A DNA stretch of 64,000 bases from an uncultured Gemmatimonadales bacterium (GCA_963809895.1 CAWELD010000003.1:3360001-3424000), one strand, 5' to 3'. Positions 1 through 64,000 are shown, numbered from the stretch's first letter. The notes: generated by a model not told the origin, from the letters alone. Made by a program: numbers and translations.

Positions 1-2
1 GA

Positions 3-650
3 AGCAGCGTCGTCCGCGGGCAGGTCCCTCTGGACGACCCTGCCGGGCCTCTGTACGTGCTCTCGGGCCGAGGAGGCTACTATCGGCCGTTCACGACGAT
101 GACACTCAGCTCCATGAGCCCCGATGGCTCGTTCTACTGGGTCCGGAACGACGAATACCGGATCCATCACGTGCTGCCGTCGGGTGACACCCTCGACATC
201 GTGCGGGGCGAGCCCCGCGTACGACTCACGTCGGAGGAGCAGGCCGAGTGGACGGCGCGCTCCGAAAGCATGGCGGAGCGGACCCCCGAGCGCCGTGACG
301 TCTTCTTTCCCATCCCCGAGGTGAAGCCGTACGTCCGCGAAATCACGACGGACCTGGACGCGCGTCTCTGGGTGTCGCGCTACACGGAGGCCGTGTTCAT
401 GGGGTATTCGCCGGAGGAGAAGGACGAGCGGGCGGCGCAGGATCTGCCCAGCTACCAGTGGCGGGATGAGCCCCGCTGGGACGTCTACGATCCGGAAGGG
501 CGCCTGCTGGGCATCGTCACCCTGCCATTCAAGACCACCTTCATGACCGCCCGGGACGACGTGGTCTGGGGAGTCCAGGAAGGCGACTACCGCGAAGACT
601 ACGTGGTACGCTGGCGAATCGAGGGCATGCGGGGCAGGGGCGCACGGTGA
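3..650 (+). CDS. 5'-truncated protein, probable 6-bladed beta-propeller (NHL-like) C-terminal part
   Basis: The frame is open from the window edge. The C-terminal pattern 'WDVYDPEGRLLGIVTLP...VWGVQEGDY..DYVVRWRI' resembles propeller proteins common in this lineage. Confidence 0.55.
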   Translation, partial: SSVVRGQVPLDDPAGPLYVLSGRGGYYRPFTTMTLSSMSPDGSFYWVRNDEYRIHHVLPSGDTLDIVRGEPRVRLTSEEQAEWTARSESMAERTPERRDVFFPIPEVKPYVREITTDLDARLWVSRYTEAVFMGYSPEEKDERAAQDLPSYQWRDEPRWDVYDPEGRLLGIVTLPFKTTFMTARDDVVWGVQEGDYREDYVVRWRIEGMRGRGAR

Positions 651-1189
651 CCGGCTCCGGTCGCTGGGTCCCGGCCTTCTCTGCGGTGGCTTGGCTCCTC
701 CTCCTGGCCACCGCCTCTGCGGCGTCAGCCCAGGAACGGAGCCTGTATTCCATCGAGGGGAGCCTCGTGCGCATCGGGGCCGGATATGCCCGCCAGGTGA
801 GCGAGAACGTCTACCTGGGTGGGGAGCTCGTCTTCGGCGCACCCGTCCTCAGCGTGACGCTCCATCCCTCGGAGAGCTCGCCGGGGGATCCCGAGTTCGG
901 CGAGTTCATTCACCTGGCGTTCTTCGCGCGTCTGGTGCGGTCGGAACGGGCCGAGGTCGACCTGGGCGTGCGCGGCTCCGTCGCCGATCTATGGCCCTGC
1001 CCGGCCAGCGACTGTCTGCCCCAGCCGTTCTTCGGCGTCTACGTGCAGCCCATGGTCGGCGGGCGCCGCTTCAAGGTGGGGATGCGCCTGGTGGCTGGCC
1101 GGATCGGAGAGACTCGCGCGGACAACGCCGGTCGTACGGGCGTGCTCGCCCTGGTACCCTTCGTGGCGAGGCTGACCTTTCCGCGGTAG
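647..1189 (+). CDS. Secreted hypothetical protein, possible small outer-membrane beta-barrel
   Basis: Signal peptide (…ASAASA-QE), alternating beta-strand pattern, and a GTGA overlap with the upstream stop. Confidence 0.55.
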   Translation: MTGSGRWVPAFSAVAWLLLLATASAASAQERSLYSIEGSLVRIGAGYARQVSENVYLGGELVFGAPVLSVTLHPSESSPGDPEFGEFIHLAFFARLVRSERAEVDLGVRGSVADLWPCPASDCLPQPFFGVYVQPMVGGRRFKVGMRLVAGRIGETRADNAGRTGVLALVPFVARLTFPR

Positions 1190-1206
1190 CAGCCGCCCGA
1201 CGGCTA

Positions 1207-1995
1207 TTACGGCAGCCGCACGCTCAGGCAGCTCAACCCGCCGTCCATCTTCCGGAACTCGGACATGTCCAGTGCCAGCACCTGGAAGCCGAGCCGGTCG
1301 AGCGTATCGGTGATGCGGGGGAAGCCGGCCGGGACCAGCACGGTGCCGTTCACGCGCACGCAGTTGGCGGCGTATGCCTCACCCGCGTCCACGACGATGC
1401 GCTCGAATCCGGTGAGCGCCGGGTGGTCGGCGAGAGACGGCACCACCACGACCCGGCCGTCGCCGAGCCAGGCCATGCCGCTCTTGAGATGGAGCAGGGT
1501 GGGATCCGTGCCGATGGGGACGAGCGCCGAGGTGTAGTCGTGGCGGGCGAGCCAGGCCGTGAGCTGTCGGGCTCCCTGAGCATTCGTACGGCGCGAGATC
1601 CCGATGACGAAGCGCGTTCCCACGTGGCAGACGTCGCCGCCGTCCAGGGTACCGGGAGGCTGGATCTCGGCGAGGTCGTCGAACCACTCGCCGAGCGCCA
1701 CGCGCATCGCCTCGACCTCGCCCGCGCGGCTGGGCGCGCCGGGTCGGGTGAGGATCGCTCCGCTCCCGGCCACCACCGCGGTGTCTTCCACGAAGGTCGA
1801 GTCGGGATGCCGTGTATCGGCCGGCAGAGCCGTCACCTGCACTCCCGCCCTCTCGAGGGCCGCCCGGTAGGCAGCGTGCTGGGTGCGTGCAAGCGTCAGG
1901 TCCGGGGGCCCCAGCTCGGAGGTGGTGAGACCGTCGGCGTAGCTGTCGGCCGGTGGACAGACGACGGCGCGAGTGAACGTGGTTCCGTCGGGCAT
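1207..1995 (-). CDS. ddaH: Dimethylarginine dimethylaminohydrolase (amidinotransferase family)
   Basis: Motifs PDSTFVEDT, LDGGDV, LHLKSG and EFRKMDGGLSCLS (catalytic Cys). Start re-set to the ATG at 1995. Confidence 0.9.
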   Translation of the reverse strand: MPDGTTFTRAVVCPPADSYADGLTTSELGPPDLTLARTQHAAYRAALERAGVQVTALPADTRHPDSTFVEDTAVVAGSGAILTRPGAPSRAGEVEAMRVALGEWFDDLAEIQPPGTLDGGDVCHVGTRFVIGISRRTNAQGARQLTAWLARHDYTSALVPIGTDPTLLHLKSGMAWLGDGRVVVVPSLADHPALTGFERIVVDAGEAYAANCVRVNGTVLVPAGFPRITDTLDRLGFQVLALDMSEFRKMDGGLSCLSVRLP

Positions 1996-2107
1996 GGTGA
2001 CGGGACACTCGCGGGTGCGGCGCCCGCAATCAAGTAGAAATGGCGAGGCCGACCTTTCCGCGTTAGGGTCACTCCCGTCAGCGACTCCCTCGAGACCCGG
2101 AGACCAG

Positions 2108-2470
2108 GTGGCCAGGAACGTGCTCGGCGGCGAGCTCCAGGACTGTTCTCTGGATCCCCTCACCGGCTTCTTTCGTGACGGTTGCTGCCGCACGGGCGCC
2201 GACGACCTGGGCGTGCACGTGGTGTGCGCGCGCATGACGGCAGAGTTCCTGGAGTTCTCCCGCGCCCGGGGCAACGACCTGGTCACGCCACGCCCGGCGG
2301 TGGGTTTCGCGGGGCTGGAGCCCGGCGATCAATGGTGCCTGTGCGCCGCGCGTTGGAAGGAGGCGTTGGATGCCGGTGTGGCGCCACCGGTGGTGCTGGA
2401 GGCCACCCACATGTCGGCGTTGGAGTTCGCGAATCTCGCCGACCTCCAGGCCCACGAGTGGAAGGACTGA
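2108..2470 (+). CDS. DUF2237 family protein
   Basis: [26 protein letters not shown]…GNDL.TP…[11 protein letters not shown] signature, with a GTG start at 2108. Confidence 0.9.
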
Positions 2471-2475
2471 GCCGC

Positions 2476-2949
2476 ATGGCCGACACGACGTCGCTGGACA
2501 TCACCATCTGGGTCGATGCCGACGCCGCACCCCGTGACGTGAAGGAGATCGTCTTCCGGGCGGCCAAGCGCCTGGAGATCCGTACGGTGCTGGTGGCCAA
2601 CCAGCGCATGCCGGTGCCGCTGAACAATCCGCACGTGAGCGCGGTCTGGGTGCAGGGCGGGCCCGACGTGGCGGACCAACACATCGCCGAGCACGCGGAG
2701 GAAGGGGACCTGGCCGTGACGGCGGACATTCCCCTGGCGGCAGTCCTGGTGGAGAAGGGACTCCGGGTGCTGGATCCCCGGGGCGAGGAGTACAGCGAGG
2801 ACAACGTCCGCGAGCGCCTCTCCATCCGGGACTTCATGCAATCGCTCCGGGACACCGGCGTCGAGACCGGAGGTCCGGCGCCGTACAGCGACCGGGACAA
2901 GCACGCCTTCGCGGCCGCGCTGGACCGCATCCTGACGGCGCTGCGCTGA
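2476..2949 (+). CDS. YaiI/YqxD family protein (DUF188)
   Basis: [17 protein letters not shown] and [11 protein letters not shown] motifs. Confidence 0.9.
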
Positions 2950-3041
2950 CGAGAAACGACTCCGGCGCGCCGCCCTGGCCCCGCGCCTACCTTGCGAGGT
3001 ATCTTCTCGTTACCCTCCCGTCCACCATTCCGGATGGACTC

Positions 3042-3608
3042 ATGACGATGTCGACGCTGGATACGGGAAAGGTCGCGGACCACGTCCGCAAGGTCGATGC
3101 CCGGCGCGCGGCGCACCCCGTGAAGTTCTGGCTGGGGACCAGAGGCTTTTCGATCGCCTTCGCCTTCGTCTTCTTCGTGGGTGTGCTCCCACTCATCAGC
3201 GGTCTGCCCGAGGGCTCCTACGACCCCCGCGGATGGCTGCTCTGGATGCGTGTCGGAGTCGCGTGTCTGACTCTGGCCCTCACCTGGGTCACGACGATGT
3301 GGTTGACGCCGGGCGCACAGGCCAGCGTCGAAGCCAAGACCGCCTACGCCGAACAGGAGTTCGCCAAGCTCACCGCACCCGGGTGGAAGCGCCGGTTCTT
3401 CCGCATCGGCATCCTGATCGGCTTGGCCGTTGGCGGCGTCGTGGGCCCGCTGGTGGCATGGGTAGCGCCGGATCCGGGAAGCGGCTGGGGCGTGCGCGTC
3501 CTGGTCTTCTTCGGCTTCATGCTCGCCACCATGGCGTGGACCATCCCAATGGCCTTCCTGATCCGCTGGATCTCGTTCAGGAGCTATCGACGGTACCTGG
3601 CAGGCTGA
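3042..3608 (+). CDS. Hypothetical membrane protein (about 4 TM)
   Basis: Four hydrophobic segments. The 3' end overlaps the convergent peptidase gene. Confidence 0.65.
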   Translation: MTMSTLDTGKVADHVRKVDARRAAHPVKFWLGTRGFSIAFAFVFFVGVLPLISGLPEGSYDPRGWLLWMRVGVACLTLALTWVTTMWLTPGAQASVEAKTAYAEQEFAKLTAPGWKRRFFRIGILIGLAVGGVVGPLVAWVAPDPGSGWGVRVLVFFGFMLATMAWTIPMAFLIRWISFRSYRRYLAG

Positions 3609-5436
3609 GCCCCAGATGCTCGACGAAGAACCGCTCCATGGCGCGGTAGAAGTCGAACTGGTTCTCCTCGTTCTGGAACCCGTGTCCCTCGTTGTCCTTG
3701 ACCAGGTACTGGACGTCCACGCCTCGCTCGCGTAGCGCTGCGACGATCTGATCCGATTCGGCCTTGCGGACCCGAGGGTCGTTGGCGCCCTGGGCGACCA
3801 ACAGTGGACACCGAATGCGGTCCACGTGGAAGAGCGGCGAGGTCGCCTTCAGGCGCTGGGCGTCGCGCTCGGGGTCACCGACCATCTCGTGCATCATGGC
3901 GCGCAGGGGCTCCCAGTACGGCGGAAACCCCTCGAGCCACGTGAAGATGTTCGACACGCCACAGTAGCTGACGGCGCAGGCGAACAGCTCCGGCTCCTTC
4001 GTGATGCCCGCAAGCGTCGCGTACCCGCCGTAGCTGCCGCCGTAGATCCCGACCCGAGCGGGATCGGCCAGCTCCTGCTGCACCGCCCAGCGCACGGCAT
4101 CGGTCAGGTCGTCCTGCATGGCCAGGCCCCATTGGCCGAACCCGGCCTCCCAGAATCCCCTGCCGTAACCGGTGGACCCTCGGAAATTCACCTGCAGCAC
4201 CGCCGCGCCCCGGTTGGCGAGGAACTGGACCTCGGGGTTGAAGCCCCAGGAGTCACGATGCCACGGTCCGCCATGGGGGTGAAGGACGAGTGGAAGGTCC
4301 TTCGGCTCCACACCCACGGGCACGGTCAGGTACCCGTGGATCGTGAGGCCGTCACGACTCGTGAGAGAGATGGGCCGCATCTCCGCCAGCTCGTCTTCGG
4401 GCAGCCAGGGACTCGCGTCGAAGAGCGGCTTCAGCTCACGCTGCGCCCCGTGATCCTCCCAGGTGAGCAGGTGGTAGCGGCCGCGCGTGCGGTCACCGCC
4501 CGAATGCACGACCCAGCGCGTCTCGTCGCGCGAATGCGAGCCCAGGCGGTTCAGACGGCCCGGGAGCTCCGCATCGAGGTACTCCTGCTGGGCCCGCCGC
4601 TCGTCGTCGAGGAAGTGCCACCTCGGCCTGTCCGTCTCGTAGGTGACCGACGTGAGAACGCGCCGCCGCCGAGACGCGGTGAGCCCGGTCACGTCCACCT
4701 GGGGGTGTTCGAAGATCAGGGCCCCATGCTCGGCGGTCGTCGGATCGTATTCGAAGATCGCCGTCGTGTCGCGGCCCACGTTCGAGGACACGAGCAGGCG
4801 GCGGTCGTCGAAGGTGAATCGGAACGGAGCCAGGGTCTCGCGGAAGTCGTGTGTGGCGAGCGTCTGCCAGGGAAGCTCCTCCGTCTCGCGGTACATGAGG
4901 CTCGTCGAGACGCCGTCGGTGGCGTAGGCCGCCCGGATACGGCCCGACCAATCCGTGACCCAGCGCCTGATGTTGCCCGGATTCTCGGCGACGAGCTCGA
5001 TCTCGCCGGTGACGACGTTGGCGCGATAGGCATCGAAGACGTGCGGGTCACGACGGTTCATCTCGAACAGTACTCGATCGGGCTCGTCTTCGAGGTCGTC
5101 CACGAGCCCGCACTTCACGTCGTCGAAGGGAGTGATGTCGATCGCCTCCGAGCCGTCGGCTCTCACCGCGTGCAGCCGGTAGTTCTCGTCGCCGCCGGAG
5201 TCCTGGGCGTACACGAGCCGGTCGTCGCTGGCCCACAGCCACCCGAGAACGTCGCGGGTCGTGGCGTGCGTCACGCGCTGCTCCTCGCCCGTTCGCAGGT
5301 CCTGGACGTGAACGTTGAGGCGCCTCTTCCAGGGAGCGAGCCAGCCGAGACGGGTGCCGTCGGGAGAGATCCGGACCGCCGTCCGCTCGGGTTTGCGGAA
5401 GAAGTCTTCGACCGGGATGCGATACACCGATGTCAT
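3577..5436 (-). CDS. S9 family (prolyl oligopeptidase-like) peptidase
   Basis: HGGPW, GGSYGG nucleophile, GANDPRV and EGHGF motifs. ATG at 5436 is coupled to the TetR stop (ATGA). Confidence 0.93.
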
Positions 5437-6101
5437 GATGTCCCCTCCTCTGCCACGCCCTCGGCCGGCAACCCCAGGTAGTTGAGCAGCATGCGGGTCA
5501 GCTCGCCGGCGAACCACTCCGGGTCCGACCGGTAGCGCCGCGGCGGATCCGGCCTCAGCAGCACGTCCCTGATGGCGCTGGCCACCGCGGTGACGATGAA
5601 GGTCACGCCCCGCTCGGGATCCGGATGCGCCATGGACGCGCGCCGTTCGAGCAGGATCCGCGACAGATCCCGGAACGCCTCGCGTCGTATGCGGGTCAGG
5701 CGGTTGCGGAAGCCCGGATCCGCCTGGTGTTCGGAGAACTCCCTCACTGCCGCATACAGTCTGCGGTTCTCCGCATAGTCCCGCACGGTTCCCTGAAGGC
5801 CCTTCTCCAACAGCGGCCCGATCGGCTCGGCGCGCCAACGCGTTCGATCGAGAGACCGGGCATTCGTGGCGATGGCGCGCTCCTCGACCCGCAGGAAGAC
5901 GGCTCGGAGCATGGCATCCTTGTCGGCGAACCGCTTGTAGACGTTGCCCACGGCCATTCCCGCGCGGGCCGCGATGGCGGGAACCGTCGCTGCCGGCAGC
6001 CCTCCCTCCCGGAGCAGCACCTCCGCCGCGTCCAGCAGCCGCTCCCGGGTCCTCTCCGCCCGGCTGACGCCGGAGCCCCTCTCCACCACTTCCACCGGCA
6101 T
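5433..6101 (-). CDS. TetR/AcrR family transcriptional regulator
   Basis: N-terminal HTH 'TRERLLDAA…ATVPAIAARAGMAVGNVYKRFADKDAML'. GGAGGG SD precedes ATG 6101. Confidence 0.9.
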   Translation of the reverse strand: MPVEVVERGSGVSRAERTRERLLDAAEVLLREGGLPAATVPAIAARAGMAVGNVYKRFADKDAMLRAVFLRVEERAIATNARSLDRTRWRAEPIGPLLEKGLQGTVRDYAENRRLYAAVREFSEHQADPGFRNRLTRIRREAFRDLSRILLERRASMAHPDPERGVTFIVTAVASAIRDVLLRPDPPRRYRSDPEWFAGELTRMLLNYLGLPAEGVAEEGTS

Positions 6102-6131
6102 GGTCAGTCCCTCCAGCATTGGCATGCGTCG

Positions 6132-6171
6132 GGTGAATTCATATTCACCGTCTCGGTGAATCATAATTCAC
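6132..6171. promoter_or_regulatory. Tandem palindromic operators GTGAAT-N4-ATTCAC (x2), probable TetR sites
   Basis: GGTGAAT-TCAT-ATTCACC at 6132-6149 and GTGAAT-CATA-ATTCAC at 6156-6171, in an AT-rich patch just upstream of tetR. Confidence 0.75.
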
Positions 6172-6279
6172 TCTTCGGCGGCGCACCAGCCTACGACACC
6201 CTTCCCGCTTGCCAGCCCCGGCGGGCGGCGGGTAGGATTTTCCTGCCTTCCCCAGACGCGTCCCGAGAGGAATCCCCCG

Positions 6280-9200
6280 ATGGCTCTCCGCTTTCCGTTC
6301 CGCGCCCTCGCCGCAGCCTTCGTGGCTGCCGCCCCATTCGCGCCCGGCCTCCGTCCGCTGGCGGCCCAGACCCCTCCGGCCATCAGCGAGGCGGATCTGG
6401 CAGTCCTGCATCCCCGCTCCATCGGACCAGCGGTGACCGGGGGGCGCATCACGGACCTGGCGGTGCCCCCGGGCCATCCTTCCACGATCTACGTGGCCAC
6501 GGCCTCGGGCGGCATCTGGAAATCCACGAACCGCGGGCACACCTGGACGCCAATCTTCGACGATCAGGCGGTGAGCACCTTCGGCGACGTGGCCATCGCA
6601 CCGTCCAATCCCGACGTCCTGTACGCGGGCACGGGCGAGCAGAACAACCGGCAGAGCACGTCGTGGGGGAACGGCGTGTACCGCTCCGACGACGGCGGCG
6701 ACACCTGGCGCCACCTGGGACTCGTGGGCACGCGGCACGTGGGCAAGATCGAGATCCATCCCACCAATCCCGACATCGTGTGGGTGGCGGGCATGGGGAA
6801 CCTGTGGGGCGAGGGAGAAGAGCGAGGCGTCTTCCGCAGCACCGACGGCGGCCGCACCTGGGACAAGGTCCTCTACGTGGACGCCACCACGGGAGCGGTG
6901 GACCTGGCCATGGATCCCACGAACCCCGACGTGCTCTACGCCGCCATGTATCAGCGCATGCGCAAGGCGTGGGGATTCAATGGCGGCGGCCCCGGGAGCG
7001 GCATCTACAAGACCACCGACGGAGGCGACACCTGGACGCGCCTCAGCCAGGGACTTCCGGACGTCGACATGGGCCGCATCGGGCTCGCCATCTCAGAGTC
7101 GAACCCGAACATCGTCATGGCCCTGGTCGAGGCCCCCAACGAGCCCAGTGGGGATCAGGGCCAGGGCGGAGGGTTTGGAGGTCGCGGGCGCGGCGGACCC
7201 CCCAACGCCACGGGCACCTACCGCTCGGAAGACGCCGGCGCCACCTGGACCAAGGTGAGCGATCAGAACGGGCGGCCGATGTACTACTCCGAGCTCTTCA
7301 TCCACCCGCTGGATCCGAACCTGGTCTTCACGGCCGAGACCAACAGCAAGCGCAGCCACGACGGCGGCCGCACCTGGGAGGACATCGCGGCCCAGCCCAC
7401 CTACGACGTGGGCGTGCACCTGGACATGCACGCCATGTGGCTGGATCCCGACGACACCGAGCACTGGCTGCTGGCCGGCGACGGCGGGCTCCACGAGACG
7501 TACGACGGTGGGGCCAACTACCGGAAGATCAACAACTTTCCCATCGGGCAGTTCTACGCCATCGACGTGGACATGCGCGATCCCTACTGGGTCTACGGCG
7601 GACTCCAGGACAACCACTCCTGGATGGGACCCTCCGAGACCCGGCGCTGGGGCGGGATCGTCAACGACGACTGGCAGGAGATCGGGTTCAGCGACGGGAT
7701 GTATCAGCAGGTGGACAAGGCGGGCCCGCGCTACGTGTACAGCTCCGCCACCCAGGGCAGCTACACGCGGGTCGACGTCATTTCGGGGATCAAGCGCCCC
7801 ATCGGTCCCACGGCACCCGACGGGGAGCGGTACAGCTTCGATTGGACCTCGCCCGGCATGGCCTCGGACCACCAGGAGGGGCTGTTCTACATGGGCGGCA
7901 ACCGACTCTTCATCTCCCGGGACTTCGGTGACTCCTTCGAAGCCACCGAAGACGTGAGCCGGGGGATCGACCTGAGCCAGCGCTCGCTGCTCGGGGTCCC
8001 CTACGACGATTTCTACATCTCGGCCAACGACGGCGTCGGCGGCTTCGGCGTCATCACCACCCTGGACGAATCCCCCCTGGACATGACGGTGCTGTGGATC
8101 GGCACCGACGACGGCAACCTGAAGGTGTCCAGGGATCAGGGCGCGAGCTGGACCGAGGTGAGCGGGAACGTGCCGGGGCTTCCCGACGAGACCTATGTGA
8201 GTCGGGTGGTGGCCTCGGGCGCGGAGCTGGGCACGGCCTACGCCACCTTCGACGGCCACAGGAACGGCGACTTCGCGCCCTACGTCTACCGTACCACGGA
8301 CTTCGGCGCGACCTGGACGCCGCTGAACGCCGGGCTCCCCGAAGGCTCGGTCAACGTGCTGGTGGAGCATCCCGACAACGCCGACGTGCTCTTCCTGGGA
8401 ACCGAGCATTCGGCCTGGGTCAGCACCGATGGCGGCACCCACTGGGCGAGGCTCCAGAACGTGCCCACCACGGCGTACGACGACATGGTGATCCATCCCC
8501 GGGAGAAGGACCTGGTCATGGGCACCCACGGCCGGAGCATCTGGATCCTGGACGACACGCGGCCCCTGGCCGAGTGGACCGCCGCCGCGGTGACCGAGCC
8601 GGCGCACCTGTTCTCCATCGATCAGGGCACCCTCTTCCGCTACCGCAAGGACACCTCGTACCGGGCCCAGGGCGAGTTCGCGGGCGAGAACCCACCCGAC
8701 GGCGTCGAGGTGAGCTACGTGCTGGGCGCCGGCTCGGGCCCGGCGGAGCTGGTGATCACCAGTCCCCGGGACGAAGTGGTGCGCCGCATGCTGGTGCCCT
8801 CGGAGCCCGGGCTCCACCGGGTGAACTGGAACCTCCGGCACGGGGATCCCGACAGCCCGGACACCTGGGAGCGCTTCGACGACCCCGACTACGCGCGTCC
8901 GCCGCGCCAGGGCCCCGGGCCCTTCGTGTCGCCGGGCCGCTACCAGGTCACGCTGCGGGCCAGGGGGATCGAGCGCACGCAGGCGGTGACGGTGAGGGGG
9001 GATCCCATGCTGGACCTCACCGACGCGGACTACCGGGCCACGGAAGCCTTCGGCCTCCGGGTGGAGGCGCTGAACCGACTCCTCCAGCAGGCGATGCAGG
9101 GGCAGGGCCGCAACGCACCGCCCGAGCTCCAGGCGCTGGCCCGGGACATCCGCATGCTGGGCGGCGCGTACGGAGACAGTGGGAGCTTCAACGACGGCAA

Positions 9201-9285
9201 CTTCGGTCCCCCCGACGCCGCCGACCTCGAACGTCTCGAGGCGCTGGAGGCGCGGGTACGGGACATGGGGATGGACGGTTCATGA
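6280..9285 (+). CDS. Secreted VPS10/sortilin-like BNR (Asp-box) beta-propeller protein
   Basis: Signal peptide, RSIGPA..GGRI start, and many S/T-x-D-G-G-x-T-W Asp-box repeats. Confidence 0.88.
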   Translation: MALRFPFRALAAAFVAAAPFAPGLRPLAAQTPPAISEADLAVLHPRSIGPAVTGGRITDLAVPPGHPSTIYVATASGGIWKSTNRGHTWTPIFDDQAVSTFGDVAIAPSNPDVLYAGTGEQNNRQSTSWGNGVYRSDDGGDTWRHLGLVGTRHVGKIEIHPTNPDIVWVAGMGNLWGEGEERGVFRSTDGGRTWDKVLYVDATTGAVDLAMDPTNPDVLYAAMYQRMRKAWGFNGGGPGSGIYKTTDGGDTWTRLSQGLPDVDMGRIGLAISESNPNIVMALVEAPNEPSGDQGQGGGFGGRGRGGPPNATGTYRSEDAGATWTKVSDQNGRPMYYSELFIHPLDPNLVFTAETNSKRSHDGGRTWEDIAAQPTYDVGVHLDMHAMWLDPDDTEHWLLAGDGGLHETYDGGANYRKINNFPIGQFYAIDVDMRDPYWVYGGLQDNHSWMGPSETRRWGGIVNDDWQEIGFSDGMYQQVDKAGPRYVYSSATQGSYTRVDVISGIKRPIGPTAPDGERYSFDWTSPGMASDHQEGLFYMGGNRLFISRDFGDSFEATEDVSRGIDLSQRSLLGVPYDDFYISANDGVGGFGVITTLDESPLDMTVLWIGTDDGNLKVSRDQGASWTEVSGNVPGLPDETYVSRVVASGAELGTAYATFDGHRNGDFAPYVYRTTDFGATWTPLNAGLPEGSVNVLVEHPDNADVLFLGTEHSAWVSTDGGTHWARLQNVPTTAYDDMVIHPREKDLVMGTHGRSIWILDDTRPLAEWTAAAVTEPAHLFSIDQGTLFRYRKDTSYRAQGEFAGENPPDGVEVSYVLGAGSGPAELVITSPRDEVVRRMLVPSEPGLHRVNWNLRHGDPDSPDTWERFDDPDYARPPRQGPGPFVSPGRYQVTLRARGIERTQAVTVRGDPMLDLTDADYRATEAFGLRVEALNRLLQQAMQGQGRNAPPELQALARDIRMLGGAYGDSGSFNDGNFGPPDAADLERLEALEARVRDMGMDGS

Positions 9286-9764
9286 GACTGCATTCGATGG
9301 GATGGGTGGTGGCAGCGGGCGCAGCGTATGGCGATGGCGGGATGCGGCGAGAACAGAGGGCCTCGACGCTGGACCTTCGGCTCCGCGGCTCCCTGGACGA
9401 CTCGGCGAGCCTCGCGGGTCTGCGGGTCCAGGTGAATGAGGACCTGTTCGACGCCGGGGATTTCGCCGCGGGCGAGAACCCCTCCCTTCACCTCGTCCTG
9501 CCTACGTCGGGTGAAGTCCGGGTGTGGGTCGCTCTCTGGCAGGGCGGTGTGAACGTGTCCGAGGGCTCGGTGAGCTGGGACGTCGGGCGGGACTGGGAGT
9601 GGACGATGGACATCCAACGCTCGTCGGACGACGTGTTCTCCGCCTGCTTCGGCTGCACCGGCTACAGCAGGATACCCATCGCTCCCCAGGCCCAGCAGGA
9701 ACCCGACGAAGCTCTGTGGGTCACCTGGGGTGGCAAGCCCCGGGGTTCGGACATCGTGTTCTGA
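9282..9764 (+). CDS. Hypothetical protein, possibly a lipoprotein with an indel-damaged N-terminus
   Basis: ATGA overlap with the upstream gene and a CFGC motif. An alternative frame near 9328-9360 reads MAMAGCGEN, which resembles a lipobox. Confidence 0.5.
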   Translation: MRLHSMGWVVAAGAAYGDGGMRREQRASTLDLRLRGSLDDSASLAGLRVQVNEDLFDAGDFAAGENPSLHLVLPTSGEVRVWVALWQGGVNVSEGSVSWDVGRDWEWTMDIQRSSDDVFSACFGCTGYSRIPIAPQAQQEPDEALWVTWGGKPRGSDIVF

Positions 9765-9794
9765 CCCCGACACTCCCACCCGACCCTCTCCGCC

Positions 9795-10442
9795 ATGCGT
9801 ACCCTCCCCCACCTCTTCGAGAAGAACCGCGCCTGGGCCGCCAGGGTCAGCGCGGAAGATCCCACCTTCTTCCAGCAGCTCTCCAAGCAGCAGGCGCCCG
9901 AATACCTGTGGATCGGCTGCTCCGACAGCCGCGTGCCCGCGAACCAGATCGTGGGGCTGTTGCCCGGTGAAATGTTCGTGCACCGCAACGTGGCCAACGT
10001 GGTCGTGCACACCGACCTGAACTGCCTGTCCACGATCCAGTACGCGGTGGACGCACTGGAGGTGAGGCACGTCATCGTGTGTGGCCACTACGGCTGCGGC
10101 GGTGTGGGGGCGGCCCTCCGGGGCGACCGGGTTGGCCTGGTGGACAACTGGCTCGGCCACGTGCAGGACGTGCGCGCCAAGCACCGAGAGCAGCTCGACG
10201 CCCTGGACAGCGACACGGCCCGGCACGCGCGGCTGTGCGAGCTGAACGTCATCGAGCAGGTGGTGAACGTGGCGCGGACCACCGTGGTGCGAGACGCGTG
10301 GCGGCGCGACCAGAAGCTCGCCGTGCACGGCTGGATCTACGACCTGGAAGACGGCCTGCTGCGCGACCTGGGCGTGTGCGTGGAGGGCGACCACGACCTG
10401 CCCGCGTGCGAAGAGGCCACCCGTCGCCCCGCGGCGGGATGA
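9795..10442 (+). CDS. can: Beta-class carbonic anhydrase
   Basis: WIGCSDSRVP, HRNVAN and CGHYGCGG zinc-ligand motifs. Confidence 0.95.
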   Translation: MRTLPHLFEKNRAWAARVSAEDPTFFQQLSKQQAPEYLWIGCSDSRVPANQIVGLLPGEMFVHRNVANVVVHTDLNCLSTIQYAVDALEVRHVIVCGHYGCGGVGAALRGDRVGLVDNWLGHVQDVRAKHREQLDALDSDTARHARLCELNVIEQVVNVARTTVVRDAWRRDQKLAVHGWIYDLEDGLLRDLGVCVEGDHDLPACEEATRRPAAG

Positions 10443-11017
10443 TGGGCACCAATCGACTGGAGGCCTTCAGCGACGGCGTGCTGGCCATCATCATCACCAT
10501 CATGGTGCTGGAGATGGACGTGCCGCACGAGCCCGAGCTCGCCGCGCTCCGCCCCCTCGTCCCCGTGCTCCTCAGCTACCTGCTGAGCTTCGTGTACCTG
10601 GGGATCTACTGGAACAACCACCACCACATGCTCCACGTCACCAGGCGCGTGAGCGGCGGCGTGCTGTGGGCCAACCTCCATCTGCTCTTCTGGCTGTCGC
10701 TGGTCCCCTTCGTCACCGGCTGGATGGGCGAGACCTCCTTCGAGCGGGTCCCCACGGCCTTGTACGGCGTGGTGCTCCTCATGGCCGCCATCGCCTACTG
10801 GATCCTCGTGCGCACCATCGTCAGCGCCGAGGGCCCGGACTCGCTGCTGGGCCGGGCGGTGGGCGGCGATTTCAAAGGCAACATCAGTCCCGTCATCTAC
10901 GCCGTGGCCATCGGCGCCGCCTTCTACCGGCCCTGGATCGCCGACGCGCTCTACGTGCTGGTAGCGCTCATGTGGCTGGTGCCGGACCGGAGGATCGAGC
11001 GGGTGATGGGGGCGTAG
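10439..11017 (+). CDS. TMEM175 family potassium channel
   Basis: RLEAFSDGVLAIIITIMVLE and YWNNHHH signatures. ATGA-coupled to can. Confidence 0.92.
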   Translation: MMGTNRLEAFSDGVLAIIITIMVLEMDVPHEPELAALRPLVPVLLSYLLSFVYLGIYWNNHHHMLHVTRRVSGGVLWANLHLLFWLSLVPFVTGWMGETSFERVPTALYGVVLLMAAIAYWILVRTIVSAEGPDSLLGRAVGGDFKGNISPVIYAVAIGAAFYRPWIADALYVLVALMWLVPDRRIERVMGA

Positions 11018-11029
11018 AGGAGGAGCGCC

Positions 11030-13615
11030 TCATCCGTCGCGCATCAACATAGTTGGGTCCACTTGGGTCGCGCGGCGAGCGGGAATGACGCTGGCGACGA
11101 GGGCCGTGCCCATCAACACGGTGGGCACGAGGGCGTAGGTCGCCAGGTCCAGCGGCCTGACGGCGTACAGCAGTGGGCCCACCCACCGGCCCGCACCGAG
11201 CGCGATCAGGACGCCCAGGCCGCAACCCACGGCGGCGTAGCCGGCGCCCCGACGCACGACGAGCAGGAGCACGTCCCGCGGGTCGGCGCCCATGGCCATG
11301 CGCACGCCCAGCTCCTTGGCCTGCTGCGCGACCTGCACGGCGAGCAGGCCGTACACGCCGAGCGCGGCGAGCAGGAGCCCCACGCCGGCGAAGAGCGAGG
11401 CGAGTCCGGCGATGAACCGCGCCCCGAAGTTGTTGGCGTGCACGACCTGCTCCATGGTTCGCATGTTCGACGGAGCCACATCGGGATTGAGGTCACGTAC
11501 CAGCCTGCGGATGTCGGCGCCAATAGGCCCCGCGCCCTCGCGCGTGCGGACGTGGAGGGTCATGCCGGACAGGTAGTTCTGCGACGAAGGAAAGAAGACG
11601 TAGGGGCGCGGACCGTCGTACACAAAGACGTAGACGCCGTCTCGCACGACTCCGACGACCTCGCGCTCGTTACCACCCGTTCGCAGCGTGCGCCCCACGG
11701 CGGAGCGTCGCGGCCACAGTCGCTCCGCCAAGGTCTCGTTGACGACCGCCACGGGAGGGGAGCCGTCCACATCCCCTTCGTCGAAGAACCGCCCCTCGGC
11801 GAGCTCGATCTTCATGGTGCGGAAGTAGCTCGGGTCGACCACGTTGGTGGCCGCCGAGATCCTCACGTCCGGGTCCCCGTCGGCGGCCGTTGCGTGGACG
11901 CTGGCGTTGGCCCCACCGAGCATGACGAAACGCGCGAGTCCGACAGACTCCGCACCCGGGAGCGCCCGGGTCCGGTCCACGAGGCGGTCGAAGAACCGGC
12001 TCACGGCACTCCTTTCGTAGTCGTAGGCTCCCAGCTCGATCGTCGCGACCGTGACGTGATGCGGGTCGAATCCCAGGGGCACCTCGGCCATCGCCCTCAG
12101 GGAGCGGACCAACAGACCCGCCATCAGCAGGAGGACGGTACACAGCGCGAGCTGCGCCACGACGAAGTTGTTCCGCCGCCCACCCAGCCGTAGTCCGCGC
12201 GCCCCTTCCTTGAGCGTCGTGCTGAGGTCCGTGCGAGCCGAGGACAGGGCCGGTCCCAGGCCGAAGAGGACGCCGGTCATGAGTGTCACGGCGAGACTGA
12301 CCAGCAGCACGCCCGGGGCGGGCCGCAGGTCCACGGTGAGCGTCGCGTCGAGGGGAAACTGGATGTGGGCCAGCCAGCTCGTGCCGAGATAGGCCAGCAG
12401 CACGCCTCCGGCTCCCCCGATCAGCGCCAGAAGGCAACTCTCGGTGAGGAGCTGACGCACCAGGCGCCCGCCGCCGGCCCCTATGGCCAGACGCACGGCG
12501 ATCTCCCTGCGGCGATCGTGGGAGCGGGCGAGCAGCATGCCCCCGACGTTCGCCGCGGCGATGGTCAGCAGCAGCGCGGCGGTGGCCGCGAGGAGGGTGG
12601 CGCCGAGCCTGAGCACCTTCGACAGGTCGCTCCTCCACAGAACGCTCTCGAGGCGAGCTCCCTGGACCGTGGCGTCGTCCGGCGAGGGGATAGCCCGAGC
12701 GAGCTCGGCGAGACGCTCCTCCGCGATGTCGCGGGGCACGTCGGGACGGAGACGAGCCAGAGGCACAAGCCGCACGGCGGCGTCCGAGATCCCGCTCAGC
12801 CGCGTGAAGGCGCGCCACGGAACCCAGACGTCGCCCGTGAACGTGGACATGGTCCCGAGAAAGCCGCCGCCTACGACGCCCACGACGGTGAACGGCCGAC
12901 TGTTGATGGACACGGTGCGGCCGATCACTCCGGGGTCCGCGCCGAAGCGATTCCGCCAGATCCGCTGGCTGAGGACCACCGAGGCCTCGTCGTCGCCCGA
13001 GTACAGCCGCCCGAGCGCAGGCTTCAGCCCCAACAACGTGAAATAGTTCGCCGACGTCACGAAGCCGTTGACCGACGTGGCCCCTTCGTCGGTTCCGATG
13101 GTCACGCGCGTATAGCTGTGGGCCGCCATTCCCGAAAAGAACGCGCTGCTGCCCGCGCGGTAGGCTTCGAATCGGTCGTGCCGGAGCAAGCGCCCTTCCA
13201 CGCTCTCCCACACGTCGCCTGTGCGCAGCTCCCAGACGGAGACGACCCGGTCGGGCTCCGCGATGGGAGGAGGACGGAACAGCACCGCGTGAGCGATGGA
13301 CAAGACCGCGGTGGCGGCACCGATGCCCACGGCGATCGTGGCCGCCGACACCAGCGTCACAGTGGGATTGCGTCGGAGGCCCCGGAGCGCGAAACGAAGG
13401 TCGAGGACGAGATTCTCGACGGGTCGTCCGGAGAGCACGTAGGTGCTCCACATTCCTGCCCCTCGACCGAGATAGATCCAGATGGCGCGGCGTCGACCCA
13501 CGTTGGCCGCGTCCTCGTGGAAGAGCTCCTCCAGGTCGCCGAGCACGAACTCCTTCGACGCGCCGGGCACGAAGATCGATGCGAGCCACCGGGCCCATTT
13601 CGGCGGGGCGTTCAC
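11030..13615 (-). CDS. ADOP-type duplicated ABC (MacB/FtsX-like) permease
   Basis: GDLEE prefix domain, DLRFALR, two MacB-periplasmic/FtsX halves (RRREIAVRLAIGA; KELGVRMAMGA) and a PARRAT.VDP end. The GTG start overlaps the padR stop. Confidence 0.9.
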   Translation of the reverse strand: MNAPPKWARWLASIFVPGASKEFVLGDLEELFHEDAANVGRRRAIWIYLGRGAGMWSTYVLSGRPVENLVLDLRFALRGLRRNPTVTLVSAATIAVGIGAATAVLSIAHAVLFRPPPIAEPDRVVSVWELRTGDVWESVEGRLLRHDRFEAYRAGSSAFFSGMAAHSYTRVTIGTDEGATSVNGFVTSANYFTLLGLKPALGRLYSGDDEASVVLSQRIWRNRFGADPGVIGRTVSINSRPFTVVGVVGGGFLGTMSTFTGDVWVPWRAFTRLSGISDAAVRLVPLARLRPDVPRDIAEERLAELARAIPSPDDATVQGARLESVLWRSDLSKVLRLGATLLAATAALLLTIAAANVGGMLLARSHDRRREIAVRLAIGAGGGRLVRQLLTESCLLALIGGAGGVLLAYLGTSWLAHIQFPLDATLTVDLRPAPGVLLVSLAVTLMTGVLFGLGPALSSARTDLSTTLKEGARGLRLGGRRNNFVVAQLALCTVLLLMAGLLVRSLRAMAEVPLGFDPHHVTVATIELGAYDYERSAVSRFFDRLVDRTRALPGAESVGLARFVMLGGANASVHATAADGDPDVRISAATNVVDPSYFRTMKIELAEGRFFDEGDVDGSPPVAVVNETLAERLWPRRSAVGRTLRTGGNEREVVGVVRDGVYVFVYDGPRPYVFFPSSQNYLSGMTLHVRTREGAGPIGADIRRLVRDLNPDVAPSNMRTMEQVVHANNFGARFIAGLASLFAGVGLLLAALGVYGLLAVQVAQQAKELGVRMAMGADPRDVLLLVVRRGAGYAAVGCGLGVLIALGAGRWVGPLLYAVRPLDLATYALVPTVLMGTALVASVIPARRATQVDPTMLMRDG

Positions 13616-13950
13616 GACTCCTCCCAGTGCGCTCGGAGGCGATCGACGATGCCCTCGGCCATCTGGTCGACCTGGCGGTACGACGCTGCGAGCGCCCGTT
13701 CCCCACTCGGCGCCATCCGGTAGTACTTGCGGCGGCGTCCGCCCCGCTTTGGGGTCGCCTCGCCTGTGAAGCTCGTGACGAGCCCACGCTCCCGCAGTCG
13801 CTCCATGATGGTGTAGACCGCGCCTGGGAGCACCCTCCGCCCTGCCCTGTGGGCGAGCTCGGCACGCAGGTCGATTCCCGAGGCTTCTCCGTCCAGTTGG
13901 AGGAGGGCCATCAAGAGAAGTTGTTCCAGCTCGCCGAGAGTCCCACCCAT
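13612..13950 (-). CDS. PadR family transcriptional regulator (acidobacterial type)
   Basis: LGELEQLLL…GAVYT..ERL.ERGLV…RGGRRRKYY, immediately upstream of the ADOP permease. Confidence 0.9.
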   Translation of the reverse strand: MGGTLGELEQLLLMALLQLDGEASGIDLRAELAHRAGRRVLPGAVYTIMERLRERGLVTSFTGEATPKRGGRRRKYYRMAPSGERALAASYRQVDQMAEGIVDRLRAHWEES

Positions 13951-14141
13951 GCTGGCCCACTCCGGGGACGGGAAGATGAGGCGAAGAGCAAAAACAACAT
14001 TGTCGGGTTTGTTCACCCGGTCAATGGTCGCGTCGCGGGTCGCCGCTGCGCCTTGGGCGTATCCCCCCCCGATTGCTGCGCGCCTCCTCCCTGCGCACAT
14101 TGCCGCGCCACCCGTCTCGATTCCGCTTCAAGAAGGTCGCC

Positions 14142-15997
14142 GTGCGCCTGCGTATCGCTGTTGCCGTGCTCGCCTCGCTCTCCGTCTCCCTCGCGGCTCC
14201 CATGCCACCCGGGCACAACAAGGCTCGGCGGCCCGCGCTCAGCAGAAGCCGGTATGGCCGGACGAGGGCCCGCCGGTGTGGGCTCCCCGGCCGACCGTTC
14301 CCGAGATCACGGCCAACGACCTGCGCACGCGCCTCTACGGCTTCGCCGACGACTCCATGACGGGCCGCCGGATCGGCGAGCTCGGCAACTACAAGGGCAC
14401 GGCGTACATCGCGGCGGAGTTCGAGCGGATGGGGCTGCAGCCGGCGGGAGAGGGCGGCACCTACTTCCAGGACATGCCCTACGGGCCCGTGGGCTTCGAC
14501 CGGGCGGACTCGCGGTTGTCCATCGACGGCCAGGCCATCACGGCCGGTGACGACTGGATCCCCGTGGCGCCCACGTCGGGCAACGGCTTCGGCGACACCG
14601 CCGACCTGTCGGGGGTGCCGGCCGTGTTCGCGGGCACCTGGGGCGACACCCTGGCCCTCGATCCCGCGCTCTTCAGGGGAAAAGTGGCCGTCTTCGCCGG
14701 GGGCCCCCCGACGCGCTTTCGCGGCTTCGGTGGTCGATCGGGCGGGGCCCCCATGCTTCCGAGCTGTGATTCGGTGCCCGACCGGTTCGGCGCCGAGGCG
14801 GCGGTGGTGGCGGACACTTCGAACGCGGGTGGTCGCAGACGGATGGCTCGCGGAGGCTTCTCGGGCGCCGACGAGACACGCGTCGCTGGACTCGGGGCCG
14901 CGGCCGTCCTCCTCGTGAATCTCGACGAAGGAGCGGGCACTGGCGCCTTCGCCCAGCGGAGTCAGATGCGCCCGGAGGCCACACCGGCCGGCGCGCCACC
15001 GGCTGCGTCGCTCACGCCGGCAGCGGCCGAGCGCATCTTCGGCGGTCCGCTGGATCAGCTCTCCGTGGGTACCCAGGGAAGCGAGGTGTCCGGCCACTGG
15101 GCCTACGCTTTTCACGAGTCGGAGTGGCCGGCGCGCAACGTGATCGCGGTCCTTCCGGGCTCCGATCCAGCCCGCGCCGGCGAGTACGTGCTCATCAGCG
15201 CCCACAACGACCACGTGGGGATCAACAACAACGTGTTCGACCACGACTCGCTCCGGGCCGTGAACACCGTGACCCGGCGGCAGGGCGCCAACGACCCCAT
15301 GTGCCGTCCCAATGCCGAACAGCAGCACACCATCGATTCGCTCATCGCCCGGGCCCGGAGCATCCGACCCCCGCGCAGGGATTCCATCATGAACGGCGCG
15401 GACGACGACGGCTCGGGCACGGTGATCCTGCTGGAGGTCGCGGAGCGCCTGGCCACGGAGCGTCCGGCGCGCTCGGTCGTCTTCGTGTCGCACGAAGGCG
15501 AGGAGGCGGGACTGCTCGGCTCGGAGTGGTTCACCGACCACCCCACCATCCCCCTGGACTCCATCGCCGCGGCGCTCAACATGGACATGGAGGCCAAGGG
15601 GCACGTGGGCCAGGTCCGCTTCGGCGGACCCACCTCCATCCAGATCCTCGGCGCCCGGCGGCTGTCGCGGGAATTCGGCGACGTCATCGACTCCATCAAC
15701 GCCGTGCGGCCGGTGGTCATGGCCATCGACCACACCTGGGACGTGCCCGCGAATCCCATGAATCGCTTCTGCAGGAGCGATCAGGTGAACTACGTGCATC
15801 ACGACGTGCCCGTGGCGTACTTCTCCACCGGCTATTCCCAGGATTATCACCAACCCACCGACGAGCCCCAGTACGCGGACTACGATCACATGGCCACCAT
15901 CGGCGGATTCATCCACGACATCACCATGGCCATCGCCACGCGCAGGGACCGCCCGAAGATCGCCGGACCGGATCCCAACTATCCGAGGTGTCGATAG
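14142..15997 (+). CDS. M28 family metallopeptidase, with a frameshift near 14198 separating the signal peptide from the body
   Basis: SAHNDH, NGADDDGSG, GEEAGLLGS, NMDM and DYHQPTDE motifs. The signal peptide MRLRIAVAVLASLSVSLAA (GTG 14142) lies in a different frame from the catalytic body. Confidence 0.85.
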
Positions 15998-16031
15998 TGA
16001 CACCGGGAGCGACGGCCGCACCCCTCTGACC

Positions 16032-16062
16032 GCCGTTCAGCCGCTCCCTTCCACCCTTCGCC
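16032..16062 (+). promoter_or_regulatory. Possible LytTR-type direct repeat (21-bp period)
   Basis: GCCGTTCAGC at 16032 and ACCCTTCGCC at 16053 resemble the AlgR box ACCGTTCGTC. They lie upstream of the operon ending in LytS/LytTR. Confidence 0.35.
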
Positions 16063-16178
16063 GATATCCCCCTGGGAGCCCCGCGCTCGCCGCCTCTCCT
16101 TGAAGGCGTGAGCGGCGGGATCGGGGACGCTTCGTGCGCTCCGCTCCCGCCAACCGTACGCGCGAAGGGGGTGACGGC

Positions 16179-17330
16179 ATGGGACGACGGTGGACGGGAC
16201 CACGGTGGAACGCGCTCGCGACTCTGGCGATCCTGACGCTGGCGACGCCGGCGTGCGCCCAGGTGCAGCAGCTTCCGGTGGACGACGGCAACTGGGTCAT
16301 CGAGGGCGATGGCGCGGCGGGTGAGATGGACGGCCGTGCCGCACTCAACCTGAGGTCAGCCGACCTCGAGCGCCGCGGCCTCACCTTCCGCGACGGGACC
16401 GTCGAGTTCGACATGAAGACCGTCGACCGCCGGACCTTCGTGGGCGTGAAGCTGCGCATGGCCGACGACGGCACCTGGGAGGACATCTACTTCCGGCCCC
16501 ACAAGTCCGGCCTGCCCGACGCCATCCAGTACGACCCGGCGTATCGCGGCGTGGGCACCTGGCAGCTCTATCACGGTCCGGAGGCCACCGCGTTCGCGTG
16601 GTACGAGCCCGGCCAGTGGCAGCACGTGCGCATCGAGGTCCGGGGATCCCAGGCCGCCGTCTTCGTAGGGGAATCCGACGAGCCCCAGCTCGTGGTGCCT
16701 CACCTCCGGACCGGCCTCACCTCGGGTGGATTCGGGCTCTGGTCGCTCGAGCCCGGCGCCACCGACAGCGACCCCTGGACGGTCTCGCTGGCCAACATCA
16801 GCGTGCGCCCCGGCCAGACCTCCTACGCCTTCCCCACGCCCGCTGACGAAGAGGTCGCGCCGGGCATCATCCGGCGCTGGGAGCTCGCCGGCTCCCGCTC
16901 CGGCGAGGCCAGCGAGCTCAACGCCCTCCCCGAAGACCTGATGGCGACCGAATGGACCACGGCAGACGCCGAGCCGTCGGGTCTCGTCCCGTTGGACCGC
17001 GAGCTGGCCCGTCCCGCCCAGGGCGCGGCGTTGACCTTCGCTCGCGTGCGCATCCGCGCCGACCGGGCCCGCACCGTGCGCCTGGACCTGGGCTACAGCG
17101 ACGACGCCACGGTCTTTCTCGATGGCAAGCCCATCTTCACCGGCCGCTTCTCGTACAGCTACAACTTCCCGCGCCGCGACGCCCTCATCACGCCGGACCA
17201 GGCCACCGTGCACCTGCCCCTGACACCGGGCGAGCACGACGTGGTGGTGGCGGTCAGCGACGTGTTCGGGGGATGGGGGTTGATGGGGCGCATCCTGGAC
17301 CGGGAGGGCATTCAGGTGCTGCGGCCCTGA
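16179..17330 (+). CDS. Secreted protein with a concanavalin/DUF1080-like domain plus a C-terminal jelly-roll domain
   Basis: Signal peptide and the beta-sandwich patterns 'F.DGTVEFD', 'WQHVRIEV.G' and 'LGYSDDATVFLDG'. Confidence 0.55.
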   Translation: MGRRWTGPRWNALATLAILTLATPACAQVQQLPVDDGNWVIEGDGAAGEMDGRAALNLRSADLERRGLTFRDGTVEFDMKTVDRRTFVGVKLRMADDGTWEDIYFRPHKSGLPDAIQYDPAYRGVGTWQLYHGPEATAFAWYEPGQWQHVRIEVRGSQAAVFVGESDEPQLVVPHLRTGLTSGGFGLWSLEPGATDSDPWTVSLANISVRPGQTSYAFPTPADEEVAPGIIRRWELAGSRSGEASELNALPEDLMATEWTTADAEPSGLVPLDRELARPAQGAALTFARVRIRADRARTVRLDLGYSDDATVFLDGKPIFTGRFSYSYNFPRRDALITPDQATVHLPLTPGEHDVVVAVSDVFGGWGLMGRILDREGIQVLRP

Positions 17331-17376
17331 CGCTCCGGCATGAAACGGATCACCAGACGACGATGGGGAGGGGTGG

Positions 17377-19624
17377 ATGAGACGGGGACGGTGGTGGCTG
17401 GTGTGCGCCCTCGGGGCGCTGATCGGCGGAGCGTGCGGGACTCCCGCGGTGGCGCAGACGGTGGATGGCGACGGAGGTAACGCAGGCGCCGCCGCGGACC
17501 CGCTCCCCCTGACCCGATTACGCACGCCGGTGGTGGTGGACGGTCGTCTCGACGACGAGGGCTGGCGGGGCGTACCGGACCTGCCACTCACCATGTACGA
17601 GCCGGTCTTTCGAGGCACACCCCGCGAGAAGACCGAGATCCGGGTGGCCTACGACGACGAGGCCCTCTACCTGGCCGGTTGGTTCCTGGACAGCGATCCC
17701 GAAGGGGTGCGCATCAACTCCCTCTACCGCGACCGCTGGGCCGGCGACGACGCCTTCGCGGTCTACGTGGATGCGTTCAACGACAACGAGAACGCCAAGT
17801 GGTTCGGCACCACCCCCGCCGGCATCCGTTTCGACCAGTTGGTGTCCGACGACGGCGCCACCTTGAATGGTAGCTGGGACGGGTTCTGGGAGGCCCGCAC
17901 CACCGTCACCGCCGAGGGCTGGTTCGCCGAGAGTGCGCATCCCCTTCTCTACGCTGGGATTCCAGGTGGACGCCGCCGGGCGGGCGGTCATGGGCCTCAC
18001 CGTGACCCGGCTGGTGTCGCGCATCAACGAACGCGTGACCTTCCCCGCCATCGACCCGGCATTCGCCTTCCGGCAGCCCTCCAAGGCGAGGGACGTCGTC
18101 GTGGAGGGCGTGCAAACCCGGAATCCGGTGTACGTGACCCCCTACGTGCTGGGCGGCACCGACCGGGCCGCGGTGCTGGACGGCGATCCCCAGGAGTATC
18201 GCAACGCGAGCGGCACGCAGCGCGAGGTGGGCGGCGATCTCCGCTACGGCGTCACCAGCAATCTCACCCTGGACCTGACCGCCAACACGGACTTCGCCCA
18301 GGTCGAGGCCGACGACCAGCAGGTGAACCTGGACCGCTTCCCCCTCTTCTTTCCCGAGAAGCGGCGCTTCTTCCAGGAACGCTCGGGCATCTTCGACTTC
18401 GCTTTCGGCGGAGGCACCCGCCTCTTCCACTCCCGGCGCATCGGCCTGGACGACGACCGCTCGCCGGTGCCGGTCCGGGGAGGCGGGCGCCTGGTAGGCC
18501 GTCTGGGCGAGTGGGACCTGGGCGTGTTGGACATGGAGACCGGCCCGTCGGGTGGGCTCCCGGCGGAGAACTTCGCGGTGGGACGCCTGCGCCGGCGGGT
18601 CTTCAACGACTATTCCACGGTGGGCCTCATGGCGACCAGCCGTGCGGGAGGTGGCCATGAAGACGTCGCGCTGGGCCTGGACGGCTCCTTCCGCCTCTTC
18701 GGCGACGAGTACCTGACGCTCAAATGGGCCGGAAGCGCCCGCGACGACGAGGCCGCCGACGTGGGTCTGCTGGACCGGAGCATCTGGGATGCGCGCTGGC
18801 AGCGCAGGGCGAGCCGGGGGCTGGCCTACACGCTGGAGCTCGTGCGTTCGGGCGACGCCTGGGATCCGGCGATGGGATTCCTGCCCCGCCGCGACTTCAC
18901 CACCGCCAACGTCCTGGCCAACTGGTACGTCTTCACCGACGACAATCCGGTCTTCCGGCGCGTGTTGCCGGGCATGCTGGCGTTCTCGACGTTCCGCAAT
19001 TCCGATGGCGCCCTGGAGTCGTCGCAGTACGCGGTCTGGATCCAGTGGGAGACCAAGTCCGGGGGCGGCGGATGGCTGGAGCCCAAGCTCTTCCACGACG
19101 ACGTGGCCAACGCGTTCGAGCTGGGAGACGGCGCACAGGTGCCCGTGGGCGCCTACACCTACGCCGACCTCCAGCTCTACCTCTCCATGTCCACCGGGCG
19201 GAAGCTGCGCACCGACATGGATCTGCGCGCCGGCACCTTCTTCGACGGCACCCGCGTCCAGCTCATTCTCACGCCTACCTGGAACGTGTCGCGCCACCTG
19301 GAGCTCGGGGCGGACTACCAGATCAGCAGAATCCGCTTTCCGGACCGTGATCAGGGCGTGGACATCCAGGTCGTGCGCATGAGGGTGCGCACGGCGTTGG
19401 ATGCCCGCGCTTCGGGAAACGCCTTCGTCCAGTACAACTCGGTCTCCGACCGCCTGGACCTGAACGTCCGTCTGCGCTACAACTTCGCCGAGGGCACGGA
19501 CCTGTGGCTGGTCTACAACGAGGGGCTGGCGACGGAGCGCATGACGGACCCGGGCACACCGGAGCTGCCCCGCTCCCTGGCGCGCAGCCTGATCCTCAAG
19601 TACACCCATACCTTCGGCTTCTGA
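17377..19624 (+). CDS. DUF5916 / CBM9-like domain outer-membrane protein, with a +1 frameshift at about 17932
   Basis: N-part has VDGRLDD..W…YD.EALY. Removing one A in 'gccgagagtgcgcatc' gives WFAEVRIPFSTL, continuing into NTDFAQVEAD…FFPEKR.FF and a terminal F. Confidence 0.8.
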
Positions 19625-19672
19625 ACCCACGGGGCGCCCCCGAGGCGCGGCGCCCCACCCGACGGAGGACCC

Positions 19673-20755
19673 ATGAGCTGGCGGGTGGTGCTGCTGGTCA
19701 TTCTGGGCTGGTTGCTGGTGGGCGTCGTGTGGGGCGCCCAGACGGCGCTGGCCGCCACGCTCCAGGGCCAGGAGGCGGCACTGGGGCCGGCGGTGGTGAA
19801 CGCCCTGACCCAGGTGATCCCCTGGATTCCCGCGACGCTGGCCGTGGTCGGGCTCACCGTGCGCTTTCCGCTGGACCGGGAGCGTTGGCGCCGGAGCCTG
19901 CCGGTGCACGTGGTGGCGGTACCGCTGGTGGCGTGGCTCGTGAACGTCCTCGTGGTGCTGGGATTCTGGGTCCGGGGCGGCACCTTCCAGGGGCTCGGCC
20001 AGCTCATGAGTCAGGGCGTCTACTGGGCCACCATGCGCATCCACGTGGTCGTGCTGGTCTACGCCGCGCTGGCGGGCATCACCCAGATGGTGCGCATGCG
20101 GCAGGCACTCCGGGCCCGGGAGCTGGACCTGGCCCGGCAGGAGGGCCAACTCGCCACGGCGCGCCTGCAGGCCCTCACCGCACAGCTCCGTCCCCACTTC
20201 CTCTTCAACACCCTCCACACGCTGGGGCAACTGTGGCGGAGTGGGCATGCCGATGAAGCGGATGCCATGCTGGACCGTCTGGGGGCCCTCTTCCAGCGGG
20301 TCCAGGCCAGCACCCGTAGCCTGGAGGTTCCCCTGGGAGACGAGCTCACCATGGTGCGAGACTACCTGGCCATCGAGGAGGCCCGCTTCCGCGACCGCCT
20401 CCGGGTCAGCATCGACGCGGGACCCGGCACGGAACGCTGTCTGGTCCCGCCCCTCCTCCTGCAGCCGCTGGTGGAGAACGCGATCCGGCACGGGATCTCC
20501 GCCCGCTCCAGCGCGGGTCGGCTCGAGGTGGAGGCGACGCGCCGCGGCGGACGACTGCTGCTGGCCGTCGAGGACGACGGCCCGGGCATGGAGGCGGCCT
20601 CGAAATCCCCCGGAACCGGGGTGGGACTGGCCAACACCCGAGAGCGCCTGGCTCAGCTCTACGGCCAGGACCAGAGCATGACCCTCGAACGACCCGCCCA
20701 GGGTGGCACGCGGGTGTGCCTCGACATCCCCGCCAGAGAAGCGACGGATGGTTGA
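19673..20755 (+). CDS. LytS/YehU-type membrane sensor histidine kinase
   Basis: TM helices, QLRPHFLFNTLH H-box, LQPLVENAIRHG, DDGPG and GVGL.N motifs. Confidence 0.93.
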   Translation: MSWRVVLLVILGWLLVGVVWGAQTALAATLQGQEAALGPAVVNALTQVIPWIPATLAVVGLTVRFPLDRERWRRSLPVHVVAVPLVAWLVNVLVVLGFWVRGGTFQGLGQLMSQGVYWATMRIHVVVLVYAALAGITQMVRMRQALRARELDLARQEGQLATARLQALTAQLRPHFLFNTLHTLGQLWRSGHADEADAMLDRLGALFQRVQASTRSLEVPLGDELTMVRDYLAIEEARFRDRLRVSIDAGPGTERCLVPPLLLQPLVENAIRHGISARSSAGRLEVEATRRGGRLLLAVEDDGPGMEAASKSPGTGVGLANTRERLAQLYGQDQSMTLERPAQGGTRVCLDIPAREATDG

Positions 20756-21578
20756 CCACGAGCGGCGGCCCTACCGGGCGGTGGTGGTGGACGACGAGCC
20801 CACGGCCCGCGAGGTGGTGACCACCTTCCTGGACGAGGAGCCCGCCGTGGAGGTGGTGGGGGAGGCGGGAGACGGCGACACGGCCGTCGAGATGGTGCGA
20901 AGCCTCGAGCCCGACCTGCTCTTCCTGGACGTACAGATGCCCGACCGCGACGGCTTCGGCGTGCTGGAGGCGTTGGGAGACGACGTCCCCCCGGGCGTGG
21001 TGTTCGTGACAGCCCACGACGAGCACGCGCTCCGGGCCTTCGAGGTGCACGCGCTGGACTACGTCCTCAAGCCTTTCGGCCGACCCCGCTTCCAGGCGGC
21101 GGTCGCCCGCGCGCTCCGGCGACTGGAGGCCGAGAGCGCGCTGGAGGCGCGGCAGACGCTGAGCGCCCTGCTGGAGGGACGCCGGGCCGGCCAGGGTGCC
21201 GCGGCCGAGCTCACCGCGTCGGGCGAGGGCGCGGGCTCCGAAGCGCCCCGCCGGCTCGGCGTGCGTGTCGGCACCCGCACCATCCTGGTGCCGGTGGACG
21301 ACATGGACTGGGCCGAGGCCGACGGCGACTACGTGAAGCTGCACGCAGCGGGCAAGGTGCATCTGCTCTCGTCGCGCCTGCATGCCTTGGAGTCCGCCCT
21401 GGATCCGACGCGCTTTCTGCGAATCCATCGCTCGGTGCTGGTGAACCTCGACCGGGTCCGGGAGCTGCACCGGGATCCCGACGGCGGGGGCCACGTCCTC
21501 CTCCAGAACGACGTGCGCCTGCGTGTGGCGCGAAGCCGTTGGGAGGACCTGGAGACGGCGCTCCGCCTGGGTCGTTGA
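20748..21578 (+). CDS. LytTR family response regulator
   Basis: Receiver (VVDDE, FLDVQMP, DYVLKP) plus LytTR domain (F.RIHRS.LVN). Confidence 0.93.
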   Translation: MVDHERRPYRAVVVDDEPTAREVVTTFLDEEPAVEVVGEAGDGDTAVEMVRSLEPDLLFLDVQMPDRDGFGVLEALGDDVPPGVVFVTAHDEHALRAFEVHALDYVLKPFGRPRFQAAVARALRRLEAESALEARQTLSALLEGRRAGQGAAAELTASGEGAGSEAPRRLGVRVGTRTILVPVDDMDWAEADGDYVKLHAAGKVHLLSSRLHALESALDPTRFLRIHRSVLVNLDRVRELHRDPDGGGHVLLQNDVRLRVARSRWEDLETALRLGR

Positions 21579-21738
21579 CCGGGGGCTCTTGACCACAGCC
21601 TCTGCGCCCCCGTACCGTCGATCACCGTCGTGGCGAGGCGCGCTCCAAAGGCGCGTCACCGCACCCGGCCGTCGAGGTCGGGGGATCCTCGGAGGCCAGA
21701 CGCATGCCCTTCCACCTCACAGCCCGTCCCGGCACCGC

Positions 21739-22611
21739 ATGAGCCTCTTCCGACGAAGCGGGCCGGGTGTGCAGGTCACGGTGTCCGCGCTGAGCGACGT
21801 GGGGCAGGTGCGAGATCACAACGAGGATCGTTATCTGATCGCGGACCTCACCAGCCGCGAGATCTCCGACGGAGAGGGCCAGCACCGCTACACCCTGGGT
21901 CCCATGGGATCCATCCTGTTGGTGGCCGACGGCATGGGCGGCGCCGCCGCCGGTGAACTGGCCAGCCAGATGGCCAGCGACCTCATCTACGAGCAGCTCG
22001 CCACCGAGTGGTCCTCCGAGTCCTATCCCACCCCGGAGCGCTTCGCGGCCCGCGTGCGCGAGGCCGTGGAGCGCGCGAACAGCCGCATCCACGCCGAATC
22101 CGAGACCCAGCCCCATCTCCAGGGCATGGGCACGACCGCCACCCTGGTGGGCATCCTGGGTCCGCGCCTGCTGGTGAGTCAGGTGGGGGATTCCCGGGCC
22201 TACCTGGTGCGGGAGGGAGAAGCCGTCCAGATCACCCGGGATCAATCGTTCGTGCAGCACCTGCTGGATACGGGACGAGTCTCGGAGGAGGAAGCCTACA
22301 AGATGGCTCCCCAGAACGTGATCCTGCAGGCGCTGGGGCCCGCGCCCACCGTCGAGGTCGTGCAGAGCTGGGAGACGATTCTACAGGGGGATACGGTGCT
22401 GCTGTGCTCAGACGGCCTGTCTGGACTCGTGGGCATCGACGACATCGCGCGCATCGTGAACGACTCGAGCCGCCTGCACCAGGCCTGTCAGGGACTGGTG
22501 GACCTGGCCAACGCGAACGGGGGCCCCGACAACATCACCGTGATTCTGGCCAGCTTCGACGGCGACGGGCTCATGTCGCCCGACGAGGTGGAGCCGCAAG
22601 CGCCCTTCTAG
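21739..22611 (+). CDS. PP2C-type Ser/Thr phosphatase (Stp1/PppA-like), flanking the T6SS
   Basis: R..NED, VADGMGG, GMGTT, VGDSRAY, LCSDGL and GGPDNIT motifs. Confidence 0.93.
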   Translation: MSLFRRSGPGVQVTVSALSDVGQVRDHNEDRYLIADLTSREISDGEGQHRYTLGPMGSILLVADGMGGAAAGELASQMASDLIYEQLATEWSSESYPTPERFAARVREAVERANSRIHAESETQPHLQGMGTTATLVGILGPRLLVSQVGDSRAYLVREGEAVQITRDQSFVQHLLDTGRVSEEEAYKMAPQNVILQALGPAPTVEVVQSWETILQGDTVLLCSDGLSGLVGIDDIARIVNDSSRLHQACQGLVDLANANGGPDNITVILASFDGDGLMSPDEVEPQAPF

Positions 22612-22639
22612 CGTAGCGGCCATTCGCAGCGCGGAGGTC

Positions 22640-23878
22640 TCAGCGTCGCAGGAAAGCCTGTTGCCGGAAGCCCGGCGCCCGGGTCTCGTAGAGGGGCCGC
22701 GCGGGGTCCGACAGAGCGACTTCCAGCGCCGCCGCGTTACGCTGCCGCTGCCGGCCTTCCCGTAGCGCCGTCATGAAGACCTCGGGCGAGTGGGGCTCAC
22801 CGCGCAGGTAGCGGGTGCCCGGCGAAAAGCCGGATCCGTTCCGACCCCACCACTCGCGGAGCAGCTCGGGGTCGGGCCAGGGCAGGTCTTCGTCCACGTC
22901 CAGGGCAACGTCTTCGTCGGCCGGGTCCTCGGTCGGCCCCGCCTCGAAACCCTCCGGCGCATCGGCCTCCAGATCCTCGTAGGCCAGGTCGAGACCCGTG
23001 AGCATGCTGAAGGCCTCGCCAGCCGGCCGGGCCAGCTCCTCGACCGCCATCATGTCGAGGAGCCACGGCACCAGCGCCGGGTCGCCCAGGGCGGTGGCCA
23101 CCTGCACGGCCAGGCGCGCGTGGGGCTCGCTCTCGGCCAGGCTCGCCCACCAGGCGTGGGCACGCTCCAGGGGCATCCTGCGCGCGGCCAGGTCCGTGAC
23201 CTGCACCGCGCGGGCGCCCTCGCCGCCGGCGAGCTCGGCCAGCGCATGAATGGCCTCGACGTCGCCGAGAAGCGCGCCGGACCAGGCGGCCCACATGCGA
23301 ACGTCGCTCTCCTCGGCCGCATAATGGGCCTGGCAATGCGACAACAGGTCGCGCCGGCCCAGCTCGCCCGCCGCCTTCAGCGCTCGGGACTTCGGGGCGC
23401 CCTCCTCGGCCACGATCGCCCGCTGCAGGGCGTCGCCCGGATCGTGCCGGTGCACGGCGGCTCCGCCGATACCGATGCGCCGGAGCATGGGATCCCCGGA
23501 ATCCAGGAGCTCCATGGCCCAGGGGATGGCCTGCTCCGGCGCCAGCCAACCCAGCGCCGAGATGGCTCCCCGGGCCAGCTCCGTGCTCTCCGACGCGACG
23601 GTGAGCGCCTCCTCGAGCCGCTCCCGGCTGCCGGCCTCGAGGGCGAGCAGCGTCGCCATGAAGACCTCGCCCGCCTCCTTCCACCCGAGCTCTTCGCGCA
23701 CGATCTCCCACCCCGGATCGCCGCCGATGCGGAGCCCGTCGACGTGGGCCTCGACCCGCCCGTCCAGGCGCGCCAGGTCTTTCAGATCGTAGTGCGGCGC
23801 CCACACGGCCAGATCGCGGAGGAGCCAGTTGAAGGCCGCCTCCTCGGCGTGCTGGGAGAGGACGAGGGGGATGGTCAT
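22640..23878 (-). CDS. TIGR02270 family HEAT-repeat protein
   Basis: QHAEEAAF.W…R.EAH.DGL, GEAFS..TG.DL, LPWP…WW and TRYL.G motifs. Its position at the end of a DUF2169/DUF4150 cassette is typical. Confidence 0.85.
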   Translation of the reverse strand: MTIPLVLSQHAEEAAFNWLLRDLAVWAPHYDLKDLARLDGRVEAHVDGLRIGGDPGWEIVREELGWKEAGEVFMATLLALEAGSRERLEEALTVASESTELARGAISALGWLAPEQAIPWAMELLDSGDPMLRRIGIGGAAVHRHDPGDALQRAIVAEEGAPKSRALKAAGELGRRDLLSHCQAHYAAEESDVRMWAAWSGALLGDVEAIHALAELAGGEGARAVQVTDLAARRMPLERAHAWWASLAESEPHARLAVQVATALGDPALVPWLLDMMAVEELARPAGEAFSMLTGLDLAYEDLEADAPEGFEAGPTEDPADEDVALDVDEDLPWPDPELLREWWGRNGSGFSPGTRYLRGEPHSPEVFMTALREGRQRQRNAAALEVALSDPARPLYETRAPGFRQQAFLRR

Positions 23879-23892
23879 GGGCGTGGGAGAGC

Positions 23893-24798
23893 TCAGTCGA
23901 TGCGGGACCAGACAGTGCCATCGAACGCCACGAGATCCTTGGCACCGATCGACCAGAGCACTTCGTCCGTGACGGATAGACCATAGCACGTGCCGATGGC
24001 GACATCGCCCGTCTCGACGCGCTCGAGCTCCCCATCACTCAGCCGGAACAACTCGCTCATCGAGGTAAAGTAGAGCGCACCGTCGAACCACCGCACGCCC
24101 CAGAGATCCAGCTCGAGGCCTCCAGTATCGATCTGCTCCCACTGTTCGCCGCGACCGCGCACGAGTGTGCCAGCCTGACCACACGCATAGACACGTCCAT
24201 CGCCGGCACAGCAGACATCGGTAAGGATCAGGTTCGTCGGACTTCCGGCACGATGCCACTCCCGCCCGTCGAACGAATGGATCTCGCCCTTCCAGCCGAC
24301 GCAGTAGAGTTCGTCGATCCCGAAACCGTCGACACCCTCGAACCCGACTGCGCCTTCCTCCTCGGTCGCGCCGAGGTCCGGAGCCAGATCCCTCCATTCG
24401 TTCCGCGCCTCACGACGATAGATCTGACGGCCCATCCCCACGGCATGCATGAGCCCGCCGATCACCCGGCCACCACGGAGGGAGCCTCGGGCCCGGGGGC
24501 CCGTCCACTCGTCGCCGATGGCCTCTTCGTGTTGCTCCCCGCTGCCTGCGACGACCACCTCCCCGTACTCGCCTACGACGATCGCCTGTTCCAAAGGCCT
24601 CCGTAATACCTCCACCGCGGCCGTGTACCATGGCCACGTTCCGATCTGGCCAAATTCGCCGTGGTCCCACTCGGTGATGACCGAATGGGGGATCCGCTCC
24701 TCCGCCATGCTGTCCACCGACAGCGAGACGTACCCGACGTCCGGGTTTCGCACTGCTCCCTTCACGAAGGAGCCGACCTCCGTCAGTTGGCCGGGCAT
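23893..24798 (-). CDS. Putative immunity protein (beta-propeller-like)
   Basis: Directly downstream of the toxin, with a GAGGAGG SD, short beta repeats (FDG..W) and lower GC. Function is inferred from position. Confidence 0.6.
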   Translation of the reverse strand: MPGQLTEVGSFVKGAVRNPDVGYVSLSVDSMAEERIPHSVITEWDHGEFGQIGTWPWYTAAVEVLRRPLEQAIVVGEYGEVVVAGSGEQHEEAIGDEWTGPRARGSLRGGRVIGGLMHAVGMGRQIYRREARNEWRDLAPDLGATEEEGAVGFEGVDGFGIDELYCVGWKGEIHSFDGREWHRAGSPTNLILTDVCCAGDGRVYACGQAGTLVRGRGEQWEQIDTGGLELDLWGVRWFDGALYFTSMSELFRLSDGELERVETGDVAIGTCYGLSVTDEVLWSIGAKDLVAFDGTVWSRID

Positions 24799-24808
24799 CC
24801 GCGCCTCC

Positions 24809-26077
24809 TCAGCATAGTCCCGCCTTCCTCATCCGATTGAAGAGCTCCCTGGAGGCTCTCTCCTGGCAGTTCTGTTTGGCGAATTCGACCTCGTGAAGAT
24901 CGGTCTTTCCGGCCTCGACGGCCTTGATCTTCGTCTTGTCGTCTACGCCGCCCTGGTTGTGATAGGCATCCAACTGGCTCTCGATGCAGTCAGGGTCACA
25001 CCCGGCCAGGGGGAAGACCTCTTTCATCGCTTGTTTCGCGTTTTCCTTGGCCTGCTTGTAGGTCACGGTCTTGTGTGTGCCTGTGCTTCCATCCGCGAAG
25101 TGCAGCAGACCTTCTTCGGCATTCTGGTTGTTGTAGCTCTGCAGGGTGTGCATGAACCCATGGGTACCGACGTTCTGTGTCGGCCCCTCCGCGCAAACGC
25201 ACGGGGCGCTGTCTTCCTCGTATCTCACTTCGTCGTCCTCCACCAACGCCTCGATGGCGATGGATTCGACCTTCCTCTTCTTCCCGTCCGACCCTTTGCG
25301 CGTCACGGGCTTGCCTCGACCGACATTGAAGAACGCGCTGGCTTCGACGAGATGGTGTGGAGTCTGGCCCGGACAGCAACCGTTCGGCTTGTAGGTCTGA
25401 AGACTGCATCGTCGAACGCTGATGCACTGATTGGCCTCAGCGCGATCCGCGGCTTCCAGGGCGTCCCGACGGTTCTTGGCCACCCCGCCGGGCGTATCGA
25501 TCTCCATGTCGTACTCTCGGCCCGGCTTCTCCATGAGACCGGCGTCCTCGCAGACGTCCTTGTCCCCATGCGGCTTGTATTCCTTGCACGCGTTGTACTC
25601 GCGCTTCATGTCCTTCACGCACGGGTCGTCGAGGCTCACGGCCATCTGGTCCGTATACGGCCAAACCGCCGTATTCCCCGGCACCGACGCGTGATTGTGC
25701 GTCGTCAGATCCAGGTGCCGAACCACGTTCTCGCCCTCGACCTTCACGTCCATGGACCAGGCGTTGAAGTAGACCTTGCCGCGGTTCACGCTGGTGACGA
25801 CGCCCTTCTTGGTGGCCGAGCCTGCCTCGTCTCCGGTGCTCTTCTTGAAGTAGGACTTGTTCTTGAGCATGACCTCCTTGTCGGAGATCTTGACCTTCTT
25901 GCTGCCCGACGTGGTGTCGCTCGCCATTCCCGTGTTCGGATAGGGAATAGGCACACCGGGCGGCGTCGTGGGATTCTCCGGTGGCGTCATGCAGACGTCG
26001 GGAAAGCTCGCGATGGACTTCCCGTCGCCCGCCTTGCAGGAGATCTCCCTCCCGTTGGCGAAGACGTTGTTCGCCAT
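24809..26077 (-). CDS. PAAR-like (DUF4150, PIPY motif) spike tip fused to a GHH2/HNH-type nuclease toxin
   Basis: N-term FPDVC.TPP…PIPYPN…STGDEAG…SMDVK.EG.NV.R..D.TTHNH. C-term CCPGQTPHHLV…APCVCAEG…THGFMH…CDPDCI..QLDAYH. Confidence 0.85.
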   Translation of the reverse strand: MANNVFANGREISCKAGDGKSIASFPDVCMTPPENPTTPPGVPIPYPNTGMASDTTSGSKKVKISDKEVMLKNKSYFKKSTGDEAGSATKKGVVTSVNRGKVYFNAWSMDVKVEGENVVRHLDLTTHNHASVPGNTAVWPYTDQMAVSLDDPCVKDMKREYNACKEYKPHGDKDVCEDAGLMEKPGREYDMEIDTPGGVAKNRRDALEAADRAEANQCISVRRCSLQTYKPNGCCPGQTPHHLVEASAFFNVGRGKPVTRKGSDGKKRKVESIAIEALVEDDEVRYEEDSAPCVCAEGPTQNVGTHGFMHTLQSYNNQNAEEGLLHFADGSTGTHKTVTYKQAKENAKQAMKEVFPLAGCDPDCIESQLDAYHNQGGVDDKTKIKAVEAGKTDLHEVEFAKQNCQERASRELFNRMRKAGLC

Positions 26078-27096
26078 CAGGCGGCCTCCGTCGACGCGTC
26101 CAGGAGAAACGCTCCCCGCTCGGCACCGTCGCCGCTGACGTGGGCCAGCACGCGCCGGCCGGGAGCCCAGTCCTTGGCCATGGCCGACTGAATCACGGAC
26201 ACCATGATCGGCACCGCCGCGGCCCCGGTCTCACCCACGCAATCGGCGGGATGCCAGAGGTCATACTCCTCCTTGCGGGTCCGGAGCACCCGGGTGAGCG
26301 CCAGCGCAGCCTCCTTGAAGCCGAACTGCTCGCCGCTCAGGTCCGTGATGCGGAAGTCGGTGTGCCCGAGCTTCCAGCCGGCATCGTCCAGCGCGGCGCG
26401 GAAAGCCTGCACGAGGCCATCGGCTCGGTTGGGCTCGCCCGATCCGCGGGGCGCGGGCTCCATGCCGTAGCCGACGCCGATGCAGCGGACCGTACCGCCG
26501 GACCCGACGGGGCCCACGAGCACCGCGGCCGCGGCCTCGCCGGGAATGAAGCCGTCGGAGTTCTCGGCGGTGAGCAGGCGGTGCTGCCGGTGCCAGCCGT
26601 CCAGCGAGCGAGCCACCAGGAGCGAATCGGCGCCGGCCACGAGGCAGCGCGGCACGCCCTCGGCCAGCACGCGCCGCGAATAGTCCAGGGCCTGCACACC
26701 TCCGATACGACCGTTGGAGAACACCCGTGACCAGGGGTGGAAACGCACCTGCAAGCGCTCCTCCACCGCCCGGATCAGGCTGTCGTCCAACCCCGCGAGC
26801 CTGCCGGGTCGGTCCTCTTCAGGCAAACTCAGGAGCAGCGGCACATCGCCGGGCCGGGCTCCTTCAAGCCCTTCGATGCACTCGCCCACCGCCGAGGTCA
26901 CCATGTGGAGCAGCTTTTCACGGCCCCGCCACGGTTCTTCGAGCGGCACTTCGCATCCCAGGAGCCACTGGCCGTCGAACATGAAGCGGGTCTCCTCGAA
27001 GGCCGAGATGCCGGCGCGGATCGCGGCGCACGCGGCGGGCGCACTCAGCCCGACGCCGGTGACCATGCCGGTCCGGAGGATCTCCACGGCATTCAC
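26077..27096 (-). CDS. Thiolase/3-oxoacyl-ACP-synthase-like protein (PRK06147 type); alternative in-frame GTG start at 27231
   Basis: GMVTGVGL.A.A.CAAIRAG, GFIPGEAAAA, DL.GE…KE and HPA.C.GE.GAA motifs. The KAS catalytic Cys position reads NGRIGG. Confidence 0.85.
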   Translation of the reverse strand: MNAVEILRTGMVTGVGLSAPAACAAIRAGISAFEETRFMFDGQWLLGCEVPLEEPWRGREKLLHMVTSAVGECIEGLEGARPGDVPLLLSLPEEDRPGRLAGLDDSLIRAVEERLQVRFHPWSRVFSNGRIGGVQALDYSRRVLAEGVPRCLVAGADSLLVARSLDGWHRQHRLLTAENSDGFIPGEAAAAVLVGPVGSGGTVRCIGVGYGMEPAPRGSGEPNRADGLVQAFRAALDDAGWKLGHTDFRITDLSGEQFGFKEAALALTRVLRTRKEEYDLWHPADCVGETGAAAVPIMVSVIQSAMAKDWAPGRRVLAHVSGDGAERGAFLLDASTEAA

Positions 27097-27127
27097 CGCG
27101 AATCCCCGCGACCTGACACCCATCCGA

Positions 27128-27203
27128 CGTTTCAGCTGAAACGCGGGAGCGGCGCGCGGCCCATCCGCGGTCTGATACCGCCCTGACGTTTCAGCTGAAA
27201 CGT
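27128..27203. repeat. Two identical perfect 16-bp palindromes CGTTTCAGCTGAAACG, 59 bp apart (parS-like)
   Basis: Copies at 27128-27143 and 27187-27202. The second extends to the 18-bp palindrome ACGTTTCAGCTGAAACGT. Confidence 0.9.
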
Positions 27204-27227
27204 GCCGGCACGGGTGGAAGGCGGCCC

Positions 27228-28329
27228 TCACTCTTCCTCCTCCGCACGCGCAGCCACCAGCGCGCCGAGGCCGGCGTAGTAGGTCTTTCCCAGCGACCGC
27301 GCCCGGTACCAGCCCCGGGGCATGCGGCCCACCACGCATTGATTGAGCTCGAAGATGTTCTCGCGGAGGGGGCGCGACGCGCGCCACAGCACCATGAAGC
27401 GCCGCTGATCGGGCTCGATGATGACCGTGTCCATCACCGCCTGCTTCTCCTCGCGCTCGAACTCCCGGTCGGTGAACTCCACGGGCACCTGCAAACGGGG
27501 TAGCGGAAACACGGTGCGCCCTTCGGGAGTCAGCCCCGTGAGCTCGACCCACTCTCCGCCCCGGGGATGCTCCATCTGCTGATCCGCCGGCGCGCTCTGG
27601 AAGTAGAGGGGATCGAAATCCTCGGGCAGGAAGGGAAAGACGTTGTCGATCCAGTCCTGGTCGTAGGTGCCCTCCGAGGGGATAGCGCTCCTTGAACTGG
27701 CGCCCCACGACCCCGAACGACATGGGCCGGAAGCTGCCGGTGCGGTCGCTCACGGGCTGGCCCATCTCCTGGGTGTTGGGAAGCGGGCGCCCGATGATGG
27801 CCGGTCCGGCGAGAGGATAGAAGCCCACCCCCACCGGATTCTCCATGAAGGCCTCCACCCGCTCCGGATCCTCGGGATCGGCGTCCACCCCGCCCCAGGC
27901 CCGGTCGTAGGTGATGGGCATGGTGGTGAAGGGCTGATGCGACCCGGGCGTGGGGCCCAGCGCGCCGTCCTCCCAGATCCGGTCGCCCACCACGTCGAAG
28001 AACTTCTCGATGGTGCCCACGCGGAGCCCCACGGTCACCTGGTAGGCGGGCACGCCGTCCGGCGCGTGGGCACTGCCGTTGACCAGCACGTCGCAGCGAG
28101 GCTTCACAGGCGCGAAGTCGGACTCGTAGGTCACCGCACTGAGCCCCGGCTCGCCGGTGAACTCGTCGGCCATCACCAGCTCCACCTGCTCCTCGGCCAG
28201 CCTGGGCTCCTCCCCCTCGGGCGGGAACGCGAAGGTCCCTTTCACCACCACCACCACGCGCTCCCGGCCGTCGGGATCGAGGCCGAGCGTGTAGCCGGCC
28301 TCCATGCCGGTGGCGTTGAGAAGCTCCAT
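27228..28329 (-). CDS. DUF2169 family T6SS adaptor/chaperone, with a +1 frameshift at about 27671
   Basis: VVVKGTF, ESDFAP.KP..DV, V.GDR.W and NPVG.G motifs. Deleting one G in 'ctc gga ggg cac' restores GTYDQDW…PFLPEDFDPLYFQSAPADQQ and joins ORF 27228..27575. Confidence 0.85.
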
Positions 28330-28369
28330 GGGCGGGTCGAAGGGTGGAGGGAGGGAGAGGGAGAGGGCG

Positions 28370-28870
28370 TCAGTTGATCTGGACGGATCCGCCCTTGATG
28401 CGGTTCACGCCCGACGACCGGCTGAGCAGGTAGCGGCCACGGATGAGGATCTTGCCGGCGCGGGTGAGGGTGAGGCTGGCCTTCCCGCAGCGGAGCACGA
28501 TCTCGCGGTCGGCGGTGAGGACCAGACGCTCGCCGTCCACCTGCGCCTGCACCTCCCCGGCCTCCGCCTGCTCCGGCTCCACGACGGCATGTGTGTCCGC
28601 ATCCTCCTCGACATCAACGCCCACACCCGCGGGATGCTGGATGAAGCCCAGCACGATGGGGCGCTCCGGATCACCGCCCTCGAAGGCCAGCGCGACCTGG
28701 CGCCCCACGTCCTCCTCCGCGCTGGCCACGGTGGCCAGGGCGGACAGGGGCCCACCGGTGGGGTTCCCCGCATAGTCCACCAGGCACTCCGTGCGCTCCC
28801 CCGAGCGCACCAGCCGCCCGATCACCACGCCCTCCAGCCGGGTGGACGTACTCCGTTCCGTGGTCGCCAT
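28370..28870 (-). CDS. DUF6484-type VgrG-cassette protein
   Basis: FEGGDPERP.VLG (gp5 OB-like) and C-terminal CGKAS.TLTRAGKI.IRG.Y..SRSSG.NRIKGGSVQIN. Confidence 0.8.
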   Translation of the reverse strand: MATTERSTSTRLEGVVIGRLVRSGERTECLVDYAGNPTGGPLSALATVASAEEDVGRQVALAFEGGDPERPIVLGFIQHPAGVGVDVEEDADTHAVVEPEQAEAGEVQAQVDGERLVLTADREIVLRCGKASLTLTRAGKILIRGRYLLSRSSGVNRIKGGSVQIN

Positions 28871-28880
28871 CCTCGCCGCC

Positions 28881-30992
28881 TCAGTTCTGCAGGATCTTCT
28901 TGCCCTTCATGGTGATGTTCTTCGACGCCTTCACGTCGATCTTGCCCGAGCCGTCCACCGACAGGTCCTTCCCCTTGATGGAGATGGTCCCGTCCTTCTT
29001 CATGACGATGCTGGCTTTGCCGGTCTTGATGATGATCTCGTCACCGGCCTCGATGGTGAGCTTCTTGCCCACCGTGAGGGAGTCGTCGTCTCCCACCGAG
29101 GTGGAGCGGTTGGCGCCCACGTCGACCGACTGGTCGCTGCCCACGGACACCGACTCCTCGTTGCCCACCCTGGTGCTCTGATTGATCCCCACCGTGACGT
29201 TGCGCTCGCCACCGACCGTGACTTCCTGAGCGGCTCCCACGGTGACGGACTCGTTGATCCCCACCATGCGCGTACGGTTCTGGGCCACGGTGATCGACTC
29301 GCTCTGACCCACCGTCTCGGTGCGGTTGGAGCCGATGTCGATGGTCTCGTTGTTGCCCACCGACTCGGTGCGATCGTTGCCGATGGTGATGGTCTCGTTG
29401 TTGCCGACGTCTTCCGTACGATCGTTGCCGATGGAGATGGTCTCGTCGTGGCCCACCGACTCGTTGCGGTCGTTCTCCACCACCACCGTCTTGTTCTTTT
29501 CCGCATGGATGTAGAGCTCCTCGCTCCCCTTCTTGTCCTCCATGCGGATCTCGTTGAAGTTGTCCGCCCCCCCACCCAGCGAGCTCCTGGACTTCACCCC
29601 GCTCTGCGTACGGTTGGCCGGCAGGCCGTAGGGCACGGTCTGTTCGGCGTTGTAGACCCTGCCGGTGATGATGGGGCGGTCCGGGTCGCCCTCGAGAAAC
29701 TCGACGATGACCTCCTGGCCCATGCGGGGGATGTGGATCCCACCCCAGCTCTTGCCGGCCCAGGGGTACGAGACCCGCACCCAGCAGGAGCTGTTCTGGT
29801 CCTTGCCGCCGATCCGATCCCAGTAGAACTGGACCTTCACACGGCCATATTCGTCGGTGAAGATCTCCTCGCCCGACTTTCCCACCACCAGTGCCGTCTG
29901 CGAGCCGTGGATGCGCGGCTTGCGGGCACGGTGCGGCGGCCTGAACGGCGTGCTGAAGGGGATGGCCACGAAGTCGTTGCGATACTCCACCGTGGCCGAC
30001 TCCCAGGTACGGTAGTCGCCACCGTCGGCGTGATGCGTCACGTGCAGGAGCAGGTAATCCGTGTTCGCATCGGGCCGGTAGTGCTCCTCCAGCCCGAACT
30101 TGTAGCCACTGGTGAAGCCCCGGCAGTTCGCGCTGCCCCGCACCACCTGCCGTCCGCACTCACCCTCCTCGAGGATGAGCTGCGCGTAGCGCTCCCCTTC
30201 ACCCAGATCCAGGTAACGTCCGGGGTAGTCGTAGACCTCCTCGCCGTTCTCGCCGCTCGCCCCCGTTTCCAGGTTCAGCGACGGGCGCGTGAAGTCGTAA
30301 TCACGCAGGGTGACCTGACCGATGTGCACCGCCGATTCCACCTCCAGCGTGCGCACCACCTCTTCGTCCTGCCACGGGCCCTCGTCGGTGGCCATGCGCG
30401 CCGTCTCCTGGCCCGGGCACGGCTGGCAGGTACTGTTGGCGTCGGCGATGACCAGCAGGTGCTTGTCGTCGGAATGCTCGAAGTAGAAGAAGATCCCCTC
30501 TTCTTCGAAGAGCCGCGTGACGAAGTTGAAGTGGGATTCGCGGTACTGGACGCAGTACTCCCGGGGTGCGTAGCTCCCGGAGCAGCGCACTTCGTAGTCC
30601 GTGTATCCCAGCCCGTCGAAGACCTCCTGCGCGATCTCCAGCACGGTCTTCTGCTGGAAGATCTTGCAGTCCTGAGACAGCTTCAGGAACCAGAGCCAGG
30701 GCACGACCTCGGCCTGGTAGACCGTGAGGTCCTCGCGCTGCCCTCGTTGGACGAATCGTCGCACCAGGCCGTGGATCTTCCGCTCCTGGTCGAGATGCGT
30801 GATGGTCACCACCACGGGCTCGCGCAGAAGGCTGGCCGGATCGATGGAATCGTCTTCGGAGAGCAGGTCGAGGGTGAAGGCGAAGGGAATGGACATGCCC
30901 TCCTCACCCCCCATGCCCTGCAACAGCAGGACATCGGTATCGAGCGGCGTGTCGACCCGGATCGCCCGTCCTTCCTGCGAGAATCTACCCAT
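28881..30992 (-). CDS. vgrG: T6SS spike protein VgrG with Gp5 C-terminal beta-helix
   Basis: REYCVQYRES, EEEGIFFYF, DEYGRVKVQF.W, PR.GQEV.V.FLEGDPDRP and F(N)E.R.EDKKG.E motifs. Confidence 0.97.
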   Translation of the reverse strand: MGRFSQEGRAIRVDTPLDTDVLLLQGMGGEEGMSIPFAFTLDLLSEDDSIDPASLLREPVVVTITHLDQERKIHGLVRRFVQRGQREDLTVYQAEVVPWLWFLKLSQDCKIFQQKTVLEIAQEVFDGLGYTDYEVRCSGSYAPREYCVQYRESHFNFVTRLFEEEGIFFYFEHSDDKHLLVIADANSTCQPCPGQETARMATDEGPWQDEEVVRTLEVESAVHIGQVTLRDYDFTRPSLNLETGASGENGEEVYDYPGRYLDLGEGERYAQLILEEGECGRQVVRGSANCRGFTSGYKFGLEEHYRPDANTDYLLLHVTHHADGGDYRTWESATVEYRNDFVAIPFSTPFRPPHRARKPRIHGSQTALVVGKSGEEIFTDEYGRVKVQFYWDRIGGKDQNSSCWVRVSYPWAGKSWGGIHIPRMGQEVIVEFLEGDPDRPIITGRVYNAEQTVPYGLPANRTQSGVKSRSSLGGGADNFNEIRMEDKKGSEELYIHAEKNKTVVVENDRNESVGHDETISIGNDRTEDVGNNETITIGNDRTESVGNNETIDIGSNRTETVGQSESITVAQNRTRMVGINESVTVGAAQEVTVGGERNVTVGINQSTRVGNEESVSVGSDQSVDVGANRSTSVGDDDSLTVGKKLTIEAGDEIIIKTGKASIVMKKDGTISIKGKDLSVDGSGKIDVKASKNITMKGKKILQN
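29060..29490 (-). repeat. Gp5_C 8-residue tandem repeats in VgrG (about 17-18 units, xxxxVGxx)
   Basis: RNESVGHD ETISIGND RTEDVGNN ETITIGND RTESVGNN … RSTSVGDD DSLTVGKK. Confidence 0.85.
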
Positions 30993-31035
30993 CCCTCCGC
31001 CTGTGTCCGGTGGATCGCATGCTCCTCACCCGCGC

Positions 31036-33834
31036 TCAGGCCGAGGCAGATTCGTTCGCCCCGACTCCTTTTCCATTGTAGACGAACGATCCGTCGTCAG
31101 CGAGATCGATCTGGATCGTGTCGGGCTTGGCCCCCTCCACCAGCGACTCCAGCAGGATGGTGGAAAGGTCCGGGAGCAGCGTGTTGGTGAGGATGTTGTC
31201 GATGTTCCTCGCCCCGCTCTCCACCTCGGTGCAGCGATTGGCGATCTCCTGCACGATGGCGTCGCTGTGCAGCAGGTCGACCCGGTGTTGGGCCTGAAGG
31301 CGCCGCTCCACCTTGGCCAGCTTGAGGCGCACGATGGTCTTGAGCGCTTCGTCGCGGATCGGGAAATACGGCACGATCACCGTCCGCCCCAGGAGGGCCG
31401 GTTTGAAGACGCCGTCCAGCTCGGGTTTGATGGCGGTCACCAGCCCCTTGGAGCTGGGCGTCGTCTCGGGGTCGGCACACAACTCCATGATGGTGTCCGT
31501 GGCCGCGTTGGTCGTGAGAATGATGATGGTGTTGCGGAAGTCGATCTCCCGGCCCTCACCGTCCTCCATGCGCCCCTTGTCGAAGACCTGGAAAAAGAGC
31601 TCCATGACGTCGGGATGCGCCTTCTCGACCTCGTCGAGCAGCACCACCGAGTAGGGCCGCCGCCGCACGGCCTCGGTGAGCACGCCGCCTTCGCCGTAGC
31701 CCACGTAGCCCGGCGGTGAGCCTTTGAGGCTCGACACCGTGTGGGCCTCCTGGAACTCGGACATGTTGATGGTGATGAGGTTGCGCTCACCGCCGTACAG
31801 CAGGTCCGACAGCGTCAGGGCGGTCTCGGTCTTTCCCACGCCGCTCGGGCCCACGAGCATGAAGACGCCCACCGGCTTGCCCGGGTCCTCGATGCCTGCC
31901 TTGGACGAGCGGATGCGGTGGCTGATGACCTCCAGCGCGTGGTCCTGACCGATGATGCGCTCCCCCAGGTACTCCTCCAGCCGGAGCGCCATGGCCACGT
32001 CGTCCCGGAGCATCTTCCCCACCGGGATCCCGGTCCAGCCCGAGATCACCTGCCCCACCAATTCGCCGTCCACGGTCACCGGCACCAGGGGATCCTCTCC
32101 CTGGAGCGCGTCCAGCTCCTCGTCCAGCGCCACCAGCTCCCGTCGCAGCGCCTCGGGGTCGGCCTTCTCCGGGGCGGATTCGGGGGATTCCGGAGCGGCG
32201 TCGGAGTCTCCGGCTCCGTCGGCTCCCGCCGCGGCCTCTTCGTCGCCTGCGGGGGCCGCCTCGGCCGTGGCCTCGGGGAGATCCTCGTCTCCCAGGTCGT
32301 CGGCCGCAGCGCCGGCGGTGGCCTCCAGGGTCCGGCGGAGCTCCCGGATCTTGCCCACCAGCTCGGCTTCCTTCTCCCAGCGCTCCTTGAGCTGACGTAG
32401 CTCCTCTTCGATGGTGTCGTGCTCCTCTTCCAGCCGCGCCAGGCGCTCGCCGTGGTCCAGCCCGAGCGCCTCCTCCCGGCGGAGCACCCGCATCTGCACC
32501 TCGACGTCCTGCAGCCGGCGGGTCGCGGACTCCACCGGTGCCGGGGTCGAGCTCTGGCCCAGGGCCAGCCGCGCGCAGGCCGTGTCCAGCACGCTCACGG
32601 CCTTGTCCGGGAGCTGCCGATCCGAGAGGTAGCGGGCCGACAGGTCGACGGCGGCTTCCATGCCGTCATCCAGGATGCGTACGCCGTGGTGCTTCTCGAG
32701 GCGCGGCACCACGCCTCGCATCATGACCTTGCACAGCTTCTCGGCCGGCTCCTCGACCTTGACGAGCTGGAAGCGCCGCGTCAGCGCCGGGTCCTTCTCG
32801 AAGTACTTCTTGTACTCGGACCAGGTCGTGGCGGCCAGCGTGCGCAGTTCACCCCGCGCCAGCGCCGGCTTGAGGAGATTGGCCGCATCGTTCTGCCCTG
32901 CGGCGCCTCCGGCCCCGATCATGGTGTGGGCCTCGTCGATGAAGAGGATGATGGGCGTGGGCGACGACTTGACCTCGTTGATGAGGCCCTTGAGCCGGTT
33001 CTCGAACTCGCCCTTGACCCCCGCACCGGCCTGCAGGAGGGCCAGGTCCAGGCTCCGCACCGACACGTTGCGGAGCACGGGGGGCACCTCGCCCGCTGCT
33101 ACGCGCATGGCGAATCCCTCCACCACCGCGGTCTTTCCGACGCCTGCCTCACCCACCAGGATCGGGTTGTTCTGGCGACGTCGGGTCAGGATGTCCACCA
33201 CCTGGCGGATCTCGAAATCCCGGCCCAGCACCGGATCCATGCGGCCCTGACGCGCGTCTTCGGTCAGGTCGGTGGTGTACTTGTCCAGGTGCGTGGTCTT
33301 GCCACCTCCCGGACGCGCCGGAGCCTCTCCCGAGGCGCCCGTGGACTGGCGGGGGCCGTCCTCTTCCGACGACGCCCCCACGATGCTCTCGAAGTCCCGT
33401 CGCAGCTCGTCGCCGGAGATCTTGGCGAACTCGGAGCTGGAGGTGGTGAGCCGCTGCTGCAGGTCGCTGTCGGACAGCAGCGCCATGAGCGTGTGCCCCG
33501 TGCGGATGCGCGAGGCGCCGTAGTCCAGCGATCCGATGAGCCACGCCTCGCGCAGCATACTCACGATCTTGGGGCTCAGGGTGGGCCGGTCACCGCTCCC
33601 CGTCTTCATGCGGTCGAGGCGACTGGTGAGATCCGACGCCAGCCGTGCGCGGTCCACGCCGAAATGCTTGAGGATGAAGGCCACGTCCGAGTCGGTGTGG
33701 TCCAGCACCTTCATGAGATAGTGGTCGATCTCGACGTCGTAGTGCGTCAGGGACATGCAGTAGCCGGCGGCGGCGTCCAACGCGGCCCGGGTCTCGTCGT
33801 CGAGCTTGCCGATGAGGGCTTTGAGATTGATCAT
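31036..33834 (-). CDS. tssH: T6SS AAA+ ATPase ClpV
   Basis: RRRQNNPILVGEAGVGKT and GPSGVGKTETA Walker A motifs, SLKGSPPGYVGYGEGG, and a ClpV-type N-domain. Confidence 0.97.
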   Translation of the reverse strand: MINLKALIGKLDDETRAALDAAAGYCMSLTHYDVEIDHYLMKVLDHTDSDVAFILKHFGVDRARLASDLTSRLDRMKTGSGDRPTLSPKIVSMLREAWLIGSLDYGASRIRTGHTLMALLSDSDLQQRLTTSSSEFAKISGDELRRDFESIVGASSEEDGPRQSTGASGEAPARPGGGKTTHLDKYTTDLTEDARQGRMDPVLGRDFEIRQVVDILTRRRQNNPILVGEAGVGKTAVVEGFAMRVAAGEVPPVLRNVSVRSLDLALLQAGAGVKGEFENRLKGLINEVKSSPTPIILFIDEAHTMIGAGGAAGQNDAANLLKPALARGELRTLAATTWSEYKKYFEKDPALTRRFQLVKVEEPAEKLCKVMMRGVVPRLEKHHGVRILDDGMEAAVDLSARYLSDRQLPDKAVSVLDTACARLALGQSSTPAPVESATRRLQDVEVQMRVLRREEALGLDHGERLARLEEEHDTIEEELRQLKERWEKEAELVGKIRELRRTLEATAGAAADDLGDEDLPEATAEAAPAGDEEAAAGADGAGDSDAAPESPESAPEKADPEALRRELVALDEELDALQGEDPLVPVTVDGELVGQVISGWTGIPVGKMLRDDVAMALRLEEYLGERIIGQDHALEVISHRIRSSKAGIEDPGKPVGVFMLVGPSGVGKTETALTLSDLLYGGERNLITINMSEFQEAHTVSSLKGSPPGYVGYGEGGVLTEAVRRRPYSVVLLDEVEKAHPDVMELFFQVFDKGRMEDGEGREIDFRNTIIILTTNAATDTIMELCADPETTPSSKGLVTAIKPELDGVFKPALLGRTVIVPYFPIRDEALKTIVRLKLAKVERRLQAQHRVDLLHSDAIVQEIANRCTEVESGARNIDNILTNTLLPDLSTILLESLVEGAKPDTIQIDLADDGSFVYNGKGVGANESASA

Positions 33835-33843
33835 GGCGGCCCC

Positions 33844-34887
33844 TCAGAGGGTGAGGACGGTATCGTCGGCGTCTCGGGCCATGGGGGCCGAGCGGAGCCA
33901 GGTGGACCATCCCAGGGGAATATCGTCGTCTTCGCCGAGCTCGATGCGGGGCACATCGCCCCGTTCGAGGATCAGCTTGACCTCGAACTCGATCTCGTCG
34001 TTGGAAAAGAAGCGCGTGATGGCCCGCAGATCGCGGTATGCGGAGCCGGTGGGCAGGAACTCCCGGTACGTCTCCAGGGGCAGCGGGCCCAGCGTGAGGC
34101 GGACCCTGGAATTGGGATCCCAGACCTCGTCGCCGACCAGGGCGCCCAGGCCGAGCTGCGAGGAGTAGTCGTCGGACTCGTCGTCCACGCGGCACTGCAC
34201 GCTTTCGGACACGTCGTACCAGGCACCCACGAACTGCTCGACCTCGACAGGCACTTCGAAATAGTCCTCGAGGATCTGCTCGAGGGCGCCCGCGCTCCGT
34301 TGGCGGGTGGCCAGGAGCCCCACGTAGGGGAGGAGCAGGCGCGCATCCAACTCCAGCGCGTCGCGGGCACCGGCATCGCCCAGTCCCACCAGGTCGAACA
34401 GGTGCGTGGTGACGGGATCCTCTTCGCCACGCTCGAAGGGCGCGTAGAACCGGTAGCGCTCCCAGGCCCGATAGAAGAGGGAGACCAGCCGATGGTGGAA
34501 GAGGTCCAGGAAGTCCAGCAGCGCCGGGTGTCGGTTGCGCGCCCGCTCGGATACGAGGACGGAATAGTGCCGCGGGAGCACGCCCATGTGTCCCACCAGC
34601 CCCATGAAGTTCACCCGCATGCGCCAAGGCGCCTCGTCTCCGTCGTCGAAGAGCTCGTCGATCTCGCTGGCGGGAAAGGCCAGGTCGGGGTTGGAGCCGA
34701 AGCGAAGGATCTCGTTGGCGGGATCGCCGAAGTACCCCACCCGCTCGCGATCCGGGTGGAGCCGCTGGAGCAGGCGCACGGCCTGGAAGAACCGGAAGGA
34801 ATGGAGGTCCTCCACCAACTCCCGGTCCAGCGAGCGCATCTCGGCTCCGGTCAAAGGAGCGGCTTCAGTCCTGCCCTCGGTGGCCAT
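33844..34887 (-). CDS. tssG: T6SS baseplate subunit TssG
   Basis: FFQAVRLL, LAFPASEI, FMGL.G..G.LP.HY, DFLDLFHHRL and VEQFVG.W motifs. Confidence 0.95.
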   Translation of the reverse strand: MATEGRTEAAPLTGAEMRSLDRELVEDLHSFRFFQAVRLLQRLHPDRERVGYFGDPANEILRFGSNPDLAFPASEIDELFDDGDEAPWRMRVNFMGLVGHMGVLPRHYSVLVSERARNRHPALLDFLDLFHHRLVSLFYRAWERYRFYAPFERGEEDPVTTHLFDLVGLGDAGARDALELDARLLLPYVGLLATRQRSAGALEQILEDYFEVPVEVEQFVGAWYDVSESVQCRVDDESDDYSSQLGLGALVGDEVWDPNSRVRLTLGPLPLETYREFLPTGSAYRDLRAITRFFSNDEIEFEVKLILERGDVPRIELGEDDDIPLGWSTWLRSAPMARDADDTVLTL

Positions 34888-36680
34888 GCCTTCAAAATCT
34901 CCGGACGCTGCCTGGTTCGTGCAACAAGGCGTGAAAAGCTGTTGAGCGACGCGTACTGTGCGAGGAAGCGCTCCAGCACCGAGGCGAACAGGAAGACGCT
35001 GTCCCCGGTGAAGGCCTCTTCGTCGAATTCGATCTCCACGCTCCGCCCCCGGGCGAAGCTCAGCCCGTGCGCCCCGTGCACCGGTGCCTGCATGGGTTCG
35101 CTGCGGATGCCCAGGATGCCGTCGATGTGGCGCTGCGCCAGCGGAGATCCGCCGAAATCGTAGAGCCGGAGCATCTCCTTGAAGGCGTCGGCTCCCCGCT
35201 CCACCAGCGACAGGTGATTCAGGGACAACATGGACACCAGACGCCAGAACTGCCGACCGCCCAGCGGCGGTCGGATCGCCCGCGTGGGCGTGATCAACGC
35301 CGAAATGGCCTTGAGCGGCGCGGCTTCCTCTTCCAGGTAGAAGTCCGAGGGCGCGGTGCCGAAGGGGAGCTCGTTGGGCAGATTGCCGTTGGAGCAGAGC
35401 ACCGTGGCCGCCACCGAGTGGAACTCGGGGTGCAGGGTCGTGCCTTCCACGTCGACGAAGGCGATCCAGACGTCCGAGGCGCCGTCCCGTGCCCAGCGTC
35501 GGGGCTCCCGACGCGAGTACCAGAACGCGGCGGGCTCCGAGTCGCCGGAGCGGTGCCGGAGGGCGTAGAAGGGCTCGAAGGGCACCTTCTCGGTGCTGCC
35601 CGCCGAGATGGCCGCCACGCTCTCGATGGAGAACACCTCGGCATCCCCCTGGATCGAGACCGGATACTCGACCTTGCGCTGGTCCAGGGTGATGGGCCGC
35701 GAAGTGGCGGAGAACAGGTTGACGACGGGCGTGCACCCGAAGCGGAACGTCTTTCTCCCGACCCCTTCCTGGAGGCGTGCGTGGCGCTCGGGAAGCTGGA
35801 AGCGCGAGATGTAGAACAGCACCTGCGCCGAGGTGCCCAGCTCGGTGGAGCGCAGGCGTTCGAGGCCGCCCAGATCCAGGAAGAAGTACTTGCGCGGAAA
35901 GGCGAAATACTCCTGGATCATGCGGAACGGCAGGAACGACCGGCGCGGCTGGGGGATCATGCCCTGGTTCGGCTCGAATCCCACCGGCCTGAGCTCGCGG
36001 GCCGGCAGCGTGAAGCGCCGCTCGGGAGTCTCGGGATCCCACACCACGATGTGGGTGCAGTTGTTCAGCAACAGCTCGTAGAGCCCACCGATGAGCCCCG
36101 GCTCGCCGTCCAGGAAGAAGCGCAGCTCGGAGATCGGCAGCTCGTTGAGCGGCAGCTGTCCCAGCGATTCCAGGTCGAGGCGCAGCACCGCGGCCGCGTC
36201 GGTGGGCGTGGGGTGCCCGATCTCCTGGGGCGAGTGCCAGCCCGCGTCGCGCACCCGCAGGGGCCACAGCGTCGTCTCGTAGCAGGTGCGGAAGCGCCAG
36301 CGGCTGCCGTCGGTGGCCGGAGGGGTCACCAGGCGCGCGTGCCGGGGAATCGTCCAGCCGCTGGCCAGCATGCTCTGATCCGGATCGAGCTCGAGCTCCA
36401 CCAACGACATGGAGGGCAGCGGCCGCAGGTAGTGGGGATAGACGACGTTCAGGAGCGCCTGGGCGATCTCCGGAAAGTCGTCGTCTACCTTCAGGTGCAC
36501 GCGCGCCGCGAGGAACGCAAAGCCCTGCAGGAGCCGCTCGACGTGCGGGTCCTCGGCTCGCGTGGCCTCCAGTCCCAGGCGTGACGCGACGGCCTTGTAA
36601 TCCTGGGCGAACTCGGCTCCCAGCTTGCGCAGGAACGTGAGCTCCCGCTCGTAGTAGTCGAGAAGCCGTTCGTCTCTCAT
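34851..36680 (-). CDS. tssF: T6SS baseplate subunit TssF
   Basis: YYERELTFLR..G.EFA, DPHVERLL.GFAFL.AR, QEYFAFP, CTPVVNLF and LSLNHLSL motifs. Confidence 0.97.
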   Translation of the reverse strand: MRDERLLDYYERELTFLRKLGAEFAQDYKAVASRLGLEATRAEDPHVERLLQGFAFLAARVHLKVDDDFPEIAQALLNVVYPHYLRPLPSMSLVELELDPDQSMLASGWTIPRHARLVTPPATDGSRWRFRTCYETTLWPLRVRDAGWHSPQEIGHPTPTDAAAVLRLDLESLGQLPLNELPISELRFFLDGEPGLIGGLYELLLNNCTHIVVWDPETPERRFTLPARELRPVGFEPNQGMIPQPRRSFLPFRMIQEYFAFPRKYFFLDLGGLERLRSTELGTSAQVLFYISRFQLPERHARLQEGVGRKTFRFGCTPVVNLFSATSRPITLDQRKVEYPVSIQGDAEVFSIESVAAISAGSTEKVPFEPFYALRHRSGDSEPAAFWYSRREPRRWARDGASDVWIAFVDVEGTTLHPEFHSVAATVLCSNGNLPNELPFGTAPSDFYLEEEAAPLKAISALITPTRAIRPPLGGRQFWRLVSMLSLNHLSLVERGADAFKEMLRLYDFGGSPLAQRHIDGILGIRSEPMQAPVHGAHGLSFARGRSVEIEFDEEAFTGDSVFLFASVLERFLAQYASLNSFSRLVARTRQRPEILKAWPPRAGLKPLL

Positions 36681-36714
36681 GCGGTCAGGCAGCCTGCCTC
36701 TGGATGGAGCGGTC

Positions 36715-37191
36715 TCATTCCGTCACGGTGAAGCGCCCGCTGTTCATCTCGAGCACCGTATCGAACTCCACGCGCTCGGGGTCCGGGTCCAGGCGCAGCG
36801 TCGCCTCGATGACGAACTTCAAGCTGCGCGTGGACTTGCTCTTGGCATCGTCGTCGGCGCGGTGGATGCGTACGTCCCTGAGGCGCGGCTCGAAGAGCTC
36901 GATCTCGCGCTCGATCATGCGCAGGAGCCGGGCCGGCGTCGTCGAGGCGTCGGCGCTCATCGACGCGAAGTCCGGCAGCCCGTAGTTGTAGATGGAGTTC
37001 TCCAGCTCCACCCGTGGAGCCGTGGCCGGCGAGCCGCTCTCGCGAGTGTTCAGGAGCCACTCCAGGTCCCGCAACAGGTTGTCCTTGAGCCGCTCCACCG
37101 AGCCGTCCCAGTCGCGGGGCTCCGGCTCCTCGCGGATGATACGGTCCAGGATCGACTGCCGGACCCTCGACGGGCGGTCACGCTGAGCCAT
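36715..37191 (-). CDS. tssE: T6SS baseplate subunit TssE (gp25-like)
   Basis: S.LDR., RDLEWLLNTR, YGLPDF and FEPRL motifs. ATG at 37191. Confidence 0.93.
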   Translation of the reverse strand: MAQRDRPSRVRQSILDRIIREEPEPRDWDGSVERLKDNLLRDLEWLLNTRESGSPATAPRVELENSIYNYGLPDFASMSADASTTPARLLRMIEREIELFEPRLRDVRIHRADDDAKSKSTRSLKFVIEATLRLDPDPERVEFDTVLEMNSGRFTVTE

Positions 37192-39061
37192 CGCCTTCCT
37201 CCGTCGACTCGGCGCCGGCCTCCGCGGGCTGAGCCGGGGCCGCGGCCTTGCCCCCGGCGGCGGGCGCAGCCGTGGTGGCACTGCCCTCGAGCGAGATGGC
37301 CAGCACCGGGTCCAGACGGCAGATGTCGTCGTAGAGCTGCTGGCGCTTGCGATCGTTGGCCGGAAGGCACCTGTAGAGGAGCCCCAGGGGCCGGGCGATC
37401 ACGGCGGCCGGCTCCCACTGCTCCAGATTGCGCTTGCCGATCTGGTCGACGAGCTGCTCCAGGATGGGCCGCGCGACGCCGGTGCTGCCCATGTCCACCA
37501 GCACCGAGGCCGCCAACGACTCGGTGATGAAGCGGGCTCGGGGGCTCTCCTCGCGGTCGGCACGCTTCATGAGAAGCTCCACCCCCCGGCGCGGGTTGCC
37601 CGACGCCACCCACTCCAGGGCCTTCTCGTGGGTGGCCTCGCTGAGGACGCGGTCCCGGTCGTAGTCCGGGCTCGCGCTCGCCCCACCGTCGGCCTCGCCA
37701 TCCCCCCCCACCAGTCCCGACAGCCGCAGCCATTCCACCGTCTCGACGTTGGCGGTGGGCGTGTCGTCCATCAACGTCTTGTCGAGGATCTCCGGGAGAT
37801 CGCGCAGGAGTTGGGCGATCTCGCCCTGGATCGCCTCGGCTACCGGACGGTAGGTGGACCCGAGATTGTCCAGCGCAGTGAGCACGTAGCGCTGCAGATC
37901 GAGCCAGCCACGACCGCTGGGCGTCGCCATGACGTCTTCACAGGCGCTCAGGAGCGCCTCCCACTCTCCGTTGAGGAGGTGCATCTTGAGGCGCTTGCGC
38001 AGCTCCGTGGAGGGCGCGTCCAGCAGACGCACGTCCAGTCCGCTGCCGGTACGCAGCTCGCCCCAACGGAGCGCACGCAGGACCAGGTACGGGGCCGGAT
38101 TCGTGGGATCGGCCTTGCGCAGATAGCGGGCGGCCGAGGTGATGCGGCCCTGGGCATCGTCGGAGCTCGCCGGCTCTGCGGACAGCGAGCCTCCGCTCCG
38201 GGGCGCCGCAGCGGCTGCTGGCGCACTCGGGCCACCGGCGTCAGTCTCTGGACTCGCGCTCGCATCGTCCGCACCCGGTGTCGCGGCGGCCTCCGCTTCG
38301 GGGGGATCCGGGTCGGTCTCCAACTTCTTCTCGACGAGGACGCCCACGTAGGTCTGAGCCCGCTCCAGGCTCTCCCGGAGATGCGTGAAGCTCGGGCGAT
38401 GGCCCTTGCTGTCGGCGTAGCGCTGCCCGCACAGCTCCTGAAGCGCCGCCACCTCTTCGAGACAGCCCTTCACCTCCGCCTCGCGCTCCCGGTACCACGC
38501 CTTGGAGGTCTCGGCGAAGCCCTGCTCGAAGTTGTCGGACCGGGGCGCCCGCGGGTCGTCGTCCTCGTCCTTGCCCTTCTTGCGCGCGTCGCCTTCGCCG
38601 AAGGAGTCCTTCTTGATCCCCCTCCACGATTCGAAGTGGTGCAGGTGATGGCCCCACGAGGTGATGGAGACGAACTTCACCGGTTCGTAGCGTTCGTCCC
38701 TGGCCTTGAATCCGTCGCCCATGTAGTCGAGAACGAAGGCCCGGTCCTCGGGATGCTCCGGAAAGAGGTGATCCCAGAGCCCGTCCAGAAGCCCGTGGAC
38801 CAGTCGCAGGCCCTGGCGCAATCCCCCGAAGCCGTCCATGTGGAGTCGCGCCTCGGTGTACCACACGGCCACGGTGAGATCCTTGGACTCCCCGGTGAGG
38901 ATCTCGGTGGCGACCTCCACCACCTCGGCGAAATCGCCTTCACCGTCCCTGGCCTCTTCGCGCAGGTCGGTGAGCCGGGAGTAGATGGTCTCATAGCTGA
39001 CGTCGGTTCCCCCGGGGCGCTCCTCGTCGATGGGCGCCAGCAGCTCGTCCAGCCCGCTCAT
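37178..39061 (-). CDS. tssA: T6SS TssA (ImpA N-domain plus VasJ-like C-terminal domain)
   Basis: LL.PI….P.G, SKDL…W..EA, GL..GL, W..L.P, R.LRW.EL, WLDLQ and C-terminal WEP…LDP motifs. Confidence 0.9.
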   Translation of the reverse strand: MSGLDELLAPIDEERPGGTDVSYETIYSRLTDLREEARDGEGDFAEVVEVATEILTGESKDLTVAVWYTEARLHMDGFGGLRQGLRLVHGLLDGLWDHLFPEHPEDRAFVLDYMGDGFKARDERYEPVKFVSITSWGHHLHHFESWRGIKKDSFGEGDARKKGKDEDDDPRAPRSDNFEQGFAETSKAWYREREAEVKGCLEEVAALQELCGQRYADSKGHRPSFTHLRESLERAQTYVGVLVEKKLETDPDPPEAEAAATPGADDASASPETDAGGPSAPAAAAAPRSGGSLSAEPASSDDAQGRITSAARYLRKADPTNPAPYLVLRALRWGELRTGSGLDVRLLDAPSTELRKRLKMHLLNGEWEALLSACEDVMATPSGRGWLDLQRYVLTALDNLGSTYRPVAEAIQGEIAQLLRDLPEILDKTLMDDTPTANVETVEWLRLSGLVGGDGEADGGASASPDYDRDRVLSEATHEKALEWVASGNPRRGVELLMKRADREESPRARFITESLAASVLVDMGSTGVARPILEQLVDQIGKRNLEQWEPAAVIARPLGLLYRCLPANDRKRQQLYDDICRLDPVLAISLEGSATTAAPAAGGKAAAPAQPAEAGAESTEEGDGSA

Positions 39062-39069
39062 GGCCGAGG

Positions 39070-39786
39070 TCAGGTCTCGGAGGGACCGTCGATGACGAGC
39101 TCGCGCAACTCGAGGATGGGAAACTCCTCGTCGTCGACCAGGAGCATCTTCTGGCCCACGGGAGCCTCGTCTCCGTCGGAGAGCTCCACCCACCGGGTGA
39201 CCCGCCCGAGACGGACCTCGTCGTCGGGGTCGGAGCTCGCGGACGCCGTGAGCGCCGGCACCAGGGCATCGCCGAGCTCCACGCCACCCAGGGGCTCGCC
39301 GCCCGTAATCTGCACGCGTGCCCACAGGAGGTCACGAAGTCGCTGCGGCGCCTCCATGCGAACCGATGCCAGGTGCTCCAGCGCGAACCAGCGATACTGG
39401 CCTTCGATGAATACCTCGAGGCGGGGGCCGATCCGGGGATCGGCGTCCTCGAGCCGCTCGAAAGGCTTGCCGTTGAGCGTGCCCCGCACCGGACGAGGCG
39501 CAGGATCGCCGGGCTCCGGGAACGCGCCGGATGCGAACATCTCGGCGCGTTCCCGTTCGCTCTCGATGACGTGCTTGTAGGCGATGATTCCCAGGGCCGC
39601 CTCCGGGTCCATGCGTGCGAGCACGTCCAGCTGCTTGCCCGCGCGCTCGTAGTCGCCGGCGAAGCTGAGCAGCTCGAACAGAAACGTGCGTCGCTGCACG
39701 TCGGTGGGGTCGTCCCGCACCTCGGCGTTCAGGGCCTCGATGGCCGCCGTCAGCCTGCCTTCCCGATAGAGGGCCCTGGGATCCAA
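39070..39786 (-). CDS. tagJ: T6SS accessory TagJ (ImpE/SciE)
   Basis: R..P.D…R.FLFELL.FAG…RA.KQL, DAD.R.GP.LE, LRDLLW and LGR.T.W…..GQK motifs. Confidence 0.9.
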   Translation of the reverse strand: MDPRALYREGRLTAAIEALNAEVRDDPTDVQRRTFLFELLSFAGDYERAGKQLDVLARMDPEAALGIIAYKHVIESERERAEMFASGAFPEPGDPAPRPVRGTLNGKPFERLEDADPRIGPRLEVFIEGQYRWFALEHLASVRMEAPQRLRDLLWARVQITGGEPLGGVELGDALVPALTASASSDPDDEVRLGRVTRWVELSDGDEAPVGQKMLLVDDEEFPILELRELVIDGPSET

Positions 39787-39806
39787 GAGCGTCTCCCGCC
39801 CAGGAC

Positions 39807-40292
39807 CTACGCCACCCCGGTGCGGACGTCCCAGCTACCCACGTGGTCGCCACCGCGGGTGCCGTCGGGATTCTGCTCGGCGTAGGTGATCTCCACGCGG
39901 CCGAAGTCGAAGTTGACCACTTCCTGGGGGACCGGGTCACCCGAGTCGGCACCCGACCACTGGATGGCCGACACGTACAGCTCCTCGAAGTCGTACACGA
40001 GGTAGTCCAGGGCGGCGCTGCCCCCCGACTTGTACAGGGTCAGCTTGCCCGTGGGAAAATGCTCCCCGGTGCAGCACTTCATGAAGAGCTCGGCGCTGGC
40101 TGCATCGGTCTTCTTGACGACCGTGAAGGGGGACAGGCTCACCGTGCCGGTGCCGCCGCCGCCGCCGACGCCCACACTCGAGGGATTGGAGGCGCCGAAA
40201 TCGAAGGAGATGATCTCGATCTCCCCCTCGTGTCCGCTCCTCTGGGACTCGCCAGAGACTCCTTCGATGGTCAGATATGCATCCCACGCCAT
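39807..40292 (-). CDS. hcp: T6SS tube protein Hcp (TssD)
   Basis: AYL.IEG..GES…H..EIE..SF.FG, K..D.AS..L…C..G.H and E…F.F..V...Y motifs. Confidence 0.95.
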   Translation of the reverse strand: MAWDAYLTIEGVSGESQRSGHEGEIEIISFDFGASNPSSVGVGGGGGTGTVSLSPFTVVKKTDAASAELFMKCCTGEHFPTGKLTLYKSGGSAALDYLVYDFEELYVSAIQWSGADSGDPVPQEVVNFDFGRVEITYAEQNPDGTRGGDHVGSWDVRTGVA

Positions 40293-40342
40293 GGTGTCCT
40301 CCTCGGAGGGTTAGTTGGTGGCACTCACGTCAGATCCGGCGG

Positions 40343-41839
40343 CTACTCCGTCGGAACGTCCGCCACGAGGCGGAGCGAGAAGTCCACCGCGTCCAACTGG
40401 AAGTGCGGCCTCAGGTACGCCACCGCCTGGTAGGTTCCCGGGGCTCTGGGGTTCTCGATGACATCGATGCGCGCATCGGAGAGCGGCTTTTTCGCCTTGG
40501 CGTCTTCCGAGGCTCCTTCGCTCTTGAGCACGTACTCGCCGATCCAGTTCTGCAGGAACTTCTGCAGCTCGCTACGGCTCGTGTAGCGCCCGATCTGATC
40601 GCGCATCATCACCTTCAGGTAATGCGCGAAGCGCGATACCGCGAAGATGTAGGGAAGCTGCGCCGAGATGGCCGCGTTCGCCGTGGCCGCGTCGCCACCG
40701 GTGCCGACGTACTCCTTCGGCTTCTGAGCCGACTGCACGCTGAAGAACACCGCGTTGGGCGAGTTCTTCTCGTTGGCCAGCGGCGCGAAGCCGAGCTTGG
40801 CCATCTCCATCTCGTGGTCGTCGGGGATGACGACCTCGGTGGGACACTTCATGGCCACGTCACCGGCGTCCGTCTCGAAGGTGTGGACGGGCAGCCCCTC
40901 CACCTTTCCTCCGGACATGACGCCCCGGATCCTGGCGCACCATCCGTGGCGAGCGAAGGCCGAGGTCACGCGTCCGGCGAGCCCCCAGGCCGAGTTGCCC
41001 CACAGGTAACGGTCGTGCTCCTTGCCCGAGACGTCCTCCTCGAAGTCGAAGGTGTCCAGGGGATTCTGCTTGCCGTAGGGCTCGCGGAGGAGCATGCGCG
41101 GCGCCGTCAGCGCCACGTAGCGCGAGTCCTCGTTCTCCCGGAACGCCCGCCACTGGGCGTACTCCGAGCCCTCGAAGATCCCCGACAGCTCGTACATGTT
41201 GTCGAGCTCGGTGAAGCTCTCGAAGCCGAACATCTCCGCCGACGCCGACGTCAGGAACGGAGCGTGGGCCGTCGCGGCGATCTTGGACATGGCCTCCAGG
41301 AGCTTGATGTCCTGGCCGGTCTTGTCGAAGGCGAAATCGCCCACGATCGCGCCGTACGGCTGACCGCCCAGCACGTTGTACTCCTGCTGGTAGATCTTGT
41401 TGAAGAGCTGGCTCCGGTCCACGCCCATGGCCGCACGGCCCGCCGTGGTGTCGCGCAGGAGCTCCTTCTTCGTGATGGGAAAGACCTTCACCTTCAGCAT
41501 GGGGCCGGTCTCGGTGTTCGCCACCAGGTAGCGGAGCCCGGTCCAGGTCGCTTCCAGCTTCTGGAACTTCTCGTGGTGGATGATCTCGTTGAGCTGCTTC
41601 GACACGAGGCGATCGATCTCGGCGATCTGCTGGTTCAGCATCGCCTCGGTATCGGCGCTGAAGGTGACCGCGCCTTCGAGCACGTCCTTCACGAAGAGCT
41701 TGATCATCTCGCGGCCGCGGTCGGCCGCGTCGGGCTCCTTGCCCCACCTTCCTTCGTCTACGAGCTGGTCGAGGAGACTCTGCTCGGTGACCTCGGCTTC
41801 GGCAGCGGCCGGTGCCTTTTCCTGTTCAGGACTCGCCAT
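40343..41839 (-). CDS. tssC: T6SS sheath large subunit
   Basis: QLNEI.HH..FQ.LE..W.GL, AHAPF, W..FRE.EDSRY, YLWGN.A, KCPTE and RFAHYLK.M.RD.IG motifs. Confidence 0.97.
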   Translation of the reverse strand: MASPEQEKAPAAAEAEVTEQSLLDQLVDEGRWGKEPDAADRGREMIKLFVKDVLEGAVTFSADTEAMLNQQIAEIDRLVSKQLNEIIHHEKFQKLEATWTGLRYLVANTETGPMLKVKVFPITKKELLRDTTAGRAAMGVDRSQLFNKIYQQEYNVLGGQPYGAIVGDFAFDKTGQDIKLLEAMSKIAATAHAPFLTSASAEMFGFESFTELDNMYELSGIFEGSEYAQWRAFRENEDSRYVALTAPRMLLREPYGKQNPLDTFDFEEDVSGKEHDRYLWGNSAWGLAGRVTSAFARHGWCARIRGVMSGGKVEGLPVHTFETDAGDVAMKCPTEVVIPDDHEMEMAKLGFAPLANEKNSPNAVFFSVQSAQKPKEYVGTGGDAATANAAISAQLPYIFAVSRFAHYLKVMMRDQIGRYTSRSELQKFLQNWIGEYVLKSEGASEDAKAKKPLSDARIDVIENPRAPGTYQAVAYLRPHFQLDAVDFSLRLVADVPTE

Positions 41840-42338
41840 CGTCGCCTCCCTCCGTCTCGAGCTCGGCCTTCAGCCGGTCCTTCTCCTCGTCGCTGCCCAA
41901 CGCCTTCTGCAGCGCCTGATCCAGCTTGTAGTTGGTGGCGAGCTTCGACCGGAAGTCCGCGAGCTGCTTCCTCTTGTCCAGAAGCGCCTTGAGCGGCTCC
42001 ACCTGGTTCGCCACCCGGTCTGGCGAGAAGTCCTCGAAGCTCTCGAAGTTCAGATCCACGCCCAGCTTGCCACCGTCGTCGGACAGCTTGTTGTCGACGG
42101 AGAAGGTGAGGCGAGGATTCGAAGCCTTGAGGACCTTGTTGAAGTTGTCCGGATTGATCTCGGTGAATTCCCGATCTCTCACCTCCGGCAGCTCGCCGTC
42201 GCCGCTCAGGTCCGCCAGGACCCCCATGATGAACGGCAACTCCTTCTTGACGATGGCATCGCCGACCTCGACGTCGTACGAGATGTTGACCCTCGTCGGC
42301 CGCTGTCGATTGCGCCTTTTCTGGAAACTCTCCGCCAT
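41826..42338 (-). CDS. tssB: T6SS sheath small subunit
   Basis: RV.I.YDVE.G.A..KKELPF..GV.ADLSG and F.S.EDF.P..VA.QV..L motifs. Confidence 0.96.
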   Translation of the reverse strand: MAESFQKRRNRQRPTRVNISYDVEVGDAIVKKELPFIMGVLADLSGDGELPEVRDREFTEINPDNFNKVLKASNPRLTFSVDNKLSDDGGKLGVDLNFESFEDFSPDRVANQVEPLKALLDKRKQLADFRSKLATNYKLDQALQKALGSDEEKDRLKAELETEGGDDGES

Positions 42339-42430
42339 GTTTCGGCTCCTGCGCGGGTGGGCCCGGGCGAGTGGGCGACTGCGCGACCTGTCCGCCTTGC
42401 GCGACGGTCCCGAGGAACAGGCCGGCCAAG

Positions 42431-42466
42431 AGTTGACAACTACATCGGCTCGCGGACGTCTGTCAA
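42431..42466 (-). promoter_or_regulatory. Candidate sigma70 promoter/operator for the tssB-tssC-hcp operon
   Basis: The minus strand reads TTGACA-N18-TAGTTG. The region also contains the inverted repeat TTGACA-N22-TGTCAA and the palindrome AGTTG-A-CAACT. Confidence 0.5.
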
Positions 42467-42527
42467 GCAGATCGACCGGTCGGCGGCCGTCGCGACCGGC
42501 CCGTGGCGAGCCGCGGCTTCGCGACGC

Positions 42528-44036
42528 TCAACCTGCACTCCACCATGCCGATAGCGGGGCTCCACCCACCTGCGTGGAGAAGAGCGTCGGCACGCGCAGC
42601 CGCGCCTCCTGCCTGTAGCCTGCCAGGGGGACGACGCCACGGTTGGCGATGCGGCGCAAGGCGTCGGCGTTCCAGACCGCTTCCACCGGGTGGGCCAGTA
42701 CCCTCCCGGCGGCGCCCACGTGGATCGGCAGGCCCGAGAGGTCGTGCGGCGCCGGTGACAAGGACCAGCCCCGCTCGAGAAAGGAGCGCGCCAGCGCCGC
42801 CGCCGCCGGGAACGCCGGGTTGCCCCACAGGTAGGCGTCGCCGGCCGCGACCTCCGCTTCCTCCACCGGAAAGGTCTCGCAGGGATCCGTGTCTTCGCCG
42901 TAGGGGAGCCGCACCAGGTATCGCGGTGCCACAAGTCCCACGGACGCCGCGGCCTCGGTCCGGCGGAAGGCGTCCCAGGCCGGCGTGTCGGGCTCGGGCC
43001 AATCGTAGTCGGCCGGAGGATCGGCCCAGCCCGCGAGTCCCAGCAAGCCGGCGCCGGCGCCGGCCAGCAGGGGGATCCCCGAGGCGTGTGCCAGCATGGC
43101 CAGGCGGTTGAGGAGAGCGACGTCTCGCGCCTCGCCACCGAACGCCTCCGCCAGCACCACCAGCGCCGGGGCACCCTCCCCAGGGCCCGGAAGCGGCTCC
43201 AGGAGCGCCCGCGCCAGGCGACTTCGCTCCAACGAGCCCGCATCGGGCCCGCCCACGTCGGCTGCGAGCTCCGCCCGCGACACGTCCAGCACGTAGCATC
43301 TGACCTCGGGCCACTCCACGCCGGCCAGCAGGAAGAGGAGCGAGCGCCAGAGCGCCTCGAGATCGCGCACCGCCGGCGCGTGCAGCACCTCGACGATCCT
43401 GCGGGCCGCCTCTCGCTCGAGGCGGGCGCGCAACTCCGACTGTGCGTCGCTCTCGTCGGGCACGCGGTGCTCCTCCACCACGTCGCGAACCCAGGCGCTC
43501 AGGTCACCCAGGGGCCCCGAGTCGGGCGGTGCCTCTACCCGGGGCGTCGCCTCCACGATGTCGTCGAGCAGGCTCTCCGAAGCGGCGGGGGCGTCGGCCG
43601 GCTCCCCGTCGTCGTCACCGCTCGGTCCGGCGCTGCCGCCGCGGCTGGCCGCGGTCTCGGCGGGCCCCGCGGCCGCTCCCTCCAGGGCAGAGGTGATGGA
43701 TGCGCGCAGGCTCTGCAACTGCGGCACGCGCTTCACCAGACGGTCCGGTCGGAAATCCGCGATCTCGCCGACGTCGAAGGTCACGGGGCCCGACCCGTCC
43801 AGCTGGAACTCCACCCGGGGCCGCAACTCGCCCAACAGCTCGTCGGGGTCGGTCACAGCCAGCACGCGGCGCTGGTCCAGGGGCGGAGCCGAGGGGCCGT
43901 CCCGGTGTCCGCGCCCGGAGAAGTCGCCCACCACCAGGATCCGGAACGGAGGCGTCTCGGCCGACTCCACGGGGCCTGTCGTACGGCCCGGGTTCGTGGA
44001 GAGGGCGATGCGAACGCGGTCGGAGTCCGGGTCCAT
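42528..44036 (-). CDS. Single-chain TssB-like plus partial TssC-like sheath-domain protein
   Basis: N-term PFRILVVGDFSGR…DF.PDRL…P.L..LR (VipA-like). C-term LH.P..R.LEA.WRSL, W.AFR…PRYL.RLPYG…..P.E.F..EE and YLWGNPAF (VipB N-domain-like). Confidence 0.75.
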   Translation of the reverse strand: MDPDSDRVRIALSTNPGRTTGPVESAETPPFRILVVGDFSGRGHRDGPSAPPLDQRRVLAVTDPDELLGELRPRVEFQLDGSGPVTFDVGEIADFRPDRLVKRVPQLQSLRASITSALEGAAAGPAETAASRGGSAGPSGDDDGEPADAPAASESLLDDIVEATPRVEAPPDSGPLGDLSAWVRDVVEEHRVPDESDAQSELRARLEREAARRIVEVLHAPAVRDLEALWRSLLFLLAGVEWPEVRCYVLDVSRAELAADVGGPDAGSLERSRLARALLEPLPGPGEGAPALVVLAEAFGGEARDVALLNRLAMLAHASGIPLLAGAGAGLLGLAGWADPPADYDWPEPDTPAWDAFRRTEAAASVGLVAPRYLVRLPYGEDTDPCETFPVEEAEVAAGDAYLWGNPAFPAAAALARSFLERGWSLSPAPHDLSGLPIHVGAAGRVLAHPVEAVWNADALRRIANRGVVPLAGYRQEARLRVPTLFSTQVGGAPLSAWWSAG

Positions 44037-44152
44037 GGCTGCTTCCGGGAGGGGAGCGTCGCGGGGCCGGACACAGGCTGGCCGAGGCCGGCGGCGGATG
44101 CTATAGGTCAGAGGTGGTCGCGCGGGCCACTCTCAGCCCATGGTAGGAGATC

Positions 44153-45556
44153 ATGAGACAGACGCAAGGCGTCCTGTGGACCAAGGGCGTGCTCCTGAAT
44201 CCCCAGCACCTGCAGCTGCAGGACCGGTACCTGGAAGACAAGCTGGCCTTCCACGTGTCGAGCCTGTCCTTCTGTCCGTGGGGATTCCTGGACTACGACA
44301 TCGACGCCGACGCGCTGTCGGGTGGCCAGTTCCGGCTCTCGCGGGCCTCCGGGCTCATGCCCGACGGGCTCGTCTTCGACATCCCCGCGGCCGACGGGCC
44401 GCCGCCGCCCCGCGACGTGGACGAGCACTGGAAGCCGGACCAGACCCGAATGGCCATCTATCTGGCCATCCCCGAGCTGGTCGACGGGGGCCGCAACGTG
44501 GGGTCGGAGGCCGGAGACACCAGCGCGCGCTTCTCACCCGAGATCCTGTCGGTGCGCGATGAGAACACCGGCCGCGCCGAGAAGGACATCCTCGTCGCCC
44601 GCAAGAACTTCCGCATTCTGTTCGAGAACGAGGCGATGGAGGGCTCCACCCTCATGCAGGTCGCGCGTCTCGTACGGACGCCTGCCGGTGAGACCACGCT
44701 GGACACGACCTACGTTCCCGAGATCCTGGACATCTCGGCCAGCGACCACCTCATGAGCATCACCCGCCGGCTCGTGGAGATCCTCACGGCCAAGGCCACC
44801 GAGTTGGGCGGCATCCGGCGCCAGCGCGGCCAGGTCGCCGACTTCGGCCGGCTCGACATCGCCCACTTCTGGCTGCTCTACACGGTCAACAGCCACCTGC
44901 CCGTCTTCCGCCACCTGCTGGCCGAGACGGGGCGGCCCCGGGCGGCCGGCGGGCCCGGTCCTCGCCGGGCGCATCCGGTGGAGCTCTTCCGCGCCATGGC
45001 GGAGATGGCCGCCACGCTCATGACCTTCGCCCCCGGACGGCACCCCAGGGACCTGCCCTCGTACGATCACGACCGGCTGTCCGAGTGCTTCACCGAGTTG
45101 GACGGCCTGCTGCGGGAGCTCCTCGAGACCGCCATCCCCACCAACTGCGTGACACTCCCGCTGGAGCGGATGGACACCTCGCTGTACGCGACCTCGCTGG
45201 ATGACGATCGCCACCTCTCGGCGGTGCAGGCCTATCTGGCCGTGACCACGGAGATGGATCAAGCACGCCTCATCAAGAAGGCCGCGGACTGGATCAAGGT
45301 GGGATCCCGGGATCAGATCCGGGACCTGCTGGGCCAGGCGGTGTCCGGCGTGGCGCTCCGCCACCAGCCCACTCCGCCCAACGAGGTGCCGCTCAAGACC
45401 GGCTGTCAGTACTTCCACCTGGAAACGTCGGGGCCCCGCTGGTCGGCGATCCTCAGGTCCCGGAGCCTGGCGGCGTGGGTGTCGTCCGAGATCCCGGATC
45501 CGCACCTGGAGCTCGTGCTGCTCCTGCCTTCCGGAAAGGACACCGGGGGCCGGTAG
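44153..45556 (+). CDS. tssK: T6SS baseplate TssK (copy 1)
   Basis: V.W..G..L.PQH.Q.QD.Y, WG, G.MPDG..FD.P, HP..LF, LP.YDH and YF.L…GP.W motifs. Confidence 0.92.
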   Translation: MRQTQGVLWTKGVLLNPQHLQLQDRYLEDKLAFHVSSLSFCPWGFLDYDIDADALSGGQFRLSRASGLMPDGLVFDIPAADGPPPPRDVDEHWKPDQTRMAIYLAIPELVDGGRNVGSEAGDTSARFSPEILSVRDENTGRAEKDILVARKNFRILFENEAMEGSTLMQVARLVRTPAGETTLDTTYVPEILDISASDHLMSITRRLVEILTAKATELGGIRRQRGQVADFGRLDIAHFWLLYTVNSHLPVFRHLLAETGRPRAAGGPGPRRAHPVELFRAMAEMAATLMTFAPGRHPRDLPSYDHDRLSECFTELDGLLRELLETAIPTNCVTLPLERMDTSLYATSLDDDRHLSAVQAYLAVTTEMDQARLIKKAADWIKVGSRDQIRDLLGQAVSGVALRHQPTPPNEVPLKTGCQYFHLETSGPRWSAILRSRSLAAWVSSEIPDPHLELVLLLPSGKDTGGR

Positions 45557-45608
45557 CCGGCGGAGGGAGTGCCGCTCGCTCGAGAACGGCGGACGGCGGG
45601 CGCTACCC

Positions 45609-46730
<1,122 letters not shown>

Positions 46731-46848
46731 GGGCCGAAAACGTATCCCGCGCGACCCGGAACAAGCAACCGCCAGCCTTGCCAACCAGGGGGCCAGCCCG
46801 GAAGTTGCCAGAGTCGGAGAGTCACGTTTCCGCTACCCCGCAGGCCCC

Positions 46849-48204
46849 GTGGGAATTCCCTCGCTTTCCCGGGTGGTCTGGAGCGAGGGCATGCACCTCG
46901 CCCAGCATCACTTCCAGGCTCAGTGCCGCTATCTCGAGAGCGCGATGCACTTCGCGCTCTCGTCGGCCTTTCACGGGATCTACGGGTTCCTCTCGCTCGA
47001 ACTGGACGACGAGGCGCTCTGGAACGGGACGGTGTCGCTGGTGCGCGCCGCCGGCGTGGCCCCTGACGGGCTGGCCTTCGACCTGAGCGATGCGGATCAC
47101 CTGCCCGAGACGCGCAAGGTCGCCGACCTGCTGGCCGCCGACCAGGACGCGGTCGTGCTCCACCTGGCCGTGCCCGCCTACCGGCGTGACCGCGCCAACT
47201 GCGCCGACGACGACGGGACCGACGGCGAGCGCCGCCGCTTCCGCGCCGAGACCGTCACCCTCTTCGACGAGACCACCGGCACCGACGCACGCCAGGTCCG
47301 CGTGGGCCGAGGCAACCTGGAGATCCTGACGGATTCCGAGCTGGACGACCACATCGTGAGCCTGCCCATGGCCAGGGTACGCGCGGAGGGGTCGGGACAC
47401 TTCGTCTACGATCCTCTCTTCGTGCCCCCGGTGCTCCGGGTCGGCGCCAGCGCGCGCATCACGGCGCTGCTCGAGGGTCTCGTGGAGATGCTGGAAGCCA
47501 AGGGAGAGGCGCTGGCGTCGCGACTGCCCGGCGCGGACTCCATGTCGGGGACCACGGCCCGGGAGCTCATCGGTCTGTGGCTCACCCACACCGTGTACAC
47601 GGGCCTGGCGCCGCTCAGGAGCCAGCTCGAGCACGGCCGCGCTCATCCCCGCGAGGTGTACGAGAACCTCGCCCGCCTCGCCGGCGCCCTGTGCACCTTC
47701 TCGCTGGAATCCGAGGCCCGGGATCTCCCGCTCTACGACCACGACCAGCCCGGCGAGGCCTTCGCCGCGCTGGACCGCCGCATCCGCAGGCACCTCGAGG
47801 TCATCGTGCCCGAGAGCCACCTGACGGTGCGGCTCACGCGAACCGAGCCCAACGTCCACACGGCCACGCTGGAGGACAAGCGGGCACTGGAACGCTCCGA
47901 ATGGGTGCTGGGCGTGCGCTCCGCCGCCTCCGCGGCCGCGGTGATCGCCGAGGTGCCGCGCACGGTGAAGGTGTGCTCGGCCGAAGACGTGATGCGGCTC
48001 GTGCAGGACGCCAACCCGGCCCTGCCGCTGGAGCACCTGGCGGCACCTCCCGGCACCATCGCTCCCCGGGTCGGCAGCCACTACTTCCGCATCCGGCACC
48101 AGGGCCGGAGCTGGGATCTGATCCGGGCCCGCTCCTCCGTGGGCGTGTACGTCCCCGACGCCTTGCCGGAGGCGGAGCTGGAGCTGTTGATCATTCCCGA
48201 ATGA
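46849..48204 (+). CDS. tssK: T6SS baseplate TssK (copy 2); start approximate
   Basis: VVWSEGMHL..HHFQ.Q, YGF, PDGL.FD, HP.E.Y..L.RLAGALCTFS and LP.YDH motifs. Confidence 0.92.
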   Translation: MGIPSLSRVVWSEGMHLAQHHFQAQCRYLESAMHFALSSAFHGIYGFLSLELDDEALWNGTVSLVRAAGVAPDGLAFDLSDADHLPETRKVADLLAADQDAVVLHLAVPAYRRDRANCADDDGTDGERRRFRAETVTLFDETTGTDARQVRVGRGNLEILTDSELDDHIVSLPMARVRAEGSGHFVYDPLFVPPVLRVGASARITALLEGLVEMLEAKGEALASRLPGADSMSGTTARELIGLWLTHTVYTGLAPLRSQLEHGRAHPREVYENLARLAGALCTFSLESEARDLPLYDHDQPGEAFAALDRRIRRHLEVIVPESHLTVRLTRTEPNVHTATLEDKRALERSEWVLGVRSAASAAAVIAEVPRTVKVCSAEDVMRLVQDANPALPLEHLAAPPGTIAPRVGSHYFRIRHQGRSWDLIRARSSVGVYVPDALPEAELELLIIPE

Positions 48205-48217
48205 GGGGCACCGCGTC

Positions 48218-48940
48218 ATGATGCACGACACGCGACTCGCCACGGCCACCAACCCGGGCGCCAACCCCCGGGGGCGTCTCGCCCTGGCCTTCCAGGAGGC
48301 GCTCACCGTCATCGTGCGCCTGCGGGAGAAGCGCCAGGTACCGAGCGATCCGTCGGCCTTCCGGGCCCGCATGCGGGACATGCTCCTGGGGGCGGACCAG
48401 GAGGCGCGGCGCATGGGCTATCCCGCGGAGTTCGTGCGCATCTCGGTCTACTGCGTCATCGCCTACCTGGACGAGACGGTGCTGGCCACCCCCGGCCCTC
48501 TGTCCAGCGCATGGGTGGGCAGGCCCATGCAGGAGGAGGTCTTCGGCGACGCGGTCGCCGGCGAGAACTTCTTCCGGCACCTGGACGAGCTGTTGGCGCG
48601 GCAGGACTCGGCGTTCGTCGCCGACGTCCTGGAGGTCATGCTCCTGTGCATGCTTCTGGGATTCAAGGGCCGCTACGCGTCGTCCGACGGAAGCGAGCTC
48701 GCCATCCGCATCCGGTCGACCCGTGACAAGGTCGAGCGCATCCGCGGAGGTGCCGGCCCGCTGTCGCCCCGGGCCTATCCTCCGGCCGACGAGGGCGTGG
48801 TGCGCGGGGGCGACCCGTGGCTGCGCAGGCTCTCGCTGGTCTTCCTCGGCACCGCCGTGACGGTATTCCTGCTCTTCCTCCTGCTCCGGTTCCTCTCGCT
48901 CCCCGCCGGGGTCGACAGGATCCACGAGCTCGCCGGCTAG
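48218..48940 (+). CDS. tssL: T6SS membrane subunit TssL (DotU), without an OmpA extension
   Basis: A.LDE.VL, W…P.Q.E.FG…AGE.FF..L..LL, LEV…C..LGFKGRY and a C-terminal TM. Confidence 0.92.
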   Translation: MMHDTRLATATNPGANPRGRLALAFQEALTVIVRLREKRQVPSDPSAFRARMRDMLLGADQEARRMGYPAEFVRISVYCVIAYLDETVLATPGPLSSAWVGRPMQEEVFGDAVAGENFFRHLDELLARQDSAFVADVLEVMLLCMLLGFKGRYASSDGSELAIRIRSTRDKVERIRGGAGPLSPRAYPPADEGVVRGGDPWLRRLSLVFLGTAVTVFLLFLLLRFLSLPAGVDRIHELAG

Positions 48941-48979
48941 CCGCACCCCCGAGCCCTCCGCACCGGAGTCCCGATTTCC

Positions 48980-51900
48980 ATGCCCAGACCACGGATGCCC
49001 AGACCACGCTCCCTCCTCGTGGGCGCACCCGTCCTCATGGTCGTGGCGGTCCTGGGGTTCATGGCCGGCTCGGGATTGGACAACCGCTGGCTGCGGTGGG
49101 GCGTGCGGGCGGCCATCTGGATGCTGGGGGCGATGATCGTCTACTTCATCCTCCAGCTCATGCGCCGGGCCGGAGGCCCCCGCAAGAAGGCTGCCCCGGA
49201 CCCCGTCGACGGCATCCTCAGCGAGGCGCGCAAGCGGCTCAAGGCGGCGGGGGTCAAGGGGCGCGGAGCCATGGACCGGCTGCCCATGGTGCTGGTCATG
49301 GGGCCCCGGGGCTCGGCCAAGACCACGCTGGTGCTGCAGTCGGACCTGGACGCCGAGCACCTGGCCGGCAACCTGCGCTCCGACGGCCTGGTGGCGCCCA
49401 CCGAGGCCCTCAACCTCTGGTACGACGACGGACGGGTGGTGGTGGAGGCCGCCGGCGCGCTGGCGGTGGAGCCCACGCGCTGGTCGACCCTGGTCTCGAA
49501 GCTACGCCCCCGGCGCTGGCTGCCGGCGCTGCTCGGGCGTCCACAAGCTCCCCGGGTGGCCGTGGTCTGCTTCAGCGTCGAGGACCTCATGGAGCTGAGC
49601 GCGGGCGACGGAGCCGGGAGCGCGGCCCGCAACCTGCGGGACCGCCTGACCGAGCTCTCCGAGGCCATCGGCATCCGACTCCCCGTCTACGTGGTCTTCA
49701 CCAAGGCCGACCGCATTCCCCACTTCGAGGAGTTCGTCGAGAACCTCACGGACCCGGAAGTCCAGGAGATCCTGGGCACCACGCTGCGCGCCCTGGGCGA
49801 GTCGACGGCGGGAACCTGGGCCGAGCGTGAGAAGGACCGCCTGGCCGGGTCCTTCGAGGAGATGTTCCAGAGCCTGGCAGAGCGCCGGCTCGAGGTCCTC
49901 GATCGCGCGGGCTCCACGGAGGGGAACGGCGCCGCGTACGAGTTCCCGCGGGAGTTCCGCAAGCTCGCGCCCACGGCCATCGACTTCCTGGTGGAGCTGT
50001 GCCGGCCCAGCCAGCTGCGCGTGAGCCCGTTCCTCCGGGGATTCTACTTCACCGGCGTGCGCCCCGTGGTGGTCGAGGAGGGCGCACCGCGCTACGAGGC
50101 GCCTCCGGCCCTCGAGGAGGCCGCGCCGGCCGGAGCCACGCAGGTGTTCAACCTCCAGGCGGCCCAGGCCAGGGCGGCGCAGGCCTCCTCCGGCTCCCGG
50201 GAGGGCCGTCAGCGCCGCGTGCCCCAGTGGGTCTTCCTGCAACGCATCCTGCGCAAGGTGGTCCTGCAGGACCGGGTGGCCATGGGGATCACCACCAGCG
50301 GCATCGGGTTGTCGGCGCTGCGTCGGATCTACTGGGCGGCCGGCATCGGCCTGTTTCTGGTCCTGGGCCTCTCGCTGATGGTGTCCTACAACAGGGAGCG
50401 AGGCCTGCAGGACGAGGTGGCGACCGCCATGGCGGCCCTTCCCCGGTCCGTGCCCGGTGGGCGCGGCGTGGCGTCCATGGACGACATCCGGCGGCTGGAC
50501 GCCCTGCGCGCGGTCACCGACAAGCTGTCACGCTACGAGAACGGCCACCGGCCGCTCCGCAACCTCCTCTTCATGTACACGGGTGGAGACCTCTACCCCA
50601 CCGCTCGCGAACGCTACTTCCAGGTGTTCCGGCCCCTGCTCTTCAACCGCGCCTTCGACGGCATCCAGAGCGATCTGCGCAGCCCCCCCGAGCCTCCCAC
50701 CTTCGCCGACTACGACCGCACCTACCGCGCGCTCAAGGCCTACATCGAGATGACCGACGAGCCAGGGCACGCCGAGGCGGGCTTCTTCGGCGACGTGCTC
50801 ACGGACTACTGGGCCGGGAGCGAGGACCTGGGCGACGACCGCCAGGAGCTGGCGCGGGCGCAGTTCGCCTTCTACGGCTCGGAGCTGCCCTACGGCAATC
50901 CCTACACGCTCAACGCCGACCCCTCGCTGGTGGGCCCGACGCGTCAGTTCCTCGTGCGCAACACCAACGAGGAGTCCTTCTACCGGAGCCTCGTCGGTCA
51001 ATGGAGCAGCCGCTTGCCCGCGGCACGCCTGGCGACCGACCGCCCCGAGACGGCGCCTTTCGTGGCATCGGAGGCCGAGGTTCCGGGAGCCTTCACCCGG
51101 ATGGCCTGGGACTCGGTGCACACAAGCCTCGCCCGATCGGATCAGGCCCTGAGCCTCGATCGCTGGGTGGTGGGTGAGGGATTCTTCGCGTCGGTGCTGC
51201 AGCAGGGCTTCGACACGGATTCGCTGGCCCCACGCCTCCGCAGCCGTTACGAGACCGACTACAGGGACGCCTGGGTGAGCTTCCTGAGCGACACCCAGCT
51301 GCAGACGCGCAGCCTGGGCGGCGCACGCAACTGGTTGGCCGACCTGGGCGGGAACCGGTCGGCGGTCTTCCAGATCCTGGAGTACGTGGATTCCCAGACC
51401 GCCGTGAACGCGCCGGCGGTGCGGAACACGTTCGCCGCCCTCGATGCCCTGGTGCCACCGGACAGCGTGCGCGGAACCAAGCTGTACAGCGACGAGGCGG
51501 GCAGCGCCTACCTGGTCCAGCTCCAGACGCTGGGGCAGGCGGTGGGACGGCTGGCCGACAGCCCCGGCGATCCGACGGCGGGCGATCAGGTGCGGACCGC
51601 CGCCGCCACCGGGCTCCAGTTCGTGAGCCAGACCAGCCTGGGCTTTCCCGGCGAGCCCGCCGAGGCCCGCACCGCCAGCGGCGCCGTCACGGCCCTGCTG
51701 TCCCGCCCCTTCCGCTGGGCCGAGGCCCAGGCGGGCCAGGGCCCGCAAATGGCGGCCAACGGAATCGCACAGGAGTTCTGCCAGCGCCAGGAGGGGCGCG
51801 TGCTGGGTCGCTACCCCTTCGAGCCGAACCGACCCGAAGCGGCAGTGGAGGACGTGGCCGCCTTCCTGGCGCCCGACGGCGGTGAGCTGCGAGCGTTCAT

Positions 51901-52393
51901 GGACGAGGTCGACGCCACCGGCGCCAACCTCACCTCCGCCTACGACCGTTTCCGCACCCGGGCGCTGGAGGTCTCCAGGGCCTTCTACCAGCGCGGCGGC
52001 GACATGGGCTTCGACTTCACCTTCCAGGTCACCAACTTCCAGGGCGTGGACCGGGTGGAGCTGCGCGTGGACGGCCAGGTGGGCGTCTTCACCCCGTCGC
52101 TGTCCAACAGCGAGCGCTTCGTGTGGGATCCCGCGTCGGCGGAGCAGGCCATTCTGGAGGTGCGATCGGGGCAGAATCCCCCGGTGTCACTGGACTTCGC
52201 CGGACCGTGGGCGGTGTTCCGCCTCTTCCATCAGGGCGAGTGGCAGGGCGGCAGCAGCGGCGAGTTCTCCGTCACCTGGGCGCTCCCCGACGGCGGCAGC
52301 GTGACGGGCCTGCTGGCGCCCCGGGGCGGCGTTCCCATCCTGCGTCGGGGCTACCTCGACGCCCTCGATTGCCCCCGGGTCGTGGCGCGATGA
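48980..52393 (+). CDS. tssM: T6SS membrane subunit TssM (IcmF)
   Basis: N-terminal TMs, LP..L..G..GS.KTT, LPVYV.FTK.D….F.EF, YEFP.E, P.LRGFYFT, a third TM and C-terminal GPW..FRL. Confidence 0.92.
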   Translation: MPRPRMPRPRSLLVGAPVLMVVAVLGFMAGSGLDNRWLRWGVRAAIWMLGAMIVYFILQLMRRAGGPRKKAAPDPVDGILSEARKRLKAAGVKGRGAMDRLPMVLVMGPRGSAKTTLVLQSDLDAEHLAGNLRSDGLVAPTEALNLWYDDGRVVVEAAGALAVEPTRWSTLVSKLRPRRWLPALLGRPQAPRVAVVCFSVEDLMELSAGDGAGSAARNLRDRLTELSEAIGIRLPVYVVFTKADRIPHFEEFVENLTDPEVQEILGTTLRALGESTAGTWAEREKDRLAGSFEEMFQSLAERRLEVLDRAGSTEGNGAAYEFPREFRKLAPTAIDFLVELCRPSQLRVSPFLRGFYFTGVRPVVVEEGAPRYEAPPALEEAAPAGATQVFNLQAAQARAAQASSGSREGRQRRVPQWVFLQRILRKVVLQDRVAMGITTSGIGLSALRRIYWAAGIGLFLVLGLSLMVSYNRERGLQDEVATAMAALPRSVPGGRGVASMDDIRRLDALRAVTDKLSRYENGHRPLRNLLFMYTGGDLYPTARERYFQVFRPLLFNRAFDGIQSDLRSPPEPPTFADYDRTYRALKAYIEMTDEPGHAEAGFFGDVLTDYWAGSEDLGDDRQELARAQFAFYGSELPYGNPYTLNADPSLVGPTRQFLVRNTNEESFYRSLVGQWSSRLPAARLATDRPETAPFVASEAEVPGAFTRMAWDSVHTSLARSDQALSLDRWVVGEGFFASVLQQGFDTDSLAPRLRSRYETDYRDAWVSFLSDTQLQTRSLGGARNWLADLGGNRSAVFQILEYVDSQTAVNAPAVRNTFAALDALVPPDSVRGTKLYSDEAGSAYLVQLQTLGQAVGRLADSPGDPTAGDQVRTAAATGLQFVSQTSLGFPGEPAEARTASGAVTALLSRPFRWAEAQAGQGPQMAANGIAQEFCQRQEGRVLGRYPFEPNRPEAAVEDVAAFLAPDGGELRAFMDEVDATGANLTSAYDRFRTRALEVSRAFYQRGGDMGFDFTFQVTNFQGVDRVELRVDGQVGVFTPSLSNSERFVWDPASAEQAILEVRSGQNPPVSLDFAGPWAVFRLFHQGEWQGGSSGEFSVTWALPDGGSVTGLLAPRGGVPILRRGYLDALDCPRVVAR

Positions 52394-52464
52394 GCCCTCG
52401 CCCGCCCTATGTTGGTGCCCCTGCGCCGTTCCCGATGACGCACACACCGAGTCCATGGAGACCC

Positions 52465-52989
52465 ATGAGACGCTTGTCCCCACTCCGGATCCTGCCCTGT
52501 CTGGTCGCCGTGCTCCCGCTGGCGGCGTGCGGTGGCGGGAATGCGCCTCCGCCTCCGACGCCAGGCCGCCGGGTCGAAGCCGTGCCCGACGCCGATCGCC
52601 TCTACCGCGGTGACCGCACCGCCATGGACTCGGTCATGGTGGTCATCAACGATCCCCAGACGCTACAGCTCTGGTGGCAGCGCGCCACGGCCGAGGCCCC
52701 GGAGCCGCGCCCCGGCGTACCCACCGTGGACTTCGATCAGCACACGGTGCTCATGGTGTCGGCGGGTCGCATGAACAACGGCGACCGCATCCGCGTGGAC
52801 AGCCTGGGCTTCGAGGTGCAGGCGGAACCCGGGGGAGGGCGCAGCGAGGTGTGGTTCGCCATCGTGCGCACCACCCGCGACTGCAATCCCCTGCCCGGCG
52901 TTCGCTACCCCCTGGAGTTCGTACGCATCTCCAAGGTGCAGGAAGTGCGCTTCGATCCGCGGCTCACCGCGTGCCCGGGAGGCGCTTGA
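52465..52989 (+). CDS. Small lipoprotein directly after tssM (PrcB-C-like pattern)
   Basis: GGAG SD, lipobox LAAC, and 'P.VDF….V..V.AG….G..I.V.S'. Confidence 0.65.
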   Translation: MRRLSPLRILPCLVAVLPLAACGGGNAPPPPTPGRRVEAVPDADRLYRGDRTAMDSVMVVINDPQTLQLWWQRATAEAPEPRPGVPTVDFDQHTVLMVSAGRMNNGDRIRVDSLGFEVQAEPGGGRSEVWFAIVRTTRDCNPLPGVRYPLEFVRISKVQEVRFDPRLTACPGGA

Positions 52990-55006
52990 CCCTGGCAGGC
53001 CCCCCGTTCGCCACCTCGCCCCCCGGGGGCATGGCGAGGCCATCGAATTCCAGCGTGTCGAAGGGTCGGGGGATCCGGAGCGCCGGAGCCGAGGTGCCGC
53101 CGCCTCGGATCTCGGGAGCAGGCACCGACATTGCCGGAGCGCCGGGCGCCGACGTCTCCAGGGCCGGATAGCCACAGTTGCCGTCGGTGGTGGTGGCGGC
53201 GAACGTGACGTTGGTGTAGTCGGCGAAGGCGTAGATGCCGATCCACACCACTCCGTCCGCAGGTGCGGTCCACACGATCGATTCGTCGAAGCCGCTCGTC
53301 AGGCTCGACGCGTCGGAGACGGCAATGGTGGGCTTGTCGGTCATGCGGATGTAGAGGTCCGGATCGCCGGTGGCGGTGGAGCCGGCCGTCTGCGCCAGGG
53401 TGAACTGATACTCGCGGCCTGCGAAGACCCTCATCTTCAGGTAGATGAAGTTGCCGGCCGTGCGCCCCAGGCCCGTGAAGCTCCAGCATGGGGCCCACCA
53501 CGAATCCTGGTTGCCGGCGCCGGGGCCGAGCATGCCGATGTCACTCCAGGCGGCGCCGGCCCGCGCGAAGATCCTGTCGACCCCGCTGGCCCCGCCGGTG
53601 AGCGTGTAGAGCCCGTCGGCGTCGATCGATCCCAGGCCGGAGCCGACGTAGCTTCCCCAGTTGATGGGATCCCCGGGCACCTGATCGCCACTCGCATCGT
53701 AGGCCACGGCCTGCACCAGCCCTGCTCCCTGCGCGCTCAGGTCGAGCGTATTCATGGGCTGGAGCACCACGGTGGCGGGGAGCATCAGACGAGACTCGAA
53801 CCACTCGCTCCACGCGCCGGTTCCGTCCTGGATGCGAATCCGGAAATCGATGAAGGTGAGGTCACCGGGATCGCCGTAGCACAGGGTGCTCTGCTCCACC
53901 AGCGTGCCGGAGCCGCCGTCGGATGCCGGCGTGAAGGCCCAGGAACGGCCATCCAGGGCGACCCAGTCCGCCTGATCCTCGAAGCGGAACTCCGACTGGA
54001 CGCCTGTCGGCTCGGTGAGGGGACCGCTCGTGGAGACGTTGCCGTCGGCGTCCGAATAGTCGGCCTCTCCGGCGACCCTGAAGCCCAGCGCACCGGGCCC
54101 ACATCCGGTGATGAACGGCCGGAACTCGGTGTCGAAGCGCGTGATCATGGGGGGATTCACCACGTCCACCGTGGCCATCCCCTGCACGCCCTCGGTCTCG
54201 GCGGTGATGATGGCGCGTCCCTCGGCCTTGGCCTCCACCAGCCCCGTCGCCGACACGGTGGCCACGCTTTCGTCGTCGCTGGACCAGGTGACGGTCTTGC
54301 CGGTGAGCTCGTTGCCGCCGGTGTCACGGACCGTGGCCTGGAGCTGGACGGTCTGGCCCACCAGCAGCTGGTTGCTGGCCGGGGCGACCTCCACGGAGCC
54401 GACCCCGGCGTTCACCTGCACGGTGGCAGGCGCTGACGCCAGCCCCAGCGTGCCGAAGGGACTGCGCGCGCTGGCCCGGACGTAGTGCACGCCGGGCTCG
54501 TTGATGGTGAGCGTGGCGCCGGTCGTGGACACCTCGGCGGACTGCGGGCTCCCGAAGCCCGAATCGTCGTCCCACTCGACGCGGTACCCGTTCGCGTTGG
54601 AGACCGGGTCGATCTGGATGCTGAACGAGGCGCCCTGGGTGACCTGGTTCGGCGCGTTCACGAAGTCGGGCACGAAACTGGCGAGATTGAGGACCGCCGT
54701 AGAGGTCTGGCCCGCCACCACGCCCACCGTCGTGCGTGCGAACTCCACCAGGGCGCCGGATGCCCGGGCCTCCAGCGAAACCGTGTAGCTCCCCGGTTGC
54801 AGGTTCTTGACCTCTACCGTCTCACCGGGTGACAACGAGCGCGTGCTCGGCGTGGGCCCCTCGACGTGGAGTGTACCCCCGTCCACCACCTGAGCGGTGG
54901 TCTGCGTGATCTGGAGCGAGAGGACCGCGGCCACCTTCGGGTCCGTGCTGGACTCACAGGCCGCCAACGCCAGGAGCGCGCACAGCGCCGCCGCGCGCGC
55001 CCTCAC
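52964..55006 (-). CDS. Large lipoprotein with Big_2 Ig-like and C-terminal PPC-like domains
   Basis: Lipobox LAAC, 'VTWSSDDESVATVSATGLV.A…G.A.ITA' (Big_2) and 'GDPDLY' (PPC-like). Confidence 0.8.
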   Translation of the reverse strand: MRARAAALCALLALAACESSTDPKVAAVLSLQITQTTAQVVDGGTLHVEGPTPSTRSLSPGETVEVKNLQPGSYTVSLEARASGALVEFARTTVGVVAGQTSTAVLNLASFVPDFVNAPNQVTQGASFSIQIDPVSNANGYRVEWDDDSGFGSPQSAEVSTTGATLTINEPGVHYVRASARSPFGTLGLASAPATVQVNAGVGSVEVAPASNQLLVGQTVQLQATVRDTGGNELTGKTVTWSSDDESVATVSATGLVEAKAEGRAIITAETEGVQGMATVDVVNPPMITRFDTEFRPFITGCGPGALGFRVAGEADYSDADGNVSTSGPLTEPTGVQSEFRFEDQADWVALDGRSWAFTPASDGGSGTLVEQSTLCYGDPGDLTFIDFRIRIQDGTGAWSEWFESRLMLPATVVLQPMNTLDLSAQGAGLVQAVAYDASGDQVPGDPINWGSYVGSGLGSIDADGLYTLTGGASGVDRIFARAGAAWSDIGMLGPGAGNQDSWWAPCWSFTGLGRTAGNFIYLKMRVFAGREYQFTLAQTAGSTATGDPDLYIRMTDKPTIAVSDASSLTSGFDESIVWTAPADGVVWIGIYAFADYTNVTFAATTTDGNCGYPALETSAPGAPAMSVPAPEIRGGGTSAPALRIPRPFDTLEFDGLAMPPGGEVANGGPARVKRLPGTR

Positions 55007-56360
55007 TGCTGGCCTCCGGGAAACGTCACCCTGATGATGCCGGTGGTGGGCGGTGGTGGCTCCTCACCCCCACCGCCACCACCGCCGCCGAGGACCGCGG
55101 CGGCCACGCCCACCACGGCGGCGCCGGCGCCGATCCACTTCCATGGCGGCCCGCCACCTCCGCTCGGGGCGCCGGCAGCCTCCGGAGTCGTCTGCGCCAC
55201 CTGCTCCGCCAACGCCCGCTCCAGAAGCCGGGCCGCCAGGCTCATGGGGGCGACCTGGTCGGGTCCAACCACCACCCCGAGGAGGGCGCCGCTGCGGTCC
55301 ACGAGCGGCGCGCCCTGAGCGTCCTGGGGCAGCGCCGAGGCCAACGTCACCAGGCCCTGCGGGCTGGACGGCCAGTCACCGAGCCGCGCGCGGCCGCTGG
55401 CCGCCGGCTGGCAGCCCGGATGGAAGACGGACCACACGTACGCGCCGCTCGACGGCCGCGCTCCGCTGGAGAGCGTCGGTTGCCCCGAAGCGCCCAAACG
55501 CAGCACGGCGAGGTCCAGATCCTGATCGCTGGCCGCCACCGAGATGTCGCTGTAGACCCCGCCCGGCGTCGTGACCGTGAGTCCCGAGCTCTGGGGAAGG
55601 CCGCTCCTGGAGGTCAGGACCACGCCGTCCGAGCGTGCCAGGAAGCCGGTGGTGCAGAACTGCTGACCACCCTGGTCGTAGCGGATGCTCACCAGCGTCG
55701 AGGCCACCCGGCTCTCCACGTCGGCGGCGAGCAGGGGCGCCAGGGCGAAGCCCACCTCCGTGGTGACACCAGGCAGGATCTCGCGGGTGATCTGCGCCGG
55801 CTCGTAGCCGTCGGCGGAGGCGGACAGACGGTACGTGCCCGGCGGGAGCGTGAGCTCGCCCCCGGCCGATACCGCGCCCTGGCCCTCGACGTTCACGGTC
55901 ACCGGCACTCCGGCGCCGCTCACGGCCAGCGTGCCCTGGGCGTCGGCGTCGAAGGTGCCGGGCCAGCGCCAGTCGGTGGTGGTCACGTCCTCGTCGCCGG
56001 CCCCCTCACCCTGCACCGCCGCCAGCGCCCGGTCGTATGCGTCCACCACGCGGGGCGGGAGCGTGCGGTCCACGGGCCACTGGCGGCCCTCGCGGGCGGA
56101 CCAGCGGAGCCACACGCCGGCCAGGTCCTGGTCGCCGAGGCCCAGGAGGGTGAGCGCCATCTCGTGCACGCTCACCGCCCACAGACTGTCCCGAGGCGCG
56201 GCGTCGGGGTCGGCGGCGCGCATGAGGAGATCCAGAGCGGCCGAATCACTCAACTGGCTGCGGGCCTGCTCCACGAGCCGGGCCCGATCCTGGGCTACGG
56301 CCGGACGAGCGCCGAAGGCCACGACCGCGAGCGTCACCATCGAGACCGTCGCGAGCTTCT

Positions 56361-56364
<4 letters not shown>
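55003..56364 (-). CDS. Secreted PEGA-like plus degenerate trypsin-fold protein with a C-terminal TM/Gly-rich tail
   Basis: Signal peptide, 'LPPGTY.L…A.GYE', and a trypsin-like segment GF…DG.VLT(SRS)…DLDLAVL…(AQ)GAPLVD.SG..LGV lacking the catalytic His and Ser. Confidence 0.7.
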
Positions 56365-59411
<3,047 letters not shown>

Positions 59412-59465
59412 GCTCGCGGGGAGGGCCAGGAGCCGCGATCACTTGGCTTCTTCACCGGGACGCTG

Positions 59466-59495
59466 AGAATAGGCCGGGGTCATCGGCGAGGTCAA
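59466..59495 (-). promoter_or_regulatory. Candidate sigma70 promoter for the kinase-pseudoprotease-lipoprotein operon
   Basis: The minus strand reads TTGACC-N18-TATTCT in the divergent intergenic region. Confidence 0.4.
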
Positions 59496-59639
59496 GGATT
59501 CGAGCGCGCCGTGGGCCACGGCCGGGAAGCACCGCCAGACTTGCCGATCCGACCCACCGGCGCCACCGTGGACATGACAGGTCGCTGACCTGGCGAGCGC
59601 TGCCCTTCCGAGCTCTCCACCCGCGAGGACCAGGCCTTC

Positions 59640-61430
59640 ATGACGCCCACCGCCGGAGACCCCGACGGCCCCAGGGATCCCCGCGATCGCATCGGTACGA
59701 TCCTCGCCGGGCGCTACGAACTGGTGGAGTATCTAGGGGGAGGGGCGCAGGGCGAGGTGTACGCGGGCATCCACCGCAAGATCGGCCGCCGGGACGCCAT
59801 CAAGATCCTCAAGAACCGGTTCCGGCACGACTCCGACGCCGTGGCGCGCTTCACGCGGGGCGCCGCCAACGCCTCCAGGATCTCGCACCCCAACGTGTGC
59901 ACGGTCTACGACTTCGGCGAGACCGACGAGGGCCTGCCCTTCCTGGCCTCCGAGTTCGTTTCGGGCGAAACCCTGGGCGATATCCTGGAGCGCGACGGGG
60001 TCCTGACGCCGGAGCGGGTCGTGGAGATCGCCCGCCAGGTGGCCTCGGCGCTGGAAGCGGCACACCAGCTTGGCATCGTGCATCGCGACCTGAAGCCGGA
60101 CAACATCATGCTCACCACCGACGCGGCCGGACGCGAGCGCGTGAAGGTGGTGGATTTCGACATCGCCAAGGGATCCAAGGAGGGCCTGGAGGGCGGGATC
60201 ACCCGTGGCGGCTGGGTGGTGGGCACCCCCCAGTACATGAGCCCGGAGCAGCTCAGCGAGGACGCACTCGACGGCCGAAGCGACATCTACTCGCTGGCCG
60301 TGGTCCTCTTCAAAGCGCTCACCGGGCGGCTGCCCACCCGCAGCTCCTCCACGCAGGACCTCATGGTCGAGCGGCTGACCCAGGACGCGTTGCTCCTCTC
60401 GGAGGCGGTGCCCGATGCGGGGTTCCCGCCGGCGCTCGAGCAGGCTCTGGCGGCCGGGCTGGCCCGCAAGCGCGAGGACCGTCCGCCCCGCGCCATGGAC
60501 TTCGCGCACCGGCTCGCGGCGTCGCTCACGGCCGGGGGGGCGTCGGCGGGGCTGCCCGCTACGGAGTTGCAGCCGGTACGGACCGAGGTGCCACCCACCA
60601 CGGCCGGCCCGTCGCCCGGAGCCGGCTCCCGAGACGCGCCGCCCCCTGGGGTCGGCTCCGGGAATACCCGCCGTTGGGTGCAGGTGGCCATCGGCGGCGT
60701 GCTGGTGGTGGTGGTCCTCTTCGGCGGATGGTCCCTGGTGTCCGGCGGGAGAGGCGACGCGCCCCCCGTCGACGACGTCGAAACCCCGCCCCGGGCCGCG
60801 ACTCCCGACCGGCTGCAGACGACCCCCGCCGAACTCCGTTTTTCCGCCACGGTCGGCCAGGCACCGGACCCAGCCAGCGTCGCGGTTCGCGCCGCGTCGG
60901 GCGGCTCCGCTCCGGTGGAGGTCCGTGCCGAGTACGACGGCGATGCAGGCGGCTGGCTCGATGCCGCCCTGGATGGCGCGCAGACGCCCACCACGCTGCG
61001 CGTCACGCCCCGAGGCGACGGACTCGCCGCCGGCACCTACAGCGGCCGGGTCGTGCTCCGCCTCGGAGCGGACGGCCCCGAGCAGGCGATCCCCGTGCGC
61101 ATGGAGCTGGCCGAAGCTCCCGGACCGTCGCCCGGCCCGCAGCCGAGCGCCGCCGACCTCGCCGCCCGAGCCCGCCGCATGCTGGTGTTGGTGAGCAGCG
61201 CCGGGAGCGACCGGGAGCTCCGCGCGGTGCGGGACTCCACGGCCCCGCTCTGGGAGAACCGCTCCCTGCCCGACCGCACCCGGGCCCTGGCCGCCTACGT
61301 ACACGGCCTGGCCCTGTCACGCCTGGGCGAGGGGGGAGCCGAGGCGTGCCGCCTGTGGGCCGGGCGAGCCCTGGACCTGGCGCCCGACGACGAGAGCTAT
61401 CAGCGGCAGCTCGAGGGATGCGGCTCCTGA
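59640..61430 (+). CDS. Atypical Ser/Thr kinase (DFD motif), TM, BACON-like Ig domain, helical/TPR-like tail
   Basis: GGGAQGEVY, AIK, HRDLKPDN, DFDIAK and GTPQYMSPE; TM; 'WL…….TP.TL.V…..L.AGTY.G.V'. Confidence 0.88.
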   Translation: MTPTAGDPDGPRDPRDRIGTILAGRYELVEYLGGGAQGEVYAGIHRKIGRRDAIKILKNRFRHDSDAVARFTRGAANASRISHPNVCTVYDFGETDEGLPFLASEFVSGETLGDILERDGVLTPERVVEIARQVASALEAAHQLGIVHRDLKPDNIMLTTDAAGRERVKVVDFDIAKGSKEGLEGGITRGGWVVGTPQYMSPEQLSEDALDGRSDIYSLAVVLFKALTGRLPTRSSSTQDLMVERLTQDALLLSEAVPDAGFPPALEQALAAGLARKREDRPPRAMDFAHRLAASLTAGGASAGLPATELQPVRTEVPPTTAGPSPGAGSRDAPPPGVGSGNTRRWVQVAIGGVLVVVVLFGGWSLVSGGRGDAPPVDDVETPPRAATPDRLQTTPAELRFSATVGQAPDPASVAVRAASGGSAPVEVRAEYDGDAGGWLDAALDGAQTPTTLRVTPRGDGLAAGTYSGRVVLRLGADGPEQAIPVRMELAEAPGPSPGPQPSAADLAARARRMLVLVSSAGSDRELRAVRDSTAPLWENRSLPDRTRALAAYVHGLALSRLGEGGAEACRLWAGRALDLAPDDESYQRQLEGCGS

Positions 61431-61453
61431 GCTGCGCCGCGGACTGATCCGCC

Positions 61454-62863
61454 GTGTCCCGGATACGCGTGGAGCGTGGAGCCCGGGCCGGGTGGTCCGT
61501 CGAGCTCGCCGACGACGAGGTGCTCGTCGGCCGAGCCCCCGGCGCCGGCGTGCGCATGGACCCCGAAGCCGACCGGGGCGTGTCGGCGCGGCACGCCCTC
61601 CTGGTGCGATCCCCCGAAGGCTGGACCGTCCGGGACCTCGGAAGTCGCAACGGCACGCGCCTCAACGGCGAGCCGCTCACCTCGGTCGCGCTGCTGAGGC
61701 CTGGGGATCGCATCGAGCTGGGAGACGGCGGACCTCGCCTCGTCTACGAAGAAGGGCGGCCGGCACGTTCGGCGCCTTCGCACGCAGACCCGCCGCGCAC
61801 GGTCGCCGCTCCGCGGCCGAAACAGGGCGGGGGCCGGGTGGTGGGACTCACCGTGGCCGTGGCGGCCGTGGGCGCCCTCGCCCTCGCCGCGGTGTTCACC
61901 CGACGCTCCGCTCCCGGCGCCTCGACGAGCGAGGCGGAGCGGGCGAGCCCCGCCCTGCCCGTCCCGGACACGACTGCGGCAGACCCGGACTCCACCGCCC
62001 GCGAGCTCGAGGCTCTGCGTTCACGGGTGGCGGGGCTGGCCGAGGAGCTGCGACGCTCCCGCGACCAGGCCGATTCGCTTCAGGCGGCGCTGGACCAGGC
62101 CGAGGAACGGGGCGCCGACGACGGCGAGGTCCAGGAGCTCCGGCGCAGGCTCCAGTCGGCCAGCGCCGCCCTGCTGCGCCAACAGGCGGCCGCCACCCTC
62201 GACTTCGCCGATCTGGAGGCGAGCACCCGCGCCGCCACCGCCCAGGTCTACGTGGAGTTTCCCGGCGGGCGCGTGATCGCCGCCACCGCCTTCGCCGTGG
62301 ACTCCGCCGGTTGGCTCGTCACCAATCGGCACGTGGTGCGGGACTCCGCGGGCGCCCGTCCCGAGCGCATCGGCGTCCAGCTCGCCGGCCGCTCCGGCGT
62401 GCTTCCGGCCCAGGTGCTGGCGGTGGCCAACCTCGACGACGTGGCGTTGCTGCAGGTGCGGGCGCCCGGTGCGCTGCCGGTGATCCGGGGCTTCAACGAG
62501 CGGCTCGACACGATCCGCTCAGGGGCGGCGGTGGCGTCGTTCGGCTTTCCGCTGGGCGGCGACGCGGCGGCGCTGGAGGGCCGTGGCGGCACCATCGCCG
62601 AGCCGTTGGTGACCGCCGGCATCCTCACCGACCACGGCGGCGAGCTGCTCGAGGTGCAGGGCTACGGCGCCCGGGGCGCCAGCGGCAGCCCTCTGGTGGA
62701 CGGCCGCGGTCACGTGCTGGGGATGATCGTCGGTGGCCGCATCGAAGGCGAGACCCAGACGCTCTTCGCCGTGCGGGCGGACCGCATCCGCGAGTTCCTG
62801 GACCGGCGGCGGGTGGGTCCGGGGGGGCGACCGCGTGAGCCGGGGCGGCGCCCCCGGACCTAG
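61454..62863 (+). CDS. FHA domain, TM, coiled coil, trypsin-like serine protease
   Basis: FHA motifs VGR, VSARHA and DLGSRNGT.LNG; TM; heptad region; protease TNRHVV, DDVALL and GASGSP (intact triad). Confidence 0.88.
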   Translation: MSRIRVERGARAGWSVELADDEVLVGRAPGAGVRMDPEADRGVSARHALLVRSPEGWTVRDLGSRNGTRLNGEPLTSVALLRPGDRIELGDGGPRLVYEEGRPARSAPSHADPPRTVAAPRPKQGGGRVVGLTVAVAAVGALALAAVFTRRSAPGASTSEAERASPALPVPDTTAADPDSTARELEALRSRVAGLAEELRRSRDQADSLQAALDQAEERGADDGEVQELRRRLQSASAALLRQQAAATLDFADLEASTRAATAQVYVEFPGGRVIAATAFAVDSAGWLVTNRHVVRDSAGARPERIGVQLAGRSGVLPAQVLAVANLDDVALLQVRAPGALPVIRGFNERLDTIRSGAAVASFGFPLGGDAAALEGRGGTIAEPLVTAGILTDHGGELLEVQGYGARGASGSPLVDGRGHVLGMIVGGRIEGETQTLFAVRADRIREFLDRRRVGPGGRPREPGRRPRT

Positions 62864-62897
62864 CAGAGGCCGGGCCTCGTCGGCAGCGACGGGTGCG

Positions 62898-63629
62898 TCA
62901 GACGCCGGAGCGCTCCTTCTCCAGCGTCTGCCGGGGCTCCTCCCAGTCGGGGAACTTGTCCACGACCCGGTCGAGCTGCTCCATGCCCTCGTCGCGGAAT
63001 CCCTCGTCCAGGAGCTTGAGCGCCAGCGAGTACTCGGTGAACGCCTCGGGCGGCACCTGCTTCGACTGCTCCTCCCGCTCCTCCTTCACCTGCTGCGGCA
63101 GCGGCGGCAGGTCCACGGAGCGCGTGAGCTGATCGGCCAGGTCGACGATGAGCGTGAGGATCTCGGTCCTCGGTCCCTGCTCCTTGGCGCCGGTCTCCCA
63201 TTCCCCGGTCTCCACGTCGACGATGCGGGCGTCGATGCGCACCTGGCCGAAGATGTCGGCGAAACTGCCGAGCACCACGTAGTGGGCCTGGACCAGGCGA
63301 CCGACCTGCAGCGCGGTGGCGGGATCCACCAACCGGTCGTTCTCCTGCAGATTCAGCTCCTGGATCAGGTCCGCGATGCGTCCACGCTCGACGATGCGGA
63401 GCCCGGAGTTCTGGCCCAGTTCGGTGAGAAGCATCTGCTGGAGGCCGACACCCAGCGCGTCGAAGTTCTCGGCCTCGGCGCCGGGCCCGTGCGAACCGCC
63501 GTTGTCGAAACGCAAGACGGCGACTCCGGGCCGCGTATCGGCGGCGGCCGAATCCTGGGCGGCGAGGCCCGGCGCGGAAACGAAGGCTGCGGTGGCGACA
63601 GCGATGGCGAAACGGACCGGACTTGCCAT
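62898..63629 (-). CDS. Secreted CsgG/HfaB (TolB-N-like) domain protein with a C-terminal TPR-like helix pair
   Basis: Signal peptide and 'VAVL.F.N…GL..ML.TEL…..RIVER..I…..E..L…VDP.TA..VG.L..A.Y.V.GS…RIDARIVDVETGE'. Confidence 0.8.
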   Translation of the reverse strand: MASPVRFAIAVATAAFVSAPGLAAQDSAAADTRPGVAVLRFDNGGSHGPGAEAENFDALGVGLQQMLLTELGQNSGLRIVERGRIADLIQELNLQENDRLVDPATALQVGRLVQAHYVVLGSFADIFGQVRIDARIVDVETGEWETGAKEQGPRTEILTLIVDLADQLTRSVDLPPLPQQVKEEREEQSKQVPPEAFTEYSLALKLLDEGFRDEGMEQLDRVVDKFPDWEEPRQTLEKERSGV

Positions 63630-63660
63630 AAGATTCTCCAGAAGCCGGATACCCAAGCCA

Positions 63661-63680
63661 GGACATGCGCGGCCATGTCC
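63661..63680. promoter_or_regulatory. Inverted repeat GGACATG-N6-CATGTCC between divergent genes
   Basis: Perfect 7-bp arms in a 69-bp divergent spacer. Confidence 0.35.
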
Positions 63681-63698
63681 CTCTCTGGATGGTTAGTC

Positions 63699-64000
63699 AT
63701 GAACGGAACGCCGCGCCAGCCTCTACGACGTGGTCGGAACTGGTGCCTGCCCTGGATCGTGGCCGCGCTCGGCGCGTGCGCCACCGCCCCTCCGCAGGCG
63801 CCCGGACCGTCGGAGCTCCCCGCCCTCGAAGCCCGGTTGCGCGCCGACTCCACCGACGTAGCCACGCTGGTGGCGCTGGGCGCCGGTTATCAGGCGGCGA
63901 ACGATCCGGAGCGGGCTCGACCGCTGCTGGAGAAGGCGGTGGCCCTGGCTCCCGACGATCAGGCGGCTATCCTGTTTCTGGGGGCGACCTACGAGGACCT
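63699..64000 (+). CDS. 3'-truncated TPR lipoprotein
   Basis: Manual translation gives MNGTPRQ…WIVAALGAC-ATAPP (lipobox), then the TPR 'LVALGAGY…A.PLLEKAVALAPDD..A.LFLGATYE'. It runs off the window edge and is absent from the ORF track. Confidence 0.75.
   Translation, partial: MNGTPRQPLRRGRNWCLPWIVAALGACATAPPQAPGPSELPALEARLRADSTDVATLVALGAGYQAANDPERARPLLEKAVALAPDDQAAILFLGATYED

Follow-up and report, generated by a model that had tools for sequence, protein, structure and literature searches.

The locus described here raises the question of how a type VI secretion system (T6SS) can be assembled and cross the outer membrane without TssJ, and it supplies a defined list of parts for that problem in two abundant environmental phyla. 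The present study analyzes a stretch of 64,000 nucleotides from an uncultured Gemmatimonadales bacterium (the window). Pfam and NCBIfam scans of 30 ORFs identified tssA, B, C, hcp, E, F, G, H, two copies of tssK, a short-form tssL, tssM, vgrG and tagJ; accessory genes for a PP2C phosphatase, two Ser/Thr kinases, an FHA plus trypsin protein and a trypsin-like protein; a spike cassette (DUF6484, DUF2169, PRK06147, PAAR-Tox-GHH2, TIGR02270); and CsgG-like, TPR plus CsgG and Big_2 proteins (Table 1). These scans bear out the gene inventory of the original prediction, in which a TssB-TssC fusion and a lipoprotein gene after tssM had been overlooked; the Thr-repeat membrane protein had been listed there, without its pseudo-kinase N-lobe and without the motif that it shares with TssM. 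The tail and baseplate set of T6SS-i (tssA, B, C, hcp, E, F, G, H, vgrG, K) is complete in the window. TssL matched PF09850, and TssM matched PF14331, PF06761 and PF06744, its 334.7 bits against TIGR03348 lying below the model cut-off of 388. Beyond the window the locus continues to about position 67674, with TPR-CsgG, a beta-barrel-like OMP and a second Ig protein, followed by Lon. In one sediment metatranscriptome, short near-identical pieces were found in 22 of 30 bins, on contigs that cannot tell expression, strand or level.

Table 1. Features of the locus, with positions counted from the first letter of the window
Feature	Position	Strand	Basis and remarks
PP2C Ser/Thr phosphatase	21739..22611	+	PF13672, NF033484; between kinase and FHA-protease in most relatives (synteny)
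TIGR02270 HEAT-repeat protein, spike cassette	22640..23878	-	NCBIfam; start approximate
ORF without family match	23893..24798	-	Putative immunity gene, from its position after the effector
PAAR-like (DUF4150) + Tox-GHH2 nuclease effector	24809..26077	-	PF13665, PF15635
PRK06147 thiolase-like spike accessory	26077..27231	-	NF004798; start approximate
DUF2169 (TvpA-like)	27228..28329	-	PF09937 1-198 and 230-294 in different frames; split near 27575
DUF6484 (TvpC-like)	28370..28870	-	Pfam
VgrG	28881..30992	-	Family scans; sole copy found in genome
TssH/ClpV	31036..33834	-	TIGR03345
TssG	33844..34854	-	Pfam/NCBIfam
TssF	34851..36680	-	Pfam/NCBIfam
TssE	36715..37191	-	Pfam/NCBIfam
TssA, long form (ImpA_N + VasJ domain)	37178..39061	-	Pfam/NCBIfam
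TagJ/ImpE	39070..39786	-	PF07024
Hcp	39807..40292	-	Pfam
TssC	40343..41839	-	Pfam/NCBIfam
TssB	41826..42338	-	Pfam/NCBIfam
TssB-TssC fusion	42528..44036	-	PF05591 6-110 + PF05943 204-472; no PF18945 (C-terminal VipB_2 absent)
TssK1	44153..45556	+	Pfam/NCBIfam; own clade in tree
Thr-repeat protein	45609..46730	-	Kinase-N-lobe-like domain (aa 1-90), Pro-rich linker, C-terminal TM helix
TssK2	46822..48204	+	Pfam/NCBIfam; own clade in tree; start uncertain
TssL, short form without peptidoglycan-binding domain	48218..48940	+	Pfam/NCBIfam
TssM	48980..52393	+	Pfam/NCBIfam
TssM A-T-Q-V-F motif (residues 386-390), variable cytoplasmic loop	50135..50149	+	Alignment
PrcB_C-like lipoprotein directly 3' of tssM	52465..52989	+	Start uncertain: 52390 or 52465
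Big_2/PPC Ig-domain lipoprotein	52964..55006	-	Pfam; position lineage-specific
Exported trypsin-like pseudoprotease	55003..56364	-	Catalytic His missing, as in three close orthologues
Zn-ribbon + Ser/Thr kinase + Big_2 repeats + TM	56361..59381	-	Pfam; position lineage-specific
T6SS-linked membrane Ser/Thr kinase, conserved	59640..61430	+	alphaC Glu to Gly, DFG to DFD
FHA - TM - predicted coiled coil - trypsin protease	61454..62863	+	H293/D329/S412 conserved
CsgG-like exported protein	62898..63629	-	PF03783; start approximate
TPR + CsgG-like lipoprotein, 5' part	63699..64000	+	Continues to 65015
OMP beyond window	65012-66175		Beta-barrel-like
Ig protein beyond window	66172-67674		Second Ig protein of locus

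Profile searches, including those beyond the window, found no canonical TssJ and no soluble Fha in the vicinity of the T6SS, in agreement with the original prediction. PF12790 had no match in the window's own genome (0/1; 95% complete), in 151 genomes including that one, or in five Acidobacteriota genomes, and TIGR03352 had none in five genomes, the E. coli control being positive in each case; no canonical TssJLM membrane complex was found by either profile. There were two FHA domains in the genome, one in the FHA-protease of the window and an unlinked copy 2.8 Mb away, and the FHA-protease carried the only one found in another genome (G116). No soluble Fha/TagH was found in the cluster, where the sole FHA domain is TM-anchored and fused to a protease. 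TagF (PF09867) gave 0/5 matches in a search in which no positive control registered. T6SS without TssJ are already known, hence this absence is not new by itself, and in the part of the literature consulted one survey counted 27.5% of non-Acinetobacter genomes without TssJ and without both known Acinetobacter substitutes (PMC10564176).

The distinctive part of the system is rather the block tssK1, antisense Thr-repeat gene, tssK2, tssL and tssM, which is conserved in Gemmatimonadota and Acidobacteriota. Loci were found by a genome scan seeded with TssL, and genomes were compared as 42 with the subtype, 14 with another T6SS and 95 without TssF, counts in which relatives share kinship and are not independent and in which thresholds were placed at score gaps after the data were seen. 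Among 54 loci with at least 2.6 kb of upstream sequence, the repeat gene lay antisense just upstream of tssK2 in 52 (35/35 in Gemmatimonadota, 12/14 in Acidobacteriota and 5/5 unassigned), and tssK1 was also present in 50. The N-domain of the repeat protein was detected in 41/42 subtype genomes, in 0/14 with another T6SS and in 1/95 without TssF; the TssB-TssC fusion occurred in 26/42. In a TssM tree of 25 sequences, the 20 from the subtype formed one clade against five outgroups (support 1.0, stem 0.77), with support read from the unrooted tree and a re-rooted value of 0.646 set aside. The best matches of the window TssM were on plasmids of Gemmatirosa (385 bits) and Granulicella (376 bits), with at most 171 bits for the other matches listed; both plasmids carry the repeat gene and share its order with tssK2, tssL and tssM, and Granulicella tundricola and Gemmatirosa kalamazoonensis are cultured carriers of the lineage. 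By the assignment given in PMC9113992, the system would fall in T6SS-i within a branch of subtype i4b, whose core genes are the same. In the part of that article consulted, the i4b branch is a clade of Gemmatimonadetes and Acidobacteria plasmids defined via TssB only, with no mention of the doubled tssK, the repeat protein, the TssM motif, the lipoprotein or the sheath fusion. A search of chiefly open-access main texts likewise turned up no account of the repeat protein, of the doubling of tssK or of the sheath fusion. In related genomes accessory genes show synteny and co-inheritance with the core, and the original view of a distinct TssJ-less lineage in a poorly studied phylum is supported.

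The Thr-repeat protein combines an N-terminal domain modeled as a kinase N-lobe, with no catalytic lobe, with Pro-rich repeats of the form GE[FY]TR[MLI]F and a C-terminal membrane anchor; the window copy has four G/S-x-[FY]-T-x-x-hydrophobic repeats. With the flanks fixed, Thr stood in 178/180 repeats in one count and 161/165 in another, Ser being nearly excluded. The same T-x-hydrophobic-F core was found in the cytoplasmic loop of 62 of the 63 subtype TssMs with a locatable loop and in 0/5 outgroup TssMs; A386, T387, V389 and F390 were invariant in an alignment of 11 sequences, and in some Acidobacteriota the loop motif is literally GATRMF. The repeats copy the TssM motif, likely as a phosphorylation switch unlike those described for T6SS. 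The N-lobe fold rests on a predicted model (pLDDT 84.6), for which all 50 structural matches listed were protein kinase domains with Z 6.5-7.7, all below 8 (PknB 1mru_A: Z 7.5, rmsd 3.9, 92 aligned). Profile-profile support for kinase likeness was weak (hhalign E 0.0097, probability 4%), and sequence searches with the N-domain against PDB gave nothing beyond designed repeat proteins and weak matches to kinases (StkP E 0.23-0.47). His replaces the catalytic Lys, and after about 95 residues the chain passes into Pro-rich repeats, with no HRD or DFG/C-lobe. The conserved Thr and the predicted fold suggest that the protein is likely a pThr scaffold, as had been proposed.

Genes that could write, erase and read such a mark are kept nearby. 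Kinase and PP2C genes lie beside tssM in both phyla, one or the other directly following tssM at many Acidobacteriota loci. The kinase at 59640 retains Lys, HRDLKPxN and a TM helix; among 24 hits above 240 bits, 17 had Gly and Asp at the positions of the alphaC Glu and DFG Gly, four had Glu and Gly, and three were unreadable, and a kinase with this atypical active site could be inactive. The FHA-protease occurred in 36/42 subtype genomes and 3/109 others, and alignment showed its catalytic and pThr-binding residues to be conserved, in keeping with the earlier reading of this protein. The FHA reader is not universal, since no full-length FHA-protease orthologue was found in five Acidobacteriota genomes (domain-level matches only) and only 2/5 of these had an FHA gene near the T6SS; some Acidobacteriota instead have, next to vgrG, genes for an FHA-TM-lytic transglycosylase or an FHA-DUF4123 protein.

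For this contractile, TssJ-less system the analysis establishes which genes are present, that they are syntenic and co-inherited, that the motif is shared, that the FHA and protease keep their key residues and, as a predicted model, that the scaffold has an N-lobe fold. The best model, to which we give a probability of roughly one half, is that pThr written by the kinase on TssM and the scaffold recruits FHA readers, phosphorylation and binding both being predicted. The kinase would write pThr at Thr387 of TssM and within the repeats, with PP2C as its eraser. The catalytically empty N-lobe of the scaffold may bind the kinase, possibly by N-lobe to N-lobe contact, which activates PknB-type kinases. 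FHA-domain proteins would dock on the phosphorylated motifs of TssM and scaffold, switching assembly on or off, with the multivalent repeats concentrating readers at the membrane complex or setting a threshold for them. In this order of Gemmatimonadota the reader would be the FHA-TM-trypsin protease, acting in the periplasm at the firing site. The closest precedent is the threonine phosphorylation pathway PpkA/TagE, PppA/TagG and Fha/TagH of Pseudomonas H1, Serratia and Agrobacterium, which, in the portions of the sources consulted, shares a membrane Ser/Thr kinase, PP2C and an FHA reader beside tssLM (PMC3953482, PMC13584744); the window cluster likewise contains PP2C. As far as the consulted text of PMC3953482 goes, the Agrobacterium pathway targets Thr14 of TssL, a subunit of the membrane complex, and FHA domains are pThr-specific, with pThr14 bound by Fha. 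The window differs in that no soluble TagH was found, its FHA domain being joined across the membrane to a trypsin protease, and in its predicted targets, a loop of TssM and a dedicated scaffold of many repeats that carries a pseudo-kinase N-lobe. What is known of T6SS phospho-control would be extended both by a multivalent pThr scaffold bearing an orphan kinase N-lobe and by an FHA domain that is coupled to a protease on the other side of the membrane.

A less probable explanation is that T-x-hydrophobic-F is a phosphorylation-independent TssK docking peptide, the repeat protein tethering several baseplate TssK trimers to the inner membrane and so stabilizing the TssJ-less complex. The fixed place of the repeat gene between two tssK genes (52/54 and 50/54 loci) fits a TssK-binding role equally well, K1 and K2 form two old clades spanning both phyla (support 0.945 and 0.929), and none of the Acidobacteriota loci examined has the FHA-protease. 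Outside the repeats, the motif occurs on the cytoplasmic side of TssM, to which the baseplate docks. Such a role would resemble that of TsmK in the Acinetobacter complex (TsmK, TagX, TslA, TssM GS-linker), which in the consulted part of PMC10564176 binds TssK, TssL and TssM; the two systems share the lack of TssJ, a short TssL and an additional protein of the inner membrane, much of which lies in the cytoplasm. TsmK, however, is a folded pseudo-ketoacyl synthase whereas the additional protein here joins a kinase N-lobe to a chain of Pro-rich repeats, and the Acinetobacter TssM carries a GS-linker extension (PMC10564176, in part) whereas TssM here ends 4-7 residues after a conserved Cys without one. 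Docking alone would not account for a scaffold that bears a kinase N-lobe, for the near absence of Ser where Thr stands, or for the kinase and PP2C genes kept beside tssM in both phyla. The two models are compatible, in that phosphorylation can gate TssK docking. A broader picture, less probable than the phospho-switch itself, is of an old T6SS lineage shared by Gemmatimonadota and Acidobacteriota with its own control, in which a tail-anchored disordered scaffold would use its orphan N-lobe to recruit or activate a Ser/Thr kinase, present up to a dozen pThr copies of the TssM motif, organize the two TssK paralogues and bring to the site of assembly a set of interchangeable tools fused to FHA (periplasmic protease, lytic transglycosylase, DUF4123 effector chaperone), with a non-TssJ lipoprotein and the truncated TssB-TssC fusion as further undescribed structural parts.

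That lipoprotein, PrcB-like and encoded directly after tssM, was present in 40/42 subtype genomes, co-inherited with the T6SS and separated by a score gap from genome-wide paralogues. Its best Atlas clusters (score 0.93-0.94) had 50-80% PrcB_C members (PF14343); a direct Pfam scan gave no PrcB_C match and the TssJ profile did not match it. Searches with its model (pLDDT 89) gave no Foldseek match at E<=0.001 and a best VIA Z of 2.3 (rmsd 5.2, 87 aligned), results that establish neither that the fold is new nor that it differs from that of TssJ. A literature search found no paper linking PrcB, lipoproteins and type VI secretion. Its profile had no match in 19 Acidobacteriota loci, Granulicella, Gemmatirosa and several Gemmatimonadaceae loci, and a universal TssJ substitute was rejected on these absences; within this lineage it is the leading candidate for a partner of TssM in the periplasm.

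The original prediction had instead Ig/BACON kinases sensing envelope contact and non-TssJ proteins forming the outer-membrane part; this model, with CsgG-like, TPR, beta-barrel and Ig proteins in place of TssJ, now appears improbable. CsgG, TPR-CsgG, OMP and Ig genes do follow the FHA-protease in most well-assembled subtype loci, and the OMP was found in 39/42 subtype genomes, but it was also found in 23/95 without TssF and 4/14 with another T6SS, the trio or part of it stood without T6SS genes in five stretches (L129-L133), and no OMP matched within 10 kb of tssL at the 19 Acidobacteriota loci, nor in a 42.7 kb Granulicella region. A dedicated T6SS role was rejected on this distribution, and an outer-membrane role is weak because the barrel occurs in TssF-less genomes where the trio stands alone; CsgG, TPR-CsgG and barrel are a separate envelope module, often alongside the T6SS. 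The sensing part fared no better: what orthologues of the 59640 kinase have in common is limited to the kinase domain and a short, helical stretch at the C-terminus, with no shared Ig/BACON-like ectodomain, a BACON ectodomain was rejected for want of any Pfam match, in that kinase included, and the Ig-kinase, pseudoprotease and Ig-lipoprotein trio lay beside tssM only in the three closest of 80 loci. Least probable of all is that kinase, PP2C and FHA-protease form a general phospho-signalling operon riding along and regulating something else, the T6SS having no phospho-control, since an operon without T6SS genes in one genome (G058) and one at a site of its own in an Acidobacteriota genome (L145) are outweighed by the 36/42 against 3/109 co-occurrence, the tight gene order behind tssM and the conserved Thr motif in TssM itself.

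The spike cassette is of an ordinary type and varies among relatives. In the window vgrG is followed by DUF6484, DUF2169, PRK06147 and a DUF4150/PAAR effector, the order of the class II Tvp cassette of P. aeruginosa (PA0095-PA0099) in the consulted part of PMC13373197, from which it differs in that DUF2169 is frame-split in this assembly.

The window's type VI secretion system (T6SS) is real and conserved, and is a T6SS-i variant in which several parts are undescribed. Pfam and NCBIfam scans after codon-model gene calling confirmed all genes named in the original prediction, and its claim that TssJ is lacking held in each profile search: PF12790 had no match in the window's own genome (5.3 Mb, 95% complete, the window lying on contig C3), the TssJ profile had none in 151 genomes including it or in five Acidobacteriota genomes, and TIGR03352 had none in five well-assembled genomes, with the E. 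coli control matched every time. T6SS, vgrG and hcp each occur once in the genome, and the locus extends about 3.7 kb beyond the window with TPR-CsgG, a barrel-like outer-membrane protein (OMP) and an Ig protein, Lon marking its end. GC is reduced over the effector/immunity pair, a pattern that toxin modules subject to exchange would be expected to show, and the divided DUF2169 chaperone gene reflects either a real lesion or an assembly error. In the available parts of earlier reports, T6SSs are known in these phyla from Solibacter (PMC2660368, PMC4239648), a plasmid clade is placed in a branch of i4b (PMC9113992), systems without TssJ (PMC10564176) and phospho-control through Thr of the membrane complex (PMC3953482) are already known, and the window's spike cassette corresponds to class II Tvp (PMC13373197). 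Searches of openly accessible papers gave no account of the repeat protein, the duplicated tssK, the motif in TssM or the sheath fusion; the accessible text of a 2026 accessory-factor review (PMC13584744) nowhere uses the terms Acidobacter-, Gemmat-, proline-rich or two TssK, and PMC7159879 has no bearing.

Locations of features in the window and in related stretches
Feature	Location	Strand	Remark
GC drop over effector/immunity pair	window 24001-26000		GC 62%, ~69% around
DUF2169 chaperone gene	window 27228-28329	-	spread over two frames
TssB-TssC fusion	window 42528-44036	-	without C-terminal VipB_2 domain; present besides normal tssB, tssC
Thr-repeat protein	window 45609-46730	-	likely scaffold
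Lipoprotein after tssM	window 52465-52989	+	PrcB-like
tssM-linked membrane Ser/Thr kinase	window 59640-61430	+	
FHA-protease	window 61454-62863	+	FHA-TM-trypsin
CsgG, TPR-CsgG lipoprotein, beta-barrel OMP, Ig protein	window 62898-64000 and stretch L001 2898-7674		
1818-aa protein	own genome (G000) C3, window offset ~103407-108863		40 kb beyond window
Second T6SS	L007 (G147:C1:6310550-6331497)		
Orphan scaffold N-domain	L125 9338-10399 (G084)		near kinase and PP2C
FHA fusions	L140 5840-7399; L142 15071-16060; L089 2357-3352		near Acidobacteriota T6SS clusters
FHA-TM-trypsin gene, two kinase-like genes, PP2C	L145 4989-10605 (G155:C39)		Acidobacteriota

The subtype is marked by the block tssK1, antisense Thr-repeat gene, tssK2, tssL and tssM. 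TssF was found in 56 of the 151 genomes, and the TssL profile separated these carriers into 42 with at least 281 bits and a remainder with at most 138; the 42 above this gap were taken as the subtype set, one of them an unpublished genome (G144) counted for TssF, TssL, N-domain, OMP and fusion. The other 14 appear to hold a different T6SS, with a gene order in G147 unlike the window's and weak TssM matches in G017 and G121. This second, differently ordered T6SS, seen in L007 and apparently present in 13 other relatives of the same bacterial order, also has no PF12790 TssJ match, and in L007 its tssK is preceded by two small ORFs. The window's core gene order recurred in 10 of 11 neighbourhoods fetched, and in a small TssM tree, not a subtype assignment, 20 subtype sequences from both phyla grouped as a single clade (support 1.0, stem 0.77) apart from 5 outgroups. 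The 49 TssK1 and 72 TssK2 sequences fall into two clades, each with members from both phyla (support 0.945 for TssK1, 0.929 for TssK2), and a Granulicella tundricola plasmid has the window's layout, including an antisense gene flanked by two tssK. Scanning GTDB contigs with TssL gave 495 relatives, the best 80 of which were kept, a sample skewed toward the window's kin; the closest (72-75% TssL identity) are Gemmatimonadota MAGs, which points to this phylum for the window as well. Of these 80 loci, 54 reach 2.6 kb or more upstream of tssK2; the antisense repeat gene is present in 52 of the 54 (Gemmatimonadota 35/35, Acidobacteriota 12/14, unassigned 5/5) and tssK1 in 50.

The Thr-repeat protein starts with an N-domain of about 95 residues, continues as a Pro-rich chain bearing up to 12 repeats with the consensus P-G-E-[FY]-T-R-[MLI]-F, and ends in a hydrophobic helix. 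When flanks were fixed and the centre left free, the centre was Thr in 178 of 180 repeats, and in 161 of 165 in a second, partly overlapping set of 78 proteins retrieved by N-domain alone, 65 with at least three repeats and 61 with a C-terminal hydrophobic stretch; none has a functional name and one has a Pfam match. The gene tops 27,598 frames of its own genome for motif matches (4 in 407 codons), the runners-up being five frames with 3 in about 1000. The N-domain occurs in 41/42 subtype genomes, 0/14 with other T6SS and 1/95 without TssF. The orphan copy in G084, a 96% complete genome with neither TssF nor TssM match, is perhaps a relic. All 50 listed structural matches to the predicted N-domain model (pLDDT 84.6) were protein kinase domains (Z 6.5-7.7; for PknB, Z 7.5, rmsd 3.9, 92 aligned), sequence-level support for this likeness being weak, and the domain has neither the catalytic Lys nor any of the C-lobe. 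PknB is activated through N-lobe dimers.

A similar motif is present in TssM, where A386-T387-x-V389-F390 is invariant in 11 sequences within an otherwise variable cytoplasmic-domain loop. T-x-x-F/L occurs in 62 of the 63 loops locatable among the best 80 of 495 loci, including 17/17 Acidobacteriota, in some of which it reads GATRMF, with the core of the repeats. Granulicella has ATKIF, and the motif is absent from four proteobacterial TssMs and from TssM of the other Gemmatimonadota T6SS. This sharing hints more strongly than any other observation at one writer or one reader common to scaffold and TssM. We infer, at every step and with a probability of about 0.5, that a phosphothreonine switch controls this T6SS: the tssM-linked kinase would write phosphothreonine on TssM Thr387 and the scaffold repeats, PP2C would erase it, and FHA-fused proteins would be the readers. 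The window's FHA-protease contains one of two FHA domains in its genome, and neither its FHA residues R27/S44/H47/N66 nor its triad H293/D329/S412 vary among 7 sequences. The switch is weakened by the unusual kinase, in whose subfamily Gly for Glu (alphaC) and DFD for DFG are paired in 17 of the 21 close orthologues that could be read and co-vary (17 versus 4, none mixed), so that the active site may be compensated or the protein a pseudokinase, and by the FHA-protease having a full-length orthologue in none of five Acidobacteriota genomes. Docking of TssM to TssK is known, and the main alternative, a tentative one, is that the conserved motif is a phosphorylation-independent TssK docking site. 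The model first proposed, with Ig sensing and a CsgG outer-membrane part, is improbable, with Ig-kinase, pseudoprotease and Ig-lipoprotein adjoining tssM solely in the 3 closest of the best 80 of 495 loci and the CsgG, TPR-CsgG and OMP trio found alone in stretches without T6SS genes.

Hand-entered tallies in the 42 subtype, 14 other-T6SS and 95 TssF-less genomes, which show linkage and not repeated co-evolution because kin are not independent, were 40, 0 and 1 for the lipoprotein encoded behind tssM (100 bits or more, weaker paralogues in 36 further genomes being excluded at a score gap), 36, 0 and 3 for the FHA-protease (E <=1e-30), and 39, 4 and 23 for the OMP (E <=1e-8). In many Gemmatimonadota the CsgG, TPR-CsgG, OMP and Ig set stands on its own as an envelope module that has no name; it may serve surface display of lipoproteins, and its beta-barrel OMP has a distant Phenol_MetA_deg link. 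A kinase or PP2C gene often follows tssM in Acidobacteriota, and the lipoprotein gene never does so in the loci examined. Of 5 Acidobacteriota genomes examined, 2 carry FHA-SLT and FHA-DUF4123 genes close to the cluster, as does locus L089; in these, FHA is fused to a lytic transglycosylase (via a hydrophobic segment) or to DUF4123, an effector chaperone; the FHA-TM-trypsin group of L145 is on a contig separate from the T6SS contig.

The TssB-TssC fusion, as read off the match list, is full-length in 26/42 subtype genomes (plus one partial) and 0/109 others; it also occurs in two Acidobacteriota loci and is sometimes distant from the cluster. It retains an LLDxI helix resembling the ClpV-binding motif LLDEII reported in the available part of PMC4239648, and would act in sheath starting, capping or recycling. 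The 1818-aa protein on the window's contig, read by eye, appears to combine kinase, AAA, GAF and adenylate/guanylate cyclase domains.
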